Under the pieces are notes generated by a model, which saw nothing but the letters and a program-made list of their open reading frames with translations, had not been told where the DNA came from and made no database searches. The position numbers and the translations under genes are program-made. Shown here one piece after another: positions 1 through 64,000 of a DNA stretch of 64,000 nucleotides (positions are counted from its first letter, which is position 1; each line of letters starts with the position of its first letter). The DNA lies in contig JBFJHJ010000005.1 in NCBI GenBank assembly GCA_041613315.1, forward strand, positions 1 through 64,000, written 5' to 3'. This DNA is from Gemmatimonadales bacterium. Its GTDB lineage: Bacteria > Gemmatimonadota > Gemmatimonadetes > Gemmatimonadales > GWC2-71-9.

Positions 1-402
1 CAAGCGTTCGACGCCGCGCTGCGCGTGATGCACGTGATCGAGCCGCTGCCTTTTGCGGCGGAGCTTCGGGGGTTCGTCGACCAGCCGGCGTACATCGAGG
101 CGGCCACATTAGTGGTCGAGACGACACTGTGGCCACGCGTGCGGTTCCCCGGTGCCGAGTGCGTCCTCCGCCATGGCTGGGCCCAGCGAGCGATCGAGTT
201 CGAGGCGGCGCGGTGGGGGGCCGACCTCCTGGTGGTGGGATCGCACGGCCGGAGCTGGTTCGATCGAACCGTCCTCGGCAGCGTGACCCAGGGTCTGCTG
301 AATGACTTGCCGGCCTCGCTCCTCGTGGTACCCATCCGCACCGTCGCGCCGTTAGACGCCTCCGACAGCGAGACGCGAAACACCGAGGCGGCGGTCCGCT
401 GA
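1..402 (+). CDS. Universal stress protein (C-terminal part, truncated by window start)
   Basis: Open from base 1; USP motif ADLLVVGSHGRSWFDRTVLGSVT...LLVVP. Confidence 0.9.
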   Translation, partial: QAFDAALRVMHVIEPLPFAAELRGFVDQPAYIEAATLVVETTLWPRVRFPGAECVLRHGWAQRAIEFEAARWGADLLVVGSHGRSWFDRTVLGSVTQGLLNDLPASLLVVPIRTVAPLDASDSETRNTEAAVR

Positions 403-502
403 TCTCGACTTGCGCCGGCGGGACTCGACGCGCACGGCGCGGCGCGCCACCTTTGTGGGACGCCCGGCCGAACGGCCGGCCCGCCGGAAAGGAGTGATCG
501 CC

Positions 503-688
503 ATGGCACCCGAACGTCTCGACGTTACCGACGTGAATGCGGCGGAGCGTCTCGCGGTCATGGAGAAGCGCCTCGCCGACCTCACCGCACAAGTCCAGCA
601 TCTGGCCCACCACGTGGACCGGCTCGAACGCCTGCGGCGCGAAGTTGCGAATCTCAAGGTGGAAGTGGAGGAGCGTTCGGAACTGTGA
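503..688 (+). CDS. Small coiled-coil hypothetical protein (61 aa)
   Basis: SD AAAGGAG before ATG at 503; heptad-like sequence; stop overlaps next start (GTGA). Confidence 0.65.
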   Translation: MAPERLDVTDVNAAERLAVMEKRLADLTAQVQHLAHHVDRLERLRREVANLKVEVEERSEL

Positions 689-1569
689 GCCTCGGGGCGG
701 ACCCCGAGCGGCTCCGCCAACACGTTGCCGCGCTCGCGATGCCGCGCCACCCGCGGGCCGCCGCCGACGCCCTACGGGCCGCCGAGGATTACGTAGCCGT
801 TGAGCTCGCCAGAACGGGCTTTCACGTCGAACGCCATCCGTTCGAGTTTCGCAGCAACCACTACTATAACGTCGTCGCGTCCAGCGGCAGCGGCCCCCCG
901 ACGGCGCCGCGCGTGCTCGTGGGCGCGCACTTCGACTCCGTCCCTGGAACGCCCGGTGCTGACGACAATGCGAGCGGCATCGCCGGCGTGTTGGAGGCGG
1001 CGCGGCTGCTCGCCGGCAAGACCTTCGAGCGCACGCTCGAGCTGGTGGGATTCAACCTCGAGGAACCACAGGGCGTCACGTACCGCGTCGGCAGTCGCGC
1101 GTTCGCAGCCGACGCGCGGCGCCGGCGCGTTCGCTACACGGGGGCGCTCATCCTCGAGATGATCGGGTATACCGATCCCGCGCCACGGAGTCAGCGCGTA
1201 CCGGCCCTGCTGTTCTGGAAGCGCGTCCCGCGGACCGGCACGTTCCTCGCGGCGACGGGCGACGGACAATCGGCGGCGCTCCTGCGAACGTTCGCGGCGG
1301 CTTCACGGGAAGCGGTCCCCGAGCTCGACGTCGTGATGTTTCGGACGCCGTTCCGCGGCTGGCTGGTACCCCACACCCGGCTCTCCGACAACGCGTCGTT
1401 TTGGGATCAGGGCTATCCCGCCCTCATGCTCACCGACACCGCGTTCTTGCGAAATCCCCACTACCACACCGCCGGTGACCGGGTCGCGACGCTGGACTTC
1501 GAGTTCATGGCGAAGGTCACGAACGCTGTCGTCGCGGCGGCCGACCGCCTCGCGTCTTCCGACCCCTGA
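685..1569 (+). CDS. M28 family peptidase
   Basis: VGAHFDS, PGADDNASG, FNLEE, SDNASF, YH motifs. Confidence 0.9.
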   Translation: MSLGADPERLRQHVAALAMPRHPRAAADALRAAEDYVAVELARTGFHVERHPFEFRSNHYYNVVASSGSGPPTAPRVLVGAHFDSVPGTPGADDNASGIAGVLEAARLLAGKTFERTLELVGFNLEEPQGVTYRVGSRAFAADARRRRVRYTGALILEMIGYTDPAPRSQRVPALLFWKRVPRTGTFLAATGDGQSAALLRTFAAASREAVPELDVVMFRTPFRGWLVPHTRLSDNASFWDQGYPALMLTDTAFLRNPHYHTAGDRVATLDFEFMAKVTNAVVAAADRLASSDP

Positions 1570-1600
1570 CCCCGGCCGCCACCGGCGGTCGGGCCACACT

Positions 1601-1655
1601 CTGAACCGACCTTCACGCCAATCTGGCCCGGGGCTCACGGTCCGGCAGTGAGACT
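1601..1655 (+). promoter_or_regulatory. Putative response-regulator direct-repeat site and -10
   Basis: Half-sites CTGA 1601, TTCA 1612, CTCA 1634 in 11-bp phase; GAGACT 16 nt after the start of the last. Confidence 0.45.
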
Positions 1656-1682
1656 GCCGGTGGGCAACGACTGCCAGCGACC

Positions 1683-2186
1683 ATGCGCAACGAAACACGA
1701 CTTGTCATGACCGGCGGCTTGTTCGGGGGCCTGCTCGGTTACGCCACTATTGTGGTGTTCTTTGCCCTGCTCAACCTCGCCGCCGGACGCTCGATCTTCT
1801 ACACGGCGGCCCTGTTCGGATCGTCGATGTTCTACGGGCTCTCGGACCCGGAGGCGCTCGTGATCGCGCCCGGCCCCGTGCTGTCGTTCAACATGGTGCA
1901 CCTCCTGGCCTTTCTCGCTACCGGCTTTCTTGTCTCGTGGCTGATCGAGGAGGCCGAAGAGCACCCCGTCGCGCGCTACGCGATCCTGATCGCCCTGATC
2001 TTCGTGGCGGCGCATCTGTACGCGGGGATCCTGCTGTTCGCGCAACCACTCCTGGCGTCGTCGGGGTGGTGGCAGATCGGACTCGCGAGTGTGGCGGCCG
2101 CCGGCGTCATGGGGTGGTTCCTGCTGCGGCTGCACCCGAGGCTGCGGCGCGAGCTGCGGGAGATCCCGATGGGCGACGAGGGGTAG
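1683..2186 (+). CDS. Hypothetical integral membrane protein
   Basis: 4-5 hydrophobic segments. Confidence 0.8.
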   Translation: MRNETRLVMTGGLFGGLLGYATIVVFFALLNLAAGRSIFYTAALFGSSMFYGLSDPEALVIAPGPVLSFNMVHLLAFLATGFLVSWLIEEAEEHPVARYAILIALIFVAAHLYAGILLFAQPLLASSGWWQIGLASVAAAGVMGWFLLRLHPRLRRELREIPMGDEG

Positions 2187-2275
2187 TTCGAAGGACCTTG
2201 CACCACCAGCCGCAGCCCAAGCGCCGCGGGCCGGTCGGACCGGCCGCCGCACCGAATTGACGGCCACCCCGACCT

Positions 2276-2319
2276 GTAACGGCGAATTAATCGTATCTTC
2301 ACCGGCCGCTCGGTACGGT
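2276..2319 (+). promoter_or_regulatory. Direct-repeat array and -10 of hydrogenase operon
   Basis: GTAA 2276, TTAA 2287, TTCA 2298; TACGGT at 2314. Confidence 0.6.
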
Positions 2320-2399
2320 CATCCACGTTTCGTACCCGACCCGGCCGTCGAGCCTGTGCCCCCGTGTGGCCGGAGACCGTCCGACCGGAGATCCTCCGC

Positions 2400-3545
2400 A
2401 TGTTTGATCCGTTTTCTCATCCCTGGGCCGACGGGGACACGCTCGGCCAGCATCTCGCGTCGCGGGGTGTGAGCCGCCGGGAGTTCCTCGCCTTCTGCGG
2501 CGAGCTGTGTGCGATCCTGGGCTTGGGCCAAGCGATGGTGCCGAAGGTCGCAGACGCGCTCCAGCAACAGCGCCGCCCCACCGTCATCTGGCTCCAACTC
2601 CAGGAGTGCACCGGCTGCGTCGAGAGCGTGCTCCGGACGTCGGAGCCAACGATCGGTGACCTCGTGCTCGATCTCGTCTCCCTCGACTACCAGCACACGA
2701 TCATGGCGGCGGCGGGTGACGCGGCGGAGCGAGCGCTCAAGAAATCCATGGCCGACAACCGGGGCCGCTATCTGCTCGTCGTGACGGGATCCATCCCGCT
2801 GAAAGACGGCGGCATCTACACCACCATCGGGGGTCGCACGGCCAAGACGATCCTGGAGGAGGCGGGGGCGGGCGCCGCGGCGGTGATCGCCGTGGGGGCG
2901 TGCGCCCATTGGGGGAGTGTGCAGGCCGCGCGGCCGAATCCGACTGGGGCGGTGGGCGTGTCGGAGATCATCACGGACAAGCCGGTGGTCAACATCGCGG
3001 GATGCCCGCCCATCGCCGACGTCGTCACGGCGACCATCGCGCACTACCTCACGTTTGGCCGGATCCCCGGGCTCGACGCGGACGGCCGGCCCCTCTTCGC
3101 GTACGGCGCGCGGATCCACGATCAGTGCCCGCGCCGCGCCAACTACGACGCCGGCCAGTTTGTGGAGGTCTTCGACGACGACGCGGCGCGGCGGGGGTGG
3201 TGTCTGTACAAGGTCGGCTGTAAGGGACCCGCCGCCTTCTCGCCCTGCCCGATCTTCCAATGGAACACGCGGACGAGTTGGCCGATCGGCGCGGGGCACC
3301 CCTGCATTGGCTGCACGGAACGGCACTTCTGGGACACCATGACGCCGTTCTACGGGCGGCTCCCCAACGTGGCCGGCTTCGGCGTCGAGAGCCGAGTGGA
3401 CACCATCGGCGCCGCGCTGGCGGTCGGCGCCGCGGCCGGTGTGGCCGCACACGCGATCGCCACCGGCGTCCATCGGATGCGGCGCGGTCGCGAACTGCCC
3501 GTGATCGACAAGCCGCCGGCGCGGCAGGAGGGTGACCGTGGCTAG
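2400..3545 (+). CDS. hyaA: [NiFe] hydrogenase small subunit (group 1, Tat-exported, C-terminal anchor)
   Basis: Tat motif SRREFL; ECTGC, GCPP, HDQCPRR, WCLYKVGCKGP, HPCIGC; C-terminal TM helix. Confidence 0.95.
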   Translation: MFDPFSHPWADGDTLGQHLASRGVSRREFLAFCGELCAILGLGQAMVPKVADALQQQRRPTVIWLQLQECTGCVESVLRTSEPTIGDLVLDLVSLDYQHTIMAAAGDAAERALKKSMADNRGRYLLVVTGSIPLKDGGIYTTIGGRTAKTILEEAGAGAAAVIAVGACAHWGSVQAARPNPTGAVGVSEIITDKPVVNIAGCPPIADVVTATIAHYLTFGRIPGLDADGRPLFAYGARIHDQCPRRANYDAGQFVEVFDDDAARRGWCLYKVGCKGPAAFSPCPIFQWNTRTSWPIGAGHPCIGCTERHFWDTMTPFYGRLPNVAGFGVESRVDTIGAALAVGAAAGVAAHAIATGVHRMRRGRELPVIDKPPARQEGDRG

Positions 3546-5253
3546 AACCAAAGTCGTCGTCGACCCCATCACGCGCATCGAAGGACACTTGCGTATCGAG
3601 GTGCAAGCGGAAAACGCGCGGATCGCGGACGCGTGGGCATCGTCCACGCAGTTCCGCGGCATTGAGATCATCCTGCAGGGACGTGACCCGCGGGATGCCT
3701 GGGCGTTCACTCAGCGCATCTGCGGCGTGTGCACGGTCGTGCACGCCGTGGCGTCGTGCCGCGCCGTCGAAGACGCGCTCGACATCCGGATCCCGGCCAA
3801 CGCGAACATCATCCGGAATCTCATTCACGGGATGCAGTTCGTTCAGGACCACGTGGTCCACTTCTATCACCTCCACGCCCTCGACTGGGTGGATGTCGTG
3901 AGCGCGTTGTCGGCCGATCCGGCCGGGACGGCGCGGATCGCGCGGCAAGTGTCGCCGTGGCCGAACAACTCGGAGACCTACTTCCGCGAGGTACAGGACC
4001 GCCTCAAGAAATTCGTGTCCGGGGGCCAGCTCGGGATCTTCACTAACGGTTACTGGGGACACCCGGCGTACAAGTTGCCGCCGGAAGTGAACCTGCTCGC
4101 CGTCGCGCACTACCTCGAGGCGCTCGACTGGCAGCGCGACGTGATCCGGCTACACACCGTCTTCGGCGGCAAGAATCCGCACCCCAATTTCCTGGTGGGC
4201 GGCATGGCGTCGGCGATCAACCTCGACGACACCGCGACCATCAACGCCGAACGCCTCACGGATATCCGCGACATGATCCGGCGGGCGCGGCGGTTCGTCG
4301 AACAGGTGTACTGGCCCGATCTGGTGGCGATCGCCGGCTTCTACAAGGACTGGGCGGCGATCGGCGGGGGGACCGGCAACTTCCTCGCCGTCGGTGAGTT
4401 CCCGGAAAACGATGTCCGCGATCCGGCTTCCCTCTATCTCCCGCGCGGTATCATCCTGGGAAAGAACCTGAACGAGGTTCATCCCTACGACCACGAGAAG
4501 GTCAAGGAGTACGTCACGCACTCCTGGTATGAGTATGCGGGCGGCGATGAGGTGGGATTGCACCCCTGGGAGGGGGAGACGAAGGCGAAGTACGTCGGCC
4601 CCAACCCGCCGTGGACCTTCCTCCAGGACGAAGACAAGTACTCGTGGATGAAGGCGCCTCGGTACGACGGGCAGCCTATGGAGGTGGGACCCCTGGCCCG
4701 CATGCTCGTGGCGTACGGCGCCGGCCATGAGGGCGCCCGGGAGCTGGTGACCGAGGTGTTGAGCCGGCTTGGGGTGGGCCCCGCCGCGCTCTTTTCCACC
4801 TTGGGCCGCACGGCCGCCCGTGGCATTGAGACGGTGCTCCTCGCGCACCGTCTGGAGAAGTGGTACGACGACCTCGTCACCCGGATCAAGAGCGGTGACG
4901 TGACGACGTTTACGCGGGATCGCTGGGAGCCCAAGACCTGGCCGCGCGAAGCCCAGGGATACGGCTACCTCGACGCGCCCCGCGGCGCTCTGGGACACTG
5001 GGTCCAGATCCGGAACGAGAAGATCTCCCGCTATCAATGCGTCGTTCCCAGCACGTGGAACTGCTCGCCTCGGGACGCGGCCGGCCAGATGGGCCCGTAC
5101 GAGTCGGCGCTGGTGGACAACCACCCGCTCGTCGACCCCGAGCGTCCCGTCGAGATCCTCCGCACCATCCACTCGTTCGATCCGTGCATGGCCTGCGGCG
5201 TTCATGTCCTCGACGCAGCGGGTGAGCTGGTCACCGAGGTGAAGGTCCAATGA
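3532..5253 (+). CDS. hyaB: [NiFe] hydrogenase large subunit
   Basis: DPITRIEGH; L1 QRICGVCTVVH; L2 SFDPCMACGVH followed by a cleavable C-terminal tail. Confidence 0.97.
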   Translation: MTVARTKVVVDPITRIEGHLRIEVQAENARIADAWASSTQFRGIEIILQGRDPRDAWAFTQRICGVCTVVHAVASCRAVEDALDIRIPANANIIRNLIHGMQFVQDHVVHFYHLHALDWVDVVSALSADPAGTARIARQVSPWPNNSETYFREVQDRLKKFVSGGQLGIFTNGYWGHPAYKLPPEVNLLAVAHYLEALDWQRDVIRLHTVFGGKNPHPNFLVGGMASAINLDDTATINAERLTDIRDMIRRARRFVEQVYWPDLVAIAGFYKDWAAIGGGTGNFLAVGEFPENDVRDPASLYLPRGIILGKNLNEVHPYDHEKVKEYVTHSWYEYAGGDEVGLHPWEGETKAKYVGPNPPWTFLQDEDKYSWMKAPRYDGQPMEVGPLARMLVAYGAGHEGARELVTEVLSRLGVGPAALFSTLGRTAARGIETVLLAHRLEKWYDDLVTRIKSGDVTTFTRDRWEPKTWPREAQGYGYLDAPRGALGHWVQIRNEKISRYQCVVPSTWNCSPRDAAGQMGPYESALVDNHPLVDPERPVEILRTIHSFDPCMACGVHVLDAAGELVTEVKVQ

Positions 5254-5984
5254 CGAACACGGCGATGCCGGCCGAACCGACCGCCGCGATGGCGCGTCGC
5301 GGCGAGTCGACGCACTGCTGGGTGTATCTGTGGCACCTGCCCGTCCGGGTGATGCACTGGATCGCGGCCGTCGCTGTCGTGGCGCTGATCGTCACGGGCT
5401 TCTACATCGGCCGACCCTATTTCATGACGGGCGGGGAGGCCGCGTCACCGTTCACGATGGGTTGGATGCGGTTCATCCACTTTACGTCCGCCGCGGTGCT
5501 GATCGCCACGGGGATCGTGCGCATGTACTGGCTGTTCGTGGGCAACCGCTACGAGCGCTGGAAATCGCTGTTCCCGTACCATCCCACGGACTGGAAGAAC
5601 GCCTACCGGGTTCTGAAGAAGTACGTCTTGGTCATTCCCGAACGGGCGCCCCATTACCTGGGTCATAATCCCTTGCAGCAGATCAGCTACACCGCCCTGT
5701 ACGGCGTGGTGGTGGTGCAGGCGCTGACCGGGTTCGCGATGTACGGGCAGTCGACTCCCGGCGGGTTCTTCCATACCACCTTTGGATGGGTGACATCGTT
5801 GCTCGGCGGTATCCAAATGTTGCACTTCGTGCACCACGTGCTCACGTGGGTGTTCATCATTTTCATTCCCATCCACATCTACCTGACGGTGCGCGCCGAC
5901 GCGCTCCACCGCGAGGGGCGGGTGTCCTCGATGATCAGCGGCGGCCGGTTCGTCCGGTGCGACCTCGACTACGTCGATGACTGA
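5250..5984 (+). CDS. hyaC: Ni/Fe-hydrogenase cytochrome b subunit
   Basis: VRVMHW, RFIHF, GHNPLQ, HHVLTW, IHIY, SMISG. Confidence 0.93.
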   Translation: MTNTAMPAEPTAAMARRGESTHCWVYLWHLPVRVMHWIAAVAVVALIVTGFYIGRPYFMTGGEAASPFTMGWMRFIHFTSAAVLIATGIVRMYWLFVGNRYERWKSLFPYHPTDWKNAYRVLKKYVLVIPERAPHYLGHNPLQQISYTALYGVVVVQALTGFAMYGQSTPGGFFHTTFGWVTSLLGGIQMLHFVHHVLTWVFIIFIPIHIYLTVRADALHREGRVSSMISGGRFVRCDLDYVDD

Positions 5985-6489
5985 CCGGCCCGGCGGGGGA
6001 ACCGTCGTGATCGGCCTCGGGAATCCGCTCATGGCGGACGACGGCCTGGGGCTCGCCGCGCTGGAGGCCCTGCGGCACGGGTGGACGTTCGAGCCGCACG
6101 TGGAGCTCGTGGACGGCGGGACGTGGGGCATGAACCTGCTGTACCTCATTGAGGACGCCGACCGTGTGCTGTTGCTGGACGCGATCAACGTCGAGGCGCC
6201 CCCGGGTGACGTGGTCGAGCTGGAGCGCGACGCCCTGCCACGGATGTTCGGGCTCAAGATCTCGCCGCACCAGATTGACATGCGCGAAGTCCTGGCGTTG
6301 GCACAGCTCCGTGACACACTGCCACGGGAGATCGTGGCCATGGGGCTTCAGCCCGAGCGGGTGGAGATGTCCACGGAGGTCACGCCCGCGCTCCGCGCCG
6401 GGCTGCCGGCGCTCACGGAGCGCGCGCTCGCGCGGCTCGCCGCCTGGGGCCACCACTCTCGAGCGCGGAGCACCGCGGTCCGTGCATGA
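5977..6489 (+). CDS. hyaD: Hydrogenase maturation protease
   Basis: GLGNPLMADDGLG, DGGT, LDA, SPHQ. Confidence 0.93.
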   Translation: MTDRPGGGTVVIGLGNPLMADDGLGLAALEALRHGWTFEPHVELVDGGTWGMNLLYLIEDADRVLLLDAINVEAPPGDVVELERDALPRMFGLKISPHQIDMREVLALAQLRDTLPREIVAMGLQPERVEMSTEVTPALRAGLPALTERALARLAAWGHHSRARSTAVRA

Positions 6490-6742
6490 GATGAGCATCG
6501 CGCTCGAAGTGTGCCGAATAACGGAAGCGCACGTCGGCCGGGACCAGCTTCCGCACGTCGTGAGCGTCGCTCTCGAGATCGGTGACGATGCCGGCGTGGA
6601 AGTGGAGAACTTGCAGTTCTGCCTCGAAGCGCTCCTGGCTCACCCGCCCTTCGCCGGCGCCACGCCGGTGATCGCTCGGCGGCCGGGCGACGTGCTTCGG
6701 GTGACGCAGCTGGAGGTGGATGATGGCCATCCGAACCATTGA
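6482..6742 (+). CDS. hypA: Hydrogenase nickel chaperone HypA, short form
   Basis: GTG start gives MHEMSIA; LQFC; position before hypB; no CxxC motifs. Confidence 0.85.
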   Translation: MHEMSIALEVCRITEAHVGRDQLPHVVSVALEIGDDAGVEVENLQFCLEALLAHPPFAGATPVIARRPGDVLRVTQLEVDDGHPNH

Positions 6743-7394
6743 CGTACGGGAACGTGTGATGGCGAAGAACGACGAGTTGGCCGCCGAGGTTCGCCGGCGG
6801 CTCGCCGCGCACCGGGTCCGCGCGTTCAACCTGGTATCGTCGCCCGGATCGGGGAAGACGCTGCTGCTGGAGCGCACACTGGCACGGCTCGGCTGGCAGT
6901 TCGAGATCGCCGTCATCACGGGCGACGTGCAGACGCGCAATGACGCCGAACGATTGGCCCGACACACCGATCAGTTGGTCCAGGCCGTGGTGACGGGCGG
7001 CGCCTGCCACCTCGACGCGCGCCAGATAATGGCGGCCCTCGAGGCGATCGACCTCGCACAGACCGACATCCTCTTCATCGAGAACGTTGGCAACTTGGTC
7101 TGCCCCGCGAGCTGGGACCTCGGAGAGGCCGCGAAGATCGTCGTGTTCTCCGTCACCGAGGGTGAGGACAAGCCGCTCAAGTATCCGAAGATGTTCCAGC
7201 AGGCCGCGTACGCCGTCCTCAACAAGATGGATCTGCTGCCGTATCTGGAGTTCGACGTGCAGCGCGCCGTCGGCTACGCACGCGAGATCAATCCCGGCCT
7301 CCAGTTCTTCTTCACTTCGGCGCTGACCGGGCTCGGCCTCGACGAGTGGATTGAGTTCGTTCGCACCCAGACCGCGGAGGTCGCCACCGCGTGA
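6720..7394 (+). CDS. hypB: Hydrogenase nickel-insertion GTPase HypB
   Basis: SPGSGKT, GGACHLDA, ENVGNLVCP, KPLKYP, NKMD. Confidence 0.96.
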   Translation: MMAIRTIDVRERVMAKNDELAAEVRRRLAAHRVRAFNLVSSPGSGKTLLLERTLARLGWQFEIAVITGDVQTRNDAERLARHTDQLVQAVVTGGACHLDARQIMAALEAIDLAQTDILFIENVGNLVCPASWDLGEAAKIVVFSVTEGEDKPLKYPKMFQQAAYAVLNKMDLLPYLEFDVQRAVGYAREINPGLQFFFTSALTGLGLDEWIEFVRTQTAEVATA

Positions 7395-9700
7395 CGGCCG
7401 GCCTTCCCGGGACCGCAGAGCGCGTTGCGCTCCTGCTGCACGTGCGCGGCGTCGTGCAGGGAGTGGGGTTCCGGCCTTTCGTACACCGCTTGGCGCTCCG
7501 AGAAGGTCTGCGAGGGTGGGTGCGGAATGAGTCGGGCGAGGTACGCATCGCCATCGAGGGAACGTATGAACGTCTCCTCGCCTTCCTGACGGCCCTGGTG
7601 CACGACTCGCCGCCGCTCAGCCGCATAGACTCGCTCGAGATCGAGCCGACCGACCCAAGGCATCCGGAAGGCTTCGAGATCGCGGTGAGCCTCACCGATC
7701 AGGCGGAACGCCGCCAGTTGATCGCGCCCGATGTAGCGATGTGCCCGGCGTGCGAGAGCGAGTTGGTGGAACCCGGTAATCGCCGTTTCCGGTATCCGTT
7801 CATCACCTGCACCGACTGCGGTCCACGATTCACCGTGATCGAGTCGATGCCGTACGATCGAGAGCGGACGAGCATGCGCGCCTTCACGCAGTGCTCCGAC
7901 TGTCTCCGCGAGTACACGACGCCGTGGGACCGGCGGTATCACTCCGAAACGAATAGCTGCCCGGCCTGCGGGCCCCGTCTCACGCTCCTCGCGGCCGATC
8001 CGGGCTCCGCGCCCCAGGTTCGCACCGACCCGATCGCGTCGGCGGCACGGCTGCTTCGACTCGGGCTCATCGTCGCCGTGCGCGGCCTTGGCGGCTTCCA
8101 CCTTGCGGTCGATGCCACGAACGACGAGGCCGTCCGCCGACTCCGTCGCCGCAAGGGGCGCGAAAGGAAGCCCCTGGCCGTGATGGTGCGAACGCTTGAC
8201 GACGCCCGTCGCGTCGCCGTGATCGGCCCTACGGAGGAGCGGCTGTTGACCGGCCGCGAGCGCCCGATCGTGCTCCTGCGCCGCCTGCCACAGTCCGGAC
8301 TCGCCGCGTCGGTTGCGCCGGGTCTGACGGACGTGGGCCTGATGACCGCGTACACCCCGCTCCATCATGTGCTGCTGGACGCGGTCCAGCGCCCGCTCGT
8401 GATGACCAGCGGCAACGCGAGTGAAGAGCCGATTGCCACCGGTGTGGACGAGGCGCGGCAGCGGTTGCGTGACATCGCAGACGCGTTTCTCGTGCATGAC
8501 CGCGAGATCGTCGCCCGATACGACGACTCGGTGGTGCGGGTGGTCGAAGATACTCCGGTCTTCCTCCGCCGCGCACGCGGCTACGCGCCGCTGCCGCTCG
8601 AGTTGCCGCTCGCCGCGGTCCGGCCGCTGGTCGCGGTCGGCCCCCACCTGAAGAACACCTTCACGCTGGCCCAGGGCCGCACCGCCTGGGTCAGCCAGCA
8701 CATCGGCGATCTGGACGACCTCGAAACGCTGGAATACTTCCGCCGAACGCTTGCGGAGTATCGGCGACTCTTCGGGGTGGATCCCGACATCGCGGTGCGC
8801 GACGCGCACCCCGGGTACCTCTCGACGCGCGTGGCCGACGAGCTGGGGCTCGAGCACGTGATCTCGGTCCAGCACCACCACGCACACATCGCCGCCGTGG
8901 CCGCCGAACATGGCCGCACCGACCGCGTGGTGGGCGTGGCGTATGACGGCACCGGTTACGGGGACGACGGGACCGTGTGGGGCGCAGAAGTCCTCGTCGC
9001 GAACCTGGCCGGCTACGAGAGAGTTGGGCACCTCACCGCTGCGCCCCTCCCCGGAGGCGACCTCGCAATTCGCCGGCCGTGGCGGGCCGCCCTTGGGTAC
9101 CTCTCTCTCGCTCCGGAGGCAGCGTCGGCCTTCGCCCGCGCGTTCCACGGGGTCGACCCCGCAGAGCGCGAGCTGGCGACGCGTCAGATCGAGCGCCGGT
9201 TGAACGCGCCGCTCGCATCCTCGATGGGACGCCTGTTCGACGCCGCGGCCGCCGTCCTCGGCGTGCGCGGCGTCGCCCACTACGAGGGCCAGGCCGCCAT
9301 GGAACTCGAGGCGTTGGCCGGCGAGCGCGTCGGGGCCGCGCTGCCGTTTCCGCTCGGCGAGGACACAGACGGCCGCTGGCTCCTCGACCCGCTCCCGCTC
9401 CTCGTGGCGCTGGGCGAGGGCATCCAGCGCGGCATATCGGCTGCCGACCTCGCCGCAGCGTTTCATGAGAGCGTCGCCGTCGCGACGTCCGAGCTGGCGT
9501 GTCGCGCCGCCCGGCGAGCCGGCCTCGACACGGTCGCTCTGGGAGGCGGGGTATTCCAAAACGCCCGGCTACTTGCGGCCACCCGGCGACGACTCGAAGA
9601 TGAGCGGCTGCACGTGCTCGTGCCCCAGCGGTTGAGTCCCAATGACGGTGCCATCAGCTACGGTCAGGCGGCCGTCGCGGCGGCGCTCCTGGAGCGGTGA
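7391..9700 (+). CDS. hypF: Carbamoyltransferase HypF
   Basis: GVVQGVGFRPFV, CxxC-x18-CxxC zinc fingers, QHHHAH, NDGAISYGQ. Confidence 0.97.
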   Translation: MTAGLPGTAERVALLLHVRGVVQGVGFRPFVHRLALREGLRGWVRNESGEVRIAIEGTYERLLAFLTALVHDSPPLSRIDSLEIEPTDPRHPEGFEIAVSLTDQAERRQLIAPDVAMCPACESELVEPGNRRFRYPFITCTDCGPRFTVIESMPYDRERTSMRAFTQCSDCLREYTTPWDRRYHSETNSCPACGPRLTLLAADPGSAPQVRTDPIASAARLLRLGLIVAVRGLGGFHLAVDATNDEAVRRLRRRKGRERKPLAVMVRTLDDARRVAVIGPTEERLLTGRERPIVLLRRLPQSGLAASVAPGLTDVGLMTAYTPLHHVLLDAVQRPLVMTSGNASEEPIATGVDEARQRLRDIADAFLVHDREIVARYDDSVVRVVEDTPVFLRRARGYAPLPLELPLAAVRPLVAVGPHLKNTFTLAQGRTAWVSQHIGDLDDLETLEYFRRTLAEYRRLFGVDPDIAVRDAHPGYLSTRVADELGLEHVISVQHHHAHIAAVAAEHGRTDRVVGVAYDGTGYGDDGTVWGAEVLVANLAGYERVGHLTAAPLPGGDLAIRRPWRAALGYLSLAPEAASAFARAFHGVDPAERELATRQIERRLNAPLASSMGRLFDAAAAVLGVRGVAHYEGQAAMELEALAGERVGAALPFPLGEDTDGRWLLDPLPLLVALGEGIQRGISAADLAAAFHESVAVATSELACRAARRAGLDTVALGGGVFQNARLLAATRRRLEDERLHVLVPQRLSPNDGAISYGQAAVAAALLER

Positions 9701-9702
9701 CA

Positions 9703-10146
9703 ATGCGAATCCCCCGGTCGGTCGAGCAGGAACACGACGAACTGCATCATGAGCTGGACGAGGTATCGCGGCTCGGCGGACAAACCGGCGACGCCGCCAA
9801 GCGCCTGGCCCGCATTCTGCAGCCCCACTTCATCCGCGAGAACGACTACGCCGTCCCGCCGCTCTCGCTCCTGCAGCAGCTGACGCGGGGCACCGTGACG
9901 GCCGAGATGCGGTGGGTCTTACCCCTTGTCGAGCGTCTCAAGAGTGAGATGCCGCTGATGCTGCGAGAGCACGATGCGATCCGAGGTGCGCTCCACGACC
10001 TGGCTACCGCGGCTGAAAGCGAAGGGCACACGAACGCAAGGCACTTCGCCGAGCGGCTCCAGCGGCACGCCAAGATGGAGGAGGAGGTGCTCTATCCGGC
10101 CGCGATCCTCGTTGGAGAACTCGTCAAGTCGCGACTCGCGACATGA
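9703..10146 (+). CDS. Hemerythrin-like (HHE) domain protein
   Basis: EHDELH, HFIRE, EHDAI, HAKMEEEVLYP. Confidence 0.8.
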   Translation: MRIPRSVEQEHDELHHELDEVSRLGGQTGDAAKRLARILQPHFIRENDYAVPPLSLLQQLTRGTVTAEMRWVLPLVERLKSEMPLMLREHDAIRGALHDLATAAESEGHTNARHFAERLQRHAKMEEEVLYPAAILVGELVKSRLAT

Positions 10147-10153
10147 GGGTGAC

Positions 10154-10453
10154 ATGTGCCTAGGCATTCCCGGAAGAATCATCGAGATCCATGACGATGC
10201 CGGCCTCCCGATGGGAGTGGTGGACTTTGGGGGGGTCCGGCGTGAGGTCTGCCTGGCGTACGTCGCTGATCAGGTGCGTTCGGGAGACTACGCCATCGTC
10301 CACGTGGGCTTCGCGATCTCGAAAGTCGACGAGGCGGAGGCCATGCGAACCTTCGAGGCGCTGCGTCAGATGAGCCAACTCGACGAGCTCGAGTGGATGA
10401 AGGAAGTGGCCGAGCGCAGCCTGGCCGGCGCCCCGCCCACGGAGGACCCGTGA
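10154..10453 (+). CDS. hypC: HypC/HybG chaperone
   Basis: MCLGIPG, VDFGG, VHVGFAI. Confidence 0.95.
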
Positions 10454-11562
10454 GGTACTTGAGTGAGTACCGCGACCCCGCGCTCGCCCGACTCCTGATC
10501 GACCGGATCCGGAGCGCCGCGACACGCCGCTGGGTGCTGATGGAAGTGTGCGGCGGGCAGACCCACACGATCGTCAAGCAGGGCCTGAACGAGATTCTCG
10601 CCGACCAGGTGGAGATGATCCACGGCCCCGGGTGCCCGGTGTGCGTGACACCGTTGGAGCAGATCGACCGCGCGCTCCACCTGGCCGCCGACCCGCGGGT
10701 GATCTTCACGTCCTTCGGCGACATGCTCCGCGTGCCCGGCACCACGTCCGACCTGTTCCAGATCCGCGCCGGGGGCGGCGACGTCCGCGTGGTGTACTCC
10801 CCGCTCGATGCCCTCGACCTCGCCCGGCGACATCCCGACCGTGAAGTCGCGTTTTTCGCGGTGGGCTTCGAGACGACGGCGCCGGCGAACGCGATGGCGG
10901 TGTGGCGGGCGCGAACCCTCGGCGTTCGCAATTTCAGCGTGCTCGTGTCACACGTCACCGTGCCACCGGCCATGGTGGCGATCCTCCAGTCGCCGGTCAA
11001 CCGCGTGCAGGGATTCCTCGCCGCCGGCCACGTCTGCACGGTGATGGGTTGGACGGAGTATGAGCCGCTGGCCCGCAAGTACCGTGTCCCCATCGTCGTC
11101 ACGGGTTTCGAACCGCTCGACATCCTGGAAGGGATGCTGATGGCGGTCCGCCAGCTGGAAGCCGGGCGGTTCGAGGTCGAGAACCAGTATGTCCGTTCGG
11201 TGCGCCGTGAGGGCAACCAGCCCGCACAGGAACTCATCGCTCGGGTATTTCGGTTGGTGGACCGCTCATGGCGCGGCATCGGTGAGATCCCGGCCAGCGG
11301 ACTGGCGCTGACCGACGAATTCGCCGAGTTCGATGCAGAACGCAAGTTCGGGCTCGGAGACATCCGCGCGACCGAACCGCCCGAGTGCCGAGCCGGCGAT
11401 GTCCTGCGCGGCCAGCTCAAGCCCATGCAGTGCGCCGCCTTCGGTTCGCGGTGCACACCCGAGTATCCGCTGGGCGCGCCCATGGTATCCTCGGAGGGCG
11501 CGTGCGCTGCCTACTACAATTACGGCCGCTACCGGTCCGTCGCTCCCGGGATGCTGTCGTGA
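10450..11562 (+). CDS. hypD: HypD
   Basis: [31 protein letters not shown]. Confidence 0.96.
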
Positions 11563-12623
11563 CCGCCACGCGCCCGCATGCGGACGGGATGGCGTGCCCG
11601 CTCCCGCACGCGGCGCTGGACCGTGTGCAGCTGGGACACGGCTCCGGCGGCAAGATGAGCGCGGCGCTGCTGCGCGAGCGCTTCCTCCCACGCTTCGCGA
11701 ACGAGGTACTGCTCCGCCTGGGTGATGGCGCGGTGGTGCCTGCGACCGGCGAGGAGCTGGCCGTCTCGACCGACAGCTTCGTCGTGCACCCCCTGGAGTT
11801 CCCGGGCGGGAACATCGGGCATCTGGCGGTGCACGGCACCCTGAACGACATCGCGATGATGGGCGCCGAGCCCCGCTACCTCGCGGCCGGGTTCATCCTC
11901 GAGGAGGGGTTGCCTCTCGACGTATTGGACCGCGTGCTCGACGCGATGGCCGGCGCGGCCCGCCTCGCCGGCGTGCCGTTGATCACCGGGGACACGAAGG
12001 TGGTCGAGCGGGGGAAGGCGGACGGGATGTTCATCAACACGACCGGCGTGGGCGTCGTGCAGGACGGCTTCCGTCCCGACCCCCGCGGCGCGCGGCCCGG
12101 TGACTGCGTGCTCGTCACCGGTCCTATCGGCCGTCACGGTATCGCCGTCATGGCCGTTCGCGAGGGGCTCGCCTTCGAGGTCGAAGTCGAGAGTGACACG
12201 GCGGCCGTGTACCCCCTTGTGCGACTGCTGCGGAGCCGTGCCGGCCCCGGGGTGCACACCCTGCGCGATCCGACCCGGGGCGGCGTCGCCAGCGCGCTCA
12301 ACGAGATCGCGGCCGCCGCCGGAGTCGGCATCGTCCTCGACGAGAGCCGGCTCCCGATCCCCGAGCCGGTGGCGGCCGCCTGCGAGATGCTGGGCCTCGA
12401 CCCGCTCTACGTCGCCAACGAGGGCATCTTCGTCGCGATCGTCGCCGCCGATGTGGCGCAGGCGGCGGTCGCGGCACTGCGTTCGCATCCGCTGGGTGCC
12501 GGGACCGTGACGATCGGGTCGGTCGTGAATACCCATCCCGGCATGGTCGTCCTCCAAACCGGCCTGGGCGGCAGCCGCATCGTCGACATGTTGCCCGGCG
12601 ACCAACTGCCCCGCATCTGCTGA
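11559..12623 (+). CDS. hypE: HypE
   Basis: HGSGG, TGDTKV, RDPTRGG, C-terminal LPRIC. Confidence 0.96.
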
Positions 12624-12657
12624 CGGGGCGCAGGCTCGGCGCCTCTCCGGACCGGTC

Positions 12658-12701
12658 TTCACGAACCGTTCAGGCCCCACTCATCCGCCGCGCCGTAGGT
12701 T
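12658..12701 (+). promoter_or_regulatory. Direct-repeat array and -10 upstream of USP gene
   Basis: TTCA 12658, TTCA 12669, CTCA 12680; TAGGTT at 12696. Confidence 0.65.
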
Positions 12702-12761
12702 GCACCGGCTTCGGGCCGCGGAAGCCGGGTGACCCGACGCCGCACGCGTGAGGGTGCCCGT

Positions 12762-13667
12762 ATGGCAACCACGACCATTCTCGTGCCGCTCGACGGCTCG
12801 CGCCTTGGTGAGGCGGCCTTGCCCGCCGCCCTGACGCTGGCGGCAGCCCTGCCCGCAGATCTCGAGCTCGTCTCGGTTGCCGAGCACGACCCGATGACCG
12901 CCGGGTGGCGCCTCTCGTCCGAGCGGGTGCACGAGTGGTTCGTGGGCTACCTCGGCGACATCTGCGATCGGATTGGCGAAGTCTCCGCCGTGCCGATTTC
13001 GACGAAGGTCCTCGACGGGTCCGTCGCGGAGCGGCTGGAGGAGCGCGCCAAACTGACCGGCGCCGGCCTGATCGTGATGGCGACACACGGCCGCGGACCG
13101 GTCAGCCGCGCCTGGCTCGGCAGCGTCGCCGATCATGTCATGCGGCATGTCACATTCCCGGTCCTGCTCATCCGACCGGACACCGACAACGGCGTCAGCC
13201 TCGATGCCACCCCGCAGTTTCGTCGGATCGTGATCGCTCTCGACGGATCGGAACGTGCCGAGGCGAGCCTTCCCTGGGCGACCCGCATCGGCCGCGCCTT
13301 CCATGCCACGTACACCCTGGTCCGCGCCGTGCCCCCGCACTTCGCGCCGTCGCCGTATCTGCCCCATGTGATCGAGGAAACGCAAGGCAGACTCGAGGAG
13401 GAAGCCACGGAGGCCCACGCCTATGTGGAACGGGTTCGGACGCGCCTGGGCTCGGAGGAGCGCATCGTCGAGGGCGCGGTCGCCGTTGGCGTCCAACCGG
13501 CGGCAGCGATTGTGCGGGTCGCGGCGGAGGAACGCGCCGACCTAATCGCCATCGCCACACACGGCCGCGGTGGGCTGGGCAAGCTGATGCTCGGCAGCGT
13601 GGCCGACAAGGTTCTCCGCAGCGCCACCACACCGGTCCTGATGATCCGTTCGCCAACGGCTCCTTAA
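12762..13667 (+). CDS. Tandem-domain universal stress protein
   Basis: ILVPLDGS; two ATHGR...LGSVAD motifs. Confidence 0.93.
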
Positions 13668-13718
13668 GGATTCTTTAAGATCGCGTTCACCCGGACCTCA
13701 TTGCCGCCCGTCTACGTT
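13664..13718 (+). promoter_or_regulatory. Direct-repeat array and -10 upstream of USP pair
   Basis: TTAA 13664, TTAA 13675, TTCA 13686, CTCA 13697; TACGTT at 13713. Confidence 0.7.
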
Positions 13719-13761
13719 CGCTCCACGCCTGACACGTGTGGACCTGAACCGGACTGGTGAG

Positions 13762-14694
13762 ATGAACTTCAAGCCCGTCGTCGTTGGTGTCGATCCGACA
13801 CCTGAGAGCGCTGCGGCCGTTCACCTCGGCTGGCAGATCGCCCGAGCGGCGAAGACGCAATGTCATCTCGTCCATGCCGTCGGGCAGACGCAGACGATCC
13901 CCATTGTCGCTGCGTCACCGGCGGAACAGGAGCGGCTCACCCAGAAGGTCGCCGACCTGGCTCGGCAGAAGCTCGTCGACGCGTTGAGCGGCCACGTGCC
14001 CGCCGAGGCGTTTCGGCAACTGGAAATCGTCATGGGCAACCCCACCTGGGCCATCGGCGAAGCCGCGCACCGGCATAGAGCGTACCTCGTCGTGCTCGGC
14101 GGCAAGCATCACGCCGCCGTAGCGCGCTGGTTCGGCGGCAGCACGGCCCACCATGCGGTCCGCACGCTGGATGTGCCGATGATCGTCAACTGGTCACCGC
14201 GGGCCGCGGTGCGACGCGTTCTCGCGGCCGTGGACCTGTCCTACGCCGCAGCAGCGGTGATCGCGGAGGCGCGTCGGATCTCCTCGCTGTTCGAGTCGCA
14301 ACTCCGCGTGCTCCACGCCATCGAGCCCGTGCCGTTTTTCGGTGAGCTGGCCCTCCCCGTGGACGAGCTCGTGTTTCAGCAAACAGCGGAAACGCGTTTT
14401 CGCAAGTTGATCGCCGACATGTTCGGAGACACGCCCGACTTCGAGGTCACGACGCGACGCGGTTCCGCGGACGGCGCGATCCGCGCCGAAGCCGGCGAGT
14501 GGGACCCCGACCTCGTCGTCGTCGGCACGCACGGCACAAACTGGGTCCACCGCGTGCTCGTCGGGAGTACGACCGAGCGGCTGCTGAACCGTCTCCCCAC
14601 GTCGCTGCTCATCGTGCCGGTCGCGCCGAAGACCGGCAGGCACAGCGCTGGGAACGAAACGGCGACCGGACGTCAGCCCGCCGGCGCGCAGTAG
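13762..14694 (+). CDS. Tandem-domain universal stress protein
   Basis: VVVGVD; GGKHH...GGSTAHH; VVGTHG...GSTTERLL. Confidence 0.92.
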   Translation: MNFKPVVVGVDPTPESAAAVHLGWQIARAAKTQCHLVHAVGQTQTIPIVAASPAEQERLTQKVADLARQKLVDALSGHVPAEAFRQLEIVMGNPTWAIGEAAHRHRAYLVVLGGKHHAAVARWFGGSTAHHAVRTLDVPMIVNWSPRAAVRRVLAAVDLSYAAAAVIAEARRISSLFESQLRVLHAIEPVPFFGELALPVDELVFQQTAETRFRKLIADMFGDTPDFEVTTRRGSADGAIRAEAGEWDPDLVVVGTHGTNWVHRVLVGSTTERLLNRLPTSLLIVPVAPKTGRHSAGNETATGRQPAGAQ

Positions 14695-14707
14695 AAGAGG
14701 GACGATC

Positions 14708-15634
14708 ATGACGACCTGGAGACCCATTATCGCCGGCGTCGATGCGTCGGAGGCAAGTGTGGTCGCGGCGACCATCGCGTGGGAGATCGCCCAAGCCGCC
14801 GAGACCGACTGTGTCCTCGTGCACGGCACGCGGGACGTCGCCGACATCCCGGCGCTCGTGCCTGCCCTGACCGATCTCGACGAGTTGACGGCCCATCTCA
14901 CGGCAGCCACCCGCGCGCACCTGGAGGGCGCGTTGCGCGGACGTGTCCCGCCCGACGCCCTGGCGCGGCTGGAGGTCCGTTTGGACCATCCGACCTGGGC
15001 GATCCGCCACGCCGCCGAGGAGTACGGTGCCGGTCTGGTGGTGTTGGGTGGCAAGCACCATGCGGCTCCCACCCGCTGGCTCGGCGGCAGCACCGCCCAC
15101 CATGCCGTGCGTACGCTCGACGTACCCATCTTGGTGACGACAGCGCGCGAGGGACCCTTGCGTCGAGTTCTCGTCGCGGTGGACTTGTCGTACGCTGCCA
15201 CGCCGGCCATCGAAATGGCCCGGCGCATGGCGTCGCTCTTTCGCGCGGAGCTCCGCGTGCTCCACGTGTTCGAGAACCTGCCGGCCCAACTCGCGGCGCT
15301 CCCGATCCCGCTGGACGCCGCCAAGCATCGCCGCGATGTGGAAGAGCGGTTCGCCGATACCGTGCAGAGCGTGCTCAACGGCGCCCCCGCCGACCGTGTC
15401 CTGCGGTCTGGCGTGCCGGCCGACGTTATTGCCCGGGAAAGCAGTGACTGGAATGCGGACGTGGTGGTCGTCGGCTCCCACGGGAAGGGGTGGGTGGACC
15501 GTGTCATCATCGGCAGCACGGCCGAGCGCCTCCTGAACCGGCTGCCCACCTCCACACTCGTCGTACCGGTCCGGGCCCCCAAGGGCGCAGCCACCCGATT
15601 CGTACCGGTTGCGCACACGGCACACTCACCCTGA
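14708..15634 (+). CDS. Tandem-domain universal stress protein (paralog of the previous gene)
   Basis: IIAGVD; GGKHH...GGSTAHHAVRTLDVP; VGSHG...GSTAERLL. Confidence 0.92.
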   Translation: MTTWRPIIAGVDASEASVVAATIAWEIAQAAETDCVLVHGTRDVADIPALVPALTDLDELTAHLTAATRAHLEGALRGRVPPDALARLEVRLDHPTWAIRHAAEEYGAGLVVLGGKHHAAPTRWLGGSTAHHAVRTLDVPILVTTAREGPLRRVLVAVDLSYAATPAIEMARRMASLFRAELRVLHVFENLPAQLAALPIPLDAAKHRRDVEERFADTVQSVLNGAPADRVLRSGVPADVIARESSDWNADVVVVGSHGKGWVDRVIIGSTAERLLNRLPTSTLVVPVRAPKGAATRFVPVAHTAHSP

Positions 15635-15674
15635 TTCAACGTGATTCACCGCTGACTCCGAGGATGCTCCGTCC

Positions 15675-16076
15675 ATGAAAGTCGCCGAACTCATGACCAC
15701 CGACGTGACGACCGTCCGCGACGACATGACCGTCGCCGATGCCGTCGTCACCCTCGCCGATGCCCATGTCTCCGGCGTCCCGGTCGTGAACGCAAAGGGG
15801 CGCCTCGTGGGGGTGCTCTCCACCAGCGACGTGCTCGAGGCGGCCTCCGAGTGTGCGACGGCGGAGGAGCGCGAGCGCCTCTTCGGGGCGACGCTCGTTC
15901 GCGAGCTGATGACGACCCAGCCAAAGTCCGTCAGTCCCGACGATGACGTCAAACAGGCGGCGCAGGAGATGCTATACCTCGACGTCCACCGGCTGTTCGT
16001 CGAGTACGGAGGCCAGCTGGTCGGGGTGATTTCCCAGAGCGACATCGTCGGCGCCGTCGCCACGGCGAAGATCTAA
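15675..16076 (+). CDS. CBS domain pair protein
   Basis: MKVAELMT, SGVPVV...GVLSTSD, VRELMT, GVISQSD. Confidence 0.92.
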   Translation: MKVAELMTTDVTTVRDDMTVADAVVTLADAHVSGVPVVNAKGRLVGVLSTSDVLEAASECATAEERERLFGATLVRELMTTQPKSVSPDDDVKQAAQEMLYLDVHRLFVEYGGQLVGVISQSDIVGAVATAKI

Positions 16077-16198
16077 CCGGCCGGTCACGCGACCGTTATT
16101 TTCTGTCCGATAGCCGCCGGGGCGCGCCGGGGCGGACCGCCCCCCGGGGTGACCTGCCCGTACGTACGTCCAGCGGTCTCATGCGGAGGGCATCGCAC

Positions 16199-16339
16199 AT
16201 GAACCAGCGTGATCCCGACTTTGAGCGCCACCCCCGTGGAACGCTCGCGCTCGTCGGACTCTACGGACTGTTGTTCGTCGTGGGATGGCTGGCGTTCTTC
16301 TTCCTGGTGTACCTGCCCCGTGGGGCCGTGACGAGGTAG
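16199..16339 (+). CDS. cbaD: ba3-type cytochrome c oxidase subunit IIa (46 aa, not in ORF track)
   Basis: SD GGAGGG; MNQRDPDFERHPRGTLALVGLYGLLFVVGWLAFFFLVYLPRGAVTR; single TM with PxG...W...RG pattern; directly before subunit II. Confidence 0.85.
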   Translation: MNQRDPDFERHPRGTLALVGLYGLLFVVGWLAFFFLVYLPRGAVTR

Positions 16340-16344
16340 CGCAC

Positions 16345-16821
16345 GTGCACGTCCATCTCTACGAGCGCATCTGGATGTGGGGCGCGGGAGCGATCGTTGC
16401 GCTCTTCCTGGGCGCGACCGGCTTCGCCGCCGTGTCGCAAGGGCGTCTCCCACCCAGTCACGTCGAAACGGTCGATCCGACCACGGTCTGGAGCGACCCC
16501 CGCTTCGCGGAACGGGGCGTCACCACCAATCCTGACGGGAGTGTGGTGGTCACTGGCATCGCGCTCATGTTCGCGTTCCAGCCCAACGAGATCCGCGTGC
16601 CGGTGAACCGGCCGGTGACGTTCCGCTTCACGAGCTCCGATGTCGTTCATGGGTTCCAGATCGTCGGCACGAACGGCAATACGATGATCGTGCCCGGCTA
16701 CGTCAGCCAGTTCACCACCGTGTTTGACACCCCCGGCGAATATCTCGTCGTGTGCAACGAGTATTGCGGCCTCGGCCACCATGGCATGTACGCCACGCTC
16801 ATCGTGGAGCCCGCCCCATGA
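16345..16821 (+). CDS. cbaB: ba3-type cytochrome c oxidase subunit II
   Basis: Single N-terminal TM; DVVHGF; CuA motif CNEYCGLGHHGM. Confidence 0.93.
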   Translation: MHVHLYERIWMWGAGAIVALFLGATGFAAVSQGRLPPSHVETVDPTTVWSDPRFAERGVTTNPDGSVVVTGIALMFAFQPNEIRVPVNRPVTFRFTSSDVVHGFQIVGTNGNTMIVPGYVSQFTTVFDTPGEYLVVCNEYCGLGHHGMYATLIVEPAP

Positions 16822-18440
16822 TCGGTGATCGTCGGCTGGCCACGGCGAACATCGGAGTCGGGGTCGCCGCGTTCGGGATCGCCACCTTCATGGCCTTGAT
16901 GCAGGCGCTCTCCCGGGCGAACCTCGACCTCCCCTGGCGCTCGGCCAAGATGTACTACCTGTCCGTGACCGGGCACGGCGTCATGATGGCGTTGGTCTTC
17001 ACGACCTTCTTCATCATGGGTATGGGCGTGGCGTTCACCACCCGCGCGCTCGACCGTCCTCTGCGACTGCCACGCATCGCGTGGGCCGGATTCTGGACGG
17101 CGGTTGTCGGCTCTCTCATGGCCCTCTGGGCGATCTTCTGGGGCAAGGCCACCGTTCTCTATACGTTCTATCCCCCACTCCAAGCCCATTGGGCGTTCTA
17201 CATCGGCTTGACCCTCCTCGTCGTGGGCTCCTGGCTCTGGAGTGCCGCGATGCTCGCGACGTACACGGCGTGGCGGCGCGAGAACCGGGGACGCCCGGTG
17301 CCGTTGGCCATTCACGGGCTGCTCGCCACCATCATCGTCTGGCTGATCGCGACCGTCGGCGTGGCAGCGGAAATGCTGCTGCAACTGATTCCGTGGTCAC
17401 TGGGCCTGACCGATACGGTGGATCCGCTGCTCGCCCGCATGCTGTTCTGGTACTTCGGCCACCCGTTGGTCTACTTCTGGCTCATCCCGGCCTATGTCGT
17501 ATGGTACACCGTCCTCCCGAAGGCGGCCGGCGGCAAGCTGTTCAGCGATCCGTTAGCGCGCATGGTGTTCGCGCTGTTCATCCTGCTGTCCACCCCCGTC
17601 GGCTTCCACCATCAGTTCATGGATCCGGGGATCGCCGCGGGATGGAAAGCGCTGCACACCGTCACCACCGCGGGAATCCTCTTCCCCAGTCTGGTCACGG
17701 CGTTCACGATCGTGGCCTCGCTCGAAGTCGCGGGACGGATGCGAGGCGCCACCGGCCTGTTCGACTGGATCGGGAAGCTGCCCTGGGGTGATCCACTCGT
17801 CGCGAGTGTGCTCCTCAGCATGCTGCTCTTTGCGGTCGGCGGCTTCGGGGGTGCGATCAACGCGGCGTTCGGCATGAACGCCGTGGTGCACAACACGGCC
17901 TGGATCCAGGGACATTTCCACCTGACCGTCGGCACGGCCACCGCTCTCACGTTCATGGGGACGGCCTACTGGCTCGTCCCGAAACTCGTCGGTCGCGAGC
18001 TCGAGCTTGGTCTCCTCGCGAGAGTCCAGCCGTACCTGTGGTTTTTCGGCATGCTGCTGTTCTCCATCGCCAACCACATCACTGGCGTTATGGGGATGCC
18101 GCGCCGGGTCTACGATGCCGCGTACGGTGGGAGCGCCGTGGCCGCTCAGTGGGAGGGGCTCACGCTGGTGTCCGCAGTGGGCGGGATCCTGCTGTTCATC
18201 AGCGCGTCGTTCTTCTTGCTGGTCATGTTGGGAACCGTGCTGGCCGGGAAGCGGGCCGAGCAGCCCGCCATCGAGTTCGCCGAGCCGTTGGATGGCCCGC
18301 CGGCTCGGACCGGAGCATTCGATCGGCTCTGGGTCTGGGTGGTGGCGGCCGTCGTGCTCGTGGTCATCGCCTACGCGTACCCCCTCGCCGACCACCTCGG
18401 CATGGAGCGGTTCGGGTCGCCGGGATTCCGGCCGTTCTAA
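16818..18440 (+). CDS. cbaA: B-family (ba3-type) heme-copper oxygen reductase subunit I
   Basis: TGHG, LYTFYPPL, WYFGHPLVY (His-Tyr), GFHHQF, VHNTAW..GHFH, GMPRR. Confidence 0.94.
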   Translation: MIGDRRLATANIGVGVAAFGIATFMALMQALSRANLDLPWRSAKMYYLSVTGHGVMMALVFTTFFIMGMGVAFTTRALDRPLRLPRIAWAGFWTAVVGSLMALWAIFWGKATVLYTFYPPLQAHWAFYIGLTLLVVGSWLWSAAMLATYTAWRRENRGRPVPLAIHGLLATIIVWLIATVGVAAEMLLQLIPWSLGLTDTVDPLLARMLFWYFGHPLVYFWLIPAYVVWYTVLPKAAGGKLFSDPLARMVFALFILLSTPVGFHHQFMDPGIAAGWKALHTVTTAGILFPSLVTAFTIVASLEVAGRMRGATGLFDWIGKLPWGDPLVASVLLSMLLFAVGGFGGAINAAFGMNAVVHNTAWIQGHFHLTVGTATALTFMGTAYWLVPKLVGRELELGLLARVQPYLWFFGMLLFSIANHITGVMGMPRRVYDAAYGGSAVAAQWEGLTLVSAVGGILLFISASFFLLVMLGTVLAGKRAEQPAIEFAEPLDGPPARTGAFDRLWVWVVAAVVLVVIAYAYPLADHLGMERFGSPGFRPF

Positions 18441-18457
18441 CCGCCGTCTCTTCTCTC

Positions 18458-19186
18458 TCAGAGATACTGCTGGAACAACACCATCCCCACTAAGGTCACG
18501 CTCACGAGGAGTGCCACCTCCGGTTTCCGCGCGTCTTCGTAGGCCTCCGGAAGCAGCTCGACGAACACCATGAACACCATGGCGCCCGCGGCGAACCCGA
18601 TGCCATAGGGGAGCGCCGGGGCGAAGGCCTCGACGAAGAGAAACGCCGGAACCGCCATGATGGGCTGCGGCAGCGATGAGAACACGCTCCACGCCGCGCA
18701 CCCGGCAACGCTCACGCCGCGGGGCCGCAACACCGCGCTGATCGCAAGGCCCTCGGGGATGTTGTGAACCGCGATCGCCGCCGTAATGACGACGGCGAGC
18801 GCCGCCCCACCCGCGAACGACACGCCGACCGCGACTCCCTCCGAAAACGAGTGCACGGTCATGACGACCACCATCAGCACCATCCGGCGCGCCCCGGCGC
18901 CGCGCGCTTTCCCGAACTCGATGTCGTAGCGGCCCAGCACGTGTTGCGTCGCCAAGATAAACACCACGCCGATGGTCGCGCCGATGATCGTCTGCCAGCC
19001 GCCGTAGCGGGTGCCCTCCGCCACCAACCCGAAGCTCGCACCGAGCATCAGGCCCGAGGCGATCGCGTTCGCGGCCGCCACCGCGCGCGGCGAGACGCGC
19101 CCCATGAACGCGAAGGGAAGCGCGCCGAGCCCGGTGGCGAGTGCCGTGATCGAGCCGTACACGAATACCAGCGCCGCCGCGTGCAT
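18458..19186 (-). CDS. ZIP family metal transporter
   Basis: ATGLGA, HSFSEG, AIAVHNIPEG, AAGAM..ELLPEA. Confidence 0.9.
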   Translation of the reverse strand: MHAAALVFVYGSITALATGLGALPFAFMGRVSPRAVAAANAIASGLMLGASFGLVAEGTRYGGWQTIIGATIGVVFILATQHVLGRYDIEFGKARGAGARRMVLMVVVMTVHSFSEGVAVGVSFAGGAALAVVITAAIAVHNIPEGLAISAVLRPRGVSVAGCAAWSVFSSLPQPIMAVPAFLFVEAFAPALPYGIGFAAGAMVFMVFVELLPEAYEDARKPEVALLVSVTLVGMVLFQQYL

Positions 19187-19932
19187 CACCGCACCCCCAC
19201 GCCGGCCAGCACCACGAACCCCATCGCAACGATGGTGACCAGGGCGATCGTGGTGTGTCCCGCCTGGCGATAGCACTCCGGCAGCAGCTCGGCCATCACG
19301 AGGTATACGAGCGCTCCCACCGCGAACCCCAGCGCCCACGGCAACACGGCGGGGGCGGCCGAAACGATGGCGAACGTGAAGACGGCCAGCAGCACCTGGC
19401 TCACGTTGGTGATCACCGCGAGGCCTGCGGCGCTTCGCAGGCGGACGCCACGACTCGTCAGGATCGCGGACAGGACCGTCGCTTCGGGGATGTTGTGTAC
19501 GGCGATCGCGAGCGCCATGAAGATCCCGAGTGAGTCACTGAGCGCCATCGCGATCCCGATGGCCACGCCCTCCGGGGCCGAATGGATGGCGTTCACGAGA
19601 AGGACCTGATACCCGTACTCAGCCCGTGTCTCATGCAGCCGGTTCAGGTCCAGGTCCTTCGTACCCGACGCCGCGTGGCTCCAGTATACGAAGGTGATCC
19701 CGACCAGCGCCCCCGCCGCGCCGTACGCGGCCGGCCAGTCGAACCCCGCCTTCATGAGCACATAGCCGGCGCCGAGCATGAGGCCGGCCGCGAGCGCGTT
19801 GGCCCAGCCGATCGCCGTGACCGGGAGGTCGTCCCGCCCCACCAGCGGCACCGCGCCCAGCGCGGCCGCACCCGCGGCCAGCGATGCATAGACCAGCACA
19901 GCGAGCGTGGGGTCCACGATGCTAGCTCCCAC
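19186..19932 (-). CDS. ZIP family metal transporter, second paralog (start uncertain)
   Basis: AAGLML, HSAPEG, AIAVHNIPEA, ELLPE; stop overlaps start of the downstream ZIP gene. Confidence 0.88.
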   Translation of the reverse strand: MGASIVDPTLAVLVYASLAAGAAALGAVPLVGRDDLPVTAIGWANALAAGLMLGAGYVLMKAGFDWPAAYGAAGALVGITFVYWSHAASGTKDLDLNRLHETRAEYGYQVLLVNAIHSAPEGVAIGIAMALSDSLGIFMALAIAVHNIPEATVLSAILTSRGVRLRSAAGLAVITNVSQVLLAVFTFAIVSAAPAVLPWALGFAVGALVYLVMAELLPECYRQAGHTTIALVTIVAMGFVVLAGVGVR

Positions 19933-19988
19933 GCCGAACGGCCGACCCTTGCCGGTTGTCCATCACTCGCGGGGCCTCCACACGGGCA

Positions 19989-20032
19989 TTCAAACCGCCT
20001 TCATCGAGGCTTCACGGGTCCCGGGAGATAGT
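19989..20032 (+). promoter_or_regulatory. Direct-repeat array upstream of small Cys-containing protein
   Basis: TTCA at 19989, 20000, 20011; GATAGT at 20027. Confidence 0.65.
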
Positions 20033-20082
20033 ACTTGGACGAGCAACGCCCCGCATGCATCCCAATGGCGTCGGAGGGAACC

Positions 20083-20382
20083 ATGAGCACCGCCACCTTT
20101 TTGATCCTGCTAGCCATCGTCGTCGGCAGTGGTGTGCTCGGGTTCCTCATCATCGCCGCGTGGACGGCGCGGTATCTCCGGGACTACGCGGAATCCCACC
20201 GCGGTGTCACCAGCGAGGTGCAGTGTCCACGCACGGGACTCTGGACGACCGTCCGTATCGGCCGCCGGCAGGGCGAGCCGGGCTTCCACGTGCTGTCCTG
20301 CGAGCGATTCCCCGATGGGGCGCCGCGGTGCCACACCGAGTGTTTCCGCGCCTTCACCGGCACCGGCACTCGGGTCGCGTAA
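20083..20382 (+). CDS. Small membrane-anchored protein with four Cys
   Basis: SD GGAGGG; N-terminal TM; VQCPRTG...LSCERFP...RCHTECF. Confidence 0.75.
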   Translation: MSTATFLILLAIVVGSGVLGFLIIAAWTARYLRDYAESHRGVTSEVQCPRTGLWTTVRIGRRQGEPGFHVLSCERFPDGAPRCHTECFRAFTGTGTRVA

Positions 20383-20595
20383 CCACCGCCTCAGTCCCGC
20401 CGTTTGCTCGAGACCGCCGCGACCGGCCGCGCGGCGGTATGGGCGAGACTCACCTCCGTGAGGTGGCGTTCACGCGAAGCGGATGCGGTGGAACCCGATC
20501 CCATACGGTGTCACGTCATACCGGTCGAACCGTCCGTGGGGAGAAGGACCGTCGAGAAGGGGATCACCACAAGCGTCTCACCGAGCGTCCGTGGG

Positions 20596-21111
20596 TTAGC
20601 GGGACCGTCGTTCGACCTTCCACCGGCCGCTCTGCGTCGTCCCGCCCTCCACATGCCGCGACACGAACGTGCCCGCGATCACGTCGCCGTCGAGTCGCCC
20701 CACGAAGGTCGTGCGGAGTGTGCAGCCACAATCGGGATCGGTGTACGGCGAGAGCGTACCGCTCACGCGCCCGCCGTCGATCCGGACGAACTCGATCCGC
20801 AGGAGCTCGGGGTCCGTCGTGAGCCCCAAGGGCTCCGCCGGTCGCTCGTCCATGGGGCGCGTGACGCGCAGCGGCCGGCTCCACCCGCGGGGAATCATCA
20901 CGACTTCCCCGGCCGCCGTGTCTCCCACGGCGGCCAGCTCGAAGACGATGCTGCCCGACCGGCCGGTGGCCGAGCTGCTGTACTCCCCCTCCCATTTCCC
21001 CACCAGTTTCGCGAGGTCCGGCGACTCGCCGATCAGGGGCACGGGAGCCGGCGGCGCCATGCACGCGGCCGCGAGCGCGAGCCCCACCGTACTCCAGGTG
21101 GCGTAACGCAT
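20596..21111 (-). CDS. Hypothetical lipoprotein
   Basis: Signal ending LAAAC; LVGKWEGEY; DPDCGC. Confidence 0.75.
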   Translation of the reverse strand: MRYATWSTVGLALAAACMAPPAPVPLIGESPDLAKLVGKWEGEYSSSATGRSGSIVFELAAVGDTAAGEVVMIPRGWSRPLRVTRPMDERPAEPLGLTTDPELLRIEFVRIDGGRVSGTLSPYTDPDCGCTLRTTFVGRLDGDVIAGTFVSRHVEGGTTQSGRWKVERRSR

Positions 21112-21261
21112 CCTGAGGCGCCCCTTCGCACGATCCACGCCGGCCACGTGCTCTGCCCCGTGGCTCGGTTACCGGTGGAACTAAGCCGGGCGCCGCTAAA
21201 AGGACTTCCCATCTTCCGTGAACAAGGGTTTAGTTTCCGTGGCCGCCACTGCGGAAACGTC

Positions 21262-22512
21262 ATGCCCGGCAAGCCCGCTTCCACCGATCAGCAGCAGATC
21301 TGGCAACGCGTTGAGGCCTTGTGCCGCGCTGCCATCTTGATCACAGCCGAGCGTGACCTCGATCGGGTGCTGCAGCAGATCGTGGACTCCGCCCGTGTCG
21401 TCGCCGGCGCGAAGTACGCCGCTCTCGGCGTGCTCAATGACGCCGGCGACGCCCTCAGCCAGTTCATTGTGAGTGGGGTGACCCCCGAGGAATACGCCCG
21501 GATCGGGGATCTCCCGACCGGCAAGGGCATCCTCGGCGTCCTCATCCGGACGCCGCGCCCGCTGCGACTCGAGGATCTCACCACTCACTCGCGGTCGTCC
21601 GGGTTCCCGCCGCACCATCCGCACATGTCGTCGTTTCTCGGCGTGCCCATCCTGGGGCGCGACGGGCCGATCGGGAACCTGTATCTCACGGAAAAAGAGG
21701 ACGCGGCCGCGTTCACCGAAGAGGACGAAGCCTTCGCCGTGATGCTCGCCGCCCACGCGGCGGTCGCGGTGGAGAACGCACGGTTTCACCACGAGCGCGA
21801 ACGCCTGATGGCCGAGCTGCGCCTGCTCCAGACCTCGCGCGATCGGTTCTTCGCCATGATCAACCACGAGCTGCGGAACGCCCTCACCGCGGTGCACGGC
21901 TGGACGGAGCTCTGGATTCGCAAGACCGGTCCTGATGTCCCGCGCGCCGCCCGCGAAGTCCACGAGTCCGCGGAACGGGCCATCACGCTGCTCGAGGACT
22001 TGCTCGACTTGAGCCGCCTCGACGCCTCGAAGCTCAAACCGCGCGTGCGGGCCTGCGACGTGGCACAGGTGGTCCGCGAGGCGGTGACGTCGGTGGAGCC
22101 CGGGGCCGAGCGGCGCGGGGTTCGCGTCGCGACCTCGGGAATCTCAGGTGAGCTGGTCTGTCGCTCGGACCCCCAGCGGGTGCGGCAGATCCTGATCAAC
22201 CTGCTCACCAACGCGGTGCGTCACAGCCCGGCGGACGACACGGTCACCGTGGAGGTGGCGGCGTCCGACCACCGGGTCCGCGTCGACGTCGTGGATCGCG
22301 GCGAGGGCATCGCGGCGGAACAGCAGGCGGTCATCTTCGAGGCCTTCGAACGGGCCGGTACGGACGCTGACCGGGAGAAGGGGACCGGCCTTGGGCTCGC
22401 CTTGTCCCGGAAGCTGGCACAGCTCCTGGGTGGGAATCTCACGGTGGAAAGCCGGCCGGGGGCGGGCGCGCGATTCATCCTGGACCTTCCCCGCGATTTA
22501 TCGTTATCATGA
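21262..22512 (+). CDS. GAF-domain sensor histidine kinase (DosS/DevS-like GAF, HisKA/HATPase)
   Basis: YAALGV...IGDLPTGKGILG...GFPPHHPHMSSFLGVP; H-box NHELRN; NLLTNA, DRGEG, GTGLGL; no TM. Confidence 0.9.
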   Translation: MPGKPASTDQQQIWQRVEALCRAAILITAERDLDRVLQQIVDSARVVAGAKYAALGVLNDAGDALSQFIVSGVTPEEYARIGDLPTGKGILGVLIRTPRPLRLEDLTTHSRSSGFPPHHPHMSSFLGVPILGRDGPIGNLYLTEKEDAAAFTEEDEAFAVMLAAHAAVAVENARFHHERERLMAELRLLQTSRDRFFAMINHELRNALTAVHGWTELWIRKTGPDVPRAAREVHESAERAITLLEDLLDLSRLDASKLKPRVRACDVAQVVREAVTSVEPGAERRGVRVATSGISGELVCRSDPQRVRQILINLLTNAVRHSPADDTVTVEVAASDHRVRVDVVDRGEGIAAEQQAVIFEAFERAGTDADREKGTGLGLALSRKLAQLLGGNLTVESRPGAGARFILDLPRDLSLS

Positions 22513-22563
22513 AGGAGCCTTCATGATCCATTAAAGACCTGCTTACGCCCCCAGCGGTACGGT
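22509..22563 (+). promoter_or_regulatory. Direct-repeat array and -10 upstream of response regulator (likely autoregulatory)
   Basis: ATGA 22509, TTCA 22520, TTAA 22531, CTTA 22542; TACGGT at 22558. Confidence 0.65.
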
Positions 22564-22570
22564 TAGCGCC

Positions 22571-23254
22571 ATGAAGATCCTCGTGGTGGAGGACGACCGA
22601 AAGGTCGCCGGTTTCATTGAGATGGGCCTCCGAGAGGAAGGCTACGCTGTGGACGTCGCCAAGGACGGCGAAGAAGCCACGGTGCTGGCGCACGTCAACC
22701 AGTACGACGCCATCCTCCTCGATCTCATGCTCCCGAAGAAGAACGGCCTCCAGGTGGCGTCCGAGCTGCGACGCGAGGGGCGAACGACGCCCATCATGAT
22801 GCTCACGGCCCGGGATGCCACGGAGGAGGTTGTCCGCGGCCTCGACGCGGGCGCCGACGACTACCTCACGAAGCCGTTCAAGTTCGACGAGCTGCTGGCC
22901 CGCCTCCGGGCGCTGGTCCGCCGCGGCGGCGCCGCCCGGCTGGACCTCCTGAGCTACGGCCCCCTCGAGCTGAGCCGCCTCAAGCACAAGGCCTTTGCCA
23001 ACGATAAACCCCTGGATCTCACGCCCCGTGAGTTCCAGCTGCTGGAGCATTTCATGCTCCACCCCGACGAGGTCATTCGGCGCACCGAGCTGCTCGAGAA
23101 GGTCTGGGACATGCACTTCGACCCCGAAAGCAACGTCGTCGATGTGCACGTCGGGAACCTCCGGCGGAAGCTCCGGCAGGCGGGGTGCAACGGCGTGATC
23201 CAAACCGTGCGAGGCGTCGGGTTCGTGCTCAAGAAGCCCAACGGAGACTCCTAG
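22571..23254 (+). CDS. OmpR/PhoB-family response regulator
   Basis: VEDD, LLDLMLP, GADDYLTKPF, LTPREF, SNVVDVHVGNLRRKL, TVRGVGF. Confidence 0.96.
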   Translation: MKILVVEDDRKVAGFIEMGLREEGYAVDVAKDGEEATVLAHVNQYDAILLDLMLPKKNGLQVASELRREGRTTPIMMLTARDATEEVVRGLDAGADDYLTKPFKFDELLARLRALVRRGGAARLDLLSYGPLELSRLKHKAFANDKPLDLTPREFQLLEHFMLHPDEVIRRTELLEKVWDMHFDPESNVVDVHVGNLRRKLRQAGCNGVIQTVRGVGFVLKKPNGDS

Positions 23255-23259
23255 CGCGC

Positions 23260-24639
23260 ATGTACTCCCTGCGCCGCACCCTCGCGGTGCGGCTCTCACT
23301 CACCATCTTCCTCGCCCTCCTGCTCATCGCGTTCTGGGCATCGATGGGTGCGCAGCACATCCTCCGGGACGAGCTGGACCGCGGGCTCGCCGCGGCGGCT
23401 CAGCTCGAGTCGGCGGTCCTCGCGACCGGCCTGCCGCTCCCCGGGCATCACGGCCCGCCGGAGGAAGCCACCTTCGTCCTCGAGGTCAACCGCTTCGTTG
23501 CCGTGCGGGACACGGCGGGCGGGATCCTCCAGGGCAATACGGTATTGGCGCTCGACCTCCCCCTCGACCGTCGGAGCTTCGAGCGCGCCCGGGCCGGCCA
23601 CGACGTGTGGATCACGCAGCCGTGGCGCGGTGACAAGGTGCGCTCGCTGTATCACCCGGTCCCGGCGGGTAGTGGCCCGAACCGGGCGGTGGTCCAGGTC
23701 GCGGCGTCCCTGAAGCCGCTGGCCGACGACCGCCGACGGATGATGGTACTCATGCTCGGAACGGTCGTCCTCGGAACCGTGGCCACCGCCATGGGCGCCG
23801 GCTGGCTCGCCGGTTCGGCCGTGACCCCCGTCCACGAGATCACCCAGCAAGCGGACGCCATCACCGCGGGCACCACCGGCCAACGCATCACCGCCCATGC
23901 CGATGTCGAGGAGTATCATGGGTTGATCACCGTGTTGAACCGTATGCTCGACCGCCTCGACCGCGCTCTCGCGGCCGAACGCCGCATCATTGCCGACGTG
24001 GGGCACGACTTGCGCACACCGATCACGGCGATGCGGGGCCAGATCGAGATCGCCCTCCGCGGTGCCCGCGAACGCGAACAGTACCGCGACGTCTTGCGGA
24101 GCGTGCTGGAAGAGGTGGATCGGCTCAACTCGATCAGCGAGGCGCTCGTACTCCTGGCCCGCATCGAAGCCGGCGAGCTGCGTCCGGAGCGACGCCCCGC
24201 GGACCTGGTCGATCTGCTGGAACAAGCCGCCGGACGCGCTCGGAGCCGGGCCGGCAACCGCGTGATCCGGGTCGCCGCCGACGGTGAGGTTCGGGTGGCG
24301 GTGGATGAAGGAATGATCCGCACGGTCGTCGATCACTTGTTGGACAACGCCGTACGTCACACGCCCGCCGGAACCACGATCGACGTGGCGGCGCGCGCCG
24401 ACGGTTCCACTGTCGCGCTGTCCGTCGACGACGACGGGGCGGGCATCTCCCCTGAGGCGTTACCGCACCTGTTCCAGCGGTTCTACCGCTGCGACGAGGC
24501 CCGCACCCGCACTGCCGGAGCTGGCCTCGGCCTCAGCATCGCCGCCGCGATCGCCGCCGCTCACGGAGGCACCATCGCCGCCGATCACTCTGACCGGGGC
24601 GGCCTCCGCATTACGCTCCACCTCCCGCGGCTCACGTAG
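23260..24639 (+). CDS. Membrane sensor histidine kinase (2 TM, HAMP)
   Basis: Two TMs, HAMP, GHDLRTP, LLDNAVRH, DDGAG, GAGLGL. Confidence 0.93.
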   Translation: MYSLRRTLAVRLSLTIFLALLLIAFWASMGAQHILRDELDRGLAAAAQLESAVLATGLPLPGHHGPPEEATFVLEVNRFVAVRDTAGGILQGNTVLALDLPLDRRSFERARAGHDVWITQPWRGDKVRSLYHPVPAGSGPNRAVVQVAASLKPLADDRRRMMVLMLGTVVLGTVATAMGAGWLAGSAVTPVHEITQQADAITAGTTGQRITAHADVEEYHGLITVLNRMLDRLDRALAAERRIIADVGHDLRTPITAMRGQIEIALRGAREREQYRDVLRSVLEEVDRLNSISEALVLLARIEAGELRPERRPADLVDLLEQAAGRARSRAGNRVIRVAADGEVRVAVDEGMIRTVVDHLLDNAVRHTPAGTTIDVAARADGSTVALSVDDDGAGISPEALPHLFQRFYRCDEARTRTAGAGLGLSIAAAIAAAHGGTIAADHSDRGGLRITLHLPRLT

Positions 24640-24685
24640 TCTTCACACCTGGTTGTCCTTCCATTCATCGAACCAAGGCGATCTT
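24631..24685 (+). promoter_or_regulatory. Direct-repeat array upstream of DUF2892 gene
   Basis: CTCA 24631, TTCA 24642, (TTGT 24653), TTCA 24664; GATCTT at 24680. Confidence 0.55.
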
Positions 24686-24695
24686 CCTCTCCGAT

Positions 24696-24938
24696 ATGGC
24701 ACAGCGAGTGTACCAGATGTACCAGAACGTCGGCACCTTCGACGCGTGGATTCGCGGCGCGTTCGCCGCGGTCCTGGTTGTCTTCGCGGTCGTATTCAAC
24801 GACCAGCCGCTGATCTCGCTCCTTGCGGCGTTGGGGGGGCTGATCTGTATCGGCACGGCGCTCACTCGCGCCTGTCCGCTCTATCGCCTCCTGCATGTGA
24901 GTACCCGTCGGGAGCGCTCGCAGCTCGGGCATCCGTAG
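24696..24938 (+). CDS. YgaP/DUF2892-like small membrane protein
   Basis: NVGTFDAWIR...TALTRACPLY..L.VST. Confidence 0.82.
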   Translation: MAQRVYQMYQNVGTFDAWIRGAFAAVLVVFAVVFNDQPLISLLAALGGLICIGTALTRACPLYRLLHVSTRRERSQLGHP

Positions 24939-25116
24939 CGACCCGCGATTACCTCGCGACGACCCGCCAGCTTCACCGACACGACGGCCCGGAACGCCTG
25001 GCGCAGGCGGCCGGGCCCGCCGTAGTTTCCGGCGGGCGGGGCGGAGCACGCGGTAGGGAACGCGGGCGACCCGGCCGGGTTCCAATGTTGAAATGACCGA
25101 TACAGGAGGGTGTGTG

Positions 25117-25509
25117 ATGAAGCGGGTGATTGCACCGTTCGCCGCAACCGCGTTCCTCATGCTGTGGGCTCCCGCAGCGGCAGCGCAGGCCAAAGACACG
25201 CTCCCGCAGGGCGTCACCGCCGAGCAGATCGCCCAGGGGCGGATACTCTTCTCCGGCCAGGGGATCTGCATGGCCTGCCACGGCGCGGACGCCAAGGGCA
25301 TCCCGAACCTTGGCGCCGACCTGACCGACGCCGAGTGGCTCCTGGGCGACGGATCGGTGGAAGCGATCCTCAAGACGGTCCGAGAGGGCGTCGGGTCGGA
25401 CAAGTCCTCGACCGGCACGGTCATGCCCCCCAAGGGTGGATCCAACCTCAATGACGAACAGCTCCGCGCCGTCGCAGCCTACGTCTGGAGCCTGAGCCGC
25501 ACACGCTAG
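25117..25509 (+). CDS. Periplasmic monoheme cytochrome c
   Basis: Sec signal (AAA-Q); CMACH; axial Met in MPPKGG. Confidence 0.9.
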   Translation: MKRVIAPFAATAFLMLWAPAAAAQAKDTLPQGVTAEQIAQGRILFSGQGICMACHGADAKGIPNLGADLTDAEWLLGDGSVEAILKTVREGVGSDKSSTGTVMPPKGGSNLNDEQLRAVAAYVWSLSRTR

Positions 25510-25540
25510 CCGCCGAGCCGGAGCGCCCGCCGTGGGCATG

Positions 25541-25576
25541 CGAGCCGAGCCGAGCGACATGTTCCGGCTCGGCTCG
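25541..25576. terminator. GC-rich hairpin after the cytochrome c gene
   Basis: CGAGCCGAGCCG...CGGCTCGGCTCG 12-bp stem; no clear U-tract. Confidence 0.4.
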
Positions 25577-25691
25577 TCCGCACTCCACGAAGCCGGCCGG
25601 TTGACGGGACCGTTACCTTGACGTCGCGTCGCCGTGTCTGTCAGGCGATATCCTGCGGCCGTCTTCCGACCCTCCAACACGGGACACAGCC

Positions 25692-26768
25692 ATGAAGCAC
25701 ACCGTCAGGCGAGGTGCAGTCCCCGCGACCGCGTTGGCATGCGCGATCGCCGCGATCGCGATGCCGCTCCAGGCGCAGGTCGAGGTCCGAACCGGTGACG
25801 TCCGGATCAGCATTGGAGGCCGCCTCCACTCACAGTTCAACACCACCTCCGTGGCCGGCGAGCCGAGCTCGGATTTCCTCATTCGCCGGGCACGGCTCGA
25901 GTTTGGCATCCGGGTCAACGAGTTCCTGAGCGGCGCCGTGCAACCCGATTTCGGGGAAGGCGGCATTTCCTTGAAGGATGCCTACGTGCAGCTCGCCTTC
26001 AGTCCGCAATTCGAGCTGCGACTCGGGCAGTTCAAGCGGCCGTTCGATCTCTTCGAGCTCACCAGCTCTTCCCAGACCCTGGTGATCGAGCGGGACGGCG
26101 ACGTGCGCGGCCTCAGCGCCTGCAGCGGCGCGGGGGGCGTATGCTCGCTCAGCCGGCTCACCGAGCGCCTCCGATACGCCGATCGGGACATCGGTGTGAT
26201 GGCCGAAGGGGCGTCCCGAAACGGACGGGTGAGCTACATGGCCGCCATCACCAACGGGGCGGGCGCGAACACGCCCGATGAGAACGGGAGTAAGTCGCTG
26301 AGCGGCCGGGTCGAGGTCGCCGCGCGCCCTGATGTGCGGCTGGCCGTCAACCTCGGCCTCCACGATTACTTAAGGGGCCCCGATGACGAGTACGCCCTCG
26401 CCTTCGGCGCCGACATCGAGTACGGCGATTACGACGGCGGTCTGCACGTCCAGGGGGGCATCGTCTTCGGCGACAACTGGCGGAACCTCGTCGGCGGCAG
26501 CCCGAGCACCTTCGCGACCTTCCAGGGGATCGTGAGTTATCGGACGCCGGTCCGCGGGCGGCGGATCACCGCGATCGAGCCGCTGGGCCGCCTGAGCTGG
26601 GGCGATCCCGACACGGATGCCGGAAACGATGCGGGACTCCTGTTCACGCCCGGGGTCGTCATACACTTCACCGGCCGCAACAAGATCGCGGCGAATTTGG
26701 ATATCGTCTCGCCCGGCGTCGGCGATACGGAGATGTCGCTCAAGATGCAGTCGTACCTGTACTTCTAG
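25692..26768 (+). CDS. Outer-membrane porin (OprO/OprP-like)
   Basis: Signal peptide; FLIRRARL, LKDAYV, GQFKRPF, RDIG; C-terminal YLYF. Confidence 0.82.
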   Translation: MKHTVRRGAVPATALACAIAAIAMPLQAQVEVRTGDVRISIGGRLHSQFNTTSVAGEPSSDFLIRRARLEFGIRVNEFLSGAVQPDFGEGGISLKDAYVQLAFSPQFELRLGQFKRPFDLFELTSSSQTLVIERDGDVRGLSACSGAGGVCSLSRLTERLRYADRDIGVMAEGASRNGRVSYMAAITNGAGANTPDENGSKSLSGRVEVAARPDVRLAVNLGLHDYLRGPDDEYALAFGADIEYGDYDGGLHVQGGIVFGDNWRNLVGGSPSTFATFQGIVSYRTPVRGRRITAIEPLGRLSWGDPDTDAGNDAGLLFTPGVVIHFTGRNKIAANLDIVSPGVGDTEMSLKMQSYLYF

Positions 26769-26812
26769 CAGAGACGACGCGGGGGGACCGCCGGCGGCGG
26801 CCCTCCGCGTGT

Positions 26813-26868
26813 ATGAAGATGTCTTCAGAATCCCGTCACCCTCCTTTCAGCGCGGGTCGGCTTAACTG
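26813..26868 (+). promoter_or_regulatory. Direct-repeat array upstream of nos operon
   Basis: ATGA 26813, TTCA 26824, GTCA 26835, TTCA 26846; TTAACT at 26862 (imperfect -10). Confidence 0.62.
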
Positions 26869-26900
26869 TCTCCACTGATTCCTCGAGTGGAGACAACGGA

Positions 26901-27422
26901 ATGCCGATCGTCATGCTTGCCCGAAGCTCGGGCGGCGTCGGAATACGCGGCTACCTCGTGTCGCTCACGCTGTTCGGCGCCCTCCTCGGTACCGCCGCGT
27001 GCGGCGGACGGACCGAAGGCGCTCGCGAGCAGATGGGCATGGAGCACCGCGGGACGGGACGGGTGGCCGAGCAAACGCCGCCATCGGGCACCGGAGCCGC
27101 GTCTGCGGCGGCGCCCGCACCTGGATCACCCATCGATGAGGCGCTCGCCGAGCGCGGCGAGCAGTTGTTCCAGTCCAAGGGCTGCATCGGCTGCCACACG
27201 ATCGGGAAGGGCCGCCTCACGGGCCCCGACCTCGCAGGGGTGGTCGATCGGCGCAACTACGACTGGCTCATGGCCATGATCACGAACCCCGACTCCATGC
27301 TCAAGAACGACGCGGCGGCGCGCCAGCTCTTCGCCGAGTACATGACCCCGATGTTGAACATGGGCGTGACGCAGGACGAAGCGCGGGCGCTCTACGAGTT
27401 CCTGCGCGAGGAATCCCACTGA
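26901..27422 (+). CDS. nos-associated monoheme cytochrome c (likely lipoprotein; start uncertain)
   Basis: TAAC lipobox-like; CIGCH; GPDL; Y.TPM; directly upstream of nosZ. Confidence 0.88.
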   Translation: MPIVMLARSSGGVGIRGYLVSLTLFGALLGTAACGGRTEGAREQMGMEHRGTGRVAEQTPPSGTGAASAAAPAPGSPIDEALAERGEQLFQSKGCIGCHTIGKGRLTGPDLAGVVDRRNYDWLMAMITNPDSMLKNDAAARQLFAEYMTPMLNMGVTQDEARALYEFLREESH

Positions 27423-27486
27423 CACCTCGGCGCGGCGCGGTGCCGCCGCTGTCGAGATCTACACCAACGAACACGGAGAGACCGCT

Positions 27487-29451
<1,965 letters not shown>

Positions 29452-29476
29452 GCCGATCGCGGCTCGCGCTCCCCCG

Positions 29477-29530
29477 CTCCCCCGTCTCCCCGCGTCCTCC
29501 GGCCTGCCGGACGACGCGCGGGCGGGGGAG
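29477..29530 (+). other. Long intercistronic stem-loop after nosZ
   Basis: Nested pairings CTCCCCCG/CGGGGGAG, CGCGTC/GACGCG, TCCGGC/GCCGGA. Confidence 0.55.
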
Positions 29531-29577
29531 ATGGGCACAGACCACCGCGGCGGACCGCCGCAATCGAGTGACGTACC

Positions 29578-30183
29578 ATGGATAGAGTGACACAGTTCTT
29601 CCAAGGCCAGCTGTCATATACGAGCCGCGTCCTGATCGTCGCGGCGACGCTGGCCATTCTGCCCGGGATCTTCCTTCCGACATGGAAGATCACCCTACAC
29701 GCGCCACAGTACCCTGGCGGGTTGGAGCTCGTGATCTACCCGAACACCGTGGAAGGGGACGTGCGCGAAGTGAACCTGTTGAATCACTACATCGGAATGC
29801 ACGAGATCGAGCCGGACGAGTTCCCGGAGTTTCGGTTCATCCCGTTCTTCATCCTCAGGTTTCTCGGGTTCGCGCTTCTCACCGCGCTCATTGGCCGCAT
29901 GCCGATCGCGGCGCTGGGATGGATGGACTTCGTCCTCTTCGGCGCTGTGATGCTCTACACGATGCAACATTGGCTCTATCAATACGGGCACAACCTCTCG
30001 CCCGACGCGCCGCTCCGGATCCAGCCGTTCACCCCGGGCGTCCTCGGCACTACGTCGGTGGGGCAATTCACCGTCTCGAGCTGGCCGGCCGTCGGTGCGA
30101 TCCTGATGGGCGTCGCGGGGCTGATTGGTCCCGTGATCGTGCTCTTCGAATGGCGGCGGCACCGAAAGGGCGGGGCGACGTGA
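29578..30183 (+). CDS. nosB: NosB-like membrane protein of clade II nos clusters
   Basis: W.I.L.APQYP.GL, NLLNHYIGM, YGHNL.P.AP; follows nosZ. Confidence 0.85.
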   Translation: MDRVTQFFQGQLSYTSRVLIVAATLAILPGIFLPTWKITLHAPQYPGGLELVIYPNTVEGDVREVNLLNHYIGMHEIEPDEFPEFRFIPFFILRFLGFALLTALIGRMPIAALGWMDFVLFGAVMLYTMQHWLYQYGHNLSPDAPLRIQPFTPGVLGTTSVGQFTVSSWPAVGAILMGVAGLIGPVIVLFEWRRHRKGGAT

Positions 30184-31523
30184 CCGCGACGCTCCCCGCG
30201 CTGCTCGCCGCTCTCCAGGCCGGCGTTCTCGTCGTCGGGCCAAGCGGACCGTACCGCACGATCGGCGACGCGCTCGCGGCTGCCCGCCCCGGCGACACGG
30301 TGCGCGTGGCTCCCGGCATCTATCGGGAGCGGCCCGTGGTGCAGCGTCCGGTCGTCCTCCTGGGCGCGCCCGGCGCCGTGATCGACGGAGGCGGGGAAGG
30401 GGTGGTGGTTCGCATCGACGCGCCCGCGACCGTCCGGGGATTCACGATTCGCGGCTCCGGCACCGACCAGTCGTACGAGGACGGCGGCATCCTCGCCGGT
30501 GGGGCGCATGGCCTCGTCGTCGAGGAGAACCGGTTCGAGGACGTCCTGTTCGGCATCTACGTCAAGCAGAGCGATGACGTCGTGCTGCGGCACAACGTCA
30601 TCGAGGGTAAGGACCTGCCCCTCCCTCTCCGAGGCGACGGGATCCGCCTCTGGTACAGCCGCCGCGGCCGGATCGAAGACAACCGCGTGTGGCGGGTGCG
30701 GGACGTGGTGATCTGGTTCTCCGACAGCGCCGAGATCCGCCGCAACCGTGTGAGCGACAGCCGGTACGGCCTGCACTACATGTACAGCAACCACAACCGC
30801 TTCGAGGGGAATGCGTTCGTCGCCAACGATGTCGGCGCCTTCATCATGTACTCCGACGATATCTGGTTCCGTGGGAATCTCTTCGCCGAAGCCCGCGGCA
30901 CGACGGGGCGAGGCCTGGGCTTCAAAGACGCGGATCGAATCACCGCCGACTCGAATGTCATGATCAAGAACGCCGTGGGCATCTCGATCGACAACTCGCC
31001 CCACAGCGCCGGTGTGACCAACCGGTTCAGCGACAACGTCGTCGCCTACAACGACGTGGGCGTAGCGCTGCTCCCGTCGGTACACTCCAACGATTTCGCC
31101 GGCAACCAGTTCGTGGACAACGTGCAACCGGTGCGGGTGTCGGGTGGCGGCACCGCACGCGCCAACCGTTGGATCGGCAACTACTGGAGCGACTACGCCG
31201 GGTTCGACGCCAATCGCGACGGCTACGGCGACACGCCGTTCGTCCTTCAACGCCTGTCGGACGACCTCCTGGCGAAGCACGACGCCCTCGAGCTGTTTCA
31301 GCTGAGCCCGGCGGTCAGCGCGCTCAACACCCTGGGGCGCGTCCTCCCCGTGCTTCAGCCCCAGGCGGTCGTGGTGGACTCGAGCCCGCGCATCGCCTCG
31401 GCACCGCCGGCCGACGAAGGCGGGGCCGCCGCGCCGGCGGCCGCGGTCGCGTTCCTCGCGGTGGCGGTCCTGGTACTCGCCGCGACACCTCATTTCCGGC
31501 GCGCGACTCGGAGGCCGAGGTGA
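30180..31523 (+). CDS. nosD: NosD maturation protein
   Basis: Beta-helix repeats; RGDGIRLW, RYGLHYMYS, GNYWSDY.G.D...DG.GD.P. Confidence 0.94.
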   Translation: MTATLPALLAALQAGVLVVGPSGPYRTIGDALAAARPGDTVRVAPGIYRERPVVQRPVVLLGAPGAVIDGGGEGVVVRIDAPATVRGFTIRGSGTDQSYEDGGILAGGAHGLVVEENRFEDVLFGIYVKQSDDVVLRHNVIEGKDLPLPLRGDGIRLWYSRRGRIEDNRVWRVRDVVIWFSDSAEIRRNRVSDSRYGLHYMYSNHNRFEGNAFVANDVGAFIMYSDDIWFRGNLFAEARGTTGRGLGFKDADRITADSNVMIKNAVGISIDNSPHSAGVTNRFSDNVVAYNDVGVALLPSVHSNDFAGNQFVDNVQPVRVSGGGTARANRWIGNYWSDYAGFDANRDGYGDTPFVLQRLSDDLLAKHDALELFQLSPAVSALNTLGRVLPVLQPQAVVVDSSPRIASAPPADEGGAAAPAAAVAFLAVAVLVLAATPHFRRATRRPR

Positions 31524-32446
31524 TTCGCGCTACCGGGCTCAGCAAGGCGTTCGGCGCGCACTGCGTGCTGGACGGCGTTGACGTGACCGTGCGGCCGGGC
31601 GAGCGGGTCGCGCTCCTCGGCCTGAACGGGGCAGGCAAGACGACGTTCATGCGGTGCCTGTTGGGACTCACGCGATTCTCCGGCACCCTCACCATCGGGG
31701 GTCATGACGTCCGCCGAGAGCCACGGGAGGCGAAGGCGCGTCTGGGGTATGTACCGCAACGCGCGCCGCACTTTGGCGGCAACCTCGACGACGTCGTGAC
31801 GTTCTTCGCGGCCCTCCGCGCCTGCGGCGCCGAGGATGTGCGGGCTCAGCTCGAGGATCTGGGGCTCTCGCTGGCGGCGCACGGCGACAAGCCGATGCGG
31901 GCCTTGTCAGGAGGGATGCTGCAGAAGGTGCTGCTCGGGCTCGCCCTCGGCGCCGAGGTGCCCCTGCTGCTCCTCGACGAACCCACCGCGAACCTCGACG
32001 CCCGCGCCCGGCGCGAGTTTCTGCGCATTCTGCGGGACGTGCCGCGCAGCACGACCATTCTCCTCGCGTCGCACCGCTTCACCGACGTCACCGCTGTGGC
32101 CGATCGGCTGCTCGTGCTGCACGCCGGCCGGATTGTCTTCGACGGGTCCATGGAGGATCTGTGGGTCCGGGCGGGGAGCGATGCCACCCTGTGGATGCAG
32201 CTGGCGCCTGGGGCGCGGTCCGACGCCGAAGATCGGATCCGGGCGAGGTTCCGCGCACCGGTCCTGCTCCGGAACGGCGCCGCGATTGGCGTCCGAGTCG
32301 AGCGGCAGGCCCGCGCCGATGTGCTCGTGGAGCTGCGACAGGCCGGCCTCCATATCGAGGATTTCTGGACCGAAGTGCCCTCCCTCAACGATCTGCTCGA
32401 CGCGCTCCTCGGACCGCGCGACGCGAGTGGGAGCGCCGGCCGATGA
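31520..32446 (+). CDS. nosF: NosF ABC ATPase
   Basis: GLNGAGKT, LSGGM, LLDEPT; nos context. Confidence 0.92.
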   Translation: MIRATGLSKAFGAHCVLDGVDVTVRPGERVALLGLNGAGKTTFMRCLLGLTRFSGTLTIGGHDVRREPREAKARLGYVPQRAPHFGGNLDDVVTFFAALRACGAEDVRAQLEDLGLSLAAHGDKPMRALSGGMLQKVLLGLALGAEVPLLLLDEPTANLDARARREFLRILRDVPRSTTILLASHRFTDVTAVADRLLVLHAGRIVFDGSMEDLWVRAGSDATLWMQLAPGARSDAEDRIRARFRAPVLLRNGAAIGVRVERQARADVLVELRQAGLHIEDFWTEVPSLNDLLDALLGPRDASGSAGR

Positions 32447-33264
32447 CGGCGCGTGTCGGATTGATCGTCCAACGTGAGCTCGCGACGTCGCTGCAGAGCC
32501 GCTGGTTCTTCGTGTATTCGGGAATCGTGCTCGCCGCCGGGGTGATCCTCGCCACGCTCGGCTTGAGCGACTTCGCCATCCACGGCTACCGCGGTCTGGC
32601 CAAGGCGTTCGCGGGGCTCGTGCACCTCGCCTTGCTCTTCGTGCCGCTGCTGGCGCTGTTCCCCGCGACCGCAGCGATCACCGAAGACCGAGAAAGCGGG
32701 GCCCTCGAGTACGTCCTGGCGCAGCCCGTCAGCTTCGGCGAGGTGTTCGCCGGCAAGTGGGGAGGGGTGAGCGCGGCGCTCCTCCTCGCCCTCACCGCCG
32801 GCTTCGGCGTCGCGGGGGCGGTTGCCGCCCTGCGCGGCGTCCCGCCCGGCCTGCTGGTGGCGCTCTACGGGTTCGTGGTGCTCCTGGCGCTCGCCTTCGT
32901 CTCCGTCGGCCTCCTCTGCTCCGTCGTCAGCGAGTCACGCGCCCGCGCCACGACCATGGGCATCGTCGTGTGGCTCGTCCTGGTCGCCCTGGGGACGCTC
33001 GGGATCATGGTGGCCTTCGTGCGGTGGGGACTGCCGGAGACCGTGCTCGCGGTGTGGACGTTCGTGAATCCCGTCGAGGCCTTTCGAATCGGCGTGCTCA
33101 GTATCCTCGATCCCGACCTGAGTCTCCTCGGGCCGGTCGGAGCGGGAATCGTGACGCGCGTAGGTAGCGCCGGAACCGCCGGGCTTGCGGCGGTCGCGCT
33201 GAGCGTGTGGGTCGTGGCCCCCGCGCTGCTTGGCTGGTGGCGGTTCGCCCGGGGGCGGATCTAG
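32443..33264 (+). CDS. nosY: NosY ABC permease
   Basis: Multi-TM; DRESGALEYVLAQP, NPVEAFR. Confidence 0.9.
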   Translation: MTARVGLIVQRELATSLQSRWFFVYSGIVLAAGVILATLGLSDFAIHGYRGLAKAFAGLVHLALLFVPLLALFPATAAITEDRESGALEYVLAQPVSFGEVFAGKWGGVSAALLLALTAGFGVAGAVAALRGVPPGLLVALYGFVVLLALAFVSVGLLCSVVSESRARATTMGIVVWLVLVALGTLGIMVAFVRWGLPETVLAVWTFVNPVEAFRIGVLSILDPDLSLLGPVGAGIVTRVGSAGTAGLAAVALSVWVVAPALLGWWRFARGRI

Positions 33265-33298
33265 TAAGGAAGCACCCGCCTCCGGCTGCCCGCGTTCG

Positions 33299-33538
33299 TC
33301 AATCGTCGCCGAGACCCAGGACGATCCAGAGTCCGTGGAGGTGTTCGTCCCGACTCAGCGTCAATGGGGGCTCGGGTTGCGCGCGGGGCTCGGCTCCCGA
33401 GGCAGTGGACCGCCCAAGGGATGCCACCGTCGCCACGTCCGGGAACTCGAGCGCGACGACCTCGCGACCTGTCGCCTCCTTGAGCAGTGTCCGCTGTTCG
33501 TCGGTAAGCAGAAGCTGCAGCTTCGTCGGCGCCACCAT
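33299..33538 (-). CDS. Small hypothetical protein (79 aa)
   Basis: Strong SD AAGGAGGG; own promoter motif upstream. Confidence 0.65.
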   Translation of the reverse strand: MVAPTKLQLLLTDEQRTLLKEATGREVVALEFPDVATVASLGRSTASGAEPRAQPEPPLTLSRDEHLHGLWIVLGLGDD

Positions 33539-33567
33539 CGCGCCCTCCTTGCGATCGGCCGTAGCTC

Positions 33568-33600
33568 AACCTACCGGGACGCCAATGAAGAGATTGTGAA
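33568..33600 (-). promoter_or_regulatory. Direct-repeat array and -10 (minus strand)
   Basis: Minus strand reads cTTCAcaatctcTTCAttggcgtcccggTAGGTT; 11-bp period, 16-nt offset. Confidence 0.65.
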
Positions 33601-33629
33601 GCCGCAAGCGCGCAGCGCTGCCGACGCGG

Positions 33630-34454
33630 TCACCGCGGCACGCGCACGGCGATGCCCGCGCCGATGAACCAATCGTCCGCAGCCGAATTCAGCCCTACGC
33701 CGGCGCTCACATCGAACTGGAGGTTGTCGGCCGCCTGAAACGTGACCCCCCCGTCCAGGGCGTGCCGCGACGCGCCGGCATCACTCAGCGCGAATGTCCC
33801 GAAGGATTCCGCAAAGGCACCCACGCGCTCCGCCACCGCAAATCCGAACGACACCGTGTACAGGGCGTCCACCAGCGTGTCCGTCCCGCCCTGGGGCGCG
33901 GGCAGCGAACTCGCCGTCGCTCCCACGTTATAGCCCAGCGATACCCGCTCGCTCAACGTGCTGGCGAACGCAAGCCGCACGGTGGGGTTGGCGCGGTCGG
34001 AACCGATCCCATCCGCGCCCGTGGGCAGCGTGAGCATCCCTATTAGCGCGATCGCCGGCGCAGCGCCGCCACCCTCGGTGAAGCCGTACTTGAATCCCAC
34101 ATCGAGATCCCCGATCCCGCTGGTCACGGCCGCCGGCCCACCCCCACCTCCGCGCTCGGCGCTCCGCGTCCATCCCGCGAAGCCGAGTCGGAGCTCGGCC
34201 CGCGGCACGATCCCGATGCGCGCCAACACCTGCGGCACGGCATGGCTTCGAACCTCGACACCCCCCTCGCGCTCCCGGGAAAACGTCCAGCCCGCCTCGA
34301 ACTGCGCGAGACCCGGCACCACCACGGCCGGCGACTCGGTCTGATCGGGACGATCCGTCACCAACGGTCCGGGACGTGCCTGGCCGTGCGCCGGTGGCGC
34401 GACACCCATGAGGAATAGCGCAACCGCCCACACATGGAAGGACAACCGCCACAT
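33630..34454 (-). CDS. Outer-membrane beta-barrel transporter (MetA-pathway-of-phenol-degradation-like; start uncertain)
   Basis: Signal peptide; TDRPDQTES...QFEAG, GIGDL.VGFKY, LPTG, QFDVS.G. Confidence 0.8.
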   Translation of the reverse strand: MWRLSFHVWAVALFLMGVAPPAHGQARPGPLVTDRPDQTESPAVVVPGLAQFEAGWTFSREREGGVEVRSHAVPQVLARIGIVPRAELRLGFAGWTRSAERGGGGGPAAVTSGIGDLDVGFKYGFTEGGGAAPAIALIGMLTLPTGADGIGSDRANPTVRLAFASTLSERVSLGYNVGATASSLPAPQGGTDTLVDALYTVSFGFAVAERVGAFAESFGTFALSDAGASRHALDGGVTFQAADNLQFDVSAGVGLNSAADDWFIGAGIAVRVPR

Positions 34455-34470
34455 GAACAACCGACCCAGG

Positions 34471-34489
34471 TTGAGTTAGTGTAACCTAA
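34471..34489. promoter_or_regulatory. DtxR/IdeR-like operator
   Basis: TTGAGTTAGTGTAACCTAA matches TTAGGTTAGCCTAACCTAA at 15/19, in an AT-rich patch upstream of the barrel gene. Confidence 0.5.
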
Positions 34490-34543
34490 TGTTGTGATTA
34501 GCAGGAGCGCAACACGTGACCTTCCAAAGGTACCCGCGTCGTC

Positions 34544-36064
34544 TCAGCCGCGGCGCAGACCGGCCCGATCGACTTTGCCCAGGTGGGTTCGAGGCAACTC
34601 ATCGAGAAAGACGACCTCCCGCGGGTGCTTGTAGCGTTCCAGCCGCGCGCGCACGAACGCCTGCAGCTCGTCCGCCAGCGCCGGACCCGGCCGGTCGGCG
34701 ACCACGAATGCGTGCGGCTTGACGAGCCCGTCGTCGTCCACCACGCCGACCACCGCCGCTTCGCGCACGCGCGGGTGGTCGAGCAAACAGCCCTCCACCT
34801 CTTGGGGCGAGAGCCACTTGCCGGCGACCTTGAGCATGTCGTCGGAACGGCCGCAATAGGTGACGTAGCCGTCGGCGTCGGCGCACACCATGTCGCCCGA
34901 GACGTACCACTCGCCGCGGAACGCCTCCTTCGTGGTCGCCATCTGCTGCCAGTATCCGAGCGCGCGCGAGTTGCCTCGCACCCACAGCCACCCGACCTCC
35001 CCTCGCGGCAGCTCCGTCCCCGCCTCGTCGCAGACGCGCACCTCGAAGCCGGGAACCACCTTGCCCAAGGTGCCCGGCTTCACGTCGCCGGGCTGGTTGG
35101 AGAGGAAGATGTGCCACATCTCGGCCGTACCGAGCCCATCGAGCAGCTCGACCCCGAAGGCGTCGCGCCAGCGGTGGTACAGCTCGACCGGCAGCGCCTC
35201 GCCCGCCGACGTCGCCAGCCGGAGACAGGAGAGGTCCTGCCGACGCGCCGCGGGATGCGACACCATCTGATTGATCATGGTCGGGACGTTGACGAGGATC
35301 GTCGGGCGGTGGCGCGCGATCTGCCCGAACAGCAGGTCCGCCGTGCAGCGCTCAGGAAACAGCACGACACTGCCGCCGACCGCGAACGGGAACAGGAGAT
35401 TCGAGCCGGTGGCGTAGCCGAAATAGAGCTTGGGCACCGAGATCGTGCGGTCATCAGCGGTATACCCGATCACCCGCTTGGCATAGCACTCCGTGGTGTT
35501 GGCGAACGAGGTGTGGGTCTGCACGACCGCCTTGGGCCGACCCGTGGTGCCTCCCGAGAACAACCAGATGGCCGCGTCGTCCCGATGCGACAGAAAGGGC
35601 TCGAGGGTTGGCGACGCACCCGCGAGTGCCTGCTCGAATTCCGGCCCCCCCACCGTCAGCATGTTGTCGAGATGCCGAGCGGTCCCGGCCGCCGTGCCGA
35701 ACGCCGCCGCCGTCTCCGGGTGCACGATCACGGTTCGGGCGCGGGTGTACGCGTAGAAGTACTCGATGTCGTGCGAGCGCAGGTGCGGGTTGACCATCAC
35801 CACGACGGCCCCGATCTTCAGGATGCCGAACAGGGCGGCCACGTACTCCGGCCCGTCGGGGAGCGCGATGATTACGCGCTGCTCCGGCTCCACCCCGGCG
35901 TCCAGGAGGACGTTGGCGAAGCGGTTCGCCAGCGCCTGCACGTCCTGGTAGGTGAGCGTGCCGCGGTCCGTGACCAGCGCCGTGTTGGCTCCCTTGCCCT
36001 CGCGCAGACGGTCGTCGAGGAAGTAGTCGGCGATGTTGAACTGGTCCGGCGGTTCAAAGGTCAT
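34544..36064 (-). CDS. Benzoate-CoA ligase family protein (probable anthranilate-CoA ligase)
   Basis: FNIA, WLFSGGTTGRPK, SAGEALP, DGLGTAEM.HIFLSN, GRSDDMLK. Confidence 0.9.
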   Translation of the reverse strand: MTFEPPDQFNIADYFLDDRLREGKGANTALVTDRGTLTYQDVQALANRFANVLLDAGVEPEQRVIIALPDGPEYVAALFGILKIGAVVVMVNPHLRSHDIEYFYAYTRARTVIVHPETAAAFGTAAGTARHLDNMLTVGGPEFEQALAGASPTLEPFLSHRDDAAIWLFSGGTTGRPKAVVQTHTSFANTTECYAKRVIGYTADDRTISVPKLYFGYATGSNLLFPFAVGGSVVLFPERCTADLLFGQIARHRPTILVNVPTMINQMVSHPAARRQDLSCLRLATSAGEALPVELYHRWRDAFGVELLDGLGTAEMWHIFLSNQPGDVKPGTLGKVVPGFEVRVCDEAGTELPRGEVGWLWVRGNSRALGYWQQMATTKEAFRGEWYVSGDMVCADADGYVTYCGRSDDMLKVAGKWLSPQEVEGCLLDHPRVREAAVVGVVDDDGLVKPHAFVVADRPGPALADELQAFVRARLERYKHPREVVFLDELPRTHLGKVDRAGLRRG

Positions 36065-36075
36065 AGCAATCCACC

Positions 36076-36846
36076 ATGCCGATCCTCGAATGGTCTCGGA
36101 TGACCTGGGAAGAGGTCCGCGACCTCGAGACGCGGACCGCGGTGGCCGTGCTGCCGGTGGGCGCGCTCGAGGCGCACGGGCCGCACCTGCCGCTTGCCAC
36201 CGATGTGCTGATCGCGGAGGCGATGGCGCAGGCGGGCGCCCGCCGGCTAGCGGACCGCGGCCTCTCGGTCCTGTTGCTGCCGCCCATCGCGTACACGTCG
36301 GCGGGCTTTGCCGCCGCATTCCCGGGTACGATCTCGCTCCCCGCCGCGACCGTGACGGCCACGCTCGTGGGTGTCGCCGACGGCCTGGCCGCGCAGGGCT
36401 TCGGCGCGCTGGCGGTGGCGAACGCGCACCTCGACCCGGCGCATCTTGCCGCACTCGAGGCGGCGGTCGCGGCCGCCCGAGCAGGCGGTCGGGTGACGAT
36501 GATCTTTCCGAACATCGCGCGCAAGCCGTGGGCGACAAGGCTCACCGAGGAGTTCAAGAGCGGTGCCTGTCACGCGGGGCGCTTTGAGAGCTCGATCGTG
36601 ATGGCGGTCGCCCCGGACCTCGTGCGGGAACAGCTCCGGCGGTCCCTTCCCGCGAATCCGGCCTCACTCTCGACCGCCATTCGGGACGGCAAGACGAGCT
36701 TCGCCGCGGCGGGCGGACCACGAGCCTACTTCGGCTTCCCCGCGGACGCCTCGGCCGCTGAGGGGCTGGCAACAATCGAGACCCTGGGCGCGATCCTCGC
36801 CGACGCCGTGCTCGAGGCAGGGGAGGCCGATGTCGCTCGAGGGTAG
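36076..36846 (+). CDS. Creatininase-family amidohydrolase
   Basis: MTWEEV, LPVGALEAHGPHLPLATD, NAH, CHAGRFESS. Confidence 0.9.
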   Translation: MPILEWSRMTWEEVRDLETRTAVAVLPVGALEAHGPHLPLATDVLIAEAMAQAGARRLADRGLSVLLLPPIAYTSAGFAAAFPGTISLPAATVTATLVGVADGLAAQGFGALAVANAHLDPAHLAALEAAVAAARAGGRVTMIFPNIARKPWATRLTEEFKSGACHAGRFESSIVMAVAPDLVREQLRRSLPANPASLSTAIRDGKTSFAAAGGPRAYFGFPADASAAEGLATIETLGAILADAVLEAGEADVARG

Positions 36847-37606
36847 AGGCGCGGTCGTCACCGGTGGCGGCCGGGGGATCGGCGCGGCTGTCGCGCGCGC
36901 CCTCGCGCTGGAGGGCGCCGCGGTCGTCGTCGCGGCCCGCACACAGACCGAGATTGCCGCGGTTGCCGCTGAACTGACGGCCGAAGGCCGCAGCGCCTGG
37001 GCCGTCACCTGCGACGTGACCGACCCGGCGAGCGTCGCACGGCTCGCACGGGAAGCCAGGCGTCAGCTCGAGCGCGCCGACATCCTCGTCAACAACGCCG
37101 GCATTGCCCACTCGGCGCCGCTTCACGCCCTCGAGCTCCACGACTGGAACCGGCTGTTCGCCGTGAACGCCACCGGCACGTTCCTGTGCACACAGGCGTT
37201 CGTCCCGGCGATGATCGAGTCGGCATGGGGGCGCGTCATCAACGTCGCGTCGGTGGCGGGTCTCTCGGGTGCGCGCTATATCGCGGCGTACGCCGCCTCG
37301 AAGCATGCCGTGATCGGGTTCACGCGCTCGATCGCCGCCGAGGTGGCCGCGAAGGGCGTCACCGTGAACGCGGTGTGCCCGGGCTACGTCGATACCGCCA
37401 TGACTCGCGAGTCGGTCGAGCGCATCGCAGGTAAGACCGGCCTGACCGGCGACCGCGCGCTCGACGCCATTCTCGAGAGCACGCCCCAACGCCGCCTCAT
37501 CACGCCGGACGAGGTGGCGCACGCGGTGGTCGCGCTCTGCGCCGAGGGCGCCCGGGGCATCAACGGCCAAGCGCTCGTGATGGACGGTGGGGGCCTGCTC
37601 GCCTAG
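36830..37606 (+). CDS. SDR family oxidoreductase
   Basis: TGGGRGIG, NNAG, YAASKH, CPGYVDT. Confidence 0.93.
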   Translation: MSLEGRGAVVTGGGRGIGAAVARALALEGAAVVVAARTQTEIAAVAAELTAEGRSAWAVTCDVTDPASVARLAREARRQLERADILVNNAGIAHSAPLHALELHDWNRLFAVNATGTFLCTQAFVPAMIESAWGRVINVASVAGLSGARYIAAYAASKHAVIGFTRSIAAEVAAKGVTVNAVCPGYVDTAMTRESVERIAGKTGLTGDRALDAILESTPQRRLITPDEVAHAVVALCAEGARGINGQALVMDGGGLLA

Positions 37607-37694
37607 TGGATGCACGCGGAGGGAGCCACTGGCAGACGACACGTTTTCCGAGCGGACCAGCGTGCGCACCCACCCACAGGAGTGGAGGAGACGC

Positions 37695-38096
37695 GTGACC
37701 TTCGAGATCATCAACCCCGCCTCGCTTGGCACCCCTCGGGGATGGAACCACGGCATGCTCGCCCCTCGAGGCGGGCGGCTCCTCTTCGTCGCCGGCCAGA
37801 CGGCGCGTGACGCGACGGGCGCGGTGTCGCCCGTGGGCTTCGTCGAGCAGTTCGCTCGGGCGCTGACCAACGTGCTCGCCGTGGTCCGTGAAGCGGGCGG
37901 GCGGGCGGAGCAGATCGGACGCCTCACGATTTACGTCACGGATCTCGAAGCCTACCAGTCGAGCCTCGAACCGCTTGGCGTCGAGTATCGTCGGCTCATG
38001 GGACGTCACTACCCCGCCATGGCACTGCTGCACGTCCGCGGTCTGGCGGATCCGCACGCGGCGGTCGAGATCGAGGCCACGGCGGTGATTCCGTAA
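37695..38096 (+). CDS. RidA/YjgF family protein
   Basis: SD GGAGGAG; LFVAGQ, HYPAM, VEIEATA. Confidence 0.9.
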   Translation: MTFEIINPASLGTPRGWNHGMLAPRGGRLLFVAGQTARDATGAVSPVGFVEQFARALTNVLAVVREAGGRAEQIGRLTIYVTDLEAYQSSLEPLGVEYRRLMGRHYPAMALLHVRGLADPHAAVEIEATAVIP

Positions 38097-38200
38097 CCGG
38101 TGTTCGTTGTCCGGCGCCCGGTGTCCGGGAAGCGCCGGAGCAGAACTCGGAGCCCAGGTACCGCACACCGGACACCGCGCCCCCGGAGGGGCCCTTCGCA

Positions 38201-39001
38201 ATGACGATCGCTCCCAAGTCGTTTCGCTACGCCCACGACCACACCACCTCCGTGGCGACGCTCACGCTCGACCGGCCCGACCGCTTGAACGCGTTGACGT
38301 TCGAGGTGTATGCCGAGCTGCGGGATACCTTCCGCGCCCTCGACGTCGAGCCGGACGTTCGGGCCGTCGTGCTCACGGGCAGCGGCCGCGGGTTCTGCTC
38401 CGGTGGCGACGTGGAGGACATCATCGGGGCGCTCTTCGCGCGCGAGTACGAGGGGCTGCTGGCGTTCACCCACATGACGTGCGACCTCATCTTGGCGATC
38501 CGCTCGTGCCGACGTCCGGTGGTGGCGGCACTGAACGGAACGGTGGCGGGGGCCGGCGCCGTGATCGCGGCGGCGTGCGACATACGGATCGCGGCCGACA
38601 CGGCCAAGATCGCTTTTCTCTTCACGAAAGTTGGGCTCTCCGGCGCCGACATGGGCGCGGCATGGCTGCTCCCGCGCCTGGTGGGGCTGGGGCGCGCCAC
38701 CGAGCTCCTCATGAGCGGTGACTTCATCGACGCGGCGACGGCGGAACGGATCGGCCTTTACAACCGCGTCGTCCCGCACGATCGCGTGCTCTCCGAGGCA
38801 CACTCCTTCGCCGAGCGGCTCGCGCGGGGGCCGTCGTTCGCTCTTGGAAAGACGAAGGAGGCCCTCGACCGGGAGGCGGTGATGGATTTCGGATCCGCTC
38901 TGGTCGCTGAGGCCGAGGTGCAGGCCGGCTGCATGCTGAGCCCGAACTTCCGCGAGGCATACGACGCATTCACCGAGAAGCGCGAACCGCGCTTCGTCTA
39001 G
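38201..39001 (+). CDS. Enoyl-CoA hydratase family protein
   Basis: RLNAL, FCSGGD, AGAGA, GLSGADMGA. Confidence 0.92.
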   Translation: MTIAPKSFRYAHDHTTSVATLTLDRPDRLNALTFEVYAELRDTFRALDVEPDVRAVVLTGSGRGFCSGGDVEDIIGALFAREYEGLLAFTHMTCDLILAIRSCRRPVVAALNGTVAGAGAVIAAACDIRIAADTAKIAFLFTKVGLSGADMGAAWLLPRLVGLGRATELLMSGDFIDAATAERIGLYNRVVPHDRVLSEAHSFAERLARGPSFALGKTKEALDREAVMDFGSALVAEAEVQAGCMLSPNFREAYDAFTEKREPRFV

Positions 39002-39003
39002 CC

Positions 39004-40161
39004 ATGCCCGATCCCGGACCGATCCGCGCGTTCCTGGAGGACCACCATGTCGACCTGGCCGCCCGCGTCACGGACTTCAGCACGCGAGAGCTGGCGCCCC
39101 GGGCCGAGCCGGCCGACGACGCCGCCGGCCGGAAGGATGCCCGCGACATGCTCGCGCTCATGGGCGGCGGCGGGTGGTACCGGCCGATCACCGATCAGGA
39201 CTTCCGGGCGTGCTGTCTCGTACGGGAAGCGTTGGCCGCCGCCTCGCCCCTGGCCGATGCCGTGTTCGCCCTGCAGGCCCTGGGATCGGTGCCGATCCTC
39301 CTGGCGGGCTCCGACGATCTCCGGACCCGCTGGGCGACGCCGGCTCTGGTGGGCACGGTGATGGCCGCGTTCGCCATGACGGAGACCGAGGCCGGCTCCG
39401 ACGTGGCGTCCATGACCACGCGGGCCGTGCGCGACGGTGCGCAGTACGTGCTCGACGGAACCAAGACGTTCATCTCCAACGCGGGGCTCGCCGATTTCTA
39501 CACCGTTTTTGCCGTCACCGACCCGTCGAGGGAGAGGAACAGCATCTCGTGTTTCGTGGTGCCCGCCGACACACCGGGACTCGCGTTCGTGCGGCCCCAG
39601 CGGCTGAGCGCGCCCCATCCGCTCGGGGACTTGGCGTTTTCGGACTGCCGCGTGCCCGCGGCGAACCGGGTGGGCGCCGAGGGCGACGGCCTGCGGATCG
39701 GCTTCGCCACGCTCGACCGCCTCCGCCCCACCGTCGGCGCGGCGGCCTGCGGCATGGCAGAGCGCGCGCTCGCCGAAGCGCTCCAGCACGCCGTCCATCG
39801 TCGGCAGTTCGGCAAGCCCCTGGGGGAGTTTCAGTTGGTGCAGACGAAGCTCGCCCGCATGAGCACCGACCTCACGGCGGCACGACTCCTCGTATACCAC
39901 GCCGCCTGGGCGCTGGATCGCGGAGCAGAGCGGGTCCGCATCGAGGCCGCTATGGCCAAGGCGTTCGCGACCGAGGCGGCGCAGCGGATCGTGGATGACG
40001 CCGTCCAGATCTTGGGCGGCCGCGGCGTGCTTGCGGAGCATCCGGTGGACCGTCTCTACCGTTCCGTGCGCGCTCTGCGCATCTATGAGGGCACGACCGA
40101 GATCCAGCACCTCATCATCGGAGGCGCCATGGTGCGCGCCGCGACCGCGTCGGACAGCTGA
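39004..40161 (+). CDS. Acyl-CoA dehydrogenase
   Basis: [38 protein letters not shown]. Confidence 0.94.
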
Positions 40162-40180
40162 CTCTCGATACGCGTACACC

Positions 40181-42436
40181 GTGAAGATCTCCAGCATCGG
40201 CGGCGGGCCGGCCGGTCTCTACTTCGCCATTCTCATGAAGAAGGCGGACCCCTCGCACGAGATCATCGTCTACGAGCGGCACCGCCTGGACGATACGTTC
40301 GGCTTCGGGGTCGTCTTCTCCGACGCCACACAGCACAACCTCGCTGAGGCCGATCCGGAGACGTTCCGGGAAATGGCCGGCAGCTTCGCCCGCTGGGACG
40401 ACATCGATATCCACCTCAACGGTACCGTGACCAGGTCCACGGGCCACGGCTTCAGCGGCCTGTCCCGGACGGCGCTCCTCCGGATCCTGGCGCAGCGGGC
40501 CACGGACTTGGGCGTCGATGTTCGGTTCGAGCACGAGATCCGAGACCTCGACGAGCCGCTCGCCGGCGCCGATCTCGTGCTGGCAGCGGACGGCTTCAAC
40601 AGCTCCGTGCGGGAGCAATATGGCGCCCACTTCGATCCGATGATCGACTGGCGGACCAACCGGTTCGTCTGGCTGGGCACCACGCGACCGTTCCCGGCGT
40701 TCACGTTCTATTTCAAGCCGAACGCCCATGGCTTGTGGCGCGTGCACGCCTACCAGTACGAACAGGGTCACTCGACGTTCATCGTGGAATGTACGGAAGC
40801 GACGTGGCGCGCCGCGGGGCTCGAGGACGCCACCGAGGCGGAGACGATCGCTTTCTGCGAGGCGTTGTTCGCCGTGGAGCTCGAGGGCCACCGCCTCGTC
40901 GCCAACCGCTCCATCTGGCGCAGCTTCGCCACGGTCCGGAACCGGCGCTGGCATCACCGCAACATCGTCCTCATCGGCGACGCGGCGCACACGGCGCACT
41001 TCTCCGTCGGCTCCGGCACCAAGCTGGCCATGGAGGACGCCGTCGCGCTGGCGGATGCCCTCCGCAACCACCGCGACGTGAGCGCGGCGCTCGCCGCCTA
41101 CGAGGCGGAGCGGCGCCCCGTGGTCGAGAGTCTCCAGCGGGCGGCGCAGGTGAGCCTGGAGTGGTTCGAGAACACCGAGCGATACATGGCGTTCGATCCG
41201 CTCCAGTTCGCCTTCAACCTGCTGACCCGCAGCTTCCGGATCACCCACGACAATCTGAAGGTGCGTGACCCGGCGTTCATCGCCACCGTCGATTGCTGGT
41301 TCGCGCGCACGGCGGCCGAGCAGAGCGGCGCCCCCGTGACGCTCGACCCTGCCCCGCCGCCCCTCTTCACGCCGTTCCGCCTCCGCGGCTTGCTCCTCAC
41401 CAACCGCGTGGTCGTCTCTCCCATGTGCCAGTACTGCGCCGTCGACGGGACGCCCGGCGAATGGCACCTCGTTCACCTGGGCGCTCGAGCGCAGGGAGGC
41501 GCCGGATTGGTGTTCACCGAGATGACCGACGTGAGCCGCGAGGGCCGCATTTCACCGGGCTGCGCGGGAATGTACGCGCCCCAGCACGTCCCGGCCTGGA
41601 AGCGAATCGTGGATTTCGTGCACGCGCACAGCGATGCGAAGATCGGCATGCAGCTGGGCCACGCCGGCCGCAAGGGCTCGACCCGGCTGGCCTGGGAGGG
41701 GATGGACGAGCCGCTCGTGGACGGGAATTGGGAGATCATCGCGCCGTCACCGATCCCGTATTTCCCCCACAGTCAGGTGCCACGGCCCATGACGCGCACC
41801 GACATGGATACGGTGCGCCACGATTTCGCCCGAGCGGCGGCCATGGCGGAGGACGCGGGCTTCGATATCCTCGAGCTGCACTTCGCGCACGGCTACCTGC
41901 TCGCGACGTTCATCTCGCCCCTCACGAACCGTCGCACCGACGAGTACGGCGGTTCGATCGCGAACCGGATGCGGCTTCCCCTCGAGGTCTTCGACGCCGT
42001 GCGCGCCGTCTGGCCGGCCGCCAAGCCGATATCGGTGCGGATCTCCGCGGTTGACTGGGCGCCGAGTGGGATGGAATCCGCCGACGCGGTCGAGGTGGCA
42101 AAGCTGCTCAAGGCCCACGGCTGCGACATCATCGACGTCTCGGCGGGCCAAACCGTGCCGGATGCCAAGCCCGTGTACGGCCGCCAATTCCAGACCCCGT
42201 TCAGCGACCGGATACGGCACGAGGCGGACATCCCGACCATGGCGGTCGGCAACATCTCGTCGTACATGGACGTCAACACGATCCTCGCCGCCGGGCGCGC
42301 CGATCTCTGCGTCATGGCGCGAGCCCACCTCTGGGACCCGTACTGGACGCGGCACTCGGCGCACGAGCTGGGCTACCCGCTCCCGTGGCCCAACCCATAC
42401 TCCACCCTTGACCGGTACACCCCGAGATTCGGCTGA
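40181..42436 (+). CDS. abmA: 2-aminobenzoyl-CoA monooxygenase/reductase (salicylyl-CoA 5-hydroxylase family)
   Basis: [34 protein letters not shown] fused to an OYE-like domain (SPMCQY, HAGRKG, AHGYL). Confidence 0.93.
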
Positions 42437-42522
42437 CACCGGGCGTCGCGTTCGCGGCGCGCCGCGCTTTTCGCGACATTCCGGTAACGCCCGCACCCGA
42501 CACCTGGAACCCGCATCCGCCT

Positions 42523-43305
42523 ATGCCCGTCACCTATTCGACCTACTTGAAGCTCGACGAGCTCCTCGCCCTCCAAGCGCCCAAGTCCGACCGGCCGGAA
42601 CACGACGAGATGCTGTTCATCATCATCCACCAGGTCTATGAGCTCTGGTTCAAGGAGCTGCTCCACGAGTTCGACCATCTGGGGCAGTTGCTCGTCCGTA
42701 ACGAGACGCCGCCGGCGCTCCACACCCTCAAGCGGATCCTGACGGTGCTCAAGACCATGGTGGCCCAGATCGACATCCTCGAGACCATCACGCCGCTCGA
42801 TTTCCTGTCGTTTCGCGACCGCCTCGAGTCCGGGAGCGGCTTTCAGTCGTTCCAGTTCCGCGAGCTGGAGTTCGTGCTCGCCCGAAAGGACCGGGCAGCC
42901 GTAGAGCGGTTCCCGCGCGGCTCGGACGCGCGCGCGCGCCTCGAGCGGCGGTATCGTGAACCCACGTTGTGGGACGCGTTTCTCCGCTATCTCGAAGCGA
43001 ACGACTATCGAGTGGAAGAGGACGTGACGGAGCGCGACGTGACCCTCCCGGTGGTAGCGTCGCCCTCCACGCAGCGGATTCTGATCACGGTGTACCGGAC
43101 CAATCCGACGGTGGCCCAGGTGTGCGAGCGTCTGGTGGACTTGGACGAGGGCGTGCAGGAGTGGCGCTATCGACACGTGAAGATGGTGCAGCGGACCATC
43201 GGCACGAAGCGAGGGACCGGCGGCACCGCCGGCGCCGACTACCTCATGACGACACTCAACCAGCCGGCGTTCCCGGACCTGTGGGCGATCCGCACCGAGC
43301 TGTGA
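42523..43305 (+). CDS. kynA: Tryptophan 2,3-dioxygenase
   Basis: YLKLDELL, HDEMLFIIIHQVYELWFK, SGFQS.QFR, RTIG.K.GTGGT.G. Confidence 0.96.
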   Translation: MPVTYSTYLKLDELLALQAPKSDRPEHDEMLFIIIHQVYELWFKELLHEFDHLGQLLVRNETPPALHTLKRILTVLKTMVAQIDILETITPLDFLSFRDRLESGSGFQSFQFRELEFVLARKDRAAVERFPRGSDARARLERRYREPTLWDAFLRYLEANDYRVEEDVTERDVTLPVVASPSTQRILITVYRTNPTVAQVCERLVDLDEGVQEWRYRHVKMVQRTIGTKRGTGGTAGADYLMTTLNQPAFPDLWAIRTEL

Positions 43306-43402
43306 GCCCTCACCCCTTATCCCCCTCTCCCGAAACGGGAGAGGGGGCACGGCCCGGCGCCTTCCCCTCTCCCGGTACGGGAAAGGGCAAAGGGATGAGG
43401 GC
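43306..43402. repeat. REP/CIR-like palindromic element
   Basis: Terminal IR GCCCTCACCCCTT / AAGGGATGAGGGC (12/13); internal hairpins CCCCCTCTCCCG-AAA-CGGGAGAGGGGG and CCCTCTCCCG-GTA-CGGGAAAGGG. Confidence 0.8.
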
Positions 43403-44585
43403 GGAAGATCTGTACCGCACCCCCAACGCCCTCGCTCCGGATTACCGCAAGTTCTGCGTCGCCGACCGCCTCCTGCTCACGGGGCACTCGCACCAAGCCT
43501 GGCCCGACCGCGGGTTCGAAGGCCAGACCCGGGCGTGGTTCGACGCTTCACACTACGTGGACGAGAAGTGGGACCGCGCCTTCGAGCAGGCCGCCCGGGT
43601 CCGCGCGGGGTACCGGCGCCTTCTGGACGACCGCGGCGGCCACATCGCCCTGGGCGCCAACACACACGAACTCGTCGTGCGTTTTCTGTCCGCCCTGCCA
43701 TTGCGCACCCGGCCGCGCCTCGTCACCACCGACGGCGAGTTTCATACCGTGCGCCGCCAGCTCGACCGACTCGCAGAGGAGGGCACGGCGATCGAGAAAG
43801 TGGCGAGTACGCCGGCGTCCTCGCTCGCCGAGCGGCTCGCGTCCGCGGTCGACGACGAGACCGGCGCCGTGATCGTCTCGGCGGTGCTCTACCAGAACGC
43901 ACACATCGTGCGTGGCCTCGGCGAACTGTCGAGCGCGTGCCGCCGGGTGGGCGCGGAGCTGCTCGTGGATGCCTACCACGCCCTAAACGTCGTGCCGTTC
44001 TCGCTCAGACAAGAGCGACTCGACGGCGCCTTCGTCGTAGGCGGGGGCTACAAGTACTGCCAGCTGGGCGAGGGAAACTGCTTTCTCCGATTTCCGACCG
44101 ACTGCACCCTGCGGCCGGTCGTGACCGGCTGGTTCAGCGAGTTCAGCGCCCTGGCGGAACCCGGCGCGGGCCTGGTTTACGGCGAAGGTCCCGACCGCTT
44201 CGCGGGCGCCACCTACGATCCGACCAGCCATTACCGGGCGGCGGCCGTGTTCGATTTCTTCGAGGAACGGGGGCTCACGCCCGAGCTGTTGCGTGAGGTG
44301 AGCCGGCACCAGGTGGGGCTGCTGGCCCAACGGTTCGACGAGCTGGATGCCGACCCTGAGGTGATCACCCGCGACCGGAGCGTGCCGCTGGATGACGTCG
44401 GCGGGTTCCTCGCACTTCGGGCCCCGAGGGCCGAGGACCTCAGCCGCCGGCTGCGCGAACGCGGGGTCCGCACGGACTACCGCGGCGACGTGCTGCGCCT
44501 CGGACCGGCCCCGTACCTTTCGGACCGCCAGCTCACGGATGCGATCACCGCGCTCGGCGAGATCGTGCGGTCGCCCCTCCCGTAG
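43395..44585 (+). CDS. kynU: Kynureninase-like PLP enzyme (aminotransferase class V)
   Basis: GHSHQ, DAYH, GGGYKY, GWF, RFAGAT, DYR...LR.GPAPY; follows kynA. Confidence 0.82.
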   Translation: MRAEDLYRTPNALAPDYRKFCVADRLLLTGHSHQAWPDRGFEGQTRAWFDASHYVDEKWDRAFEQAARVRAGYRRLLDDRGGHIALGANTHELVVRFLSALPLRTRPRLVTTDGEFHTVRRQLDRLAEEGTAIEKVASTPASSLAERLASAVDDETGAVIVSAVLYQNAHIVRGLGELSSACRRVGAELLVDAYHALNVVPFSLRQERLDGAFVVGGGYKYCQLGEGNCFLRFPTDCTLRPVVTGWFSEFSALAEPGAGLVYGEGPDRFAGATYDPTSHYRAAAVFDFFEERGLTPELLREVSRHQVGLLAQRFDELDADPEVITRDRSVPLDDVGGFLALRAPRAEDLSRRLRERGVRTDYRGDVLRLGPAPYLSDRQLTDAITALGEIVRSPLP

Positions 44586-44616
44586 GCTTGGCGACCCCGT
44601 GCCGCCCCCCCGCATC

Positions 44617-45009
44617 TTACCAAACGGCAACCGTACTGAGCGCGAGGTTGTTCTCGATCGCCAGCTCCACGACCTGACCCGGTCCCACCACCAGACGCGG
44701 CGAGACGTACTGTGCCGCCGACCCGATCAGCTCGACGACCAGCACGGCGCCGCTCGAGTACAGCGGGTACGGCGGCAGCGTAATGACTTCGCGCCCGGAC
44801 GCACCCATCACCGTCCCGATGCGCATGCGGGTGCCGCTCACGACGAGGTAGATCCGCGCATCGAGCCAGTTGTGATTGGCGACGTGGAGCATGGATTCGC
44901 CGCCCGGCGCGGCGGCGATGTCGGTGTGGCCGGCGGTGGCGCAGCCTCCGCTCCCCATCCCTCCCGCCAGCAGGACGGCGGTCGACAGCGTCGCAAGAGC
45001 GATTCTCAT
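44617..45009 (-). CDS. Hypothetical exported or lipoprotein
   Basis: SD AGGAGG; signal ending GGC; beta-rich V.N.NW.D..IY...G.R.RIG.V. Confidence 0.7.
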   Translation of the reverse strand: MRIALATLSTAVLLAGGMGSGGCATAGHTDIAAAPGGESMLHVANHNWLDARIYLVVSGTRMRIGTVMGASGREVITLPPYPLYSSGAVLVVELIGSAAQYVSPRLVVGPGQVVELAIENNLALSTVAVW

Positions 45010-45391
45010 CGTCCACCTCCTGCTCAAGTAGCGGCGCAATACGCCGTGCCATCCGCCCCCGCGGCGTGGTGCCCGGAGACGGCAGCAGCGACCGGTTTTT
45101 TCGGCCCGCTCCGGCGTACCAGGAGGCGCCGGCCGGTCACGGGCCATTGCCGAATGCATCAACTCTGGCCCTCCGTATCACGGTAATGCGGGGCATCGGC
45201 CACGCATGTGCCATAGGTCACGGCCGCGCGGCGGGGCCACCCGGCGCTCCGCGTGGTGCTCGGTTGCGCACCGCCCCCTAGCCGCGGCACCAACGATGAA
45301 CAAACCGGCCCGGCGGCGCCTTTGGACCCGTGGGGCAGAGCGATAGACTTCATATCGCGCCGACGACGACCCCTCCCTCTCGGAGGCCCTC

Positions 45392-46117
45392 ATGGCCCTC
45401 ACGCTCACCTTCCTCGGTCACGCCGGGGTTCTGCTCTCCGACGGCACACACACCGTCGCCATCGACCCGTTCCTGACGGGCAATCCCGCCGCCACCATGC
45501 GGCCGTCGGACGTCACCTGTGATGCGATCGTCCTGACGCACGGACACCCTGATCATTTCGGCGACACGGTGGCGATCGCGAAGGCCAACAAGGCCACGGC
45601 CTATGCCGCCTTCGAGATCGCGAACTACCTGGAAGGGCAGGGCGTACGCGTGGAACCTGGAAACCCTGGCGGGAAGATCGAGGCGGATTTCGGCTGGGTG
45701 GCGTTCACCCAGGCGTTCCACTCCTCGTCCTACGAGGGACGCTACATGGGGATGCCGTGCGGCGTGATGGTCCACCTGGGCGACGTCACCGTCTACCATT
45801 GTGGCGACACCGCGCTGTTCGGCGACATGAAGCTGCTGGGAGAGATCTACGAGCCCGACATCGCGCTCGTTCCGATCGGCGACCGCTTTACGATGGGACC
45901 CGAACTCGCGACCCGCGCTGCCGAGCTCATCCGGCCCAAGGTCGCCGTGCCGATCCACTACAAGACCTGGCCGCTGCTCGTGCAGGACGCCACGGGGTTC
46001 GCGCCGAAGAATGTGCGGGTCAAGGTACTGGAACCGGGCGAGCGGTGGGCGTACCCCGAAGACAAGGCGCCGGGTCCGCGACCCGGCGGTCGGAGCCGGG
46101 CTCGCAGTACTCGCTAG
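45392..46117 (+). CDS. Metal-dependent hydrolase (metallo-beta-lactamase fold, UPF0173-like)
   Basis: FLGHA, IDPF, THGHPDH, AFHSS, HCGDT, PIHY. Confidence 0.9.
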   Translation: MALTLTFLGHAGVLLSDGTHTVAIDPFLTGNPAATMRPSDVTCDAIVLTHGHPDHFGDTVAIAKANKATAYAAFEIANYLEGQGVRVEPGNPGGKIEADFGWVAFTQAFHSSSYEGRYMGMPCGVMVHLGDVTVYHCGDTALFGDMKLLGEIYEPDIALVPIGDRFTMGPELATRAAELIRPKVAVPIHYKTWPLLVQDATGFAPKNVRVKVLEPGERWAYPEDKAPGPRPGGRSRARSTR

Positions 46118-46138
46118 AGACCGGGTACGGGCGGTCGG

Positions 46139-48169
46139 CTACGCCCGCTCATCCAGAATCTCGCGTACGCGGATCAGCAGCTCGGTGGGCGTCCAGGGCT
46201 TGTGGAGAAACGGGACGGAGGCGTTCAGCGCAGTGCTCTCCCTGACGTCGCGCGCGGTGTAGCCGCTCATGAACAGGAACTTCAGTCCGGGATAGCGCTG
46301 TCGGGCGGCTGCGTACAGCTCGGTGCCGCTCAGGCGGGGCATCACGACGTCAGAGATCACCAGCGCGATCGCGTCGGCGTGGGCCGTCAGAATGTCCAGA
46401 CCGCAGGCGCCGTCCTCTGCCAGCAGCACGTTGTAGCCGAACTGTTCGAGCACGCGTTTCGCCGCGCGCCGCACCGACGCTTCGTCCTCCACGAGGAGGA
46501 TGGTCTCCTCCCCAGCGGGAAGCTGGCTCATCTGCAGGCTGCGCCGCCGTGCCACGCCCGGCTCGTACGTCGCCGGGAAGAACACCGTGACCGACGTGCC
46601 TTGGTTCACCTCGCTCTGCACGTCCACGAACCCGTTCTGCTGTTTGACGAGCCCGTAGATCATCGCCATGCCCAGCCCGGTGCCCTCGCCGGGCGGCTTG
46701 GTGGTGAAGAACGGCTCGAACACGCGCTGTCGGGTCAAGTCGTCCATGCCGATCCCGGTATCGCTGACGACGAGGCAGACATACTCCCCCGGCTGCCCCC
46801 AGCCACTGCGGACCTGGTGGTCCTCGTCGATCCAGCTCCTCCGAGCCTCGATCCGAAGCAAGCCGCCTCTCGGCATCGCGTCACGCGCGTTGGTCGCGAG
46901 GTTCACGAGGATTTGCTCGAGAGACACGGGGTCCGCGACGACCCGTGGGAGATCCGGCTCGAGCACGATTCGGACATCGATGTTCTCGGGCAGGACCCGC
47001 CGCCACGTGTCGGCCAACTCTTCGATGATGGCGCCGAGGCCCAGTGGCTTTGCCGCCAGAACCCCCCGACGGCTGAAGCCAAGGAGCTTCCGCACCATCT
47101 CCGCACCGCGCCGCGCCGCCGCCTTGAGCTCCACCAGATCTGCGCGGAGCTGCGGCTGGTCGTCATCGAGCGCCGCATCGATGAGGTCGGCGTTCGCTCG
47201 AATCACGGTCAAGATGTTGTTGAAGTCGTGAGCGATGCCGCCCGTGAGCTGGCCGATGGCCTCCATCTTCTGCGCCTGCTGGAGCTGCGCCTGGAGCGCC
47301 CGTTGCTCCGTGACGTCCTCCACCATGACCTCGAAGCACTCCGCCTGCCCGTCGGCTCCGCGCACGGCCTGTCCGCTCAACCGCACGGTGAGGGGGGTGC
47401 CGTCGCGCTTTTTCCACGGCACCTCCACGCCCTCGAAGCGCTCGGCTGACCCGTACTGCGCGATGAGCCGGCCGCGGTCCGCGGCATCGACGTAGATGTC
47501 GCTCGAAAGATCGAGCCTGAGGAGCTCCTCCTCGGACCGGTAGCCGAGCATCGCCACCAGCGCCGGATTGGCGGAGACAAACCTCCCCGCCGGCGTCGAC
47601 CGATAGATCCCGTAGATGGCGTGCTCCACCAGCGCGCGATAGTCGGCCTCCGACTTTCGCGCCGCCTCCTCGGCGTTCTTGAGCTCGGTCACGTCGGCGG
47701 CGTGCCCCAGCACGTACGGTGCCCCATCGCCCTCCGTATGGAGGACGTTGCGATACGCCCACAGCCGCTCCTCCCCCCTCCGGCCAATCACGCGCATCAG
47801 CCCCTGGTCCACCCCGTCGCGCTTGATGCGAGCCAGGTAGTCAGCGAAGTGTGGGCGGACGTCGGCAGGCAGGAAGTCAGCCAAATTCTTCCCCACACCG
47901 TCGCGGGGCTCGTAACCGAGCGCGTGAGCCGCCGCAGGGTTCACCGAAAGCAAGTGGCCGTCCAGGTCATGGACGCAGATGAGCCCCTGACTGCTCTCCA
48001 CGAGTGCGCGGTAACGCTGCTCGCTTTCCCGCAGCCTCCGCTCCGATTCGGAGAAATCCTGGTGTCGTCGCCGCAGCTCGGCGCCAGCCTCCTGCAGGGT
48101 GGCGACGCGCTCCCGGAGCTCGGCGATCTCCGTGAGCAAGTCCTCCTTGGTCTTTGAAGAATCCTTCAT
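46139..48169 (-). CDS. PAS-PAS hybrid sensor kinase with receiver (CckA-like)
   Basis: Two PAS domains; QKMEAIGQLTGGIAHDFNN; FEPFFTTK; C-terminal REC. Confidence 0.93.
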   Translation of the reverse strand: MKDSSKTKEDLLTEIAELRERVATLQEAGAELRRRHQDFSESERRLRESEQRYRALVESSQGLICVHDLDGHLLSVNPAAAHALGYEPRDGVGKNLADFLPADVRPHFADYLARIKRDGVDQGLMRVIGRRGEERLWAYRNVLHTEGDGAPYVLGHAADVTELKNAEEAARKSEADYRALVEHAIYGIYRSTPAGRFVSANPALVAMLGYRSEEELLRLDLSSDIYVDAADRGRLIAQYGSAERFEGVEVPWKKRDGTPLTVRLSGQAVRGADGQAECFEVMVEDVTEQRALQAQLQQAQKMEAIGQLTGGIAHDFNNILTVIRANADLIDAALDDDQPQLRADLVELKAAARRGAEMVRKLLGFSRRGVLAAKPLGLGAIIEELADTWRRVLPENIDVRIVLEPDLPRVVADPVSLEQILVNLATNARDAMPRGGLLRIEARRSWIDEDHQVRSGWGQPGEYVCLVVSDTGIGMDDLTRQRVFEPFFTTKPPGEGTGLGMAMIYGLVKQQNGFVDVQSEVNQGTSVTVFFPATYEPGVARRRSLQMSQLPAGEETILLVEDEASVRRAAKRVLEQFGYNVLLAEDGACGLDILTAHADAIALVISDVVMPRLSGTELYAAARQRYPGLKFLFMSGYTARDVRESTALNASVPFLHKPWTPTELLIRVREILDERA

Positions 48170-48384
48170 AGATGGGTCTTGGGATCCGCCGCCAGGGCGT
48201 TCGCCCGGGTGCGCCCTGAGCCTGCGGCTTGGCATGACATTCGCTCGCGACGCTCCCGCGGCTAAGATAGAACGGGCGTGGGCCGACATGCTAGAATCGC
48301 ACGACGTCGCTCGATAGCCGTGACGCGGGGCACACGCGTTCGCGGGCGTCGGGGACAGCCGGGCAATCAACCCTGGCCGGCGGC

Positions 48385-48912
48385 GTGACGTCTACGCCTT
48401 CCCCACGCGTTCTGCTCACCGGCCCGCCGGGCTGCGGCAAGACGACGGTGATCCGCCGCACGGTTGCCCTCCTCACATGTCCCGCCGTCGGGTTCTACAC
48501 CGAGGAAGTGCGCCGGGGAAGCGGGCGCGTGGGTTTCGATGTCGTGACGCTGGACGGCGTTCGGGGGCCCCTGGCGCGCGTCGGCGGGTTGGGGCCACGA
48601 GTGGGCAGATACGTGGTAGACGTCTCGTCGTTCGAGCAGATCGGCGTGCCGGCGCTCGAGGCCGGCCTGGAAGATCCCCACACGGTGCTCGTCGTGGATG
48701 AGCTGGGGAAGATGGAGTTCCACAGCCGCCGGTTCGCGGCGCTCCTCCCCATGGTCTTCGCCGGGGAGAACCCCGTGTTGGGAACGATCCTCTCGCGGCC
48801 GCACCCCATCGCCGACGGGATCCGGCAGCTGGCGGGGGTCGAGTTCGTCGGGGTGACCGCGGGCAACCGCGACATCCTGCCCCGGGGACTGGCGGCGCGG
48901 TTCACGGCCTGA
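48385..48912 (+). CDS. NTPase_1 (THEP1/HCR-type) nucleoside-triphosphatase
   Basis: TGPPGCGKTT, GFYTEEVR, RVGRY.V, VDELGKME. Confidence 0.9.
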   Translation: MTSTPSPRVLLTGPPGCGKTTVIRRTVALLTCPAVGFYTEEVRRGSGRVGFDVVTLDGVRGPLARVGGLGPRVGRYVVDVSSFEQIGVPALEAGLEDPHTVLVVDELGKMEFHSRRFAALLPMVFAGENPVLGTILSRPHPIADGIRQLAGVEFVGVTAGNRDILPRGLAARFTA

Positions 48913-48991
48913 GCCGGCGGCGCCCGTGGTGCGGGAGCGGGGCTCAAGCACCCGAGAAGAACGGGACCGAGCGTCACAGGGGGTTGGGGAG

Positions 48992-49063
<72 letters not shown>

Positions 49064-49137
49064 GGATTGTGGATTACAAACTTCGCCACCGCCCCTGACA
49101 TTCTCAAGCCGCGTCGCGCGCCGTCATGAAGCCGCCT

Positions 49138-49683
49138 TCAGGAGCCGGCCAAGGGATCGGGCGGCCGCTCGGACGTGTCCCGGCCCGCCTCCTCCGCCCC
49201 CGCCCCCACGACGTGCCCCGACCCCACCGCCTGCTTCGCCGCTGCGTCGCGCAGCTCGCGGATCTCCTCGTCCGAGTACCCCGCCCCACGCAGCTTGCGG
49301 TCCATCTCCAACGCCTTGACCGCGGCCTTGAGCGTGCCCAGCGCGAGTGTCGCGCAGCGGTGCCGAAAACCCACGACCTCCCGACCGAGCAGATCCAGCA
49401 TCTCCTCGTAGGTGAGATCGCGCACGTCCTCGAACGTCGGGTGCTCTCGGTTCACCTTGCGGAGCAGGATCGACGCGGCCGCCTGACTGATCGTGCAGCC
49501 CGCGCCCTCGAAGCTCGCCTCGGCGATCCGGTCGGCGCCGTCCGTCTTGACATGCAGGGTCACGAGATCGCCACACCCCGGGTTCCCGCCGGGCATGCTG
49601 ACGTCCGCCTGCCCCAGCGCCCCCTTGTGCCGGGGGCGCTGGTAGTGGTCCACCAATCGGGCGATCAGCGCGTCGCGGTCCAT
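49138..49683 (-). CDS. SufU/IscU-type scaffold or sulfur-transfer protein
   Basis: DHYQRPRHKG, NPGCGD, GCTISQAAAS, RHRCATL. Confidence 0.88.
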   Translation of the reverse strand: MDRDALIARLVDHYQRPRHKGALGQADVSMPGGNPGCGDLVTLHVKTDGADRIAEASFEGAGCTISQAAASILLRKVNREHPTFEDVRDLTYEEMLDLLGREVVGFRHRCATLALGTLKAAVKALEMDRKLRGAGYSDEEIRELRDAAAKQAVGSGHVVGAGAEEAGRDTSERPPDPLAGS

Positions 49684-49711
49684 GAAGCGACCCCGCGGGC
49701 GCGAAACCGGC

Positions 49712-50602
49712 TCATTTCTCAATGGGCGCCAGCACCATGTTGCCCCACTCCGTCCAGGAGCCGTCGTAGTTCCGGACGTGCTTGAACCCCAGGAGATACG
49801 TCAGCACGAACCAGGTGTGCGACGACCGCTCCCCGATCCGACAGTAGGCGATCACCTCCTTGTCAGGCGCGAGCCCGTTCTCCTCTTGATAGATCGTCTT
49901 GAGCTCCCTCGCCGGGCGGAACGTGTGCGTGTCCGGGTTCACCGCCCGGCCCCAGGGAATATTCTTGGCACCGGGGATGTGTCCGCCACGTAGGGCGCCC
50001 TCGTTGGGGTAGTCCGGCATGTGCATGCGCTCGCCGCGGTACTCCTCGGGGCTCCGAACGTCCACCAGGGGCTTGTGTGCCTGCGTGTGGCGCAACGTGT
50101 CGCCGCGGAACGCGCGAATCTGTTTGTCGTCGCGCACCTTGATCGTGATGTCCCCCTTGGCATGGGACGGCTTCTCCGTCACCAGCGGCCGCCCCTCCTG
50201 CTCCCACCGGGCTCGCCCGCCGTCCATGACCTTCATCTTGTCCACGCCGAAGAGCCGGAGCACCCAGAACGCGTAGCACGCCCACCAGTTGTTCCGGTCA
50301 CCGTAGAACACGATGGTCGTGTCGTTGCCGATGCCGTAGCTGCGAAGCAGCTCCTGCAGACGCTCGCGATTGATGTAGTCCCGGACCTTGGGGTCGTTCA
50401 AGTCGGCCACCCAGTCGATCTTCACGGCGCCGGGAATGTGCCCGGTCTCGTAGAGCAGCAGGTCTTCATTCGACTCGAGCAGCCGCACCTTGGGATCGTC
50501 CAGATGGTCGGCCACCCAGGCGGTGGATACGAGCACCGCCGGGTGCGCGTACCCCCGCTCCGTGATCGGGGTGACGGGCGGAGCCGTCGTACTCTGGGAC
50601 AT
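49712..50602 (-). CDS. Two-domain rhodanese sulfurtransferase (SseA/CysA type)
   Basis: GHIPGA twice, [22 protein letters not shown]. Confidence 0.95.
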
Positions 50603-50675
50603 ATGGGACCTCCTCGCGGATCTGGTCCGCGCCAACTCGGTGAATGAGAGTCTCGACGTGACCCCCAAACGCGAA

Positions 50676-50705
50676 CGGCCGCGGCATCCTTCCGGGCCGC
50701 GGCCG
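50676..50705 (-). terminator. Putative attenuator terminator hairpin in the sulfurtransferase leader
   Basis: CGGCCGCGGC-10 nt-GCCGCGGCCG followed on the minus strand by TTCGCGTTT. Confidence 0.5.
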
Positions 50706-50732
50706 ACGTGCTGAGTCGAGGATGAGCGCCGC

Positions 50733-50849
50733 CTAGCCCACGCCCGTGCCTCCGCCGCGGTTCCGGGCGGTGTGCGAACAACAGGTACATGCGCCCTCCG
50801 GGGACGCCGCGGGGCGACTCGCCCCGACTGTCACGTGTTTCGGGTGCAC
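50733..50849 (-). CDS. Putative Cys-rich leader peptide (38 aa; start uncertain)
   Basis: GTG...TGT ACC TGT TGT...TAG (CTCC); just downstream of a minus-strand TTGACA at 50879-50884. Confidence 0.5.
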
Positions 50850-51031
50850 CTGTGAAATAGCTCCCTTTGTGGGGCGCATGTCAAGCGGCCGCCGACGCAC
50901 CCGGATCGTCAACGTCCGTTGTCGAGGGAGACACCCGCTCGCCGTGGGCGGGGCGCGGGGGCTCCGTGGATTGACAGCCGCGACGGCACCCCCAAGCTTC
51001 GGCGTGCGCGCACACCTCCGAGGAGGGCACC

Positions 51032-51910
51032 GTGGCCATTCAGGTGACATGCCAGTGCGGCGAAACGTACGTGTTGAAGGACGAGTACGCCGGGCAGGTC
51101 GTGAGCTGTCCCCAGTGCGGCGAGTCGCTGCAGGCCGGTGAGGCGCCGCCGCGGTTGGGCGACCCCGCCTTCGACCGGGACAAGTTCCTGCTGCGGCAGA
51201 AACACCTGGCGATCTCCGAGAAGTACTACGTATGGGACGACGGCGGCGCCAAGATCCTCTACATGGAGCGCCCCGCCCACCTGGCGCGGAACCTGTTGGC
51301 GGCGTTCGCTGGGATCGCCGCCGGCGTTGTGGTGCTATCCGCCTTTCTCGCGATCGGCGATGCGGCGGGGCCCGGGACCGTCCAGACGGCCTCATTCGTG
51401 CTCGCCGTGATCGGGGGCATCGCTGCCATCGTCGTCGTCGGGGTTGGGCTCAGCAAGAAACGGCATCTCACCATCTACCGCGACGACACCAAGCGCGAGA
51501 AGCTGCTCGAGATCTACCAGGACCGGAAGTTCCAGCCGATCAATGCGACCTATACCGTGCGCGACGCCGGCGGGGGCGAACTGGCGCGGCTGCGCAAGAA
51601 TCACCTGTACAACTTCTTCCGGAAGCGGTGGTACTGTCGCTTGCCGGACGGCACCCTGCTCTGCCTGGCCAAAGAGGACTCGATCATCCTCTCGCTCCTC
51701 AGGCGCGTGATGGGATCGTTCTTTGGCCTGCTGCGGACCAACTTCGTGATCTTCAAGGGTGCGACCGACGAGGTCGTTGGCGAGTTCAACCGAAAGTTCA
51801 CCCTGCTCGACCGCTACGTGCTCGACATGACCCGCGACCGCGCCCGCGACATCGACCGGCGCCTCGCGCTCGCCCTGGGCGTCATGCTCGATACCGGTGA
51901 GCGGCGTTGA
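51032..51910 (+). CDS. Zn-ribbon and LURP-one/scramblase-like membrane protein
   Basis: CQCG...CPQCG; FLLRQK; two TMs; Tubby-like C-terminus DRRLALALGVMLD; SD AGGAGG. Confidence 0.75.
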   Translation: MAIQVTCQCGETYVLKDEYAGQVVSCPQCGESLQAGEAPPRLGDPAFDRDKFLLRQKHLAISEKYYVWDDGGAKILYMERPAHLARNLLAAFAGIAAGVVVLSAFLAIGDAAGPGTVQTASFVLAVIGGIAAIVVVGVGLSKKRHLTIYRDDTKREKLLEIYQDRKFQPINATYTVRDAGGGELARLRKNHLYNFFRKRWYCRLPDGTLLCLAKEDSIILSLLRRVMGSFFGLLRTNFVIFKGATDEVVGEFNRKFTLLDRYVLDMTRDRARDIDRRLALALGVMLDTGERR

Positions 51911-52643
51911 TGGCCGCGTGAGGGCAGGGGACCCCGGGGGCGGCGGGCCGTCACGGGCGGACGAGCCGCCGGAGGAGCCGCGCCGGCCCATCCCGATCAC
52001 GCCGGAGATGCTGGCAGACACGGCCGCGGAGGACCGTGTCGACTTCGAGCGCGGGATGTCCTATCTGCCGCGCGTGACGCTCCTGCTCATCGCCGCGTCC
52101 GTGGGGGTGTTCGCGTGGGAGATCGCGACCGGGGCCCTCGAGTCCGTCGAGAACATCGTGAGGGCGGGCGCGCTCCATCGTGCATCCGTGGCGGACGGCG
52201 AGGCCTGGCGCCTCCTCTCGGCCACCCTCCTCCACGGCGGCGCCGGTCATCTGGTCGGGAACTGCATCGGCCTGTACATCGTCGGGATGGCGTGCGAACA
52301 CGCCTTCGGCTCCGGCGGGATGGCCAAGGTCGCGTTCGCCAGCGCCCTGGGCGGATCCCTGCTCAGCGTGGCGGCGCATCCTGGGCCGTCGGTCGGGGCG
52401 TCTGGCATCGTGTTCGGAGTGATGGGCGCCGTGGCGGCGTTCCTGCACCGGCACCGGCACGACCTCGAGATCCGTGACCTCCGCGTCGGCATCGTGCTTC
52501 TCGCGTGGGCGGTGTACGCCGTCATCACCGGCTTCCTGACACCGTTCGTGGACAACTTCGCCCACATCGGTGGGTTCCTGGCCGGCGGGGCCGTGGCGCT
52601 GGCGCTCGAACCGGCGATCTTCCGACGCACACGACCGGCTTGA
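51897..52643 (+). CDS. Rhomboid intramembrane serine protease (start uncertain)
   Basis: WRLLSA.LLH, HL.GN, VGASG, AHIGG. Confidence 0.92.
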   Translation: MSGVDGRVRAGDPGGGGPSRADEPPEEPRRPIPITPEMLADTAAEDRVDFERGMSYLPRVTLLLIAASVGVFAWEIATGALESVENIVRAGALHRASVADGEAWRLLSATLLHGGAGHLVGNCIGLYIVGMACEHAFGSGGMAKVAFASALGGSLLSVAAHPGPSVGASGIVFGVMGAVAAFLHRHRHDLEIRDLRVGIVLLAWAVYAVITGFLTPFVDNFAHIGGFLAGGAVALALEPAIFRRTRPA

Positions 52644-52748
52644 GGGCGCCGCTTCCAACGCCCGCGGCACCGCAGGCGACCCCGTAGCGGAAAAGCGCCT
52701 CCGACCGCAAGTTTCTAGGTTCTCACAACCGTGGGGTCGAGACGGCGT

Positions 52749-53120
52749 ATGGCTTCCATCCTCGTGATCGACGACGAGCCCAACATGCGGGCTGCACTCG
52801 AGCGCCATCTCATGGCAGGCGGACATGAGGTGTCCGTCGCGGGCAACGGCGCGGAGGCGATGGAGATGGTCGAGCGGCGCCCCGTCGACCTGGTGATCAC
52901 CGACCTCTACATGCCCGGCATGGACGGCGTCGAGTTCACCATCCGGCTCCGACAAGGCCACCCGGACGTGAAGGTGATCGCCATCTCGGGCGGCGGGTGG
53001 AAGAACAACGCGGAAGCTCTGGAACTCGCTCGCCGGGTCGGGGCGCACCGGACCCTGCCCAAGCCGTTCCAGCAGGACGAGCTCCTCGCTACGGTGGACT
53101 CCGTCCTCGAACGCGAGTGA
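52749..53120 (+). CDS. Single-domain response regulator
   Basis: ILVIDDE, TDLYMP..DG, ISGG, KPF. Confidence 0.92.
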   Translation: MASILVIDDEPNMRAALERHLMAGGHEVSVAGNGAEAMEMVERRPVDLVITDLYMPGMDGVEFTIRLRQGHPDVKVIAISGGGWKNNAEALELARRVGAHRTLPKPFQQDELLATVDSVLERE

Positions 53121-53145
53121 GAGACGCGTTGGGAGAGGGGCCGAC

Positions 53146-53307
53146 ATTTAGGTAGGCTAACTAAATACCTACCCGTCCCGCAGAGACGCAGTGTTCCTGG
53201 CTGGGGCTCTCCGTCTCGATCCCCATTCCGCTTCGGTCCCCTCGGCACAACCTCAGTTTTCCGGGGAGAACTGGCGCGCAGCCCATTCGTTAGTTAGGCT
53301 ACCTAAA
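53146..53307. promoter_or_regulatory. Pair of palindromic operators upstream of MarR gene
   Basis: ATTTAGGTAGGCTAACTAAAT (53146-53166) and GTTAGTTAGGCTACCTAAA (53289-53307). Confidence 0.7.
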
Positions 53308-53312
53308 CTCAT

Positions 53313-53774
53313 ATGCCGGGCCCGAGACCACGAACCTCCCTGCCTGCCGAGTCGGCCCGACTGGCGGTGGCGAACCGGCTGCACGCGGTGGCGATCCAAC
53401 TGCTCCGCCACCTGCGGCGCGCCGACTTCGACGCCGCGCTGAGCCCCGCCCGGCTCTCGGCGCTCTCCACCCTGGTGTTCGGCGAGCCCCGGACGCTCGG
53501 GGAACTCGCCGCGGCGCAAGGCGTCACGCCCGCGACGATGAGTCGGCTGGTCCGGGGGCTGGAGGACGACGGGTTGGTCGAGCGGCGGGCCGATCCCGGA
53601 GACGGCCGGGCCGTGATCGTTGCCGCGACGCCCGAGGGGGCTCGCATCCTGCTCCAGGCGCGGCGCGAGCGAGTCGAAGATCTCGCCCACCGGCTCGCCG
53701 AGCTCGACGGCCCCACCCTCGACGAGCTGGGGCGGGCGGCGGAGGTCATCGAGCGGGTGTTGCACGCGGACTGA
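53313..53774 (+). CDS. MarR family transcriptional regulator
   Basis: LGELAA..GVTPATMSRLV..LE..GLV.R..DP.DGR. Confidence 0.93.
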   Translation: MPGPRPRTSLPAESARLAVANRLHAVAIQLLRHLRRADFDAALSPARLSALSTLVFGEPRTLGELAAAQGVTPATMSRLVRGLEDDGLVERRADPGDGRAVIVAATPEGARILLQARRERVEDLAHRLAELDGPTLDELGRAAEVIERVLHAD

Positions 53775-53825
53775 CGGGGGTCGACCGCCGAGCCGCGACG
53801 TCCGTCGTGGCCGGCTGCATCGCCC

Positions 53826-54410
53826 TCACCCGTTGTAAATCTCTCCGCCCCGGTCTCGATACGACCGTAGCACCTCGCGCGCCTCGTCCCGCAGCACGCC
53901 CCGCACGATCTCCAGACCCCGGTTTTCGAGATACCGATAGGAGTCGGGGAACACCGGCCCCTCCTCGAAGTTGAGGCGGCTCGCGTCCTCGCGCGCGGCA
54001 CCGGTGACGAGGCGACCCACGCCGCTCCACAGCACCGCACCCAGACACATGGCGCAGGGGTCGCACGAGGTGACCAGCTCGTGCCGAGGCATGCCGTGCG
54101 CGCCCAGCGTGAACGAGTGGAGGCGCGCCTGCGCCATCATGTAGGCCACCATCTCGGCGTGGAGCGCCGAATTGGACGCCGCGACCACCAGGTTCATCCC
54201 CACGGCGACGAGCCGCCCCGACGCTGCCTCGAACACGGCCGCGCCGAACGGCCCGCCGGTCTCACGCTCCACGTTCTCTCGTGCAAGCCGGATCGCCAGG
54301 CGCATGCGATCCTCGACATCGGCGTATCGGCGATCCCACTGCACGACCCGGTGGACCCACGCGGGGTACGCGATGCGGATCTCGAAGGACTCGAATGGCG
54401 CGGGAGACAT
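53826..54410 (-). CDS. Nucleoside/nucleobase deaminase (guanine deaminase/TadA-like)
   Basis: GGPFGA, HAE, PCAMC. Confidence 0.9.
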   Translation of the reverse strand: MSPAPFESFEIRIAYPAWVHRVVQWDRRYADVEDRMRLAIRLARENVERETGGPFGAAVFEAASGRLVAVGMNLVVAASNSALHAEMVAYMMAQARLHSFTLGAHGMPRHELVTSCDPCAMCLGAVLWSGVGRLVTGAAREDASRLNFEEGPVFPDSYRYLENRGLEIVRGVLRDEAREVLRSYRDRGGEIYNG

Positions 54411-54539
54411 GGTCGTGGTGGTCCGTAATCCGTTACCCGTCGTGGGCAGAAACGTCGCGGCGGTGCTCGGCCACTGAATATGCATCCGAACCCACAGCCG
54501 TGTAGCTTGCGGAAGCGAACGATGGAGGCGACACCCCGC

Positions 54540-55220
54540 ATGTGTGGGCGGTTCACCCAGGCGCAGATCGCGGAGCTCGACCGGGAGGTGTTCAAGCTGC
54601 TGCACGTCCCGGCGCTGGAGCCTCGATACAACGTGGCTCCCACCCAGCCGGTGGCGGTCATCCGGGAGAGGAACGGCACCAGCCGGCAGCTGGACCTCCT
54701 CCGGTGGGGACTCATCCCCTCCTGGGCGAACGATCCGGCCATCGGCAATCGCCTGATCAACGCCAGAGCCGAGTCGCTGACCGACAAGCCGTCGTTCCGC
54801 GAGGCGTTCGAACGACGTCGCTGTCTGGTTCCTGCCGACGGTTTCTACGAGTGGCAGAAGACCGCGCACGGCAAGCAGCCGATGTATGTTCGGCCCATGG
54901 GAGGTGGCGTCTTCGCGCTCGCGGGTCTCTGGGAGACATGGCACGGACCGGGCACGGGTCCGATCGAGTCATTCACGATCGTGACCACCGAGCCCAACAC
55001 ACTCCTGGCGCCGATCCACGACCGGATGCCCGCGATCCTGGCGGCCGGACAGTACGACCGCTGGCTCGACCCCCACCATCACGACACTCAGGAGTTGCAG
55101 CGGCTGCTCGGGCCCTACCCGTCCGACCGGATGGAGGTGTATCCCGTGGCCAGCTACGTCAACGACCCGAAGAACGATGGGCCTGCCTGCATCGAGCCCG
55201 TCGAGGAGGCTCAATGCTGA
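54540..55220 (+). CDS. SOS response-associated peptidase (SRAP/YedK family)
   Basis: MCGRF start; YNVAP, INARAE, GFYEW, HDRMP. Confidence 0.95.
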
Positions 55221-55543
55221 TCACGACGACGCCGCGGGTGGACGGCGCGGAGATCGCCGAGTACTTCGGCATCGTGACCGGGGAGGCGATCCTCGGCGCC
55301 AACATCATCAAGGACTTCTTCGCCGGTATCCGCGACATCGTGGGCGGTCGGTCGGCAGCGTACGAAGCAGAGCTGCGCAAGGCCCGCGACACGGCGATCG
55401 ACGAGATGGCGATGGAAGCGGAAGGGCTGGGCGCCAACGCGGTCGTGGGCGTGGACCTCGACTACGAGACCCTGCAGATGGGCGGCGGTGGCAACATGCT
55501 GATGGTGAGCGCCAGCGGGACGGCCGTGCGGATCGCCTGGTGA
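55214..55543 (+). CDS. YbjQ/UPF0145 family protein
   Basis: [35 protein letters not shown]. Confidence 0.93.
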
Positions 55544-55561
55544 GCGGCGCCCAGCGTCCGA

Positions 55562-57187
55562 TCAAAACGCGAACCCCCGCCCGAAGCTCACGATCCATCG
55601 TTTGCCCTCGAAGCCCTCGCCGAACCGGTAGGCGAGATCGAGCCGCCCGACGTTGGCCCCCGCCGAGCGCGTAGCGCCGAAGCGCAGCCCAAACCCGACG
55701 TCGCCACCGAGGCGCGCCGCCTGGTCCGCGAACCAGGCGCCGCCATAATCCACGAAGCCCGCGAAGCCCAGCCCCAGGATCCCGAGCACCTCGTCGATCA
55801 GGAACGCCCGATGCTCCAGCGCCACCCACACCATCCGCTCACCGGTGAAGGCGTTCGGCCCGAACGCCCGGGGCCCGGGTCCGTGGGCCGCCACCGCGCC
55901 GGCTAACCTCAGGGGGAACGCGTCGGAGCCGCCCCCGTGCCCCAGCGTGAACTCGGCCCCAGGCGGCGTTCCCGAGCGCGCACCTACCTCGGCATGGAGC
56001 ACGGTCGCGTGCCGCGAGACCGGCCGAGCGGCCACGGTGAGGCCGGCCCACACGCGGCCCGAATCGAGCCCCGCCGATGTGAAGAGTCCGGTCGCGCGCG
56101 CTTCCAGCTTGGCGAAGTTCGGGCCGAACGCCGCGCCCGCCTGCGCGCTGATCGCCGGTCCGACACCCGTGGATCGGTACCCGAAGGCCGCCGGGGCCAG
56201 CCAGAGCGTCGCGCGCACGCGCGGACTCAGATCGAGGTCCACGTCTCGATCGAACCCGTCGTAGTGCGTCACCACCGTGAAGCGGGACCGCGCGAACTCG
56301 ATGAACGCGCCGAGGGCGCCGGTCACGGTGTCGGGAACGACGCGTCCGGCGTCGTTCAGGAGCACGTACGCCTCACGCTTCACCTGAGCGGTCGCGCCGA
56401 CGCGGACGTACCCTTCCGGCCCGGCGCGCGGTGCCACGCTGACCTGGGCCGTCTGGAGCAGGAGGCGGCGGCGGTACGTCGTATCGATGACGCCGTCCTT
56501 GAACCGGAGCACGTCTTGGCTCCGGGCCTCGCCCGCGAATCCGAACGACGTCCGGTCGCTGAACGCCATGAAGGGCACGCCGAAACGCCACCCGCCGACC
56601 TCGCCATCGCTCAAGGCATCGTAGGCGCCACCGATCCCGAAGCGTGTCCCCGCGATGCGGTCCATGCCGGCGACGAGCGTCACCGCGTTGCGGTTCGGCT
56701 CCTGGCGATACGTCACCCCCGCTCGCGCTCCGGTGCCCAAGAAGTTCCGCTCCTGGACGCCGACGGCCCAGCTCAGCGTGTCGGCGGTCGAGTTCGCGTT
56801 GAGCACCAGCTCCGTCGTCCACCCGTCCGCGGTCTGGACGAGCACGGTGACGCGGTCGCCTCGGTGCAGCGTGTCGACCTGCACGTCTCGGAAGAGGCCA
56901 CGGCGTCGCAGGTTGCGCAGCGTTTCGGCGACCCGTGCGGAGTCATAGGGCTCGCCTTCTCGGAAGAGCAACTCTTGGCGAACGAGAAAGGGACGGGTCG
57001 TGACGTGGAGGGCGTTGGCGAGGCGGAAGAGGAAGTTGGACTGCGCCTCAGTGGAGTCGAAGACGTTCCGCGTCAGCACGACGATGCTGTCGACGACCGG
57101 CGTCCGCGGCACGTCCTGCGCCCGGGCCTGGGTCAGAGCCGCCAGAAGCAGTCCAACAGCTACGACTGTCACGCCGGGCCAACGCAT
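55562..57187 (-). CDS. BamA/TamA (Omp85)-like outer-membrane protein with POTRA domain
   Basis: Signal; ELLFREGEPYD...ETLRNLR...F; ERNFLGTG; FVDYG; C-terminal FAF. Confidence 0.8.
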   Translation of the reverse strand: MRWPGVTVVAVGLLLAALTQARAQDVPRTPVVDSIVVLTRNVFDSTEAQSNFLFRLANALHVTTRPFLVRQELLFREGEPYDSARVAETLRNLRRRGLFRDVQVDTLHRGDRVTVLVQTADGWTTELVLNANSTADTLSWAVGVQERNFLGTGARAGVTYRQEPNRNAVTLVAGMDRIAGTRFGIGGAYDALSDGEVGGWRFGVPFMAFSDRTSFGFAGEARSQDVLRFKDGVIDTTYRRRLLLQTAQVSVAPRAGPEGYVRVGATAQVKREAYVLLNDAGRVVPDTVTGALGAFIEFARSRFTVVTHYDGFDRDVDLDLSPRVRATLWLAPAAFGYRSTGVGPAISAQAGAAFGPNFAKLEARATGLFTSAGLDSGRVWAGLTVAARPVSRHATVLHAEVGARSGTPPGAEFTLGHGGGSDAFPLRLAGAVAAHGPGPRAFGPNAFTGERMVWVALEHRAFLIDEVLGILGLGFAGFVDYGGAWFADQAARLGGDVGFGLRFGATRSAGANVGRLDLAYRFGEGFEGKRWIVSFGRGFAF

Positions 57188-57193
57188 GCGCCG

Positions 57194-58024
57194 TCATTCC
57201 CCCCGCTCTCCGAGTTCCGCAATGGACTCGAGCACCCGGTCGGGTCGTACGCGGCTCGAGTGCAGCGCATCGGGCCGGAACTTGCCGGTCCGAACGAGCC
57301 ACCCTCGGAGCCCGGCCCGCTGGGCGCCCTCGACGTCGGACCACAGGTCGTCACCGACCATGATGATCGGTGGACGATCGGTCGTGACCCCCATCGAGGC
57401 CACCGCCGCCCGGAAGAACTCGGGGTTCGGTTTGCCGCAGATGACCGCTTCCCGTTCGGTGGCATATTCCAGCGCGGCCACGTACGCTCCGGCGTCCAGC
57501 TCGATTCCGTCGGCCCCCAGCCAGTACCGCCCCCCTTGAAGGGCCACCAGCCGCGCGCCGTCCATAACATAGCGAAACGCTTCGTTGAGGAGCGCATGGT
57601 CCCAGCGCGCTCCGAGGTCGCCGATCAGCACCGCGTCCGGCCACGGGCCCGTCGTGGGACCGGTCACGCCGCCCAGCAACTCGAACTCGGCGAGATCCTC
57701 CAGCACGTCTTCCGGAACGAACGGCGCCACGGTCCGCACACCGGCCCGCCGCAGGAACGCGGCGCCCGCCATGACCGCCGTGAACACCTCCTCGTCCGCG
57801 ACGTCGAGGCCAAAGCTCACCAGCCGCTCCAGTAGCCGGCGGCGGGGTCGGCGCGTGGTATTGGTGACGAACCGGAAGGGAACGCCCCGGCGCCGCAACT
57901 CTCGTATCGCGGAGTCGGCGCCGGGGATGGGACCTGCCTCGGTGTAGACCGTCCCGTCGAGATCGAGAAGAAACGCGGACGCGGCCTCGATTAGTACTTC
58001 CCGAGGTACGTGTCGATCTCCCAC
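57194..58024 (-). CDS. HAD-IIA hydrolase (LHPP/TIGR01458-like); start uncertain
   Basis: DLDGT, TNTT, GKP, VGDD..SD..GA, RTGKF. Confidence 0.88.
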   Translation of the reverse strand: MGDRHVPREVLIEAASAFLLDLDGTVYTEAGPIPGADSAIRELRRRGVPFRFVTNTTRRPRRRLLERLVSFGLDVADEEVFTAVMAGAAFLRRAGVRTVAPFVPEDVLEDLAEFELLGGVTGPTTGPWPDAVLIGDLGARWDHALLNEAFRYVMDGARLVALQGGRYWLGADGIELDAGAYVAALEYATEREAVICGKPNPEFFRAAVASMGVTTDRPPIIMVGDDLWSDVEGAQRAGLRGWLVRTGKFRPDALHSSRVRPDRVLESIAELGERGE

Positions 58025-59388
58025 TTGCTGACCCTGGCGGAGTACTCGAGCCACTCCTGCCGCTTCGCCTCGACCAGCCGCGCGTAGACATGCTCACCGA
58101 GCGACTCGCGAATCTCCTTGTCCTTCTCCAGGCAGTCGAGGGCCTCATGGAGGTCACGCGGCAGCTCGTCGATCCGGAACCGCCGTCGCTCGCGGTGGCT
58201 CATGCTGAAGATGTTCTTGTTCACCGGATCGGGGGGCGTCAGCTTCCGCTCCACCCCATCGAGCCCCGCCGCGAGCTGCACGGTGAGCGCCAGATAGGGA
58301 TTCGCCGACGGATCGGGCATCCGGAGCTCGCACCGCGTGCCGTGGCCCCGCCGATCCGGGATCCGCACCAACGGCGAACGGTTCCGCATGCTCCATGCGA
58401 CGTTGACCGGCGCCTCGTACCCCGGCACCAGCCGCTTGTAGCTGTTCACCAACGGGTTGGTCACCGCCGCGAACCCGCGGGCGTGCGTGAGGAGCCCCGC
58501 GATGTAGCTGAGCGCCACCCCCGACAACTCCCACTTCTCGGTCGGATCGTAGAACGCGTTCGCCCCGTCCTTGAACAACGACTGGTGCGTGTGCATCCCC
58601 GACCCGTTTTGCCCCTGGATCGGCTTCGGCATAAACGTCGCCAGGAAGCCGTGTCGGTACGCGATGTTCCGCACGATGAACCGGAACGTCGCCAGGTTGT
58701 CGGCGGTCGTGAGAGCGTCCGCGTAGCGGAAGTCCACCTCGTGCTGCCCTGCCGCCACCTCGTGATGGCCAGCCTCCACCTCGAAGCCCATGTGCACCAG
58801 GTCGTGGATGATCAGCCGGCGGATCGGTTCCGCCTTGTCCACCGGCGCGAGGTCGAAGTAGCCCCCGGCATCGTGCGTCTCGACGGTGGGGTCCCCGGCC
58901 GCATCCAGGTGAAAGATGAAGAACTCCGCCTCGCACCCGGCCATCATCTCGTAGCCGAGCGAGCTCGCGCGCTCGATCTGGCGCTTGAGGGTGAGGCGCG
59001 GACATCCGGGGAACGGCGAGTCGTCGGGATTGTAGATGTCGCAGATCAGCCGGGCCACCCGCCCGCCCTCGTCGTCGTACGGGAAGATCTTGAACGTGCT
59101 CAGATCCGGCTTGAGCACCATGTCGCTCTCCTCGATCCGCACGAACCCTTCGATCGAGGATCCGTCGAACATGATGTCGCCCTCGAGCGCCTTCTCGAAC
59201 TGGCTCCGCGGCACTTCGACGTTCTTGTTCACCCCGGTGATGTCGGTGAACTGGAGCCGCAGAAAATCCACACCCCACTCGTCGCTGAGCTTGAGGATGT
59301 CCTGCTTCTGAGCACCACTGGCATCGATGAGCTCACCACGGACACGCGGTTTGTCGGCATGGCTCGGGACGGTGATGGACACTGGCAC
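57991..59388 (-). CDS. glnA: Glutamine synthetase type I
   Basis: FDGSSI.GF, HHEVA.GQHE, FMPKP..G.NGSGMH, NSYKRLVPGYEAP, ELR.PD..ANPY; SD GGGAGGAG before GTG. Confidence 0.96.
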   Translation of the reverse strand: MPVSITVPSHADKPRVRGELIDASGAQKQDILKLSDEWGVDFLRLQFTDITGVNKNVEVPRSQFEKALEGDIMFDGSSIEGFVRIEESDMVLKPDLSTFKIFPYDDEGGRVARLICDIYNPDDSPFPGCPRLTLKRQIERASSLGYEMMAGCEAEFFIFHLDAAGDPTVETHDAGGYFDLAPVDKAEPIRRLIIHDLVHMGFEVEAGHHEVAAGQHEVDFRYADALTTADNLATFRFIVRNIAYRHGFLATFMPKPIQGQNGSGMHTHQSLFKDGANAFYDPTEKWELSGVALSYIAGLLTHARGFAAVTNPLVNSYKRLVPGYEAPVNVAWSMRNRSPLVRIPDRRGHGTRCELRMPDPSANPYLALTVQLAAGLDGVERKLTPPDPVNKNIFSMSHRERRRFRIDELPRDLHEALDCLEKDKEIRESLGEHVYARLVEAKRQEWLEYSARVSKWEIDTYLGKY

Positions 59389-59473
59389 GCTCCTCCCTTT
59401 CGGGGTCGGGACTTGGACGCTGATGGGTGGCAGAGGGACCGTGCGGCGCCCTGCAGGGCGCCCACGACGCGGC

Positions 59474-59502
59474 AACCTATTGGGTGGCGCGCCTGGTGTC
59501 AA
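59474..59502 (-). promoter_or_regulatory. Sigma70-type promoter of glnA
   Basis: TTGACA-N17-TAGGTT on the minus strand. Confidence 0.65.
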
Positions 59503-59639
59503 GCAAATCGTGCAGAATGTGCACGATCCTAGGTACGGTGTGCACAAAGTCAGGCTTTGGGGGTCGAATTGGCACCACTGTCGTGCGGTTTTGGCAGATC
59601 TGGGGAGACGGCGTGTCTGGGTCGAACGGTCGGTTGCCG

Positions 59640-59942
59640 CTATCGGCCCCCCAGGGAGTCGAGCAAGTTCCACAACTCGAGAGCCGAGAACTCGGCGAAG
59701 CGGATCTCGACGTCCTTCTCGGTCCATTCGAGAAAGATCCAGCCCGAGAGCCGATGGATGTTGCCTCCAATGAAGTGAATGCGGCCGCGGATGGCGTCGA
59801 TCGAGGGGTCCTTCACACTCTCCAGCAACACGTTCCAGTGACTATCGCCGCGCACCAGTTCGCCCATCTGCCGCGCCTTGATCGCGCTCAGCGGCGGATC
59901 GAACCGCGAGGATCTCGACGTGCCTTCTGGATCGCGAGACAT
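59640..59942 (-). CDS. Hypothetical protein
   Basis: Protein-like composition (RGRIHF...SGWIFLE...ELWNLLDSL); fills the intergenic gap. Confidence 0.65.
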   Translation of the reverse strand: MSRDPEGTSRSSRFDPPLSAIKARQMGELVRGDSHWNVLLESVKDPSIDAIRGRIHFIGGNIHRLSGWIFLEWTEKDVEIRFAEFSALELWNLLDSLGGR

Positions 59943-60048
59943 GAGCGCTACAGTAATGTCCAGCAAGGAGCGGCGCCAGCAAACGACGCAACCTTCCTAT
60001 TATACTTCTGCCCGCCCACGACGACCTCCACGTTTCCTGGATGACCTT

Positions 60049-60813
60049 ATGACCGCTTCGTCCGTGTCATGCCCGGCCTGTGGTGCGCCGGCGTCCGGCA
60101 AATTCTGCAACAGCTGCGGCGCCCCGCTCGCCGGCGCGGCCTGCCCCAACTGTGATGCGCCGTTGTCATCGGGCGCCCGGTTCTGTCACCAGTGCGGCAC
60201 GCCCCTCGGCGCGCGGCGCAGCCGGAGCCTGCCGCTGCCGTGGGTGGTGACCGGTGTCGCCATCGTCGCCCTCATCGCCGTGGCCGGCTTCGCCATCGGA
60301 CGCTCCGCGGGCACCGGCGCCACGGCGTCCGCCCCGTCGGCTGCCAGGGGCGGCGGCGGAATCGCACCGGCGTCCGACATCAGCCGGATGACCCCACGCG
60401 AGCAGGCGAACCGTCTCTTCGACCGGGTGATGAGCCTCGCGGAGCGGGGCATCACCGACTCCGTCACGTTCTTCAAGCCGATGGCGATCCAGGCGTACGC
60501 CCTGCTGGGCGCGCCGGACAACGACGCCCGATACGACCTCGGTATGATCCACGCGGTCACGGGCGACTACCCGAGCGCGCTTGCCCAGGCCGACTCGCTG
60601 GACGTCGCCGTGCCGGGCCATCTCCTCGCGAGCGTCATCCGACATGCGGTGGCGGAAGCGCGGAACGATCGCGACACCGCGCGCCGCGCGCAGCAGGCCT
60701 TCCTGCGCAGCTATGCCGAGGAGATCGCGCGCGAGCGCCCCGAGTACGGCGCACACCGGCCCACCCTCGAGGCCTTCGTGGCGGAGGCGCGTCGGGCGGT
60801 CGGCGGCACCTAA
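60049..60813 (+). CDS. Double zinc-ribbon membrane protein with helical C-terminal domain
   Basis: Four CxxC motifs, one TM, TPR-like helices. Confidence 0.82.
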   Translation: MTASSVSCPACGAPASGKFCNSCGAPLAGAACPNCDAPLSSGARFCHQCGTPLGARRSRSLPLPWVVTGVAIVALIAVAGFAIGRSAGTGATASAPSAARGGGGIAPASDISRMTPREQANRLFDRVMSLAERGITDSVTFFKPMAIQAYALLGAPDNDARYDLGMIHAVTGDYPSALAQADSLDVAVPGHLLASVIRHAVAEARNDRDTARRAQQAFLRSYAEEIARERPEYGAHRPTLEAFVAEARRAVGGT

Positions 60814-61664
60814 TGCCGACGATCCGGCTGGCCCACAGCCCCGATGCCGACGACGCGTTCATGTTCTACGCGCTCGCCGCGGGCAAGATCGGCACGGGCG
60901 ACCGCCGGTACGAGCATGAGCTTCAAGACATCGAGACGTTGAACCGGCGGGCGCTGGCCGGCGAGTTGGACGTCACGGCGGTCTCGATCCACGCCTACGC
61001 GTATCTCGCCGACCGCTATGCGCTCCTCCCGCACGGCGCGTCCATCGGCGACCGCTACGGGCCCCGACTGGTCGCCGGCCGCCCCCCACCCGAGGACGCC
61101 CGCCACGCGCTCCGCCAGATGCGGGTGGCGATTCCCGGAACGTACACCACCGCCGCCCTGGCCCTCCGGCTCTATGAGCCGGCGCTCAAGACCGAGGTGC
61201 TCCCGTTCGATACTATCGAGGACGCGGTCGCCCGCGGCGCCGTGGACGCCGGCGTCTTGATCCACGAGGGGCAGCTGACGTACGCGGAGCGCGGCCTCCA
61301 CCTTTGGACTGACTTGGGCGCCTGGTGGCACGACGAAACCGGCCTGCCGCTCCCGCTCGGGGGGAACGCCGTGCGGCGCGATCTGGGAGCAAAGCTGATC
61401 CGCCGGATCTCGCGCGACCTTCGGGCCAGCATCGTCTACGGGCTGGCCCACCGCGAGGAGGCGCTGGCCCACGCGCTGCAGTACGCCCGTGGGCTGGACC
61501 GAGCCACCGCGGATCGCTTCGTCGACATGTATGTCAACGCCTTCACCGTGGACTACGGTGAGCGCGGACGGCGAGCCGTGGCAGCCCTGCTCGACCGCGC
61601 CGCCGAGCGGGGCGTGATCCCGCACCGCGTGGACGTGGCGTTCGTGGACGACGGGGGCCCTTGA
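60813..61664 (+). CDS. mqnD: 1,4-dihydroxy-6-naphthoate synthase (futalosine pathway)
   Basis: HSPDADDAFMFY, DIETLN, IHEGQLTY, LPLPLG, MYVN. Confidence 0.9.
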   Translation: MPTIRLAHSPDADDAFMFYALAAGKIGTGDRRYEHELQDIETLNRRALAGELDVTAVSIHAYAYLADRYALLPHGASIGDRYGPRLVAGRPPPEDARHALRQMRVAIPGTYTTAALALRLYEPALKTEVLPFDTIEDAVARGAVDAGVLIHEGQLTYAERGLHLWTDLGAWWHDETGLPLPLGGNAVRRDLGAKLIRRISRDLRASIVYGLAHREEALAHALQYARGLDRATADRFVDMYVNAFTVDYGERGRRAVAALLDRAAERGVIPHRVDVAFVDDGGP

Positions 61665-61749
61665 CCAGGGTCCAGGGCGACGTTGCCAAGCGGCGCGGGC
61701 GGGTTATTCTAGACCGGTCGGATGGCTCGCGCAGACGATTCGAGCGGAG

Positions 61750-62838
61750 ATGATGACGACACCGAACGGCGAGACCGACACCCCCGTCCGCGTCCTGGTC
61801 GTGGACGACGAGGACGCCTTGCGGAATGCCCTATCCCGCTTCCTCACCGAGCGCGGGTACGAGGTCGCCCAGGCCAGGTCGGGCCGCGACGCCCTCGAAC
61901 AGCTCGGAGCCGAGAAGTTCGCGCTCATGCTGCTCGACATCCGCATGCCGGGTCTGAGTGGCATCGACGTCGTGCCCGAGGCGGTGGAGGCCGATCCCGA
62001 CTTGGCCATTCTGATGCTCACCGCGATGTCGGACGCCACGAGCGCCGCCGTCTGCATGCAGCGGGGCGCGATGGACTACCTCACGAAGCCAGTCGAGCTC
62101 AACGACCTCGCCAATGCGGTGGGCCGTGCGCTCAAGCGACGCGACACCCTGTTGCAGAATCGACAGATCTCGTCGTGGCTCAAGGAGGAGGTCCAGCGCC
62201 GAACCCGGGAGCTCGAGCGCGAGCGCCGTAAACAGCAGGAGCTCACCGTGGCGACGCTCGAGGCGCTCATCAACGCGCTGGAGGCGAAGAACGTGTACCT
62301 CGCCGGTCACTCGGCCCGCGTCGCCGCCCTGTGCGCCACGATCGCGCACGAGCTGGAACTAGCCGACGAAGACATCGACCAGATCCGCATGGCGGGTCGG
62401 TTGCACGACCTCGGCAAGATCGGGGTCCGGGAAGAAGTCCTCAACAAGGGTGGCCCGCTCACGGAAGAGGAATATCAGCACGTGCAGTCACACGTCACGA
62501 TCGGGGCGCAGATTCTGTCGCCGTTGACCCACCTGGGGCCGATCGTGGACTACGTGCGACACCACCACGAGCACTGGGACGGCAGCGGCTACCCCGACGG
62601 CCTGGCAGGCGAGAAAATCCCGATCGGCGCCCGCATCATCGGTGCCGGGGAGGTGTACGACGCGCTGAGCACGGCCCGCCCTTACCAGGACCAGTTGACG
62701 CCCGAAGAGGCCGTCGAACGGTTGCGGGCACTGGTGGGCAAGGTGATCGACCCCGGTGTCATGGAAGCCCTCGCCCGGGCCGTGGCCCGGCGCCAGACCT
62801 TGGTCTTCATCCACGACGATCACCCGGCGCGGGAATAA
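61750..62838 (+). CDS. Response regulator with HD-GYP phosphodiesterase domain
   Basis: REC domain; GHS.RV, LHDLGK, HHEHWDGSGYP. Confidence 0.93.
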   Translation: MMTTPNGETDTPVRVLVVDDEDALRNALSRFLTERGYEVAQARSGRDALEQLGAEKFALMLLDIRMPGLSGIDVVPEAVEADPDLAILMLTAMSDATSAAVCMQRGAMDYLTKPVELNDLANAVGRALKRRDTLLQNRQISSWLKEEVQRRTRELERERRKQQELTVATLEALINALEAKNVYLAGHSARVAALCATIAHELELADEDIDQIRMAGRLHDLGKIGVREEVLNKGGPLTEEEYQHVQSHVTIGAQILSPLTHLGPIVDYVRHHHEHWDGSGYPDGLAGEKIPIGARIIGAGEVYDALSTARPYQDQLTPEEAVERLRALVGKVIDPGVMEALARAVARRQTLVFIHDDHPARE

Positions 62839-62860
62839 CCGGCGCGGCGGCGCGGCGGCG

Positions 62861-63829
62861 GTGCTGGTCCTCGCCGCGTGCGCCCCCGGCGCCCGGTGGG
62901 TGGCGGTGGCTGGCGGGCCCGGGTCACAGCTCCTGGTGTTCTCCGCGAACCTGGACGTCGCCCAGGCCGCGACCGTCTCCTTCACCCCGCAGGACACGCT
63001 CACCGCGCTGACCTTCGCCGGCGACGGTCAGAGTCTCTATGTCGCCGCCGTGGACGGGGCGGGCGGCGTCCTCGTCCGGGTGGGACGCGGCGGCGGCGCG
63101 GAGACCCGGGTCTCGCTCCCCGTCACGCGGCCGCAGTTTGTCCATCTCGCGCCGCGCGCTACCGCCATCCTCTTGGGCACGGTCGCGACCGGGACGCCGT
63201 CCGGTGCCGGCACGCTCCGCATCGCACGGCCCCGTGATCTCGCGATCGCGGACTCGGTCGGCGTGTGTGTGGGCGCGCCAGTCGGGATCGCGGTCCACCC
63301 CGACGGCGACCGCGCCTATATCGCCTGCGAGGGCGACGAGGTGGTCGAAGTGGATCTCCGATTACGCACGGCGATCCGACGCGCCACTCCGGCGCCGGCG
63401 AGCGGGTGCCAGCTGCGCGGGCCCGCTCTGTCAGCCAACGGCACGGTGCTGTACGTCAGCTGCGCGGCGACGGGCCAACTCCTCCTGCTGGACCGGGTGA
63501 CCCTCACGCCCTTCGACGCGATGCCGGTAGGCCGCGGGATCGGCGCTCCGGTCGTACTACGCCGGCGGCTGCTCCTGCCGCGAGCCGAGGCCGACGAACT
63601 GGTGATCGTGGATCCCCGAGGACGCCAAGTGGTCGCGCGTCTCGCGGCGCCCCACCCCCTCGTGATCGCCGGCGTTGGTGCACGGGCCTACGTGCTCACG
63701 CGCGCACGCGCGCCTGAGCTCTTGACCATCGACGTGGACGCGGCCGTCATCAGGAACCGCACCCGGCTCCCGTTCCCAGCGACCCGTCTCGCCGTGTGGC
63801 CGACGGCAACCCCGGTCATGCGCTGGTAG
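62861..63829 (+). CDS. YncE-like beta-propeller protein, probable lipoprotein (start uncertain)
   Basis: LAAC; repeats GIAVHPDGDRAYIAC, LSANGTVLYVSC. Confidence 0.65.
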   Translation: MLVLAACAPGARWVAVAGGPGSQLLVFSANLDVAQAATVSFTPQDTLTALTFAGDGQSLYVAAVDGAGGVLVRVGRGGGAETRVSLPVTRPQFVHLAPRATAILLGTVATGTPSGAGTLRIARPRDLAIADSVGVCVGAPVGIAVHPDGDRAYIACEGDEVVEVDLRLRTAIRRATPAPASGCQLRGPALSANGTVLYVSCAATGQLLLLDRVTLTPFDAMPVGRGIGAPVVLRRRLLLPRAEADELVIVDPRGRQVVARLAAPHPLVIAGVGARAYVLTRARAPELLTIDVDAAVIRNRTRLPFPATRLAVWPTATPVMRW

Positions 63830-63849
63830 CGAACCCCCCGACCGAGCGT

Positions 63850-64000
63850 TCACTTCCACCGCTTGAGCCGCCCGAGCCGTGAAGTCGTGAGCGTCTCCGC
63901 CGCCGCACCCCGTGTCAGCACCAGCCGTGTGTTCGCGGCGCCCCAGCCCAGACCGGTGGGACCGATCCGGATCGTGCGCCGGCTCGCGCGGAGATCGACG
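63850..64000 (-). CDS. C-terminus of a gene truncated by window end (possibly FimT/GspH-like pseudopilin)
   Basis: Open frame ...IRIGPTGLGWGAANTRLVLTRGAAAETLTTSRLGRLKRWK*. Confidence 0.45.
   Translation of the reverse strand, partial: VDLRASRRTIRIGPTGLGWGAANTRLVLTRGAAAETLTTSRLGRLKRWK

Follow-up and report, generated by a model that had tools for sequence, protein, structure and literature searches.

We consider it probable that the hydrogenase, stress-protein, oxidase and N2O-reductase genes clustered in the analyzed stretch of Gemmatimonadales DNA (64,000 nucleotides, hereafter the window) are under the control of a single low-oxygen switch. A phased 11-bp repeat would be the operator of the response regulator encoded at 22571, and a DosT-like haem kinase would phosphorylate this regulator at falling oxygen or on binding NO or CO, whereupon the regulator would activate these units together with its own gene. 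All coordinates are listed in Table 1.

The nine arrays of the original prediction, starting at 1601, 2276, 12658, 13664, 19989, 22509, 24631, 26813 and 33600 (minus strand), were all located at these positions. Equally confirmed were the hexamers exactly 16 nt past the start of the last half-site: TANNNT in five arrays (2314, 12696, 13713, 22558 and minus 33573), GANNNT in three, and TTAACT, which lacks the usual second-position A, at the nos promoter. The direct 11-bp units stood as described; in the arrays at 1601, 22509 and 26813, however, the first unit is an inverted half-site and not a degenerate direct one. In the likely operator an inverted half-site comes first, and up to three direct half-sites follow at steps of 11 bp, the final one beginning 16 nt 5' of a TANNNT or GANNNT -10 hexamer. 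A tenth operator, absent from the original prediction, was found on the minus strand at 21200; the 163-aa ORF behind it has homologues in three related loci.

Enrichment against the genome background and in orthologous promoters, which had been proposed as a check, was found in the period test, the leave-one-out ranks and the promoters of relatives. At least two half-sites at period 11 occur in 11 of 21 island upstream regions, compared with one of 21 at each of the periods 8–10 and 12–14, and 36 of 1279 upstream regions in the remaining genome carry period-11 arrays. Leave-one-out ranks of the arrays lie between 2 and 21 among 2363 upstream regions, whereas the shuffle p-values of the nine training sites are circular and carry no weight. 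A model built exclusively from 145 sites of relatives, whose independence is partial since these sites were chosen with a pattern derived from the studied genome, recovered eight of the nine sites and missed the two-half-site array at 33600. Its 22 genome-wide matches above the reversed-sequence maximum are all intergenic, and they extend the regulon beyond the island. The 10-bp-spaced words upstream of the CBS gene, taken before for a weaker operator, do exist but score like background (shuffle p 0.43), and no such array was seen by eye in 11 orthologous USP-CBS junctions. For the oxidase genes, ba3-like by their layout, the shuffle test revealed no operator of their own; read-through from the operator at 13664 would account for their control. 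A weak terminator-like site lies at 16082 within this run. Scans for consensus promoters and terminators remained at chance level, and Rfam gave no match in 1–36000.

Table 1. Features of the predicted regulatory system and its candidate target units in the window.
Feature	Position	Strand	Basis
Putative operator with GANNNT -10, 5' of 159-aa membrane protein (1707-2186)	1601..1655	+	Period test, relatives-only model
Putative hydrogenase-unit operator and -10	2276..2319	+	Period test, relatives-only model
[NiFe]-hydrogenase small, large and cytochrome b subunits, protease, hypABF, hemerythrin, hypCDE	2364..12623	+	Profile matches
Putative operator and -10 of USP gene (12762-13667)	12658..12701	+	Period test, relatives-only model
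Putative operator and -10 of USP-USP-CBS-oxidase run	13664..13718	+	Period test, relatives-only model
Two USPs, CBS protein, three-subunit haem-copper oxidase	13738..18440	+	Domain matches
10-bp-spaced words 5' of CBS gene, rejected as operator	15625..15648	+	Shuffle p 0.43
Putative operator with GANNNT -10, 5' of 99-aa ORF (20083-20382)	19989..20032	+	Period test, relatives-only model
Tenth putative operator, 5' of 163-aa ORF (20596-21087, minus)	21179..21233	-	Leave-one-out scan, relatives-only model
Soluble sensor kinase, 416 aa, DosS/DosT-type GAF + HisKA + HATPase	21262..22512	+	PDB, Pfam, residue matches
Putative regulator operator (inverted unit and three direct units) and -10	22509..22563	+	Period test, geometry
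OmpR/PhoB-family response regulator, likely binder	22571..23254	+	Response_reg + Trans_reg_C
Second kinase, membrane, HAMP-HisKA, co-directional with regulator	23260..24639	+	Domain matches
Putative operator with GANNNT -10 of ygaP-like gene, cytochrome c, porin (24696-26768)	24631..24685	+	Period test; 24/24 orthologues
Putative nos operator and atypical -10 TTAACT	26813..26867	+	Period test, relatives-only model
Cytochrome c, clade II (Sec-dependent) nosZ, nosB-like, nosD, nosF, nosY	26901..33264	+	TIGR04246, TIGR04247, Pfam
Putative two-half-site operator and -10, 5' of 79-aa ORF (33299-33538)	33568..33600	-	Weakest of set; leave-one-out rank 12

Among relatives within the Gemmatimonadota, 36 of 40 regulator orthologues and all 24 ygaP genes have the array upstream; it was found before none of 41 sensor genes and none of 27 second-kinase genes. 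The strict pattern matched 95 times in 36 regulator-positive genomes versus five times in 24 regulator-negative ones, a co-occurrence which is overstated, as the compared genomes are related to one another and most of those lacking the regulator come from other families. The reversed-pattern control gave five matches in 61 genomes. In the cores of the relatives, where the -10 phase had not been selected for, NANNNT lies at +16 in 74 of 89 cases, at +15 in 11 and at any other offset in at most seven. Because the array is conserved before the orthologues and the motif tracks the regulator across 60 genomes, the assignment to the regulator at 22571 and its autoregulation are supported. The predicted regulon is not confined to the island.

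The likely sensor, which the original prediction omitted, is the kinase adjoining the regulator. In the PDB it matches the GAF domains of mycobacterial Dos proteins best (E 1.7e-36 to 2.3e-35), and Pfam detects GAF and HisKA, with one GAF only; a 702-aa reading of the ORF was rejected, the coding signal and all homologues starting at 21262. The equivalents of the proximal His149 and distal Tyr171 of the GAF-A haem site are both kept, and the aligned orthologues carry the His in 42 of 42, the Tyr in 42 of 42 and a DosT-type Gly in 40 of 41 cases (roles of these residues in DosS/DosT from PMC4082495). By its residues the kinase is a candidate haem protein. Its gene lies directly upstream of the regulator gene in 35 of 37 loci, the other two being at contig ends. 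No operator was detected 5' of the sensor gene (upstream shuffle p 0.12), so that it would be expressed constitutively. The two island kinases agree at three of six specificity positions, some of which are shared by other kinases too. Outside Gemmatimonadota, Dos-like kinases carry HisKA_3 in nine of nine scanned cases and have LuxR-type neighbors in four of four. The idea that only this phylum combines a Dos-type GAF with a HisKA core was nevertheless rejected: among 28 hand-picked top GAF matches 19 have HisKA, six HisKA_3 and three neither at cut-off, and one carries a fused output domain of the OmpR type.

The targets behind 71 pattern-first sites in relatives include Hsp20 (6), hydrogenase (3), CBS (3), cytochrome c (3) and archease-RtcB (2) as well as USP, Acg, PFL, PFOR-type, NirK-like and NapA-like genes, and more than half of the sites precede unrelated genes or genes without known function. 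Possible efflux genes follow two or three of the 71 sites and none of the ten island sites. Before the hsp20 and archease-rtcB genes of the studied genome no array is present. In its nos unit TIGR04246 scored 870 bits at a cut-off of 625, and TIGR04247 matched as well; the nosB-like gene is presumed to be nosB from its position. In regulator-positive nos loci, 12 of 16 promoters bear an array at shuffle p ≤ 0.015, although three of these 12 matches sit on an AT-rich element which may belong to an Rrf2 repressor, and four loci have none. Of the regulator-negative nos loci, 0/7 reach 16 bits and one has a p of 0.035. Of the seven nosZ loci in the sister family that lack the regulator, three carry a divergent Rrf2-type gene in its place, so that results from one family may not transfer to the other.

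It appears unlikely that the haem kinase, though being the input, reads NO, CO or redox state and not the loss of O2, and that the regulon is chiefly a nitrogen-oxide or general dormancy one. DosS and DosT are indeed also responsive to NO and CO (PMC4082495), nos, NirK-like and NapA-like genes are among the targets, and the sensor lacks GAF-B, which in DosS tunes ligand specificity and stability. However, cbb3 and ba3-like oxidases, PFL and hydrogenase suggest oxygen shortage, and many genomes with the system have no nosZ. The Gly at the Glu87 position has moreover been reported to favor a stable O2 complex, a point that the review calls disputed (PMC4082495).

The regulator combines a receiver with a winged helix, and its co-directional partner, in the usual cognate position, is the membrane kinase. 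Their best family matches are the heavy-metal models TIGR01387 (220 bits) and TIGR01386 (241 bits), both below the cut-offs of 279 and 293. Relatives of this pair are found among metal-efflux two-component systems that have this operator, too: six paralogous regulators (57–67% identical) share operator and a nearly identical recognition helix, and five of the six adjoin CusCBA-type efflux or multicopper-oxidase genes. The motif by itself is thus not equal to low oxygen, since metal-efflux paralogues use it. A regulator tree with long-branch outgroups settles neither monophyly nor the direction of change. In Corynebacterium glutamicum, CopR of the CopRS pair, which belongs to the same regulator and membrane-kinase subfamily, binds TGAAGATTTnnTGAAGATTT, whose reverse strand shows TTCA at an 11-bp period (PMC3140484). 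NosZ and the oxidases are copper enzymes, and the system has ZIP transporters or a heavy-metal ATPase as neighbors. One could therefore propose that periplasmic metal (copper) is the main signal, sensed by the membrane kinase, with the island as a source of copper, nickel and haem enzymes and the GAF kinase serving another partner. We regard this as quite improbable. An FHEG motif, the conserved periplasmic His motif with a metal-binding role in CusS, is present in six of six paralogous kinases but in none of 29 island-type ones. The membrane kinase is missing at 11 of 39 testable loci, where sensor, regulator and operator persist and a P1B ATPase follows instead, in three loci checked along with a cbb3 oxidase. 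Hsp20, USP, CBS, Acg, PFL and hydrogenase are furthermore ill-suited as copper targets. The system also differs from CopRS and CusRS by the added haem kinase and by its site number, CopR having one site at a copper-resistance locus and the present system at least ten per genome.

Binding of the arrays by another protein is very unlikely, be it the second full-length OmpR-type regulator found in the genome (on contig C16), a protein of the PhoB or Crp/Fnr type, or one absent from the 83% complete assembly. Several regulators of the OmpR family share 11-bp TTCA-like repeats and two Crp-family genes exist, but the array goes along with the promoter of the island regulator itself and with the presence of this regulator across genomes, and it has no match near the C16 regulator. 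PhoB control was rejected (PhoB model 216 bits, cut-off 296, none above it in the genome), and no PstS-type gene above cut-off was found in the studied, incomplete genome. FNR boxes read TTGAT-N4-ATCAA; the window holds none with fewer than two mismatches, the two proteins of the Crp family contain 0 and 2 cysteines, and FNR control was rejected, too.

The comparison of the proposed haem-kinase switch with mycobacterial DosS/DosT-DosR (DevS/DevR) turned out stronger than first argued, because the adjacent kinase has a DosS/DosT-type haem-GAF with proximal His, distal Tyr and the Gly of DosT, and because the targets in relatives match DosR cargo. USP and CBS are found in the studied genome (Rv2626c is a CBS protein), Hsp20, Acg and RtcB in relatives. 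Overlapping cargo comprises USPs, Hsp20, Acg, RtcB, metalloprotease and P-type ATPase (PMC5309233). In both systems two kinases go with one regulator, and one of the two, like dosT, seems to escape autoinduction. In contrast, DosS/DosT possess tandem GAF-A and GAF-B and a HisKA_3 core where the Gemmatimonadota sensor has one GAF and HisKA; DosR is a NarL/LuxR-type regulator with a palindromic Dev box, and here an OmpR-type regulator with a phased repeat is found. Clade II nos and haem-copper oxidases are additional targets unlike in the DosR system. The suggested OmpR-type instead of NarL-type regulator is borne out by Trans_reg_C, with the caveat that OmpR-type low-oxygen regulators with 11-bp arrays are already known. 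ResDE and SrrAB are similar systems, alongside ArcAB. ArcA of Escherichia coli is an OmpR-family regulator of anaerobic adaptation with 2–5 repeats at 11-bp spacing (PMC3798270). ArcB senses the quinone pool and ArcA mostly represses, unlike the soluble haem sensor, the activator-position sites and the inverted first unit here. Receiver, winged helix and 11-bp repeats at a fixed distance to the -10, features of OmpR/PhoB-family regulons, are all present here; binding of the phosphorylated regulator is predicted.

In the proposed mechanism the kinase would be off with O2 bound, as in DosT; a drop in oxygen, or binding of NO or CO, would render it active and lead to phosphotransfer to the regulator. 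Regulator dimers would then cover the -35 region and recruit the housekeeping polymerase to weak promoters, namely those of the hydrogenase, stress-protein, oxidase and N2O-reductase units, and of the regulator's own gene, giving positive feedback. The second kinase, made from the induced unit, would act as phosphatase or second input. Leaving the direction of change aside, the system may be described as a metal-efflux-type module coupled to a Dos-type gas sensor. A broader reading, for and against which we see even chances, is that in most of one Gemmatimonadales family the low-oxygen and dormancy programme, including clade II N2O reductase, depends on a hybrid switch, in which a DosT-type oxygen-binding haem kinase took over a copper-response-type OmpR regulator with its operator while the old metal kinase was disarmed or lost. 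The Dos regulon would have been rebuilt from different parts, and nosZ would have its first defined oxygen switch in the phylum.

One study describes Gemmatimonadota as abundant in agricultural soils and as reducing N2O once oxygen is depleted (PMC9530729). Our literature searches found no regulator described for Gemmatimonadota nos genes and no paper on a haem-sensor/phased-repeat system. The candidate sensor, regulator, operator and target list are testable with purified proteins and reporters, so that no culture of the host is needed, and the operator pattern can flag genomes which place nosZ under this control. If as predicted, the regulator and its haem-type sensor would explain how many Gemmatimonadota switch on N2O consumption.

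The arrays of TTCA-like half-sites in 11-bp phase are a real feature of the window. All nine arrays, together with their hexamers, which the original prediction had placed upstream of island units, were present as described. The period is specific, as at least two half-sites were found in 11 of the 21 island upstream regions at 11 bp, vs. a single region for any of the other periods tested (8-14 bp). Outside the island, 36 of 1279 upstream regions carry at least two period-11 half-sites, and in a leave-one-out analysis each site ranked between 2 and 21 among 2363 upstream regions. A model built from 145 sites of relatives, which had been picked with a pattern derived from the source genome itself, yielded 22 matches above the reversed-sequence maximum in the source genome, all of them intergenic. 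They comprise eight of the nine noted sites, a tenth site, the reverse reading of the array at 13664 and 12 matches off the island; the array at 33600 was not recovered by this model. Off-island matches lie upstream of genes encoding, among others, a beta-barrel protein, a haem-synthesis-type radical SAM enzyme, an OsmC protein, CcmE and a Ser/Thr kinase, and upstream of a sulfide:quinone reductase-DsrC-DsrE unit and a 2-oxoacid:ferredoxin oxidoreductase unit. The 10-bp-spaced array suggested upstream of the CBS gene found no support as an operator.

The source genome (2.63 Mb, 83%-complete) has its nearest named relatives within the Gemmatimonadota, and the window opens its contig C5. Bases 1-33600 carry a [NiFe]-hydrogenase unit, a three-subunit haem-copper oxidase, cytochromes c and a clade II nos cluster, further four USP genes, one CBS gene, two ZIP transporters, a porin and the OmpR-type regulator with one kinase on either side. 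Gene calls used in the scripts came from a purpose-built hexamer model and are approximate. The two ZIP-family genes stand in tandem, without an operator, between oxidase and sensor, an arrangement also seen in 17 of 44 related loci.

Coordinates of the features (window positions unless a contig, C, of the source genome or a locus, L, of a relative is named)
Feature	Position	Strand	Remark
Arrays (starts)	1601, 2276, 12658, 13664, 19989, 22509, 24631, 26813		noted sites
Array (start)	33600	minus	noted site
Tenth operator site	21200	minus	relatives-trained model
HypA gene	6482-6742		short, 86 aa; matches just profile positions 1-69 of 112
ZIP-family genes	18458-19917	minus	two
Sensor kinase gene	21262-22512		soluble GAF-HisKA-HATPase
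Regulator gene	22571-23254	plus	OmpR/PhoB family
Membrane kinase gene	23260-24639	plus	HAMP-HisKA
Other OmpR-type regulator	C16 46857-50583 (L150)	minus	two-kinase/regulator group
Heptamer tandem repeats	C2 69120, C2 69204, C7 5983, C14 58288, C19 56927		short, with TTCA; unrelated to the operator
Candidate RNA	L170, from about 144	plus	also L157, L222
Rrf2-family gene beside nosZ or its cytochrome	L024:16227-16670		also L027, L028, L031, L034, L041, L059, L101, L107, L109, L113-L115, L117

Half-site spacing was counted in the intergenic DNA of 44 related loci, every site on both strands. TRAA followed by TTYA peaked at gaps of 6, 17 and 28 (96, 82 and 44 counts; other gaps at most 10), and TTYA followed by TTYA at 7 and 18 (94 and 72 counts; at most 15 elsewhere). 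No peak appeared for TTYA before TRAA. By these spacings the first unit is often an inverted half-site. It creates a palindromic unit (ATGAAG-N4-CTTCAT in the array at 22509), with direct units after it, and was present in 44 of 89 cores. Although these cores had been gathered without selection for a -10, NANNNT stood exactly 16 nt past the last half-site in 74 of them (41 TA, 21 GA) and at 15 nt in 11. The direct units therefore occupy the place of the -35 element, from which we infer an activator position.

The regulator itself is the likely binder. In accordance with the proposed autoregulation, a matrix trained on the window placed the array upstream of 36 of 40 regulator orthologues; the same matrix found it upstream of all 24 ygaP genes and, in one USP group, upstream of seven of the ten members, but of none of 41 sensor and 27 second-kinase genes. 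The regulator is carried by 36 of 60 relatives. A strict pattern gave 95 matches in these 36 genomes (26 with a match) vs. five in the 24 regulator-negative ones (four genomes), a comparison among kin rather than independent genomes, in which most negatives come from two other families; its reversed control gave five matches in 61 genomes. Only one further full-length OmpR-type regulator was found in the source genome, with no operator site near it. It is flanked by a soluble PAS-HisKA kinase and a membrane kinase, and the group lies upstream of TonB-ExbBD-like genes. In one sister-family genome (G045, locus L134) the sensor kinase is present and no regulator orthologue was found.

The target survey covered 71 of the 95 sites, in 70 loci; the remaining 24 belong to the regulator itself or to loci that were part of the set from the start. 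By the purpose-built gene calls all 71 were intergenic. First genes included Hsp20 (six), hydrogenase small subunit, cytochrome c and CBS (three each, one CBS by identity to a scanned copy), OsmC, archease-RtcB and ygaP (two each; the one ygaP scanned is followed by an Acg-family gene) and, once each, USP, PFL-activase with PFL, PFOR-type, NirK-like, NapA-like, ApbE and radical SAM genes. Manual sorting assigned about 27 sites to dormancy or anaerobic metabolism and two to three to possible efflux, the rest being miscellaneous or unknown. Among the DosR regulon members named in PMC5309233 are USP, HspX, RtcB, Rv2032/Rv3131 and a metalloprotease. Three loci (L157, L170, L222) share a conserved segment, roughly 280 nt long, with a terminal hairpin and no called gene directly after the operator -10 (90% identity between two, 74-77% to the third over about 110 nt). 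This candidate regulon RNA had no Rfam match and was not found in the source genome. Two further loci (L177, L214) have 140-260 nt without a called gene between operator and a terminator-like hairpin and are further small RNA candidates.

For nos promoters, 12 of 16 regulator-positive loci scored at shuffle p ≤ 0.015, with a phased array by eye in nine and an AT-rich element in three; in regulator-negative loci none of seven reached 16 bits and one lay at p 0.035. Two of 18 regulator-positive nosZ genomes were excluded, G001 (contig too short) and G008, and the latter has an array upstream of ygaP. Many relatives carry an Rrf2-family gene (three Cys, one His) beside nosZ or its cytochrome, and nos promoters near it often show the AT-rich element ATCAT-N-ATGATAAT. 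The gene is absent from the window's island and is a possible second nos control. In three regulator-negative sister-family genomes (L122, L123, L124) a divergent RirA/NsrR-like Rrf2 gene precedes nosZ.

Among solved structures, the sensor GAF domain best matches the Dos sensor domains of mycobacteria (E about 1e-36), which include PDB entry 2vzw, DosT. All 42 aligned orthologues retain the equivalents of His149 and Tyr171, and 40 of 41 have Gly at the Glu87 position, as in DosT. According to PMC4082495, His149 is the haem ligand and Tyr171 the distal residue of Dos sensors, in which the Glu87 position is also considered. Dos-type GAF domains on HisKA cores are widespread, and one protein of 987 aa (P0140) joins Dos-type GAF, HisKA, receiver and OmpR-type DNA-binding domains in a single chain. 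The sensor gene lies directly upstream of the regulator in 35 of 37 loci, the other two ending at contig ends, and 28 of the 39 loci that could be tested have the membrane kinase after the regulator; in loci that lack this kinase a P1B ATPase is usually next, with a cbb3 oxidase in three loci checked. Because of these frequencies the haem-type kinase is, by gene position, the constant partner of the regulator, and phosphotransfer between them is predicted. Signalling from the haem-type kinase through the OmpR-type regulator to the phased-array operators is the probable mechanism. The system is predicted to work like DosT-DosR, but falls outside that type in domain order, kinase class and regulator family. 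A low-oxygen OmpR-type regulator on 11-bp arrays is already known in ArcA (PMC3798270). Searches of the open literature yielded no description of the island system.

The same array also lies near six paralogous regulators, each with a membrane kinase and a recognition helix nearly identical to the island type; five of the six neighbor efflux or multicopper-oxidase genes. Their kinases carry an FHEG motif (6/6 vs. 0/29 island-type kinases). Loci L125-L130 are CusRS-like pairs of Gemmatimonadales with this motif, the same operator and CusCBA-type efflux or multicopper oxidase neighbors. CopR of C. glutamicum binds a repeat that shares core and period with the island operator (PMC3140484). Since the metal-side paralogues and CopR share the array type, the operator is not specific to oxygen; it goes with the regulator subfamily and not with oxygen as the signal. 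Where a CusRS-like pair and the island system share a genome (G004, G006, G007, G033), cross-talk is possible. The regulator tree favors neither direction of the change between metal and gas sensor, and we read the island system as a module of the metal type joined to a gas sensor.

Follow-up and report, generated by a model that had tools for sequence, protein, structure and literature searches.

A putative DosRS-like low-oxygen regulon in a Gemmatimonadales family, with hydrogenase, oxidase and N2O reductase genes among its predicted targets

The genes between positions 2400 and 33264 of the window, the 64,000-nucleotide stretch of DNA analysed here, probably form the core of a DosRS-like low-oxygen regulon of a Gemmatimonadales family, judging from a haem-GAF kinase, an OmpR-type regulator and a repeat motif that stands in the leader of the regulator and in those of nos, usp and hya. 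The enzymes are individually well known. A broader reading is put forward tentatively: in most of the family, a hitherto undescribed haem O2 sensor with a DosS-type GAF and an OmpR pathway may combine into one programme in which H2 fuels hypoxic respiration of O2 or N2O, its targets being ba3 or cbb3 oxidases interchangeably, clade II nosZ of three lineages, the group 1f hydrogenase and dormancy proteins. The source is a marine Gemmatimonadales MAG (completeness 82.9%, contamination 0.08%), labelled G000 in a comparison set of 200 relatives (G173, G081 and so on), in which the family comprises 89 genomes.

Respiratory genes of the stretch

Every gene named in an earlier note on this DNA was recovered, unbroken and on the + strand, by an open reading frame scan and profile searches, placing hyaABCD, hypA-B-F-C-D-E, cbaDBA, two mono-haem cytochromes c and nosZ-B-D-F-Y in 2400-33264. 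To that list are added four usp genes, a CBS gene, two ZIP transporters, the haem-GAF kinase, the OmpR-type regulator, a membrane kinase and a porin.

25..402, + strand: usp gene, its 5' part beyond the contig start (PF00582)
2400..3545, + strand: hyaA, small subunit (TIGR00391, 440.8 bits; twin-arginine signal, C-terminal membrane anchor, without Cys19/Cys120)
3532..5253, + strand: hyaB, group 1 [NiFe] large subunit, 1f-like (profile match, tree, motif comparison)
5250..5984, + strand: hyaC, cytochrome b (TIGR02125, 189.6 bits)
5977..6489, + strand: hyaD, maturation protease (TIGR00072)
6482..6742, + strand: hypA, short form without the zinc finger (PF01155 positions 1-69 of 112)
6720..12623, + strand: hypB, hypF, hemerythrin-like gene, hypC, hypD, hypE (profile matches)
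9697-10146, + strand: the hemerythrin-like gene, between hypF and hypC (profile match)
12762..15634, + strand: three two-domain universal stress proteins (profile matches)
15675..16076, + strand: stand-alone CBS-pair protein (profile match)
16199-16339, + strand: cbaD, of a ba3-type B-family oxygen reductase operon
16336-16821, + strand: cbaB, CuA motif present
16818-18440, + strand: cbaA, best PDB matches Thermus ba3 (E 6.5e-124), His-x3-Tyr kept
18458..19932, - strand: two ZIP-family metal transporters (ZupT matches below cut-off)
20596..21147, - strand: lipoprotein-like ORF of no known family, in 7/41 sensor loci
21265..22512, + strand: soluble histidine kinase with one DosS/DosT-type GAF (His118, Tyr140), HisKA and HATPase
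22571..23254, + strand: OmpR-family response regulator (profile match)
23260..24639, + strand: membrane HAMP histidine kinase, optional among sensor loci
24696-24938, + strand: YgaP/DUF2892 protein (profile match)
25093-25509, + strand: cytochrome c (profile match)
25692-26768, + strand: porin (profile match)
26901..27422, + strand: lipoprotein cytochrome c (PF00034), adjoining nosZ in relatives
27487..29451, + strand: nosZ, clade II (TIGR04246, 869.9 bits, cut-off 625; lipobox-like signal, CuZ and CuA ligand motifs)
29578-30183, + strand: nosB (profile match)
30180-31523, + strand: nosD (profile match)
31520-32446, + strand: nosF (profile match)
32443-33264, + strand: nosY (profile match)
starts 60813, + strand: PF02621 gene (profile match)

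From hyaA to hypE the genes form a single overlapping run, with intergenic gaps of -20 to +7 nt and a 14-nt overlap between hyaA and hyaB. The L1 and L2 cysteine motifs, the Tat-exported and anchored small subunit, the cytochrome b, which we take to be the quinone-reducing subunit, and the maturation genes are those of a group 1 respiratory [NiFe] hydrogenase. The O2-tolerant group 1d was rejected, as Gly and Ser replace Cys19 and Cys120, both of which are kept in the E. coli and Cupriavidus controls; so was the Isp-type group 1e, as the hyaA-hyaB overlap leaves no room for isp1/isp2 and the enzyme falls outside the Chromatiaceae clade by FastTree. It is likely group 1f-like, having three subunits including cytochrome b, two [4Fe4S] clusters and one [3Fe4S] cluster, and short large-subunit motifs in common with the HydDB 1f entries of G. 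bemidjiensis and Corynebacterium; this label comes from layout and motifs compared by eye rather than from the HydDB classifier, the FastTree tree having contained no 1f reference. The small-large-cytochrome b order and standard proximal cluster are likewise those of HydDB group 1f (Geobacter bemidjiensis, Corynebacterium and Acidobacterium entries), whereas the window's HypA lacks the zinc finger, and the one Gemmatimonadetes row found in HydDB is group 2a.

In HydDB, group 1f carries the entry 'oxygen-protecting, unresolved role' (PMC5037454 Table 1), which, together with the small subunit's want of O2-tolerance cysteines and the hemerythrin-like gene in the operon, would suit a hydrogenase that scavenges O2 or reactive oxygen species, or acts as a redox valve, within an otherwise real hypoxia regulon. 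That role is judged quite unlikely, since the small subunit's Tat signal and anchor, together with the cytochrome b, have the anatomy of quinone-reducing uptake, and a high-affinity oxidase, ba3 or cbb3, is encoded in 53/61 hydrogenase genomes, against 54/139 others.

The oxidase has the active-site His-Tyr, K-channel analogue and CuA subunit II of a B-family O2 reductase, and on these residues CbaA is assigned as a true O2 reductase. High O2 affinity would be expected of it as a B-family member; one paper terms ba3 medium-affinity. With the Thermus thermophilus ba3 operon (cbaDBA), the window shares the three-gene order, His-x3-Tyr and aligned Tyr, Ser and Thr residues, presumably those of the proton channel; it differs in that the locus around cba is centred on the sensor and that relatives have either ba3 or cbb3 there, ba3 (46 genomes) and cbb3 (61 genomes) occupying the same slot by the sensor and never occurring in one genome. 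Neither cbb3 nor a Tyr-less B-type paralogue was found in the window genome, where the Tyr is present in the haem-copper genes, three in number, the caa3 copy not having been read at that site.

NosZ belongs to clade II by its TIGR04246 score, Sec/lipoprotein signal, CuZ histidines, CuA ligands and neighbouring nosB, and the cytochrome c at 26901..27422 is its probable electron donor. A search of the 82.9% complete assembly found no nosL (PF05573), which is common but not universal in clade II clusters. This NosZ represents a minority Gemmatimonadota lineage, separate in NosZ trees, with 42% identity to Gemmatirosa and 59% to Thermomicrobium roseum, a closeness measured by pairwise identity alone, as the Thermomicrobium protein was left out of both trees. 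The Sec-type NosZ, nosB, D, F and Y and cytochrome c also occur in Gemmatimonas aurantiaca and Gemmatirosa kalamazoonensis, which, according to the accessible parts of two papers, use N2O during transient anoxia (PMC10581226, PMC9530729).

The absence of nar, nir and nor genes from the window, claimed from the first inspection, holds: an open reading frame scan of 25-36103 found none, and genome-wide searches add none elsewhere in the window. In the genome as assembled (82.9% complete), NirS was not found and the best match to the nirK profile TIGR02376 scored 89 bits (cut-off 296). NrfHA is encoded, and a second B-type paralogue is present in 4/7 relatives with this NosZ lineage, with a Tyr-less active site in the one copy inspected. 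Hence, with this paralogue, NrfHA and an 82.9% complete assembly, the organism is no more than a candidate non-denitrifying N2O sink.

Physical linkage and assembly

The earlier note described the stretch as an island, a word that should not be taken here to imply foreign DNA. Composition is flat (GC 0.64-0.71 in the window vs ~0.70 for the genome), the nearest relatives of the genes belong to the same order, with orthologues of up to 86% identity, and the only tRNA of the window lies at 48991. By these comparisons, the genes of the stretch are native rather than acquired.

That note also read the hydrogenase, oxidase and N2O reductase genes as one module. A dedicated, physically linked H2-to-O2/N2O module inherited as a unit would be consistent with parts that are intact and adjoining in this genome, with the co-occurrence of hydrogenase and nosZ (40/61 hydrogenase genomes vs 51/139 others), and with a distance of no more than 60 kb between hya and the ba3 or cbb3 genes in 14/16 genomes with both on one contig. 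There is also a precedent in Methylacidiphilum caldifontis IT6, for which the accessible part of the source describes growth on H2 and N2O with a clade II nos and a ba3 up-regulated under N2O respiration (10.1101/2024.01.15.574570); IT6, however, is an autotroph with a group 1d enzyme, whereas the window's hydrogenase is not 1d and the genome's RuBisCO-like match is weak (82 bits).

Synteny makes inheritance as a unit unlikely. All three genes occur in 10/200 relatives, in none of them within 31 kb; in the nearest, G071, cbaA lies 16 kb and nosZ 91 kb from hyaB. Among the 40 genomes with both hyaB and nosZ, one has them within 25 kb. No hydrogenase match was found in 5/7 relatives with the window's NosZ lineage, hya is on another contig in G173 and G119, and G081, G141, G044, G056 and G077, which carry a nos or cba-nos block, gave no hydrogenase match, though fragmented assemblies conceal some linkage. 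What is conserved is a block of usp-cbs-cba-zip-sensor-regulator-cytochromes-nos, with usp3 to nosY syntenic in G173, G081 and G141, and the ZIP genes in the same position in these three, G044 and G056. The three-way physical cluster is therefore particular to this genome. Under the regulon reading, hya beside cba and nos would be a local rearrangement of members that are usually more dispersed.

The same singularity, an adjacency seen in no other sampled genome, could be expected of chance neighbours or of a chimeric assembly, and no contig piece from runs X1 or X3 covers the whole stretch in the compared interval (3000-22999). Such an origin is nevertheless highly improbable: the hypE-usp junction is bridged at even depth by independently assembled contigs from both runs (X1, 12397-16207; X3, 12551-13353) in a check that covered 3000-22999, X1 and X3 being possible source runs of this DNA. 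This evidence counters the chimerism that the earlier note had raised, as do the 0.08% contamination, the usp3-nosY synteny and the enrichment of motif sites described below.

A haem-GAF kinase, its regulator and a shared motif

The GAF domain of the soluble kinase has DosT/DevS GAF-A as its best PDB matches (E 1.7e-36), and the equivalents of His149 and Tyr171, respectively the haem ligand and the residue for ligand discrimination in DosS/DosT (PMC4082495), are invariant in 30/30 kinases. The domain layout was confirmed by a structural model (pLDDT 87.5) and its fold search, in which the matches listed were kinase cores and phytochromes and included no DosS/DosT GAF structure. Mycobacterial DosS/DosT-DosR thus resembles the window in having a soluble kinase with a haem-type GAF-A, proximal His and distal Tyr. 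Yet DosS/DosT have two tandem GAFs and the window kinase one; its core is HisKA (PF00512), whereas DevS-named matches have PF07730; and its partner is OmpR-family, whereas DosR is NarL-type. The window kinase is hence predicted to be DosS-like in function but outside the DosS/DosT family.

The kinase is found in 73/89 (the family), 5/90 and 6/21 of the relatives and the regulator in 73/89 (the family), 5/90 and 10/21, with a spacing of ~1.2-1.4 kb in most genomes. An oxidase gene, ba3 or cbb3, is found no more than 12 kb from the kinase in 31/55 genomes with both, and is co-directional with and downstream of the regulator in 12/15 loci examined; nosZ is this close to the kinase in 13/47 genomes. 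Other neighbours are Hsp20, P-type ATPase, sulfate transporter, USP and CBS genes, an echo of the mycobacterial hypoxia gene set, of which we take USP and CBS proteins to be DosR-regulon members.

In the leaders of these loci lies a direct repeat of CTTCA at 11-bp pitch, modelled by training on the sensor loci of 40 relatives with the window excluded; hand alignment of leaders had given a mere hint of it. The predicted sites of the window are:

2274..2301, + strand: before hyaA (14.6 bits, modest; -10-like hexamer 12 nt on)
12656..12683, + strand: before usp1 (16.3 bits)
13662, + strand: before the second usp (16.4 bits)
19987..20382, + strand: site with a small membrane protein of no known family (21.2 bits)
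22507..22545, + strand: before the regulator gene (25.8 bits, the genome's top score)
from 24629, + strand: before the YgaP/DUF2892 gene (12.3 bits, weak)
26811..26849, + strand: before the nos operon (25.1 bits, the genome's second-highest score)

The window thus carries 7/37 genome-wide sites, against 0.5 expected. Beyond the training set, a site stands upstream of the regulator in 8/8 loci, against a background of 22/744 leaders. The hyaA leader has a site in 33/39 genomes with the regulator and 0/21 without it, G173 and G101 having one like the window's, and the hypB control leaders have 0/38; in 7 of these 21, hyaA follows directly on hypE and no promoter is expected, leaving 0/14. For nosZ, the figures are 10/20 with the regulator and 0/20 without. 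Regulator-bearing genomes hence include site-less leaders (10/20 nosZ, 6/39 hyaA), and the two contrasts are not independent, because regulator presence largely tracks family membership; some other factor peculiar to the family could be the one that the motif serves. As it stands, this common promoter motif predicts that hya and nos are co-regulated.

The set of sites has boundaries. None was found in the window's cbaD leader, such that control of cba would need read-through from a usp promoter (a usp3 leader site is present in 2/4 relatives), in the mqnD leader, or, among the genome leaders scored, before nrfH, actA, caa3 or fdh. As for other signals, the FNR box was rejected, with no perfect match in the window, one single-mismatch match at 59878, far from the cluster, and two-mismatch matches mostly inside genes. 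Over 1500-21000, a sigma-70 scan returned 0 promoters, and terminator-like sites numbered 4 against 7.0 expected, and so a cbs-cbaD hairpin is not evidence. Two further differences from the DosR regulon are that the site is a direct repeat and that high-affinity oxidases, clade II nos and an uptake hydrogenase are among the targets predicted.

The regulator might instead sense a metal, such as copper, through the membrane kinase, the cluster gathering copper and other metal enzymes with their transporters. Among the neighbours, ba3, cbb3, NosZ and NirK-like proteins are copper enzymes; P-type ATPases flank 21/40 loci and ZIP genes 5/40; and the regulator and membrane kinase match best to TIGR01387 and TIGR01386, the best family matches of the regulator being CusR/CzcR-type. 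Both matches, however, fall short of the cut-off, the membrane kinase occurs in 12/40 loci whereas the regulator is in 35/40 GAF-kinase loci, and the motif also marks the Ni-Fe hydrogenase, USPs and a 2-oxoacid:ferredoxin oxidoreductase, making copper sensing improbable.

Predicted signalling, electron flow and reach

In the preferred reading, that of a low-oxygen regulon, the GAF domain would bind haem, keeping the kinase off with O2 bound and turning it on when O2 falls or NO or CO binds; the kinase would then phosphorylate the OmpR-family regulator, activating motif-bearing promoters. Electrons from H2 would pass through the hydrogenase and its cytochrome b to menaquinone, alternative complex III and cytochromes c, and thence to ba3 with trace O2, or to NosZ with N2O. 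The earlier suggestion of H2-fuelled respiration of O2 or N2O thereby keeps its wiring, though not its conserved three-way linkage: a search for a quinol:cytochrome c oxidoreductase found an alternative-complex-III-like operon and no bc1 complex in the genome, CbaA retains its active site, and the menaquinone gene proposed at 60813 is borne out as a PF02621 gene on the + strand, its tentative MqnD label coming from an N-terminal motif. Complex I, formate dehydrogenase and SQR are also encoded in the genome, and H2 would be one donor among several in a heterotroph, the regulon most likely serving maintenance across oxic-anoxic swings.

Gemmatimonadota clade II nosZ are among the most abundant in soils, and N2O reduction in this phylum is tied to oxic-anoxic transitions, according to the accessible parts of two papers (PMC10581226, PMC11651109). 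A literature search, which covered no bioRxiv supplementary gene tables, found no paper naming the switch for this process. Should the broader reading hold, a group of environmental N2O sinks would have a switch that responds directly to O2, and group 1f hydrogenases would have a part in respiration. The proposed regulon supplies candidates for the sensor, the regulator and the binding motif, and under it the order's hydrogenase would be an enzyme of low-oxygen conditions, induced together with nos. The cultured Gemmatimonadaceae may be unrepresentative of such control, because the nos leader of Gemmatirosa kalamazoonensis is without the site that the window's nos leader carries, and just 1/8 named Gemmatimonadaceae/Gemmatimonas hya loci has one.

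Integrity and conservation of the cluster

The genes for an H2-uptake hydrogenase (hya), ba3 oxidase (cba) and N2O reductase (nos), which an earlier note described as one island at 2400..33264, are all present, and profile and ORF inspection found none interrupted. The window forms the opening 64 kb of contig C5 in a metagenome-assembled genome (MAG) that comprises 2.63 Mb and is 82.9% complete and 0.08% contaminated, and the sequencing runs containing the window's DNA are marine metagenomes. Assembly chimerism, named in that note as a refuter, is made less likely at the hypE-usp junction, the part peculiar to this genome, which contigs from two sequencing runs (X1 and X3) span at even depth, with the comparison covering window positions 3000-22999 and both runs possibly being the source sample. 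Nor was the stretch acquired as an island: GC content along the window is flat, its sole tRNA lies 16 kb past nosY, and the nearest homologues of hyaB (hydrogenase large subunit), cbaA (ba3 oxidase) and nosZ are all within the same order.

Conservation of the three parts as a physical module is not supported. In a 200-genome sample of the order, hyaB was found in 61 genomes, nosZ in 91, and ba3-type cbaA in 46 (counted at an identity of at least 43%; 47 matches at 31-36% were set aside as a paralogue, the active site being inspected in a minority). All three co-occurred in 10/200 genomes, and within 31 kb in 0/10. hyaB and nosZ shared a contig in 5/40 genomes and were ≤25 kb apart in 1/40, and cbaA was ≤12 kb from nosZ in 5/18, with such linkage counts limited by the fragmentation of the relatives' assemblies. 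The block from usp3 (usp, universal stress protein, USP) to nosY is syntenic in the relatives G173, G081 and G141; pieces of it are found in G077, G044, G056 and G119, and hya is part of the block in none of them. Hence the three-part arrangement is local.

The predicted haem-GAF kinase and its neighbours

The hub of the stretch is a soluble kinase that the earlier note overlooked:

21265-22512: predicted haem-GAF sensor kinase
22571..23254: adjoining OmpR-family regulator

The best match of the kinase's GAF domain is the haem-binding GAF-A of DosT and DevS/DosS (E 1.7e-36). In DosS, the haem is coordinated by His149, and ligand discrimination is the role of Tyr171 (PMC4082495); the equivalent His118 and Tyr140 are invariant in 30/30 aligned kinase copies. 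Unlike DosS, the window kinase has a single GAF domain and a PF00512 core, and is therefore predicted to work like DosS without being a DosS member. Its GAF domain would bind haem, with O2, NO or CO controlling the kinase, and the adjoining regulator is its likely partner. Across three families, the kinase occurs in 73/89, 5/90 and 6/21 genomes, and the regulator has a near-identical spread (73/89, 5/90 and 10/21).

Of the 84 genomes with the kinase, 40 had their neighbourhoods surveyed, hand-chosen for genus spread and contig size and not blind to prior results. Within 20 kb around the kinase, these 40 loci contained the regulator (35), USP (25), P-type ATPase (21), CBS (9), Hsp20 (6), nosZ (6), ccoN of cbb3 oxidase (6), cbaA (4) and a NirK-like gene (3). 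The kinase was ≤12 kb from cbaA in 15/32 genomes with both, from ccoN in 16/23 and from nosZ in 13/47; other NosZ lineages were ≤25 kb away in 14/40, and hyaB ≤50 kb in 9/40. Oxidase genes lay 1.3-5.5 kb downstream of the regulator on the same strand at 12/15 loci, and therefore would fall under its promoter. This MAG has seven USP genes, and four of them fall within the stretch.

The two oxidases alternate: ba3 (46 genomes) and cbb3 (61, being 58 above cut-off and 3 split, with 17 genomes with only weak ccoN-model matches left out) never co-occurred, against 14 expected. Either was present in 53/61 hydrogenase genomes versus 54/139 others; as kin among the genomes are not independent, P values from these counts overstate.

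A shared promoter repeat

Direct repeats of CTTCA or TTCA at 11-bp pitch occur at up to 15/41 sensor loci, against 0.5 expected from spaced-word counts in intergenic DNA. A weight matrix of 59 sites, trained on 40 relatives only, with hya leaders outside the training set, ranks the window's regulator leader first and its nos leader second in the whole genome, with further window matches before hyaA, usp1, usp2, the ORF at 20035 and DUF2892. Distinct sites of at least 13 bits number 37 in the genome and seven in the window's first 34.5 kb, where 0.5 were expected. At several sites, a -10-like hexamer lies 12-13 nt past the last repeat, the geometry of PhoB-type activators; the regulator is predicted to bind these repeats.

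At a single fixed threshold of 11 bits, sites precede the regulator at 8/8 non-training loci (background 22/744 leaders), and hyaA at 25/44 Gemmatimonadota loci (shuffles 1.2%) and 3/28 in other phyla (shuffles 10%); hypB control leaders have none (0/38). Among 60 of the 61 hydrogenase genomes, the hyaA site was found in 33/39 with the regulator versus 0/21 without, seven of the latter having hypE directly upstream of hyaA; the six misses with the regulator are full-length orthologues, three scoring 9.8-10.9 bits. Upstream of nosZ, the split was 10/20 versus 0/20, both sets being hand-picked from nosZ genomes. Regulator presence mostly tracks family, which counts against these contrasts. Sites were found in 2/4 relatives' usp3 leaders, and were absent from the window's cbaD leader and from the nrfH, actA, caa3 and fdh leaders. 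Elsewhere in the genome, they precede 2-oxoacid:ferredoxin oxidoreductase, SQR, two cytochromes c and TonB receptors.

From what is directly observed, namely which genes are present, their active-site residues, their co-location and where the motif occurs, we infer a DosRS-like hypoxia regulon whose targets would be induced at low O2. The full-text literature searched, with subscription papers largely outside it, contained no DosS-like sensor, CTTCA motif or ba3/cbb3 alternation in Gemmatimonadota.

Three motif sites lie beyond the cluster:

33586 (-): 15.2 bits, preceding a small ORF at 33299-33538
48152 (+): 19.5 bits
49124 (+): 13.0 bits

Enzyme lineages and electron transfer

The hydrogenase carries a twin-Arg signal and a membrane anchor and comes with a cytochrome b; its identity is 70-84% to the enzymes of named Gemmatimonadota MAGs and no more than 61% to those of other phyla. 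Its small subunit is without Cys19 and Cys120, as is every Gemmatimonadota copy inspected; both are present in E. coli and Cupriavidus controls. In a FastTree phylogeny of 47 large subunits, Gemmatimonadota form a separate clade outside the Cys19/Cys120 and Isp-type groups. The large subunit's short motifs agree by eye with HydDB group 1f entries, and hence the enzyme is labelled only 1f-like, provisionally. HypA (window 6482-6742; loci L002-L063) is 80-97 aa long and without a CxxC pair in 34/34 Gemmatimonadota copies inspected, one of which ends at 50 aa at a locus edge; three copies inspected from other phyla have two pairs. Upstream of hyaA, 1683-2186 encodes a membrane protein with four helices that belongs to no known family, resembled by an ORF after the caa3 operon (G000:C13:49944-50540, on contig C13 of this MAG, G000).

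Some NO reductases descend from the B family and lack the Tyr (PMC11214002). CbaA, which keeps His-x3-Tyr and can be aligned with the ba3 enzyme of Thermus, is therefore not one of these but an O2 reductase. The window's NosZ belongs to clade II, with every metal-ligand motif present, and to a minority lineage in the order: among 91 nosZ genomes, seven share it at 78-85% identity and 84 match at 42-48%. Among named plasmid records, it shares 58.8% identity with Thermomicrobium roseum and 42.4% with Gemmatirosa. Gemmatimonadota have at least three distinct NosZ lineages (L107-L140), the window's also occurring in other orders of the class; primers designed from G. aurantiaca nosZ might fail to detect it.

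Another haem-copper gene, B-family-like and accompanied by a CuA subunit of its own, occurs in 47/200 genomes, 31 of them with nosZ, and in 4/7 relatives sharing the window's NosZ lineage. The one copy inspected (L096:7268-8878, in G173) has Gln, the eNOR signature, in place of the active-site Tyr; this paralogue may be an eNOR-type NO reductase overlooked by standard nor searches.

The quinol:cytochrome c oxidoreductase that the earlier note marked for a genome-wide check is represented by an alternative-complex-III-like operon. The genome also has two A-family oxidases, complex I, formate dehydrogenase with an in-frame TGA, NrfHA, type III SQR and a PF02621 menaquinone gene. Electrons could thereby pass from H2 through menaquinone, alternative complex III and cytochrome c to ba3 or NosZ. 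In the 82.9% complete assembly, NirS, bc1, cbb3, NosL and a second hydrogenase were not found, NirK, Nar and Nap had no match above cut-off, and RuBisCO had a single weak RuBisCO-like match; with 17% of the genome missing, the genes not found are therefore not true absences.

Cultured Gemmatimonas are reported to survive anoxia by using N2O, without growing (PMC11651109 and PMC9530729), which fits a maintenance role. Methylacidiphilum IT6 respires N2O with H2, with ba3 induced (10.1101/2024.01.15.574570). The enzymes and nosZ/nrfAH were already known in Gemmatimonadota (PMC10581226); the word hydrogenase is absent from that paper's main text and from PMC11651109.

Other loci of this MAG, and of the window, were as follows:

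G000:C46:3975-6888: a two-domain multicopper oxidase exported by Tat, with a DtxR-type regulator and a ZIP transporter; this locus is the source of the weak TIGR02376 match and resembles metal uptake, not NirK
G000:C8:54515-56533: NrfH and NrfA, the five NrfA haem motifs all CxxCH, with no CxxCK
G000:C13:52764-66109 (L312, L315): USP-domain protein, radical-SAM gene, lone cytochrome-bd-like subunit I, three cytochromes c and the second A-family oxidase
G000:C1:83945-86209 (L314): 14-haem cytochrome with MtrC-like domains
G000:C4:11757-13940 (L302): 4-haem c554-like protein with a motif site in its leader
G000:C28:9785-14402 (L313): molybdopterin oxidoreductase and NrfD-type partner, the top match, PhsA, being far under cut-off
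Window 34544-43305: aromatic/tryptophan catabolism block (labels by eye) of CoA ligase, creatininase-like, SDR, RidA-like, enoyl-CoA hydratase, acyl-CoA dehydrogenase, flavin oxidoreductase and tryptophan dioxygenase-like genes
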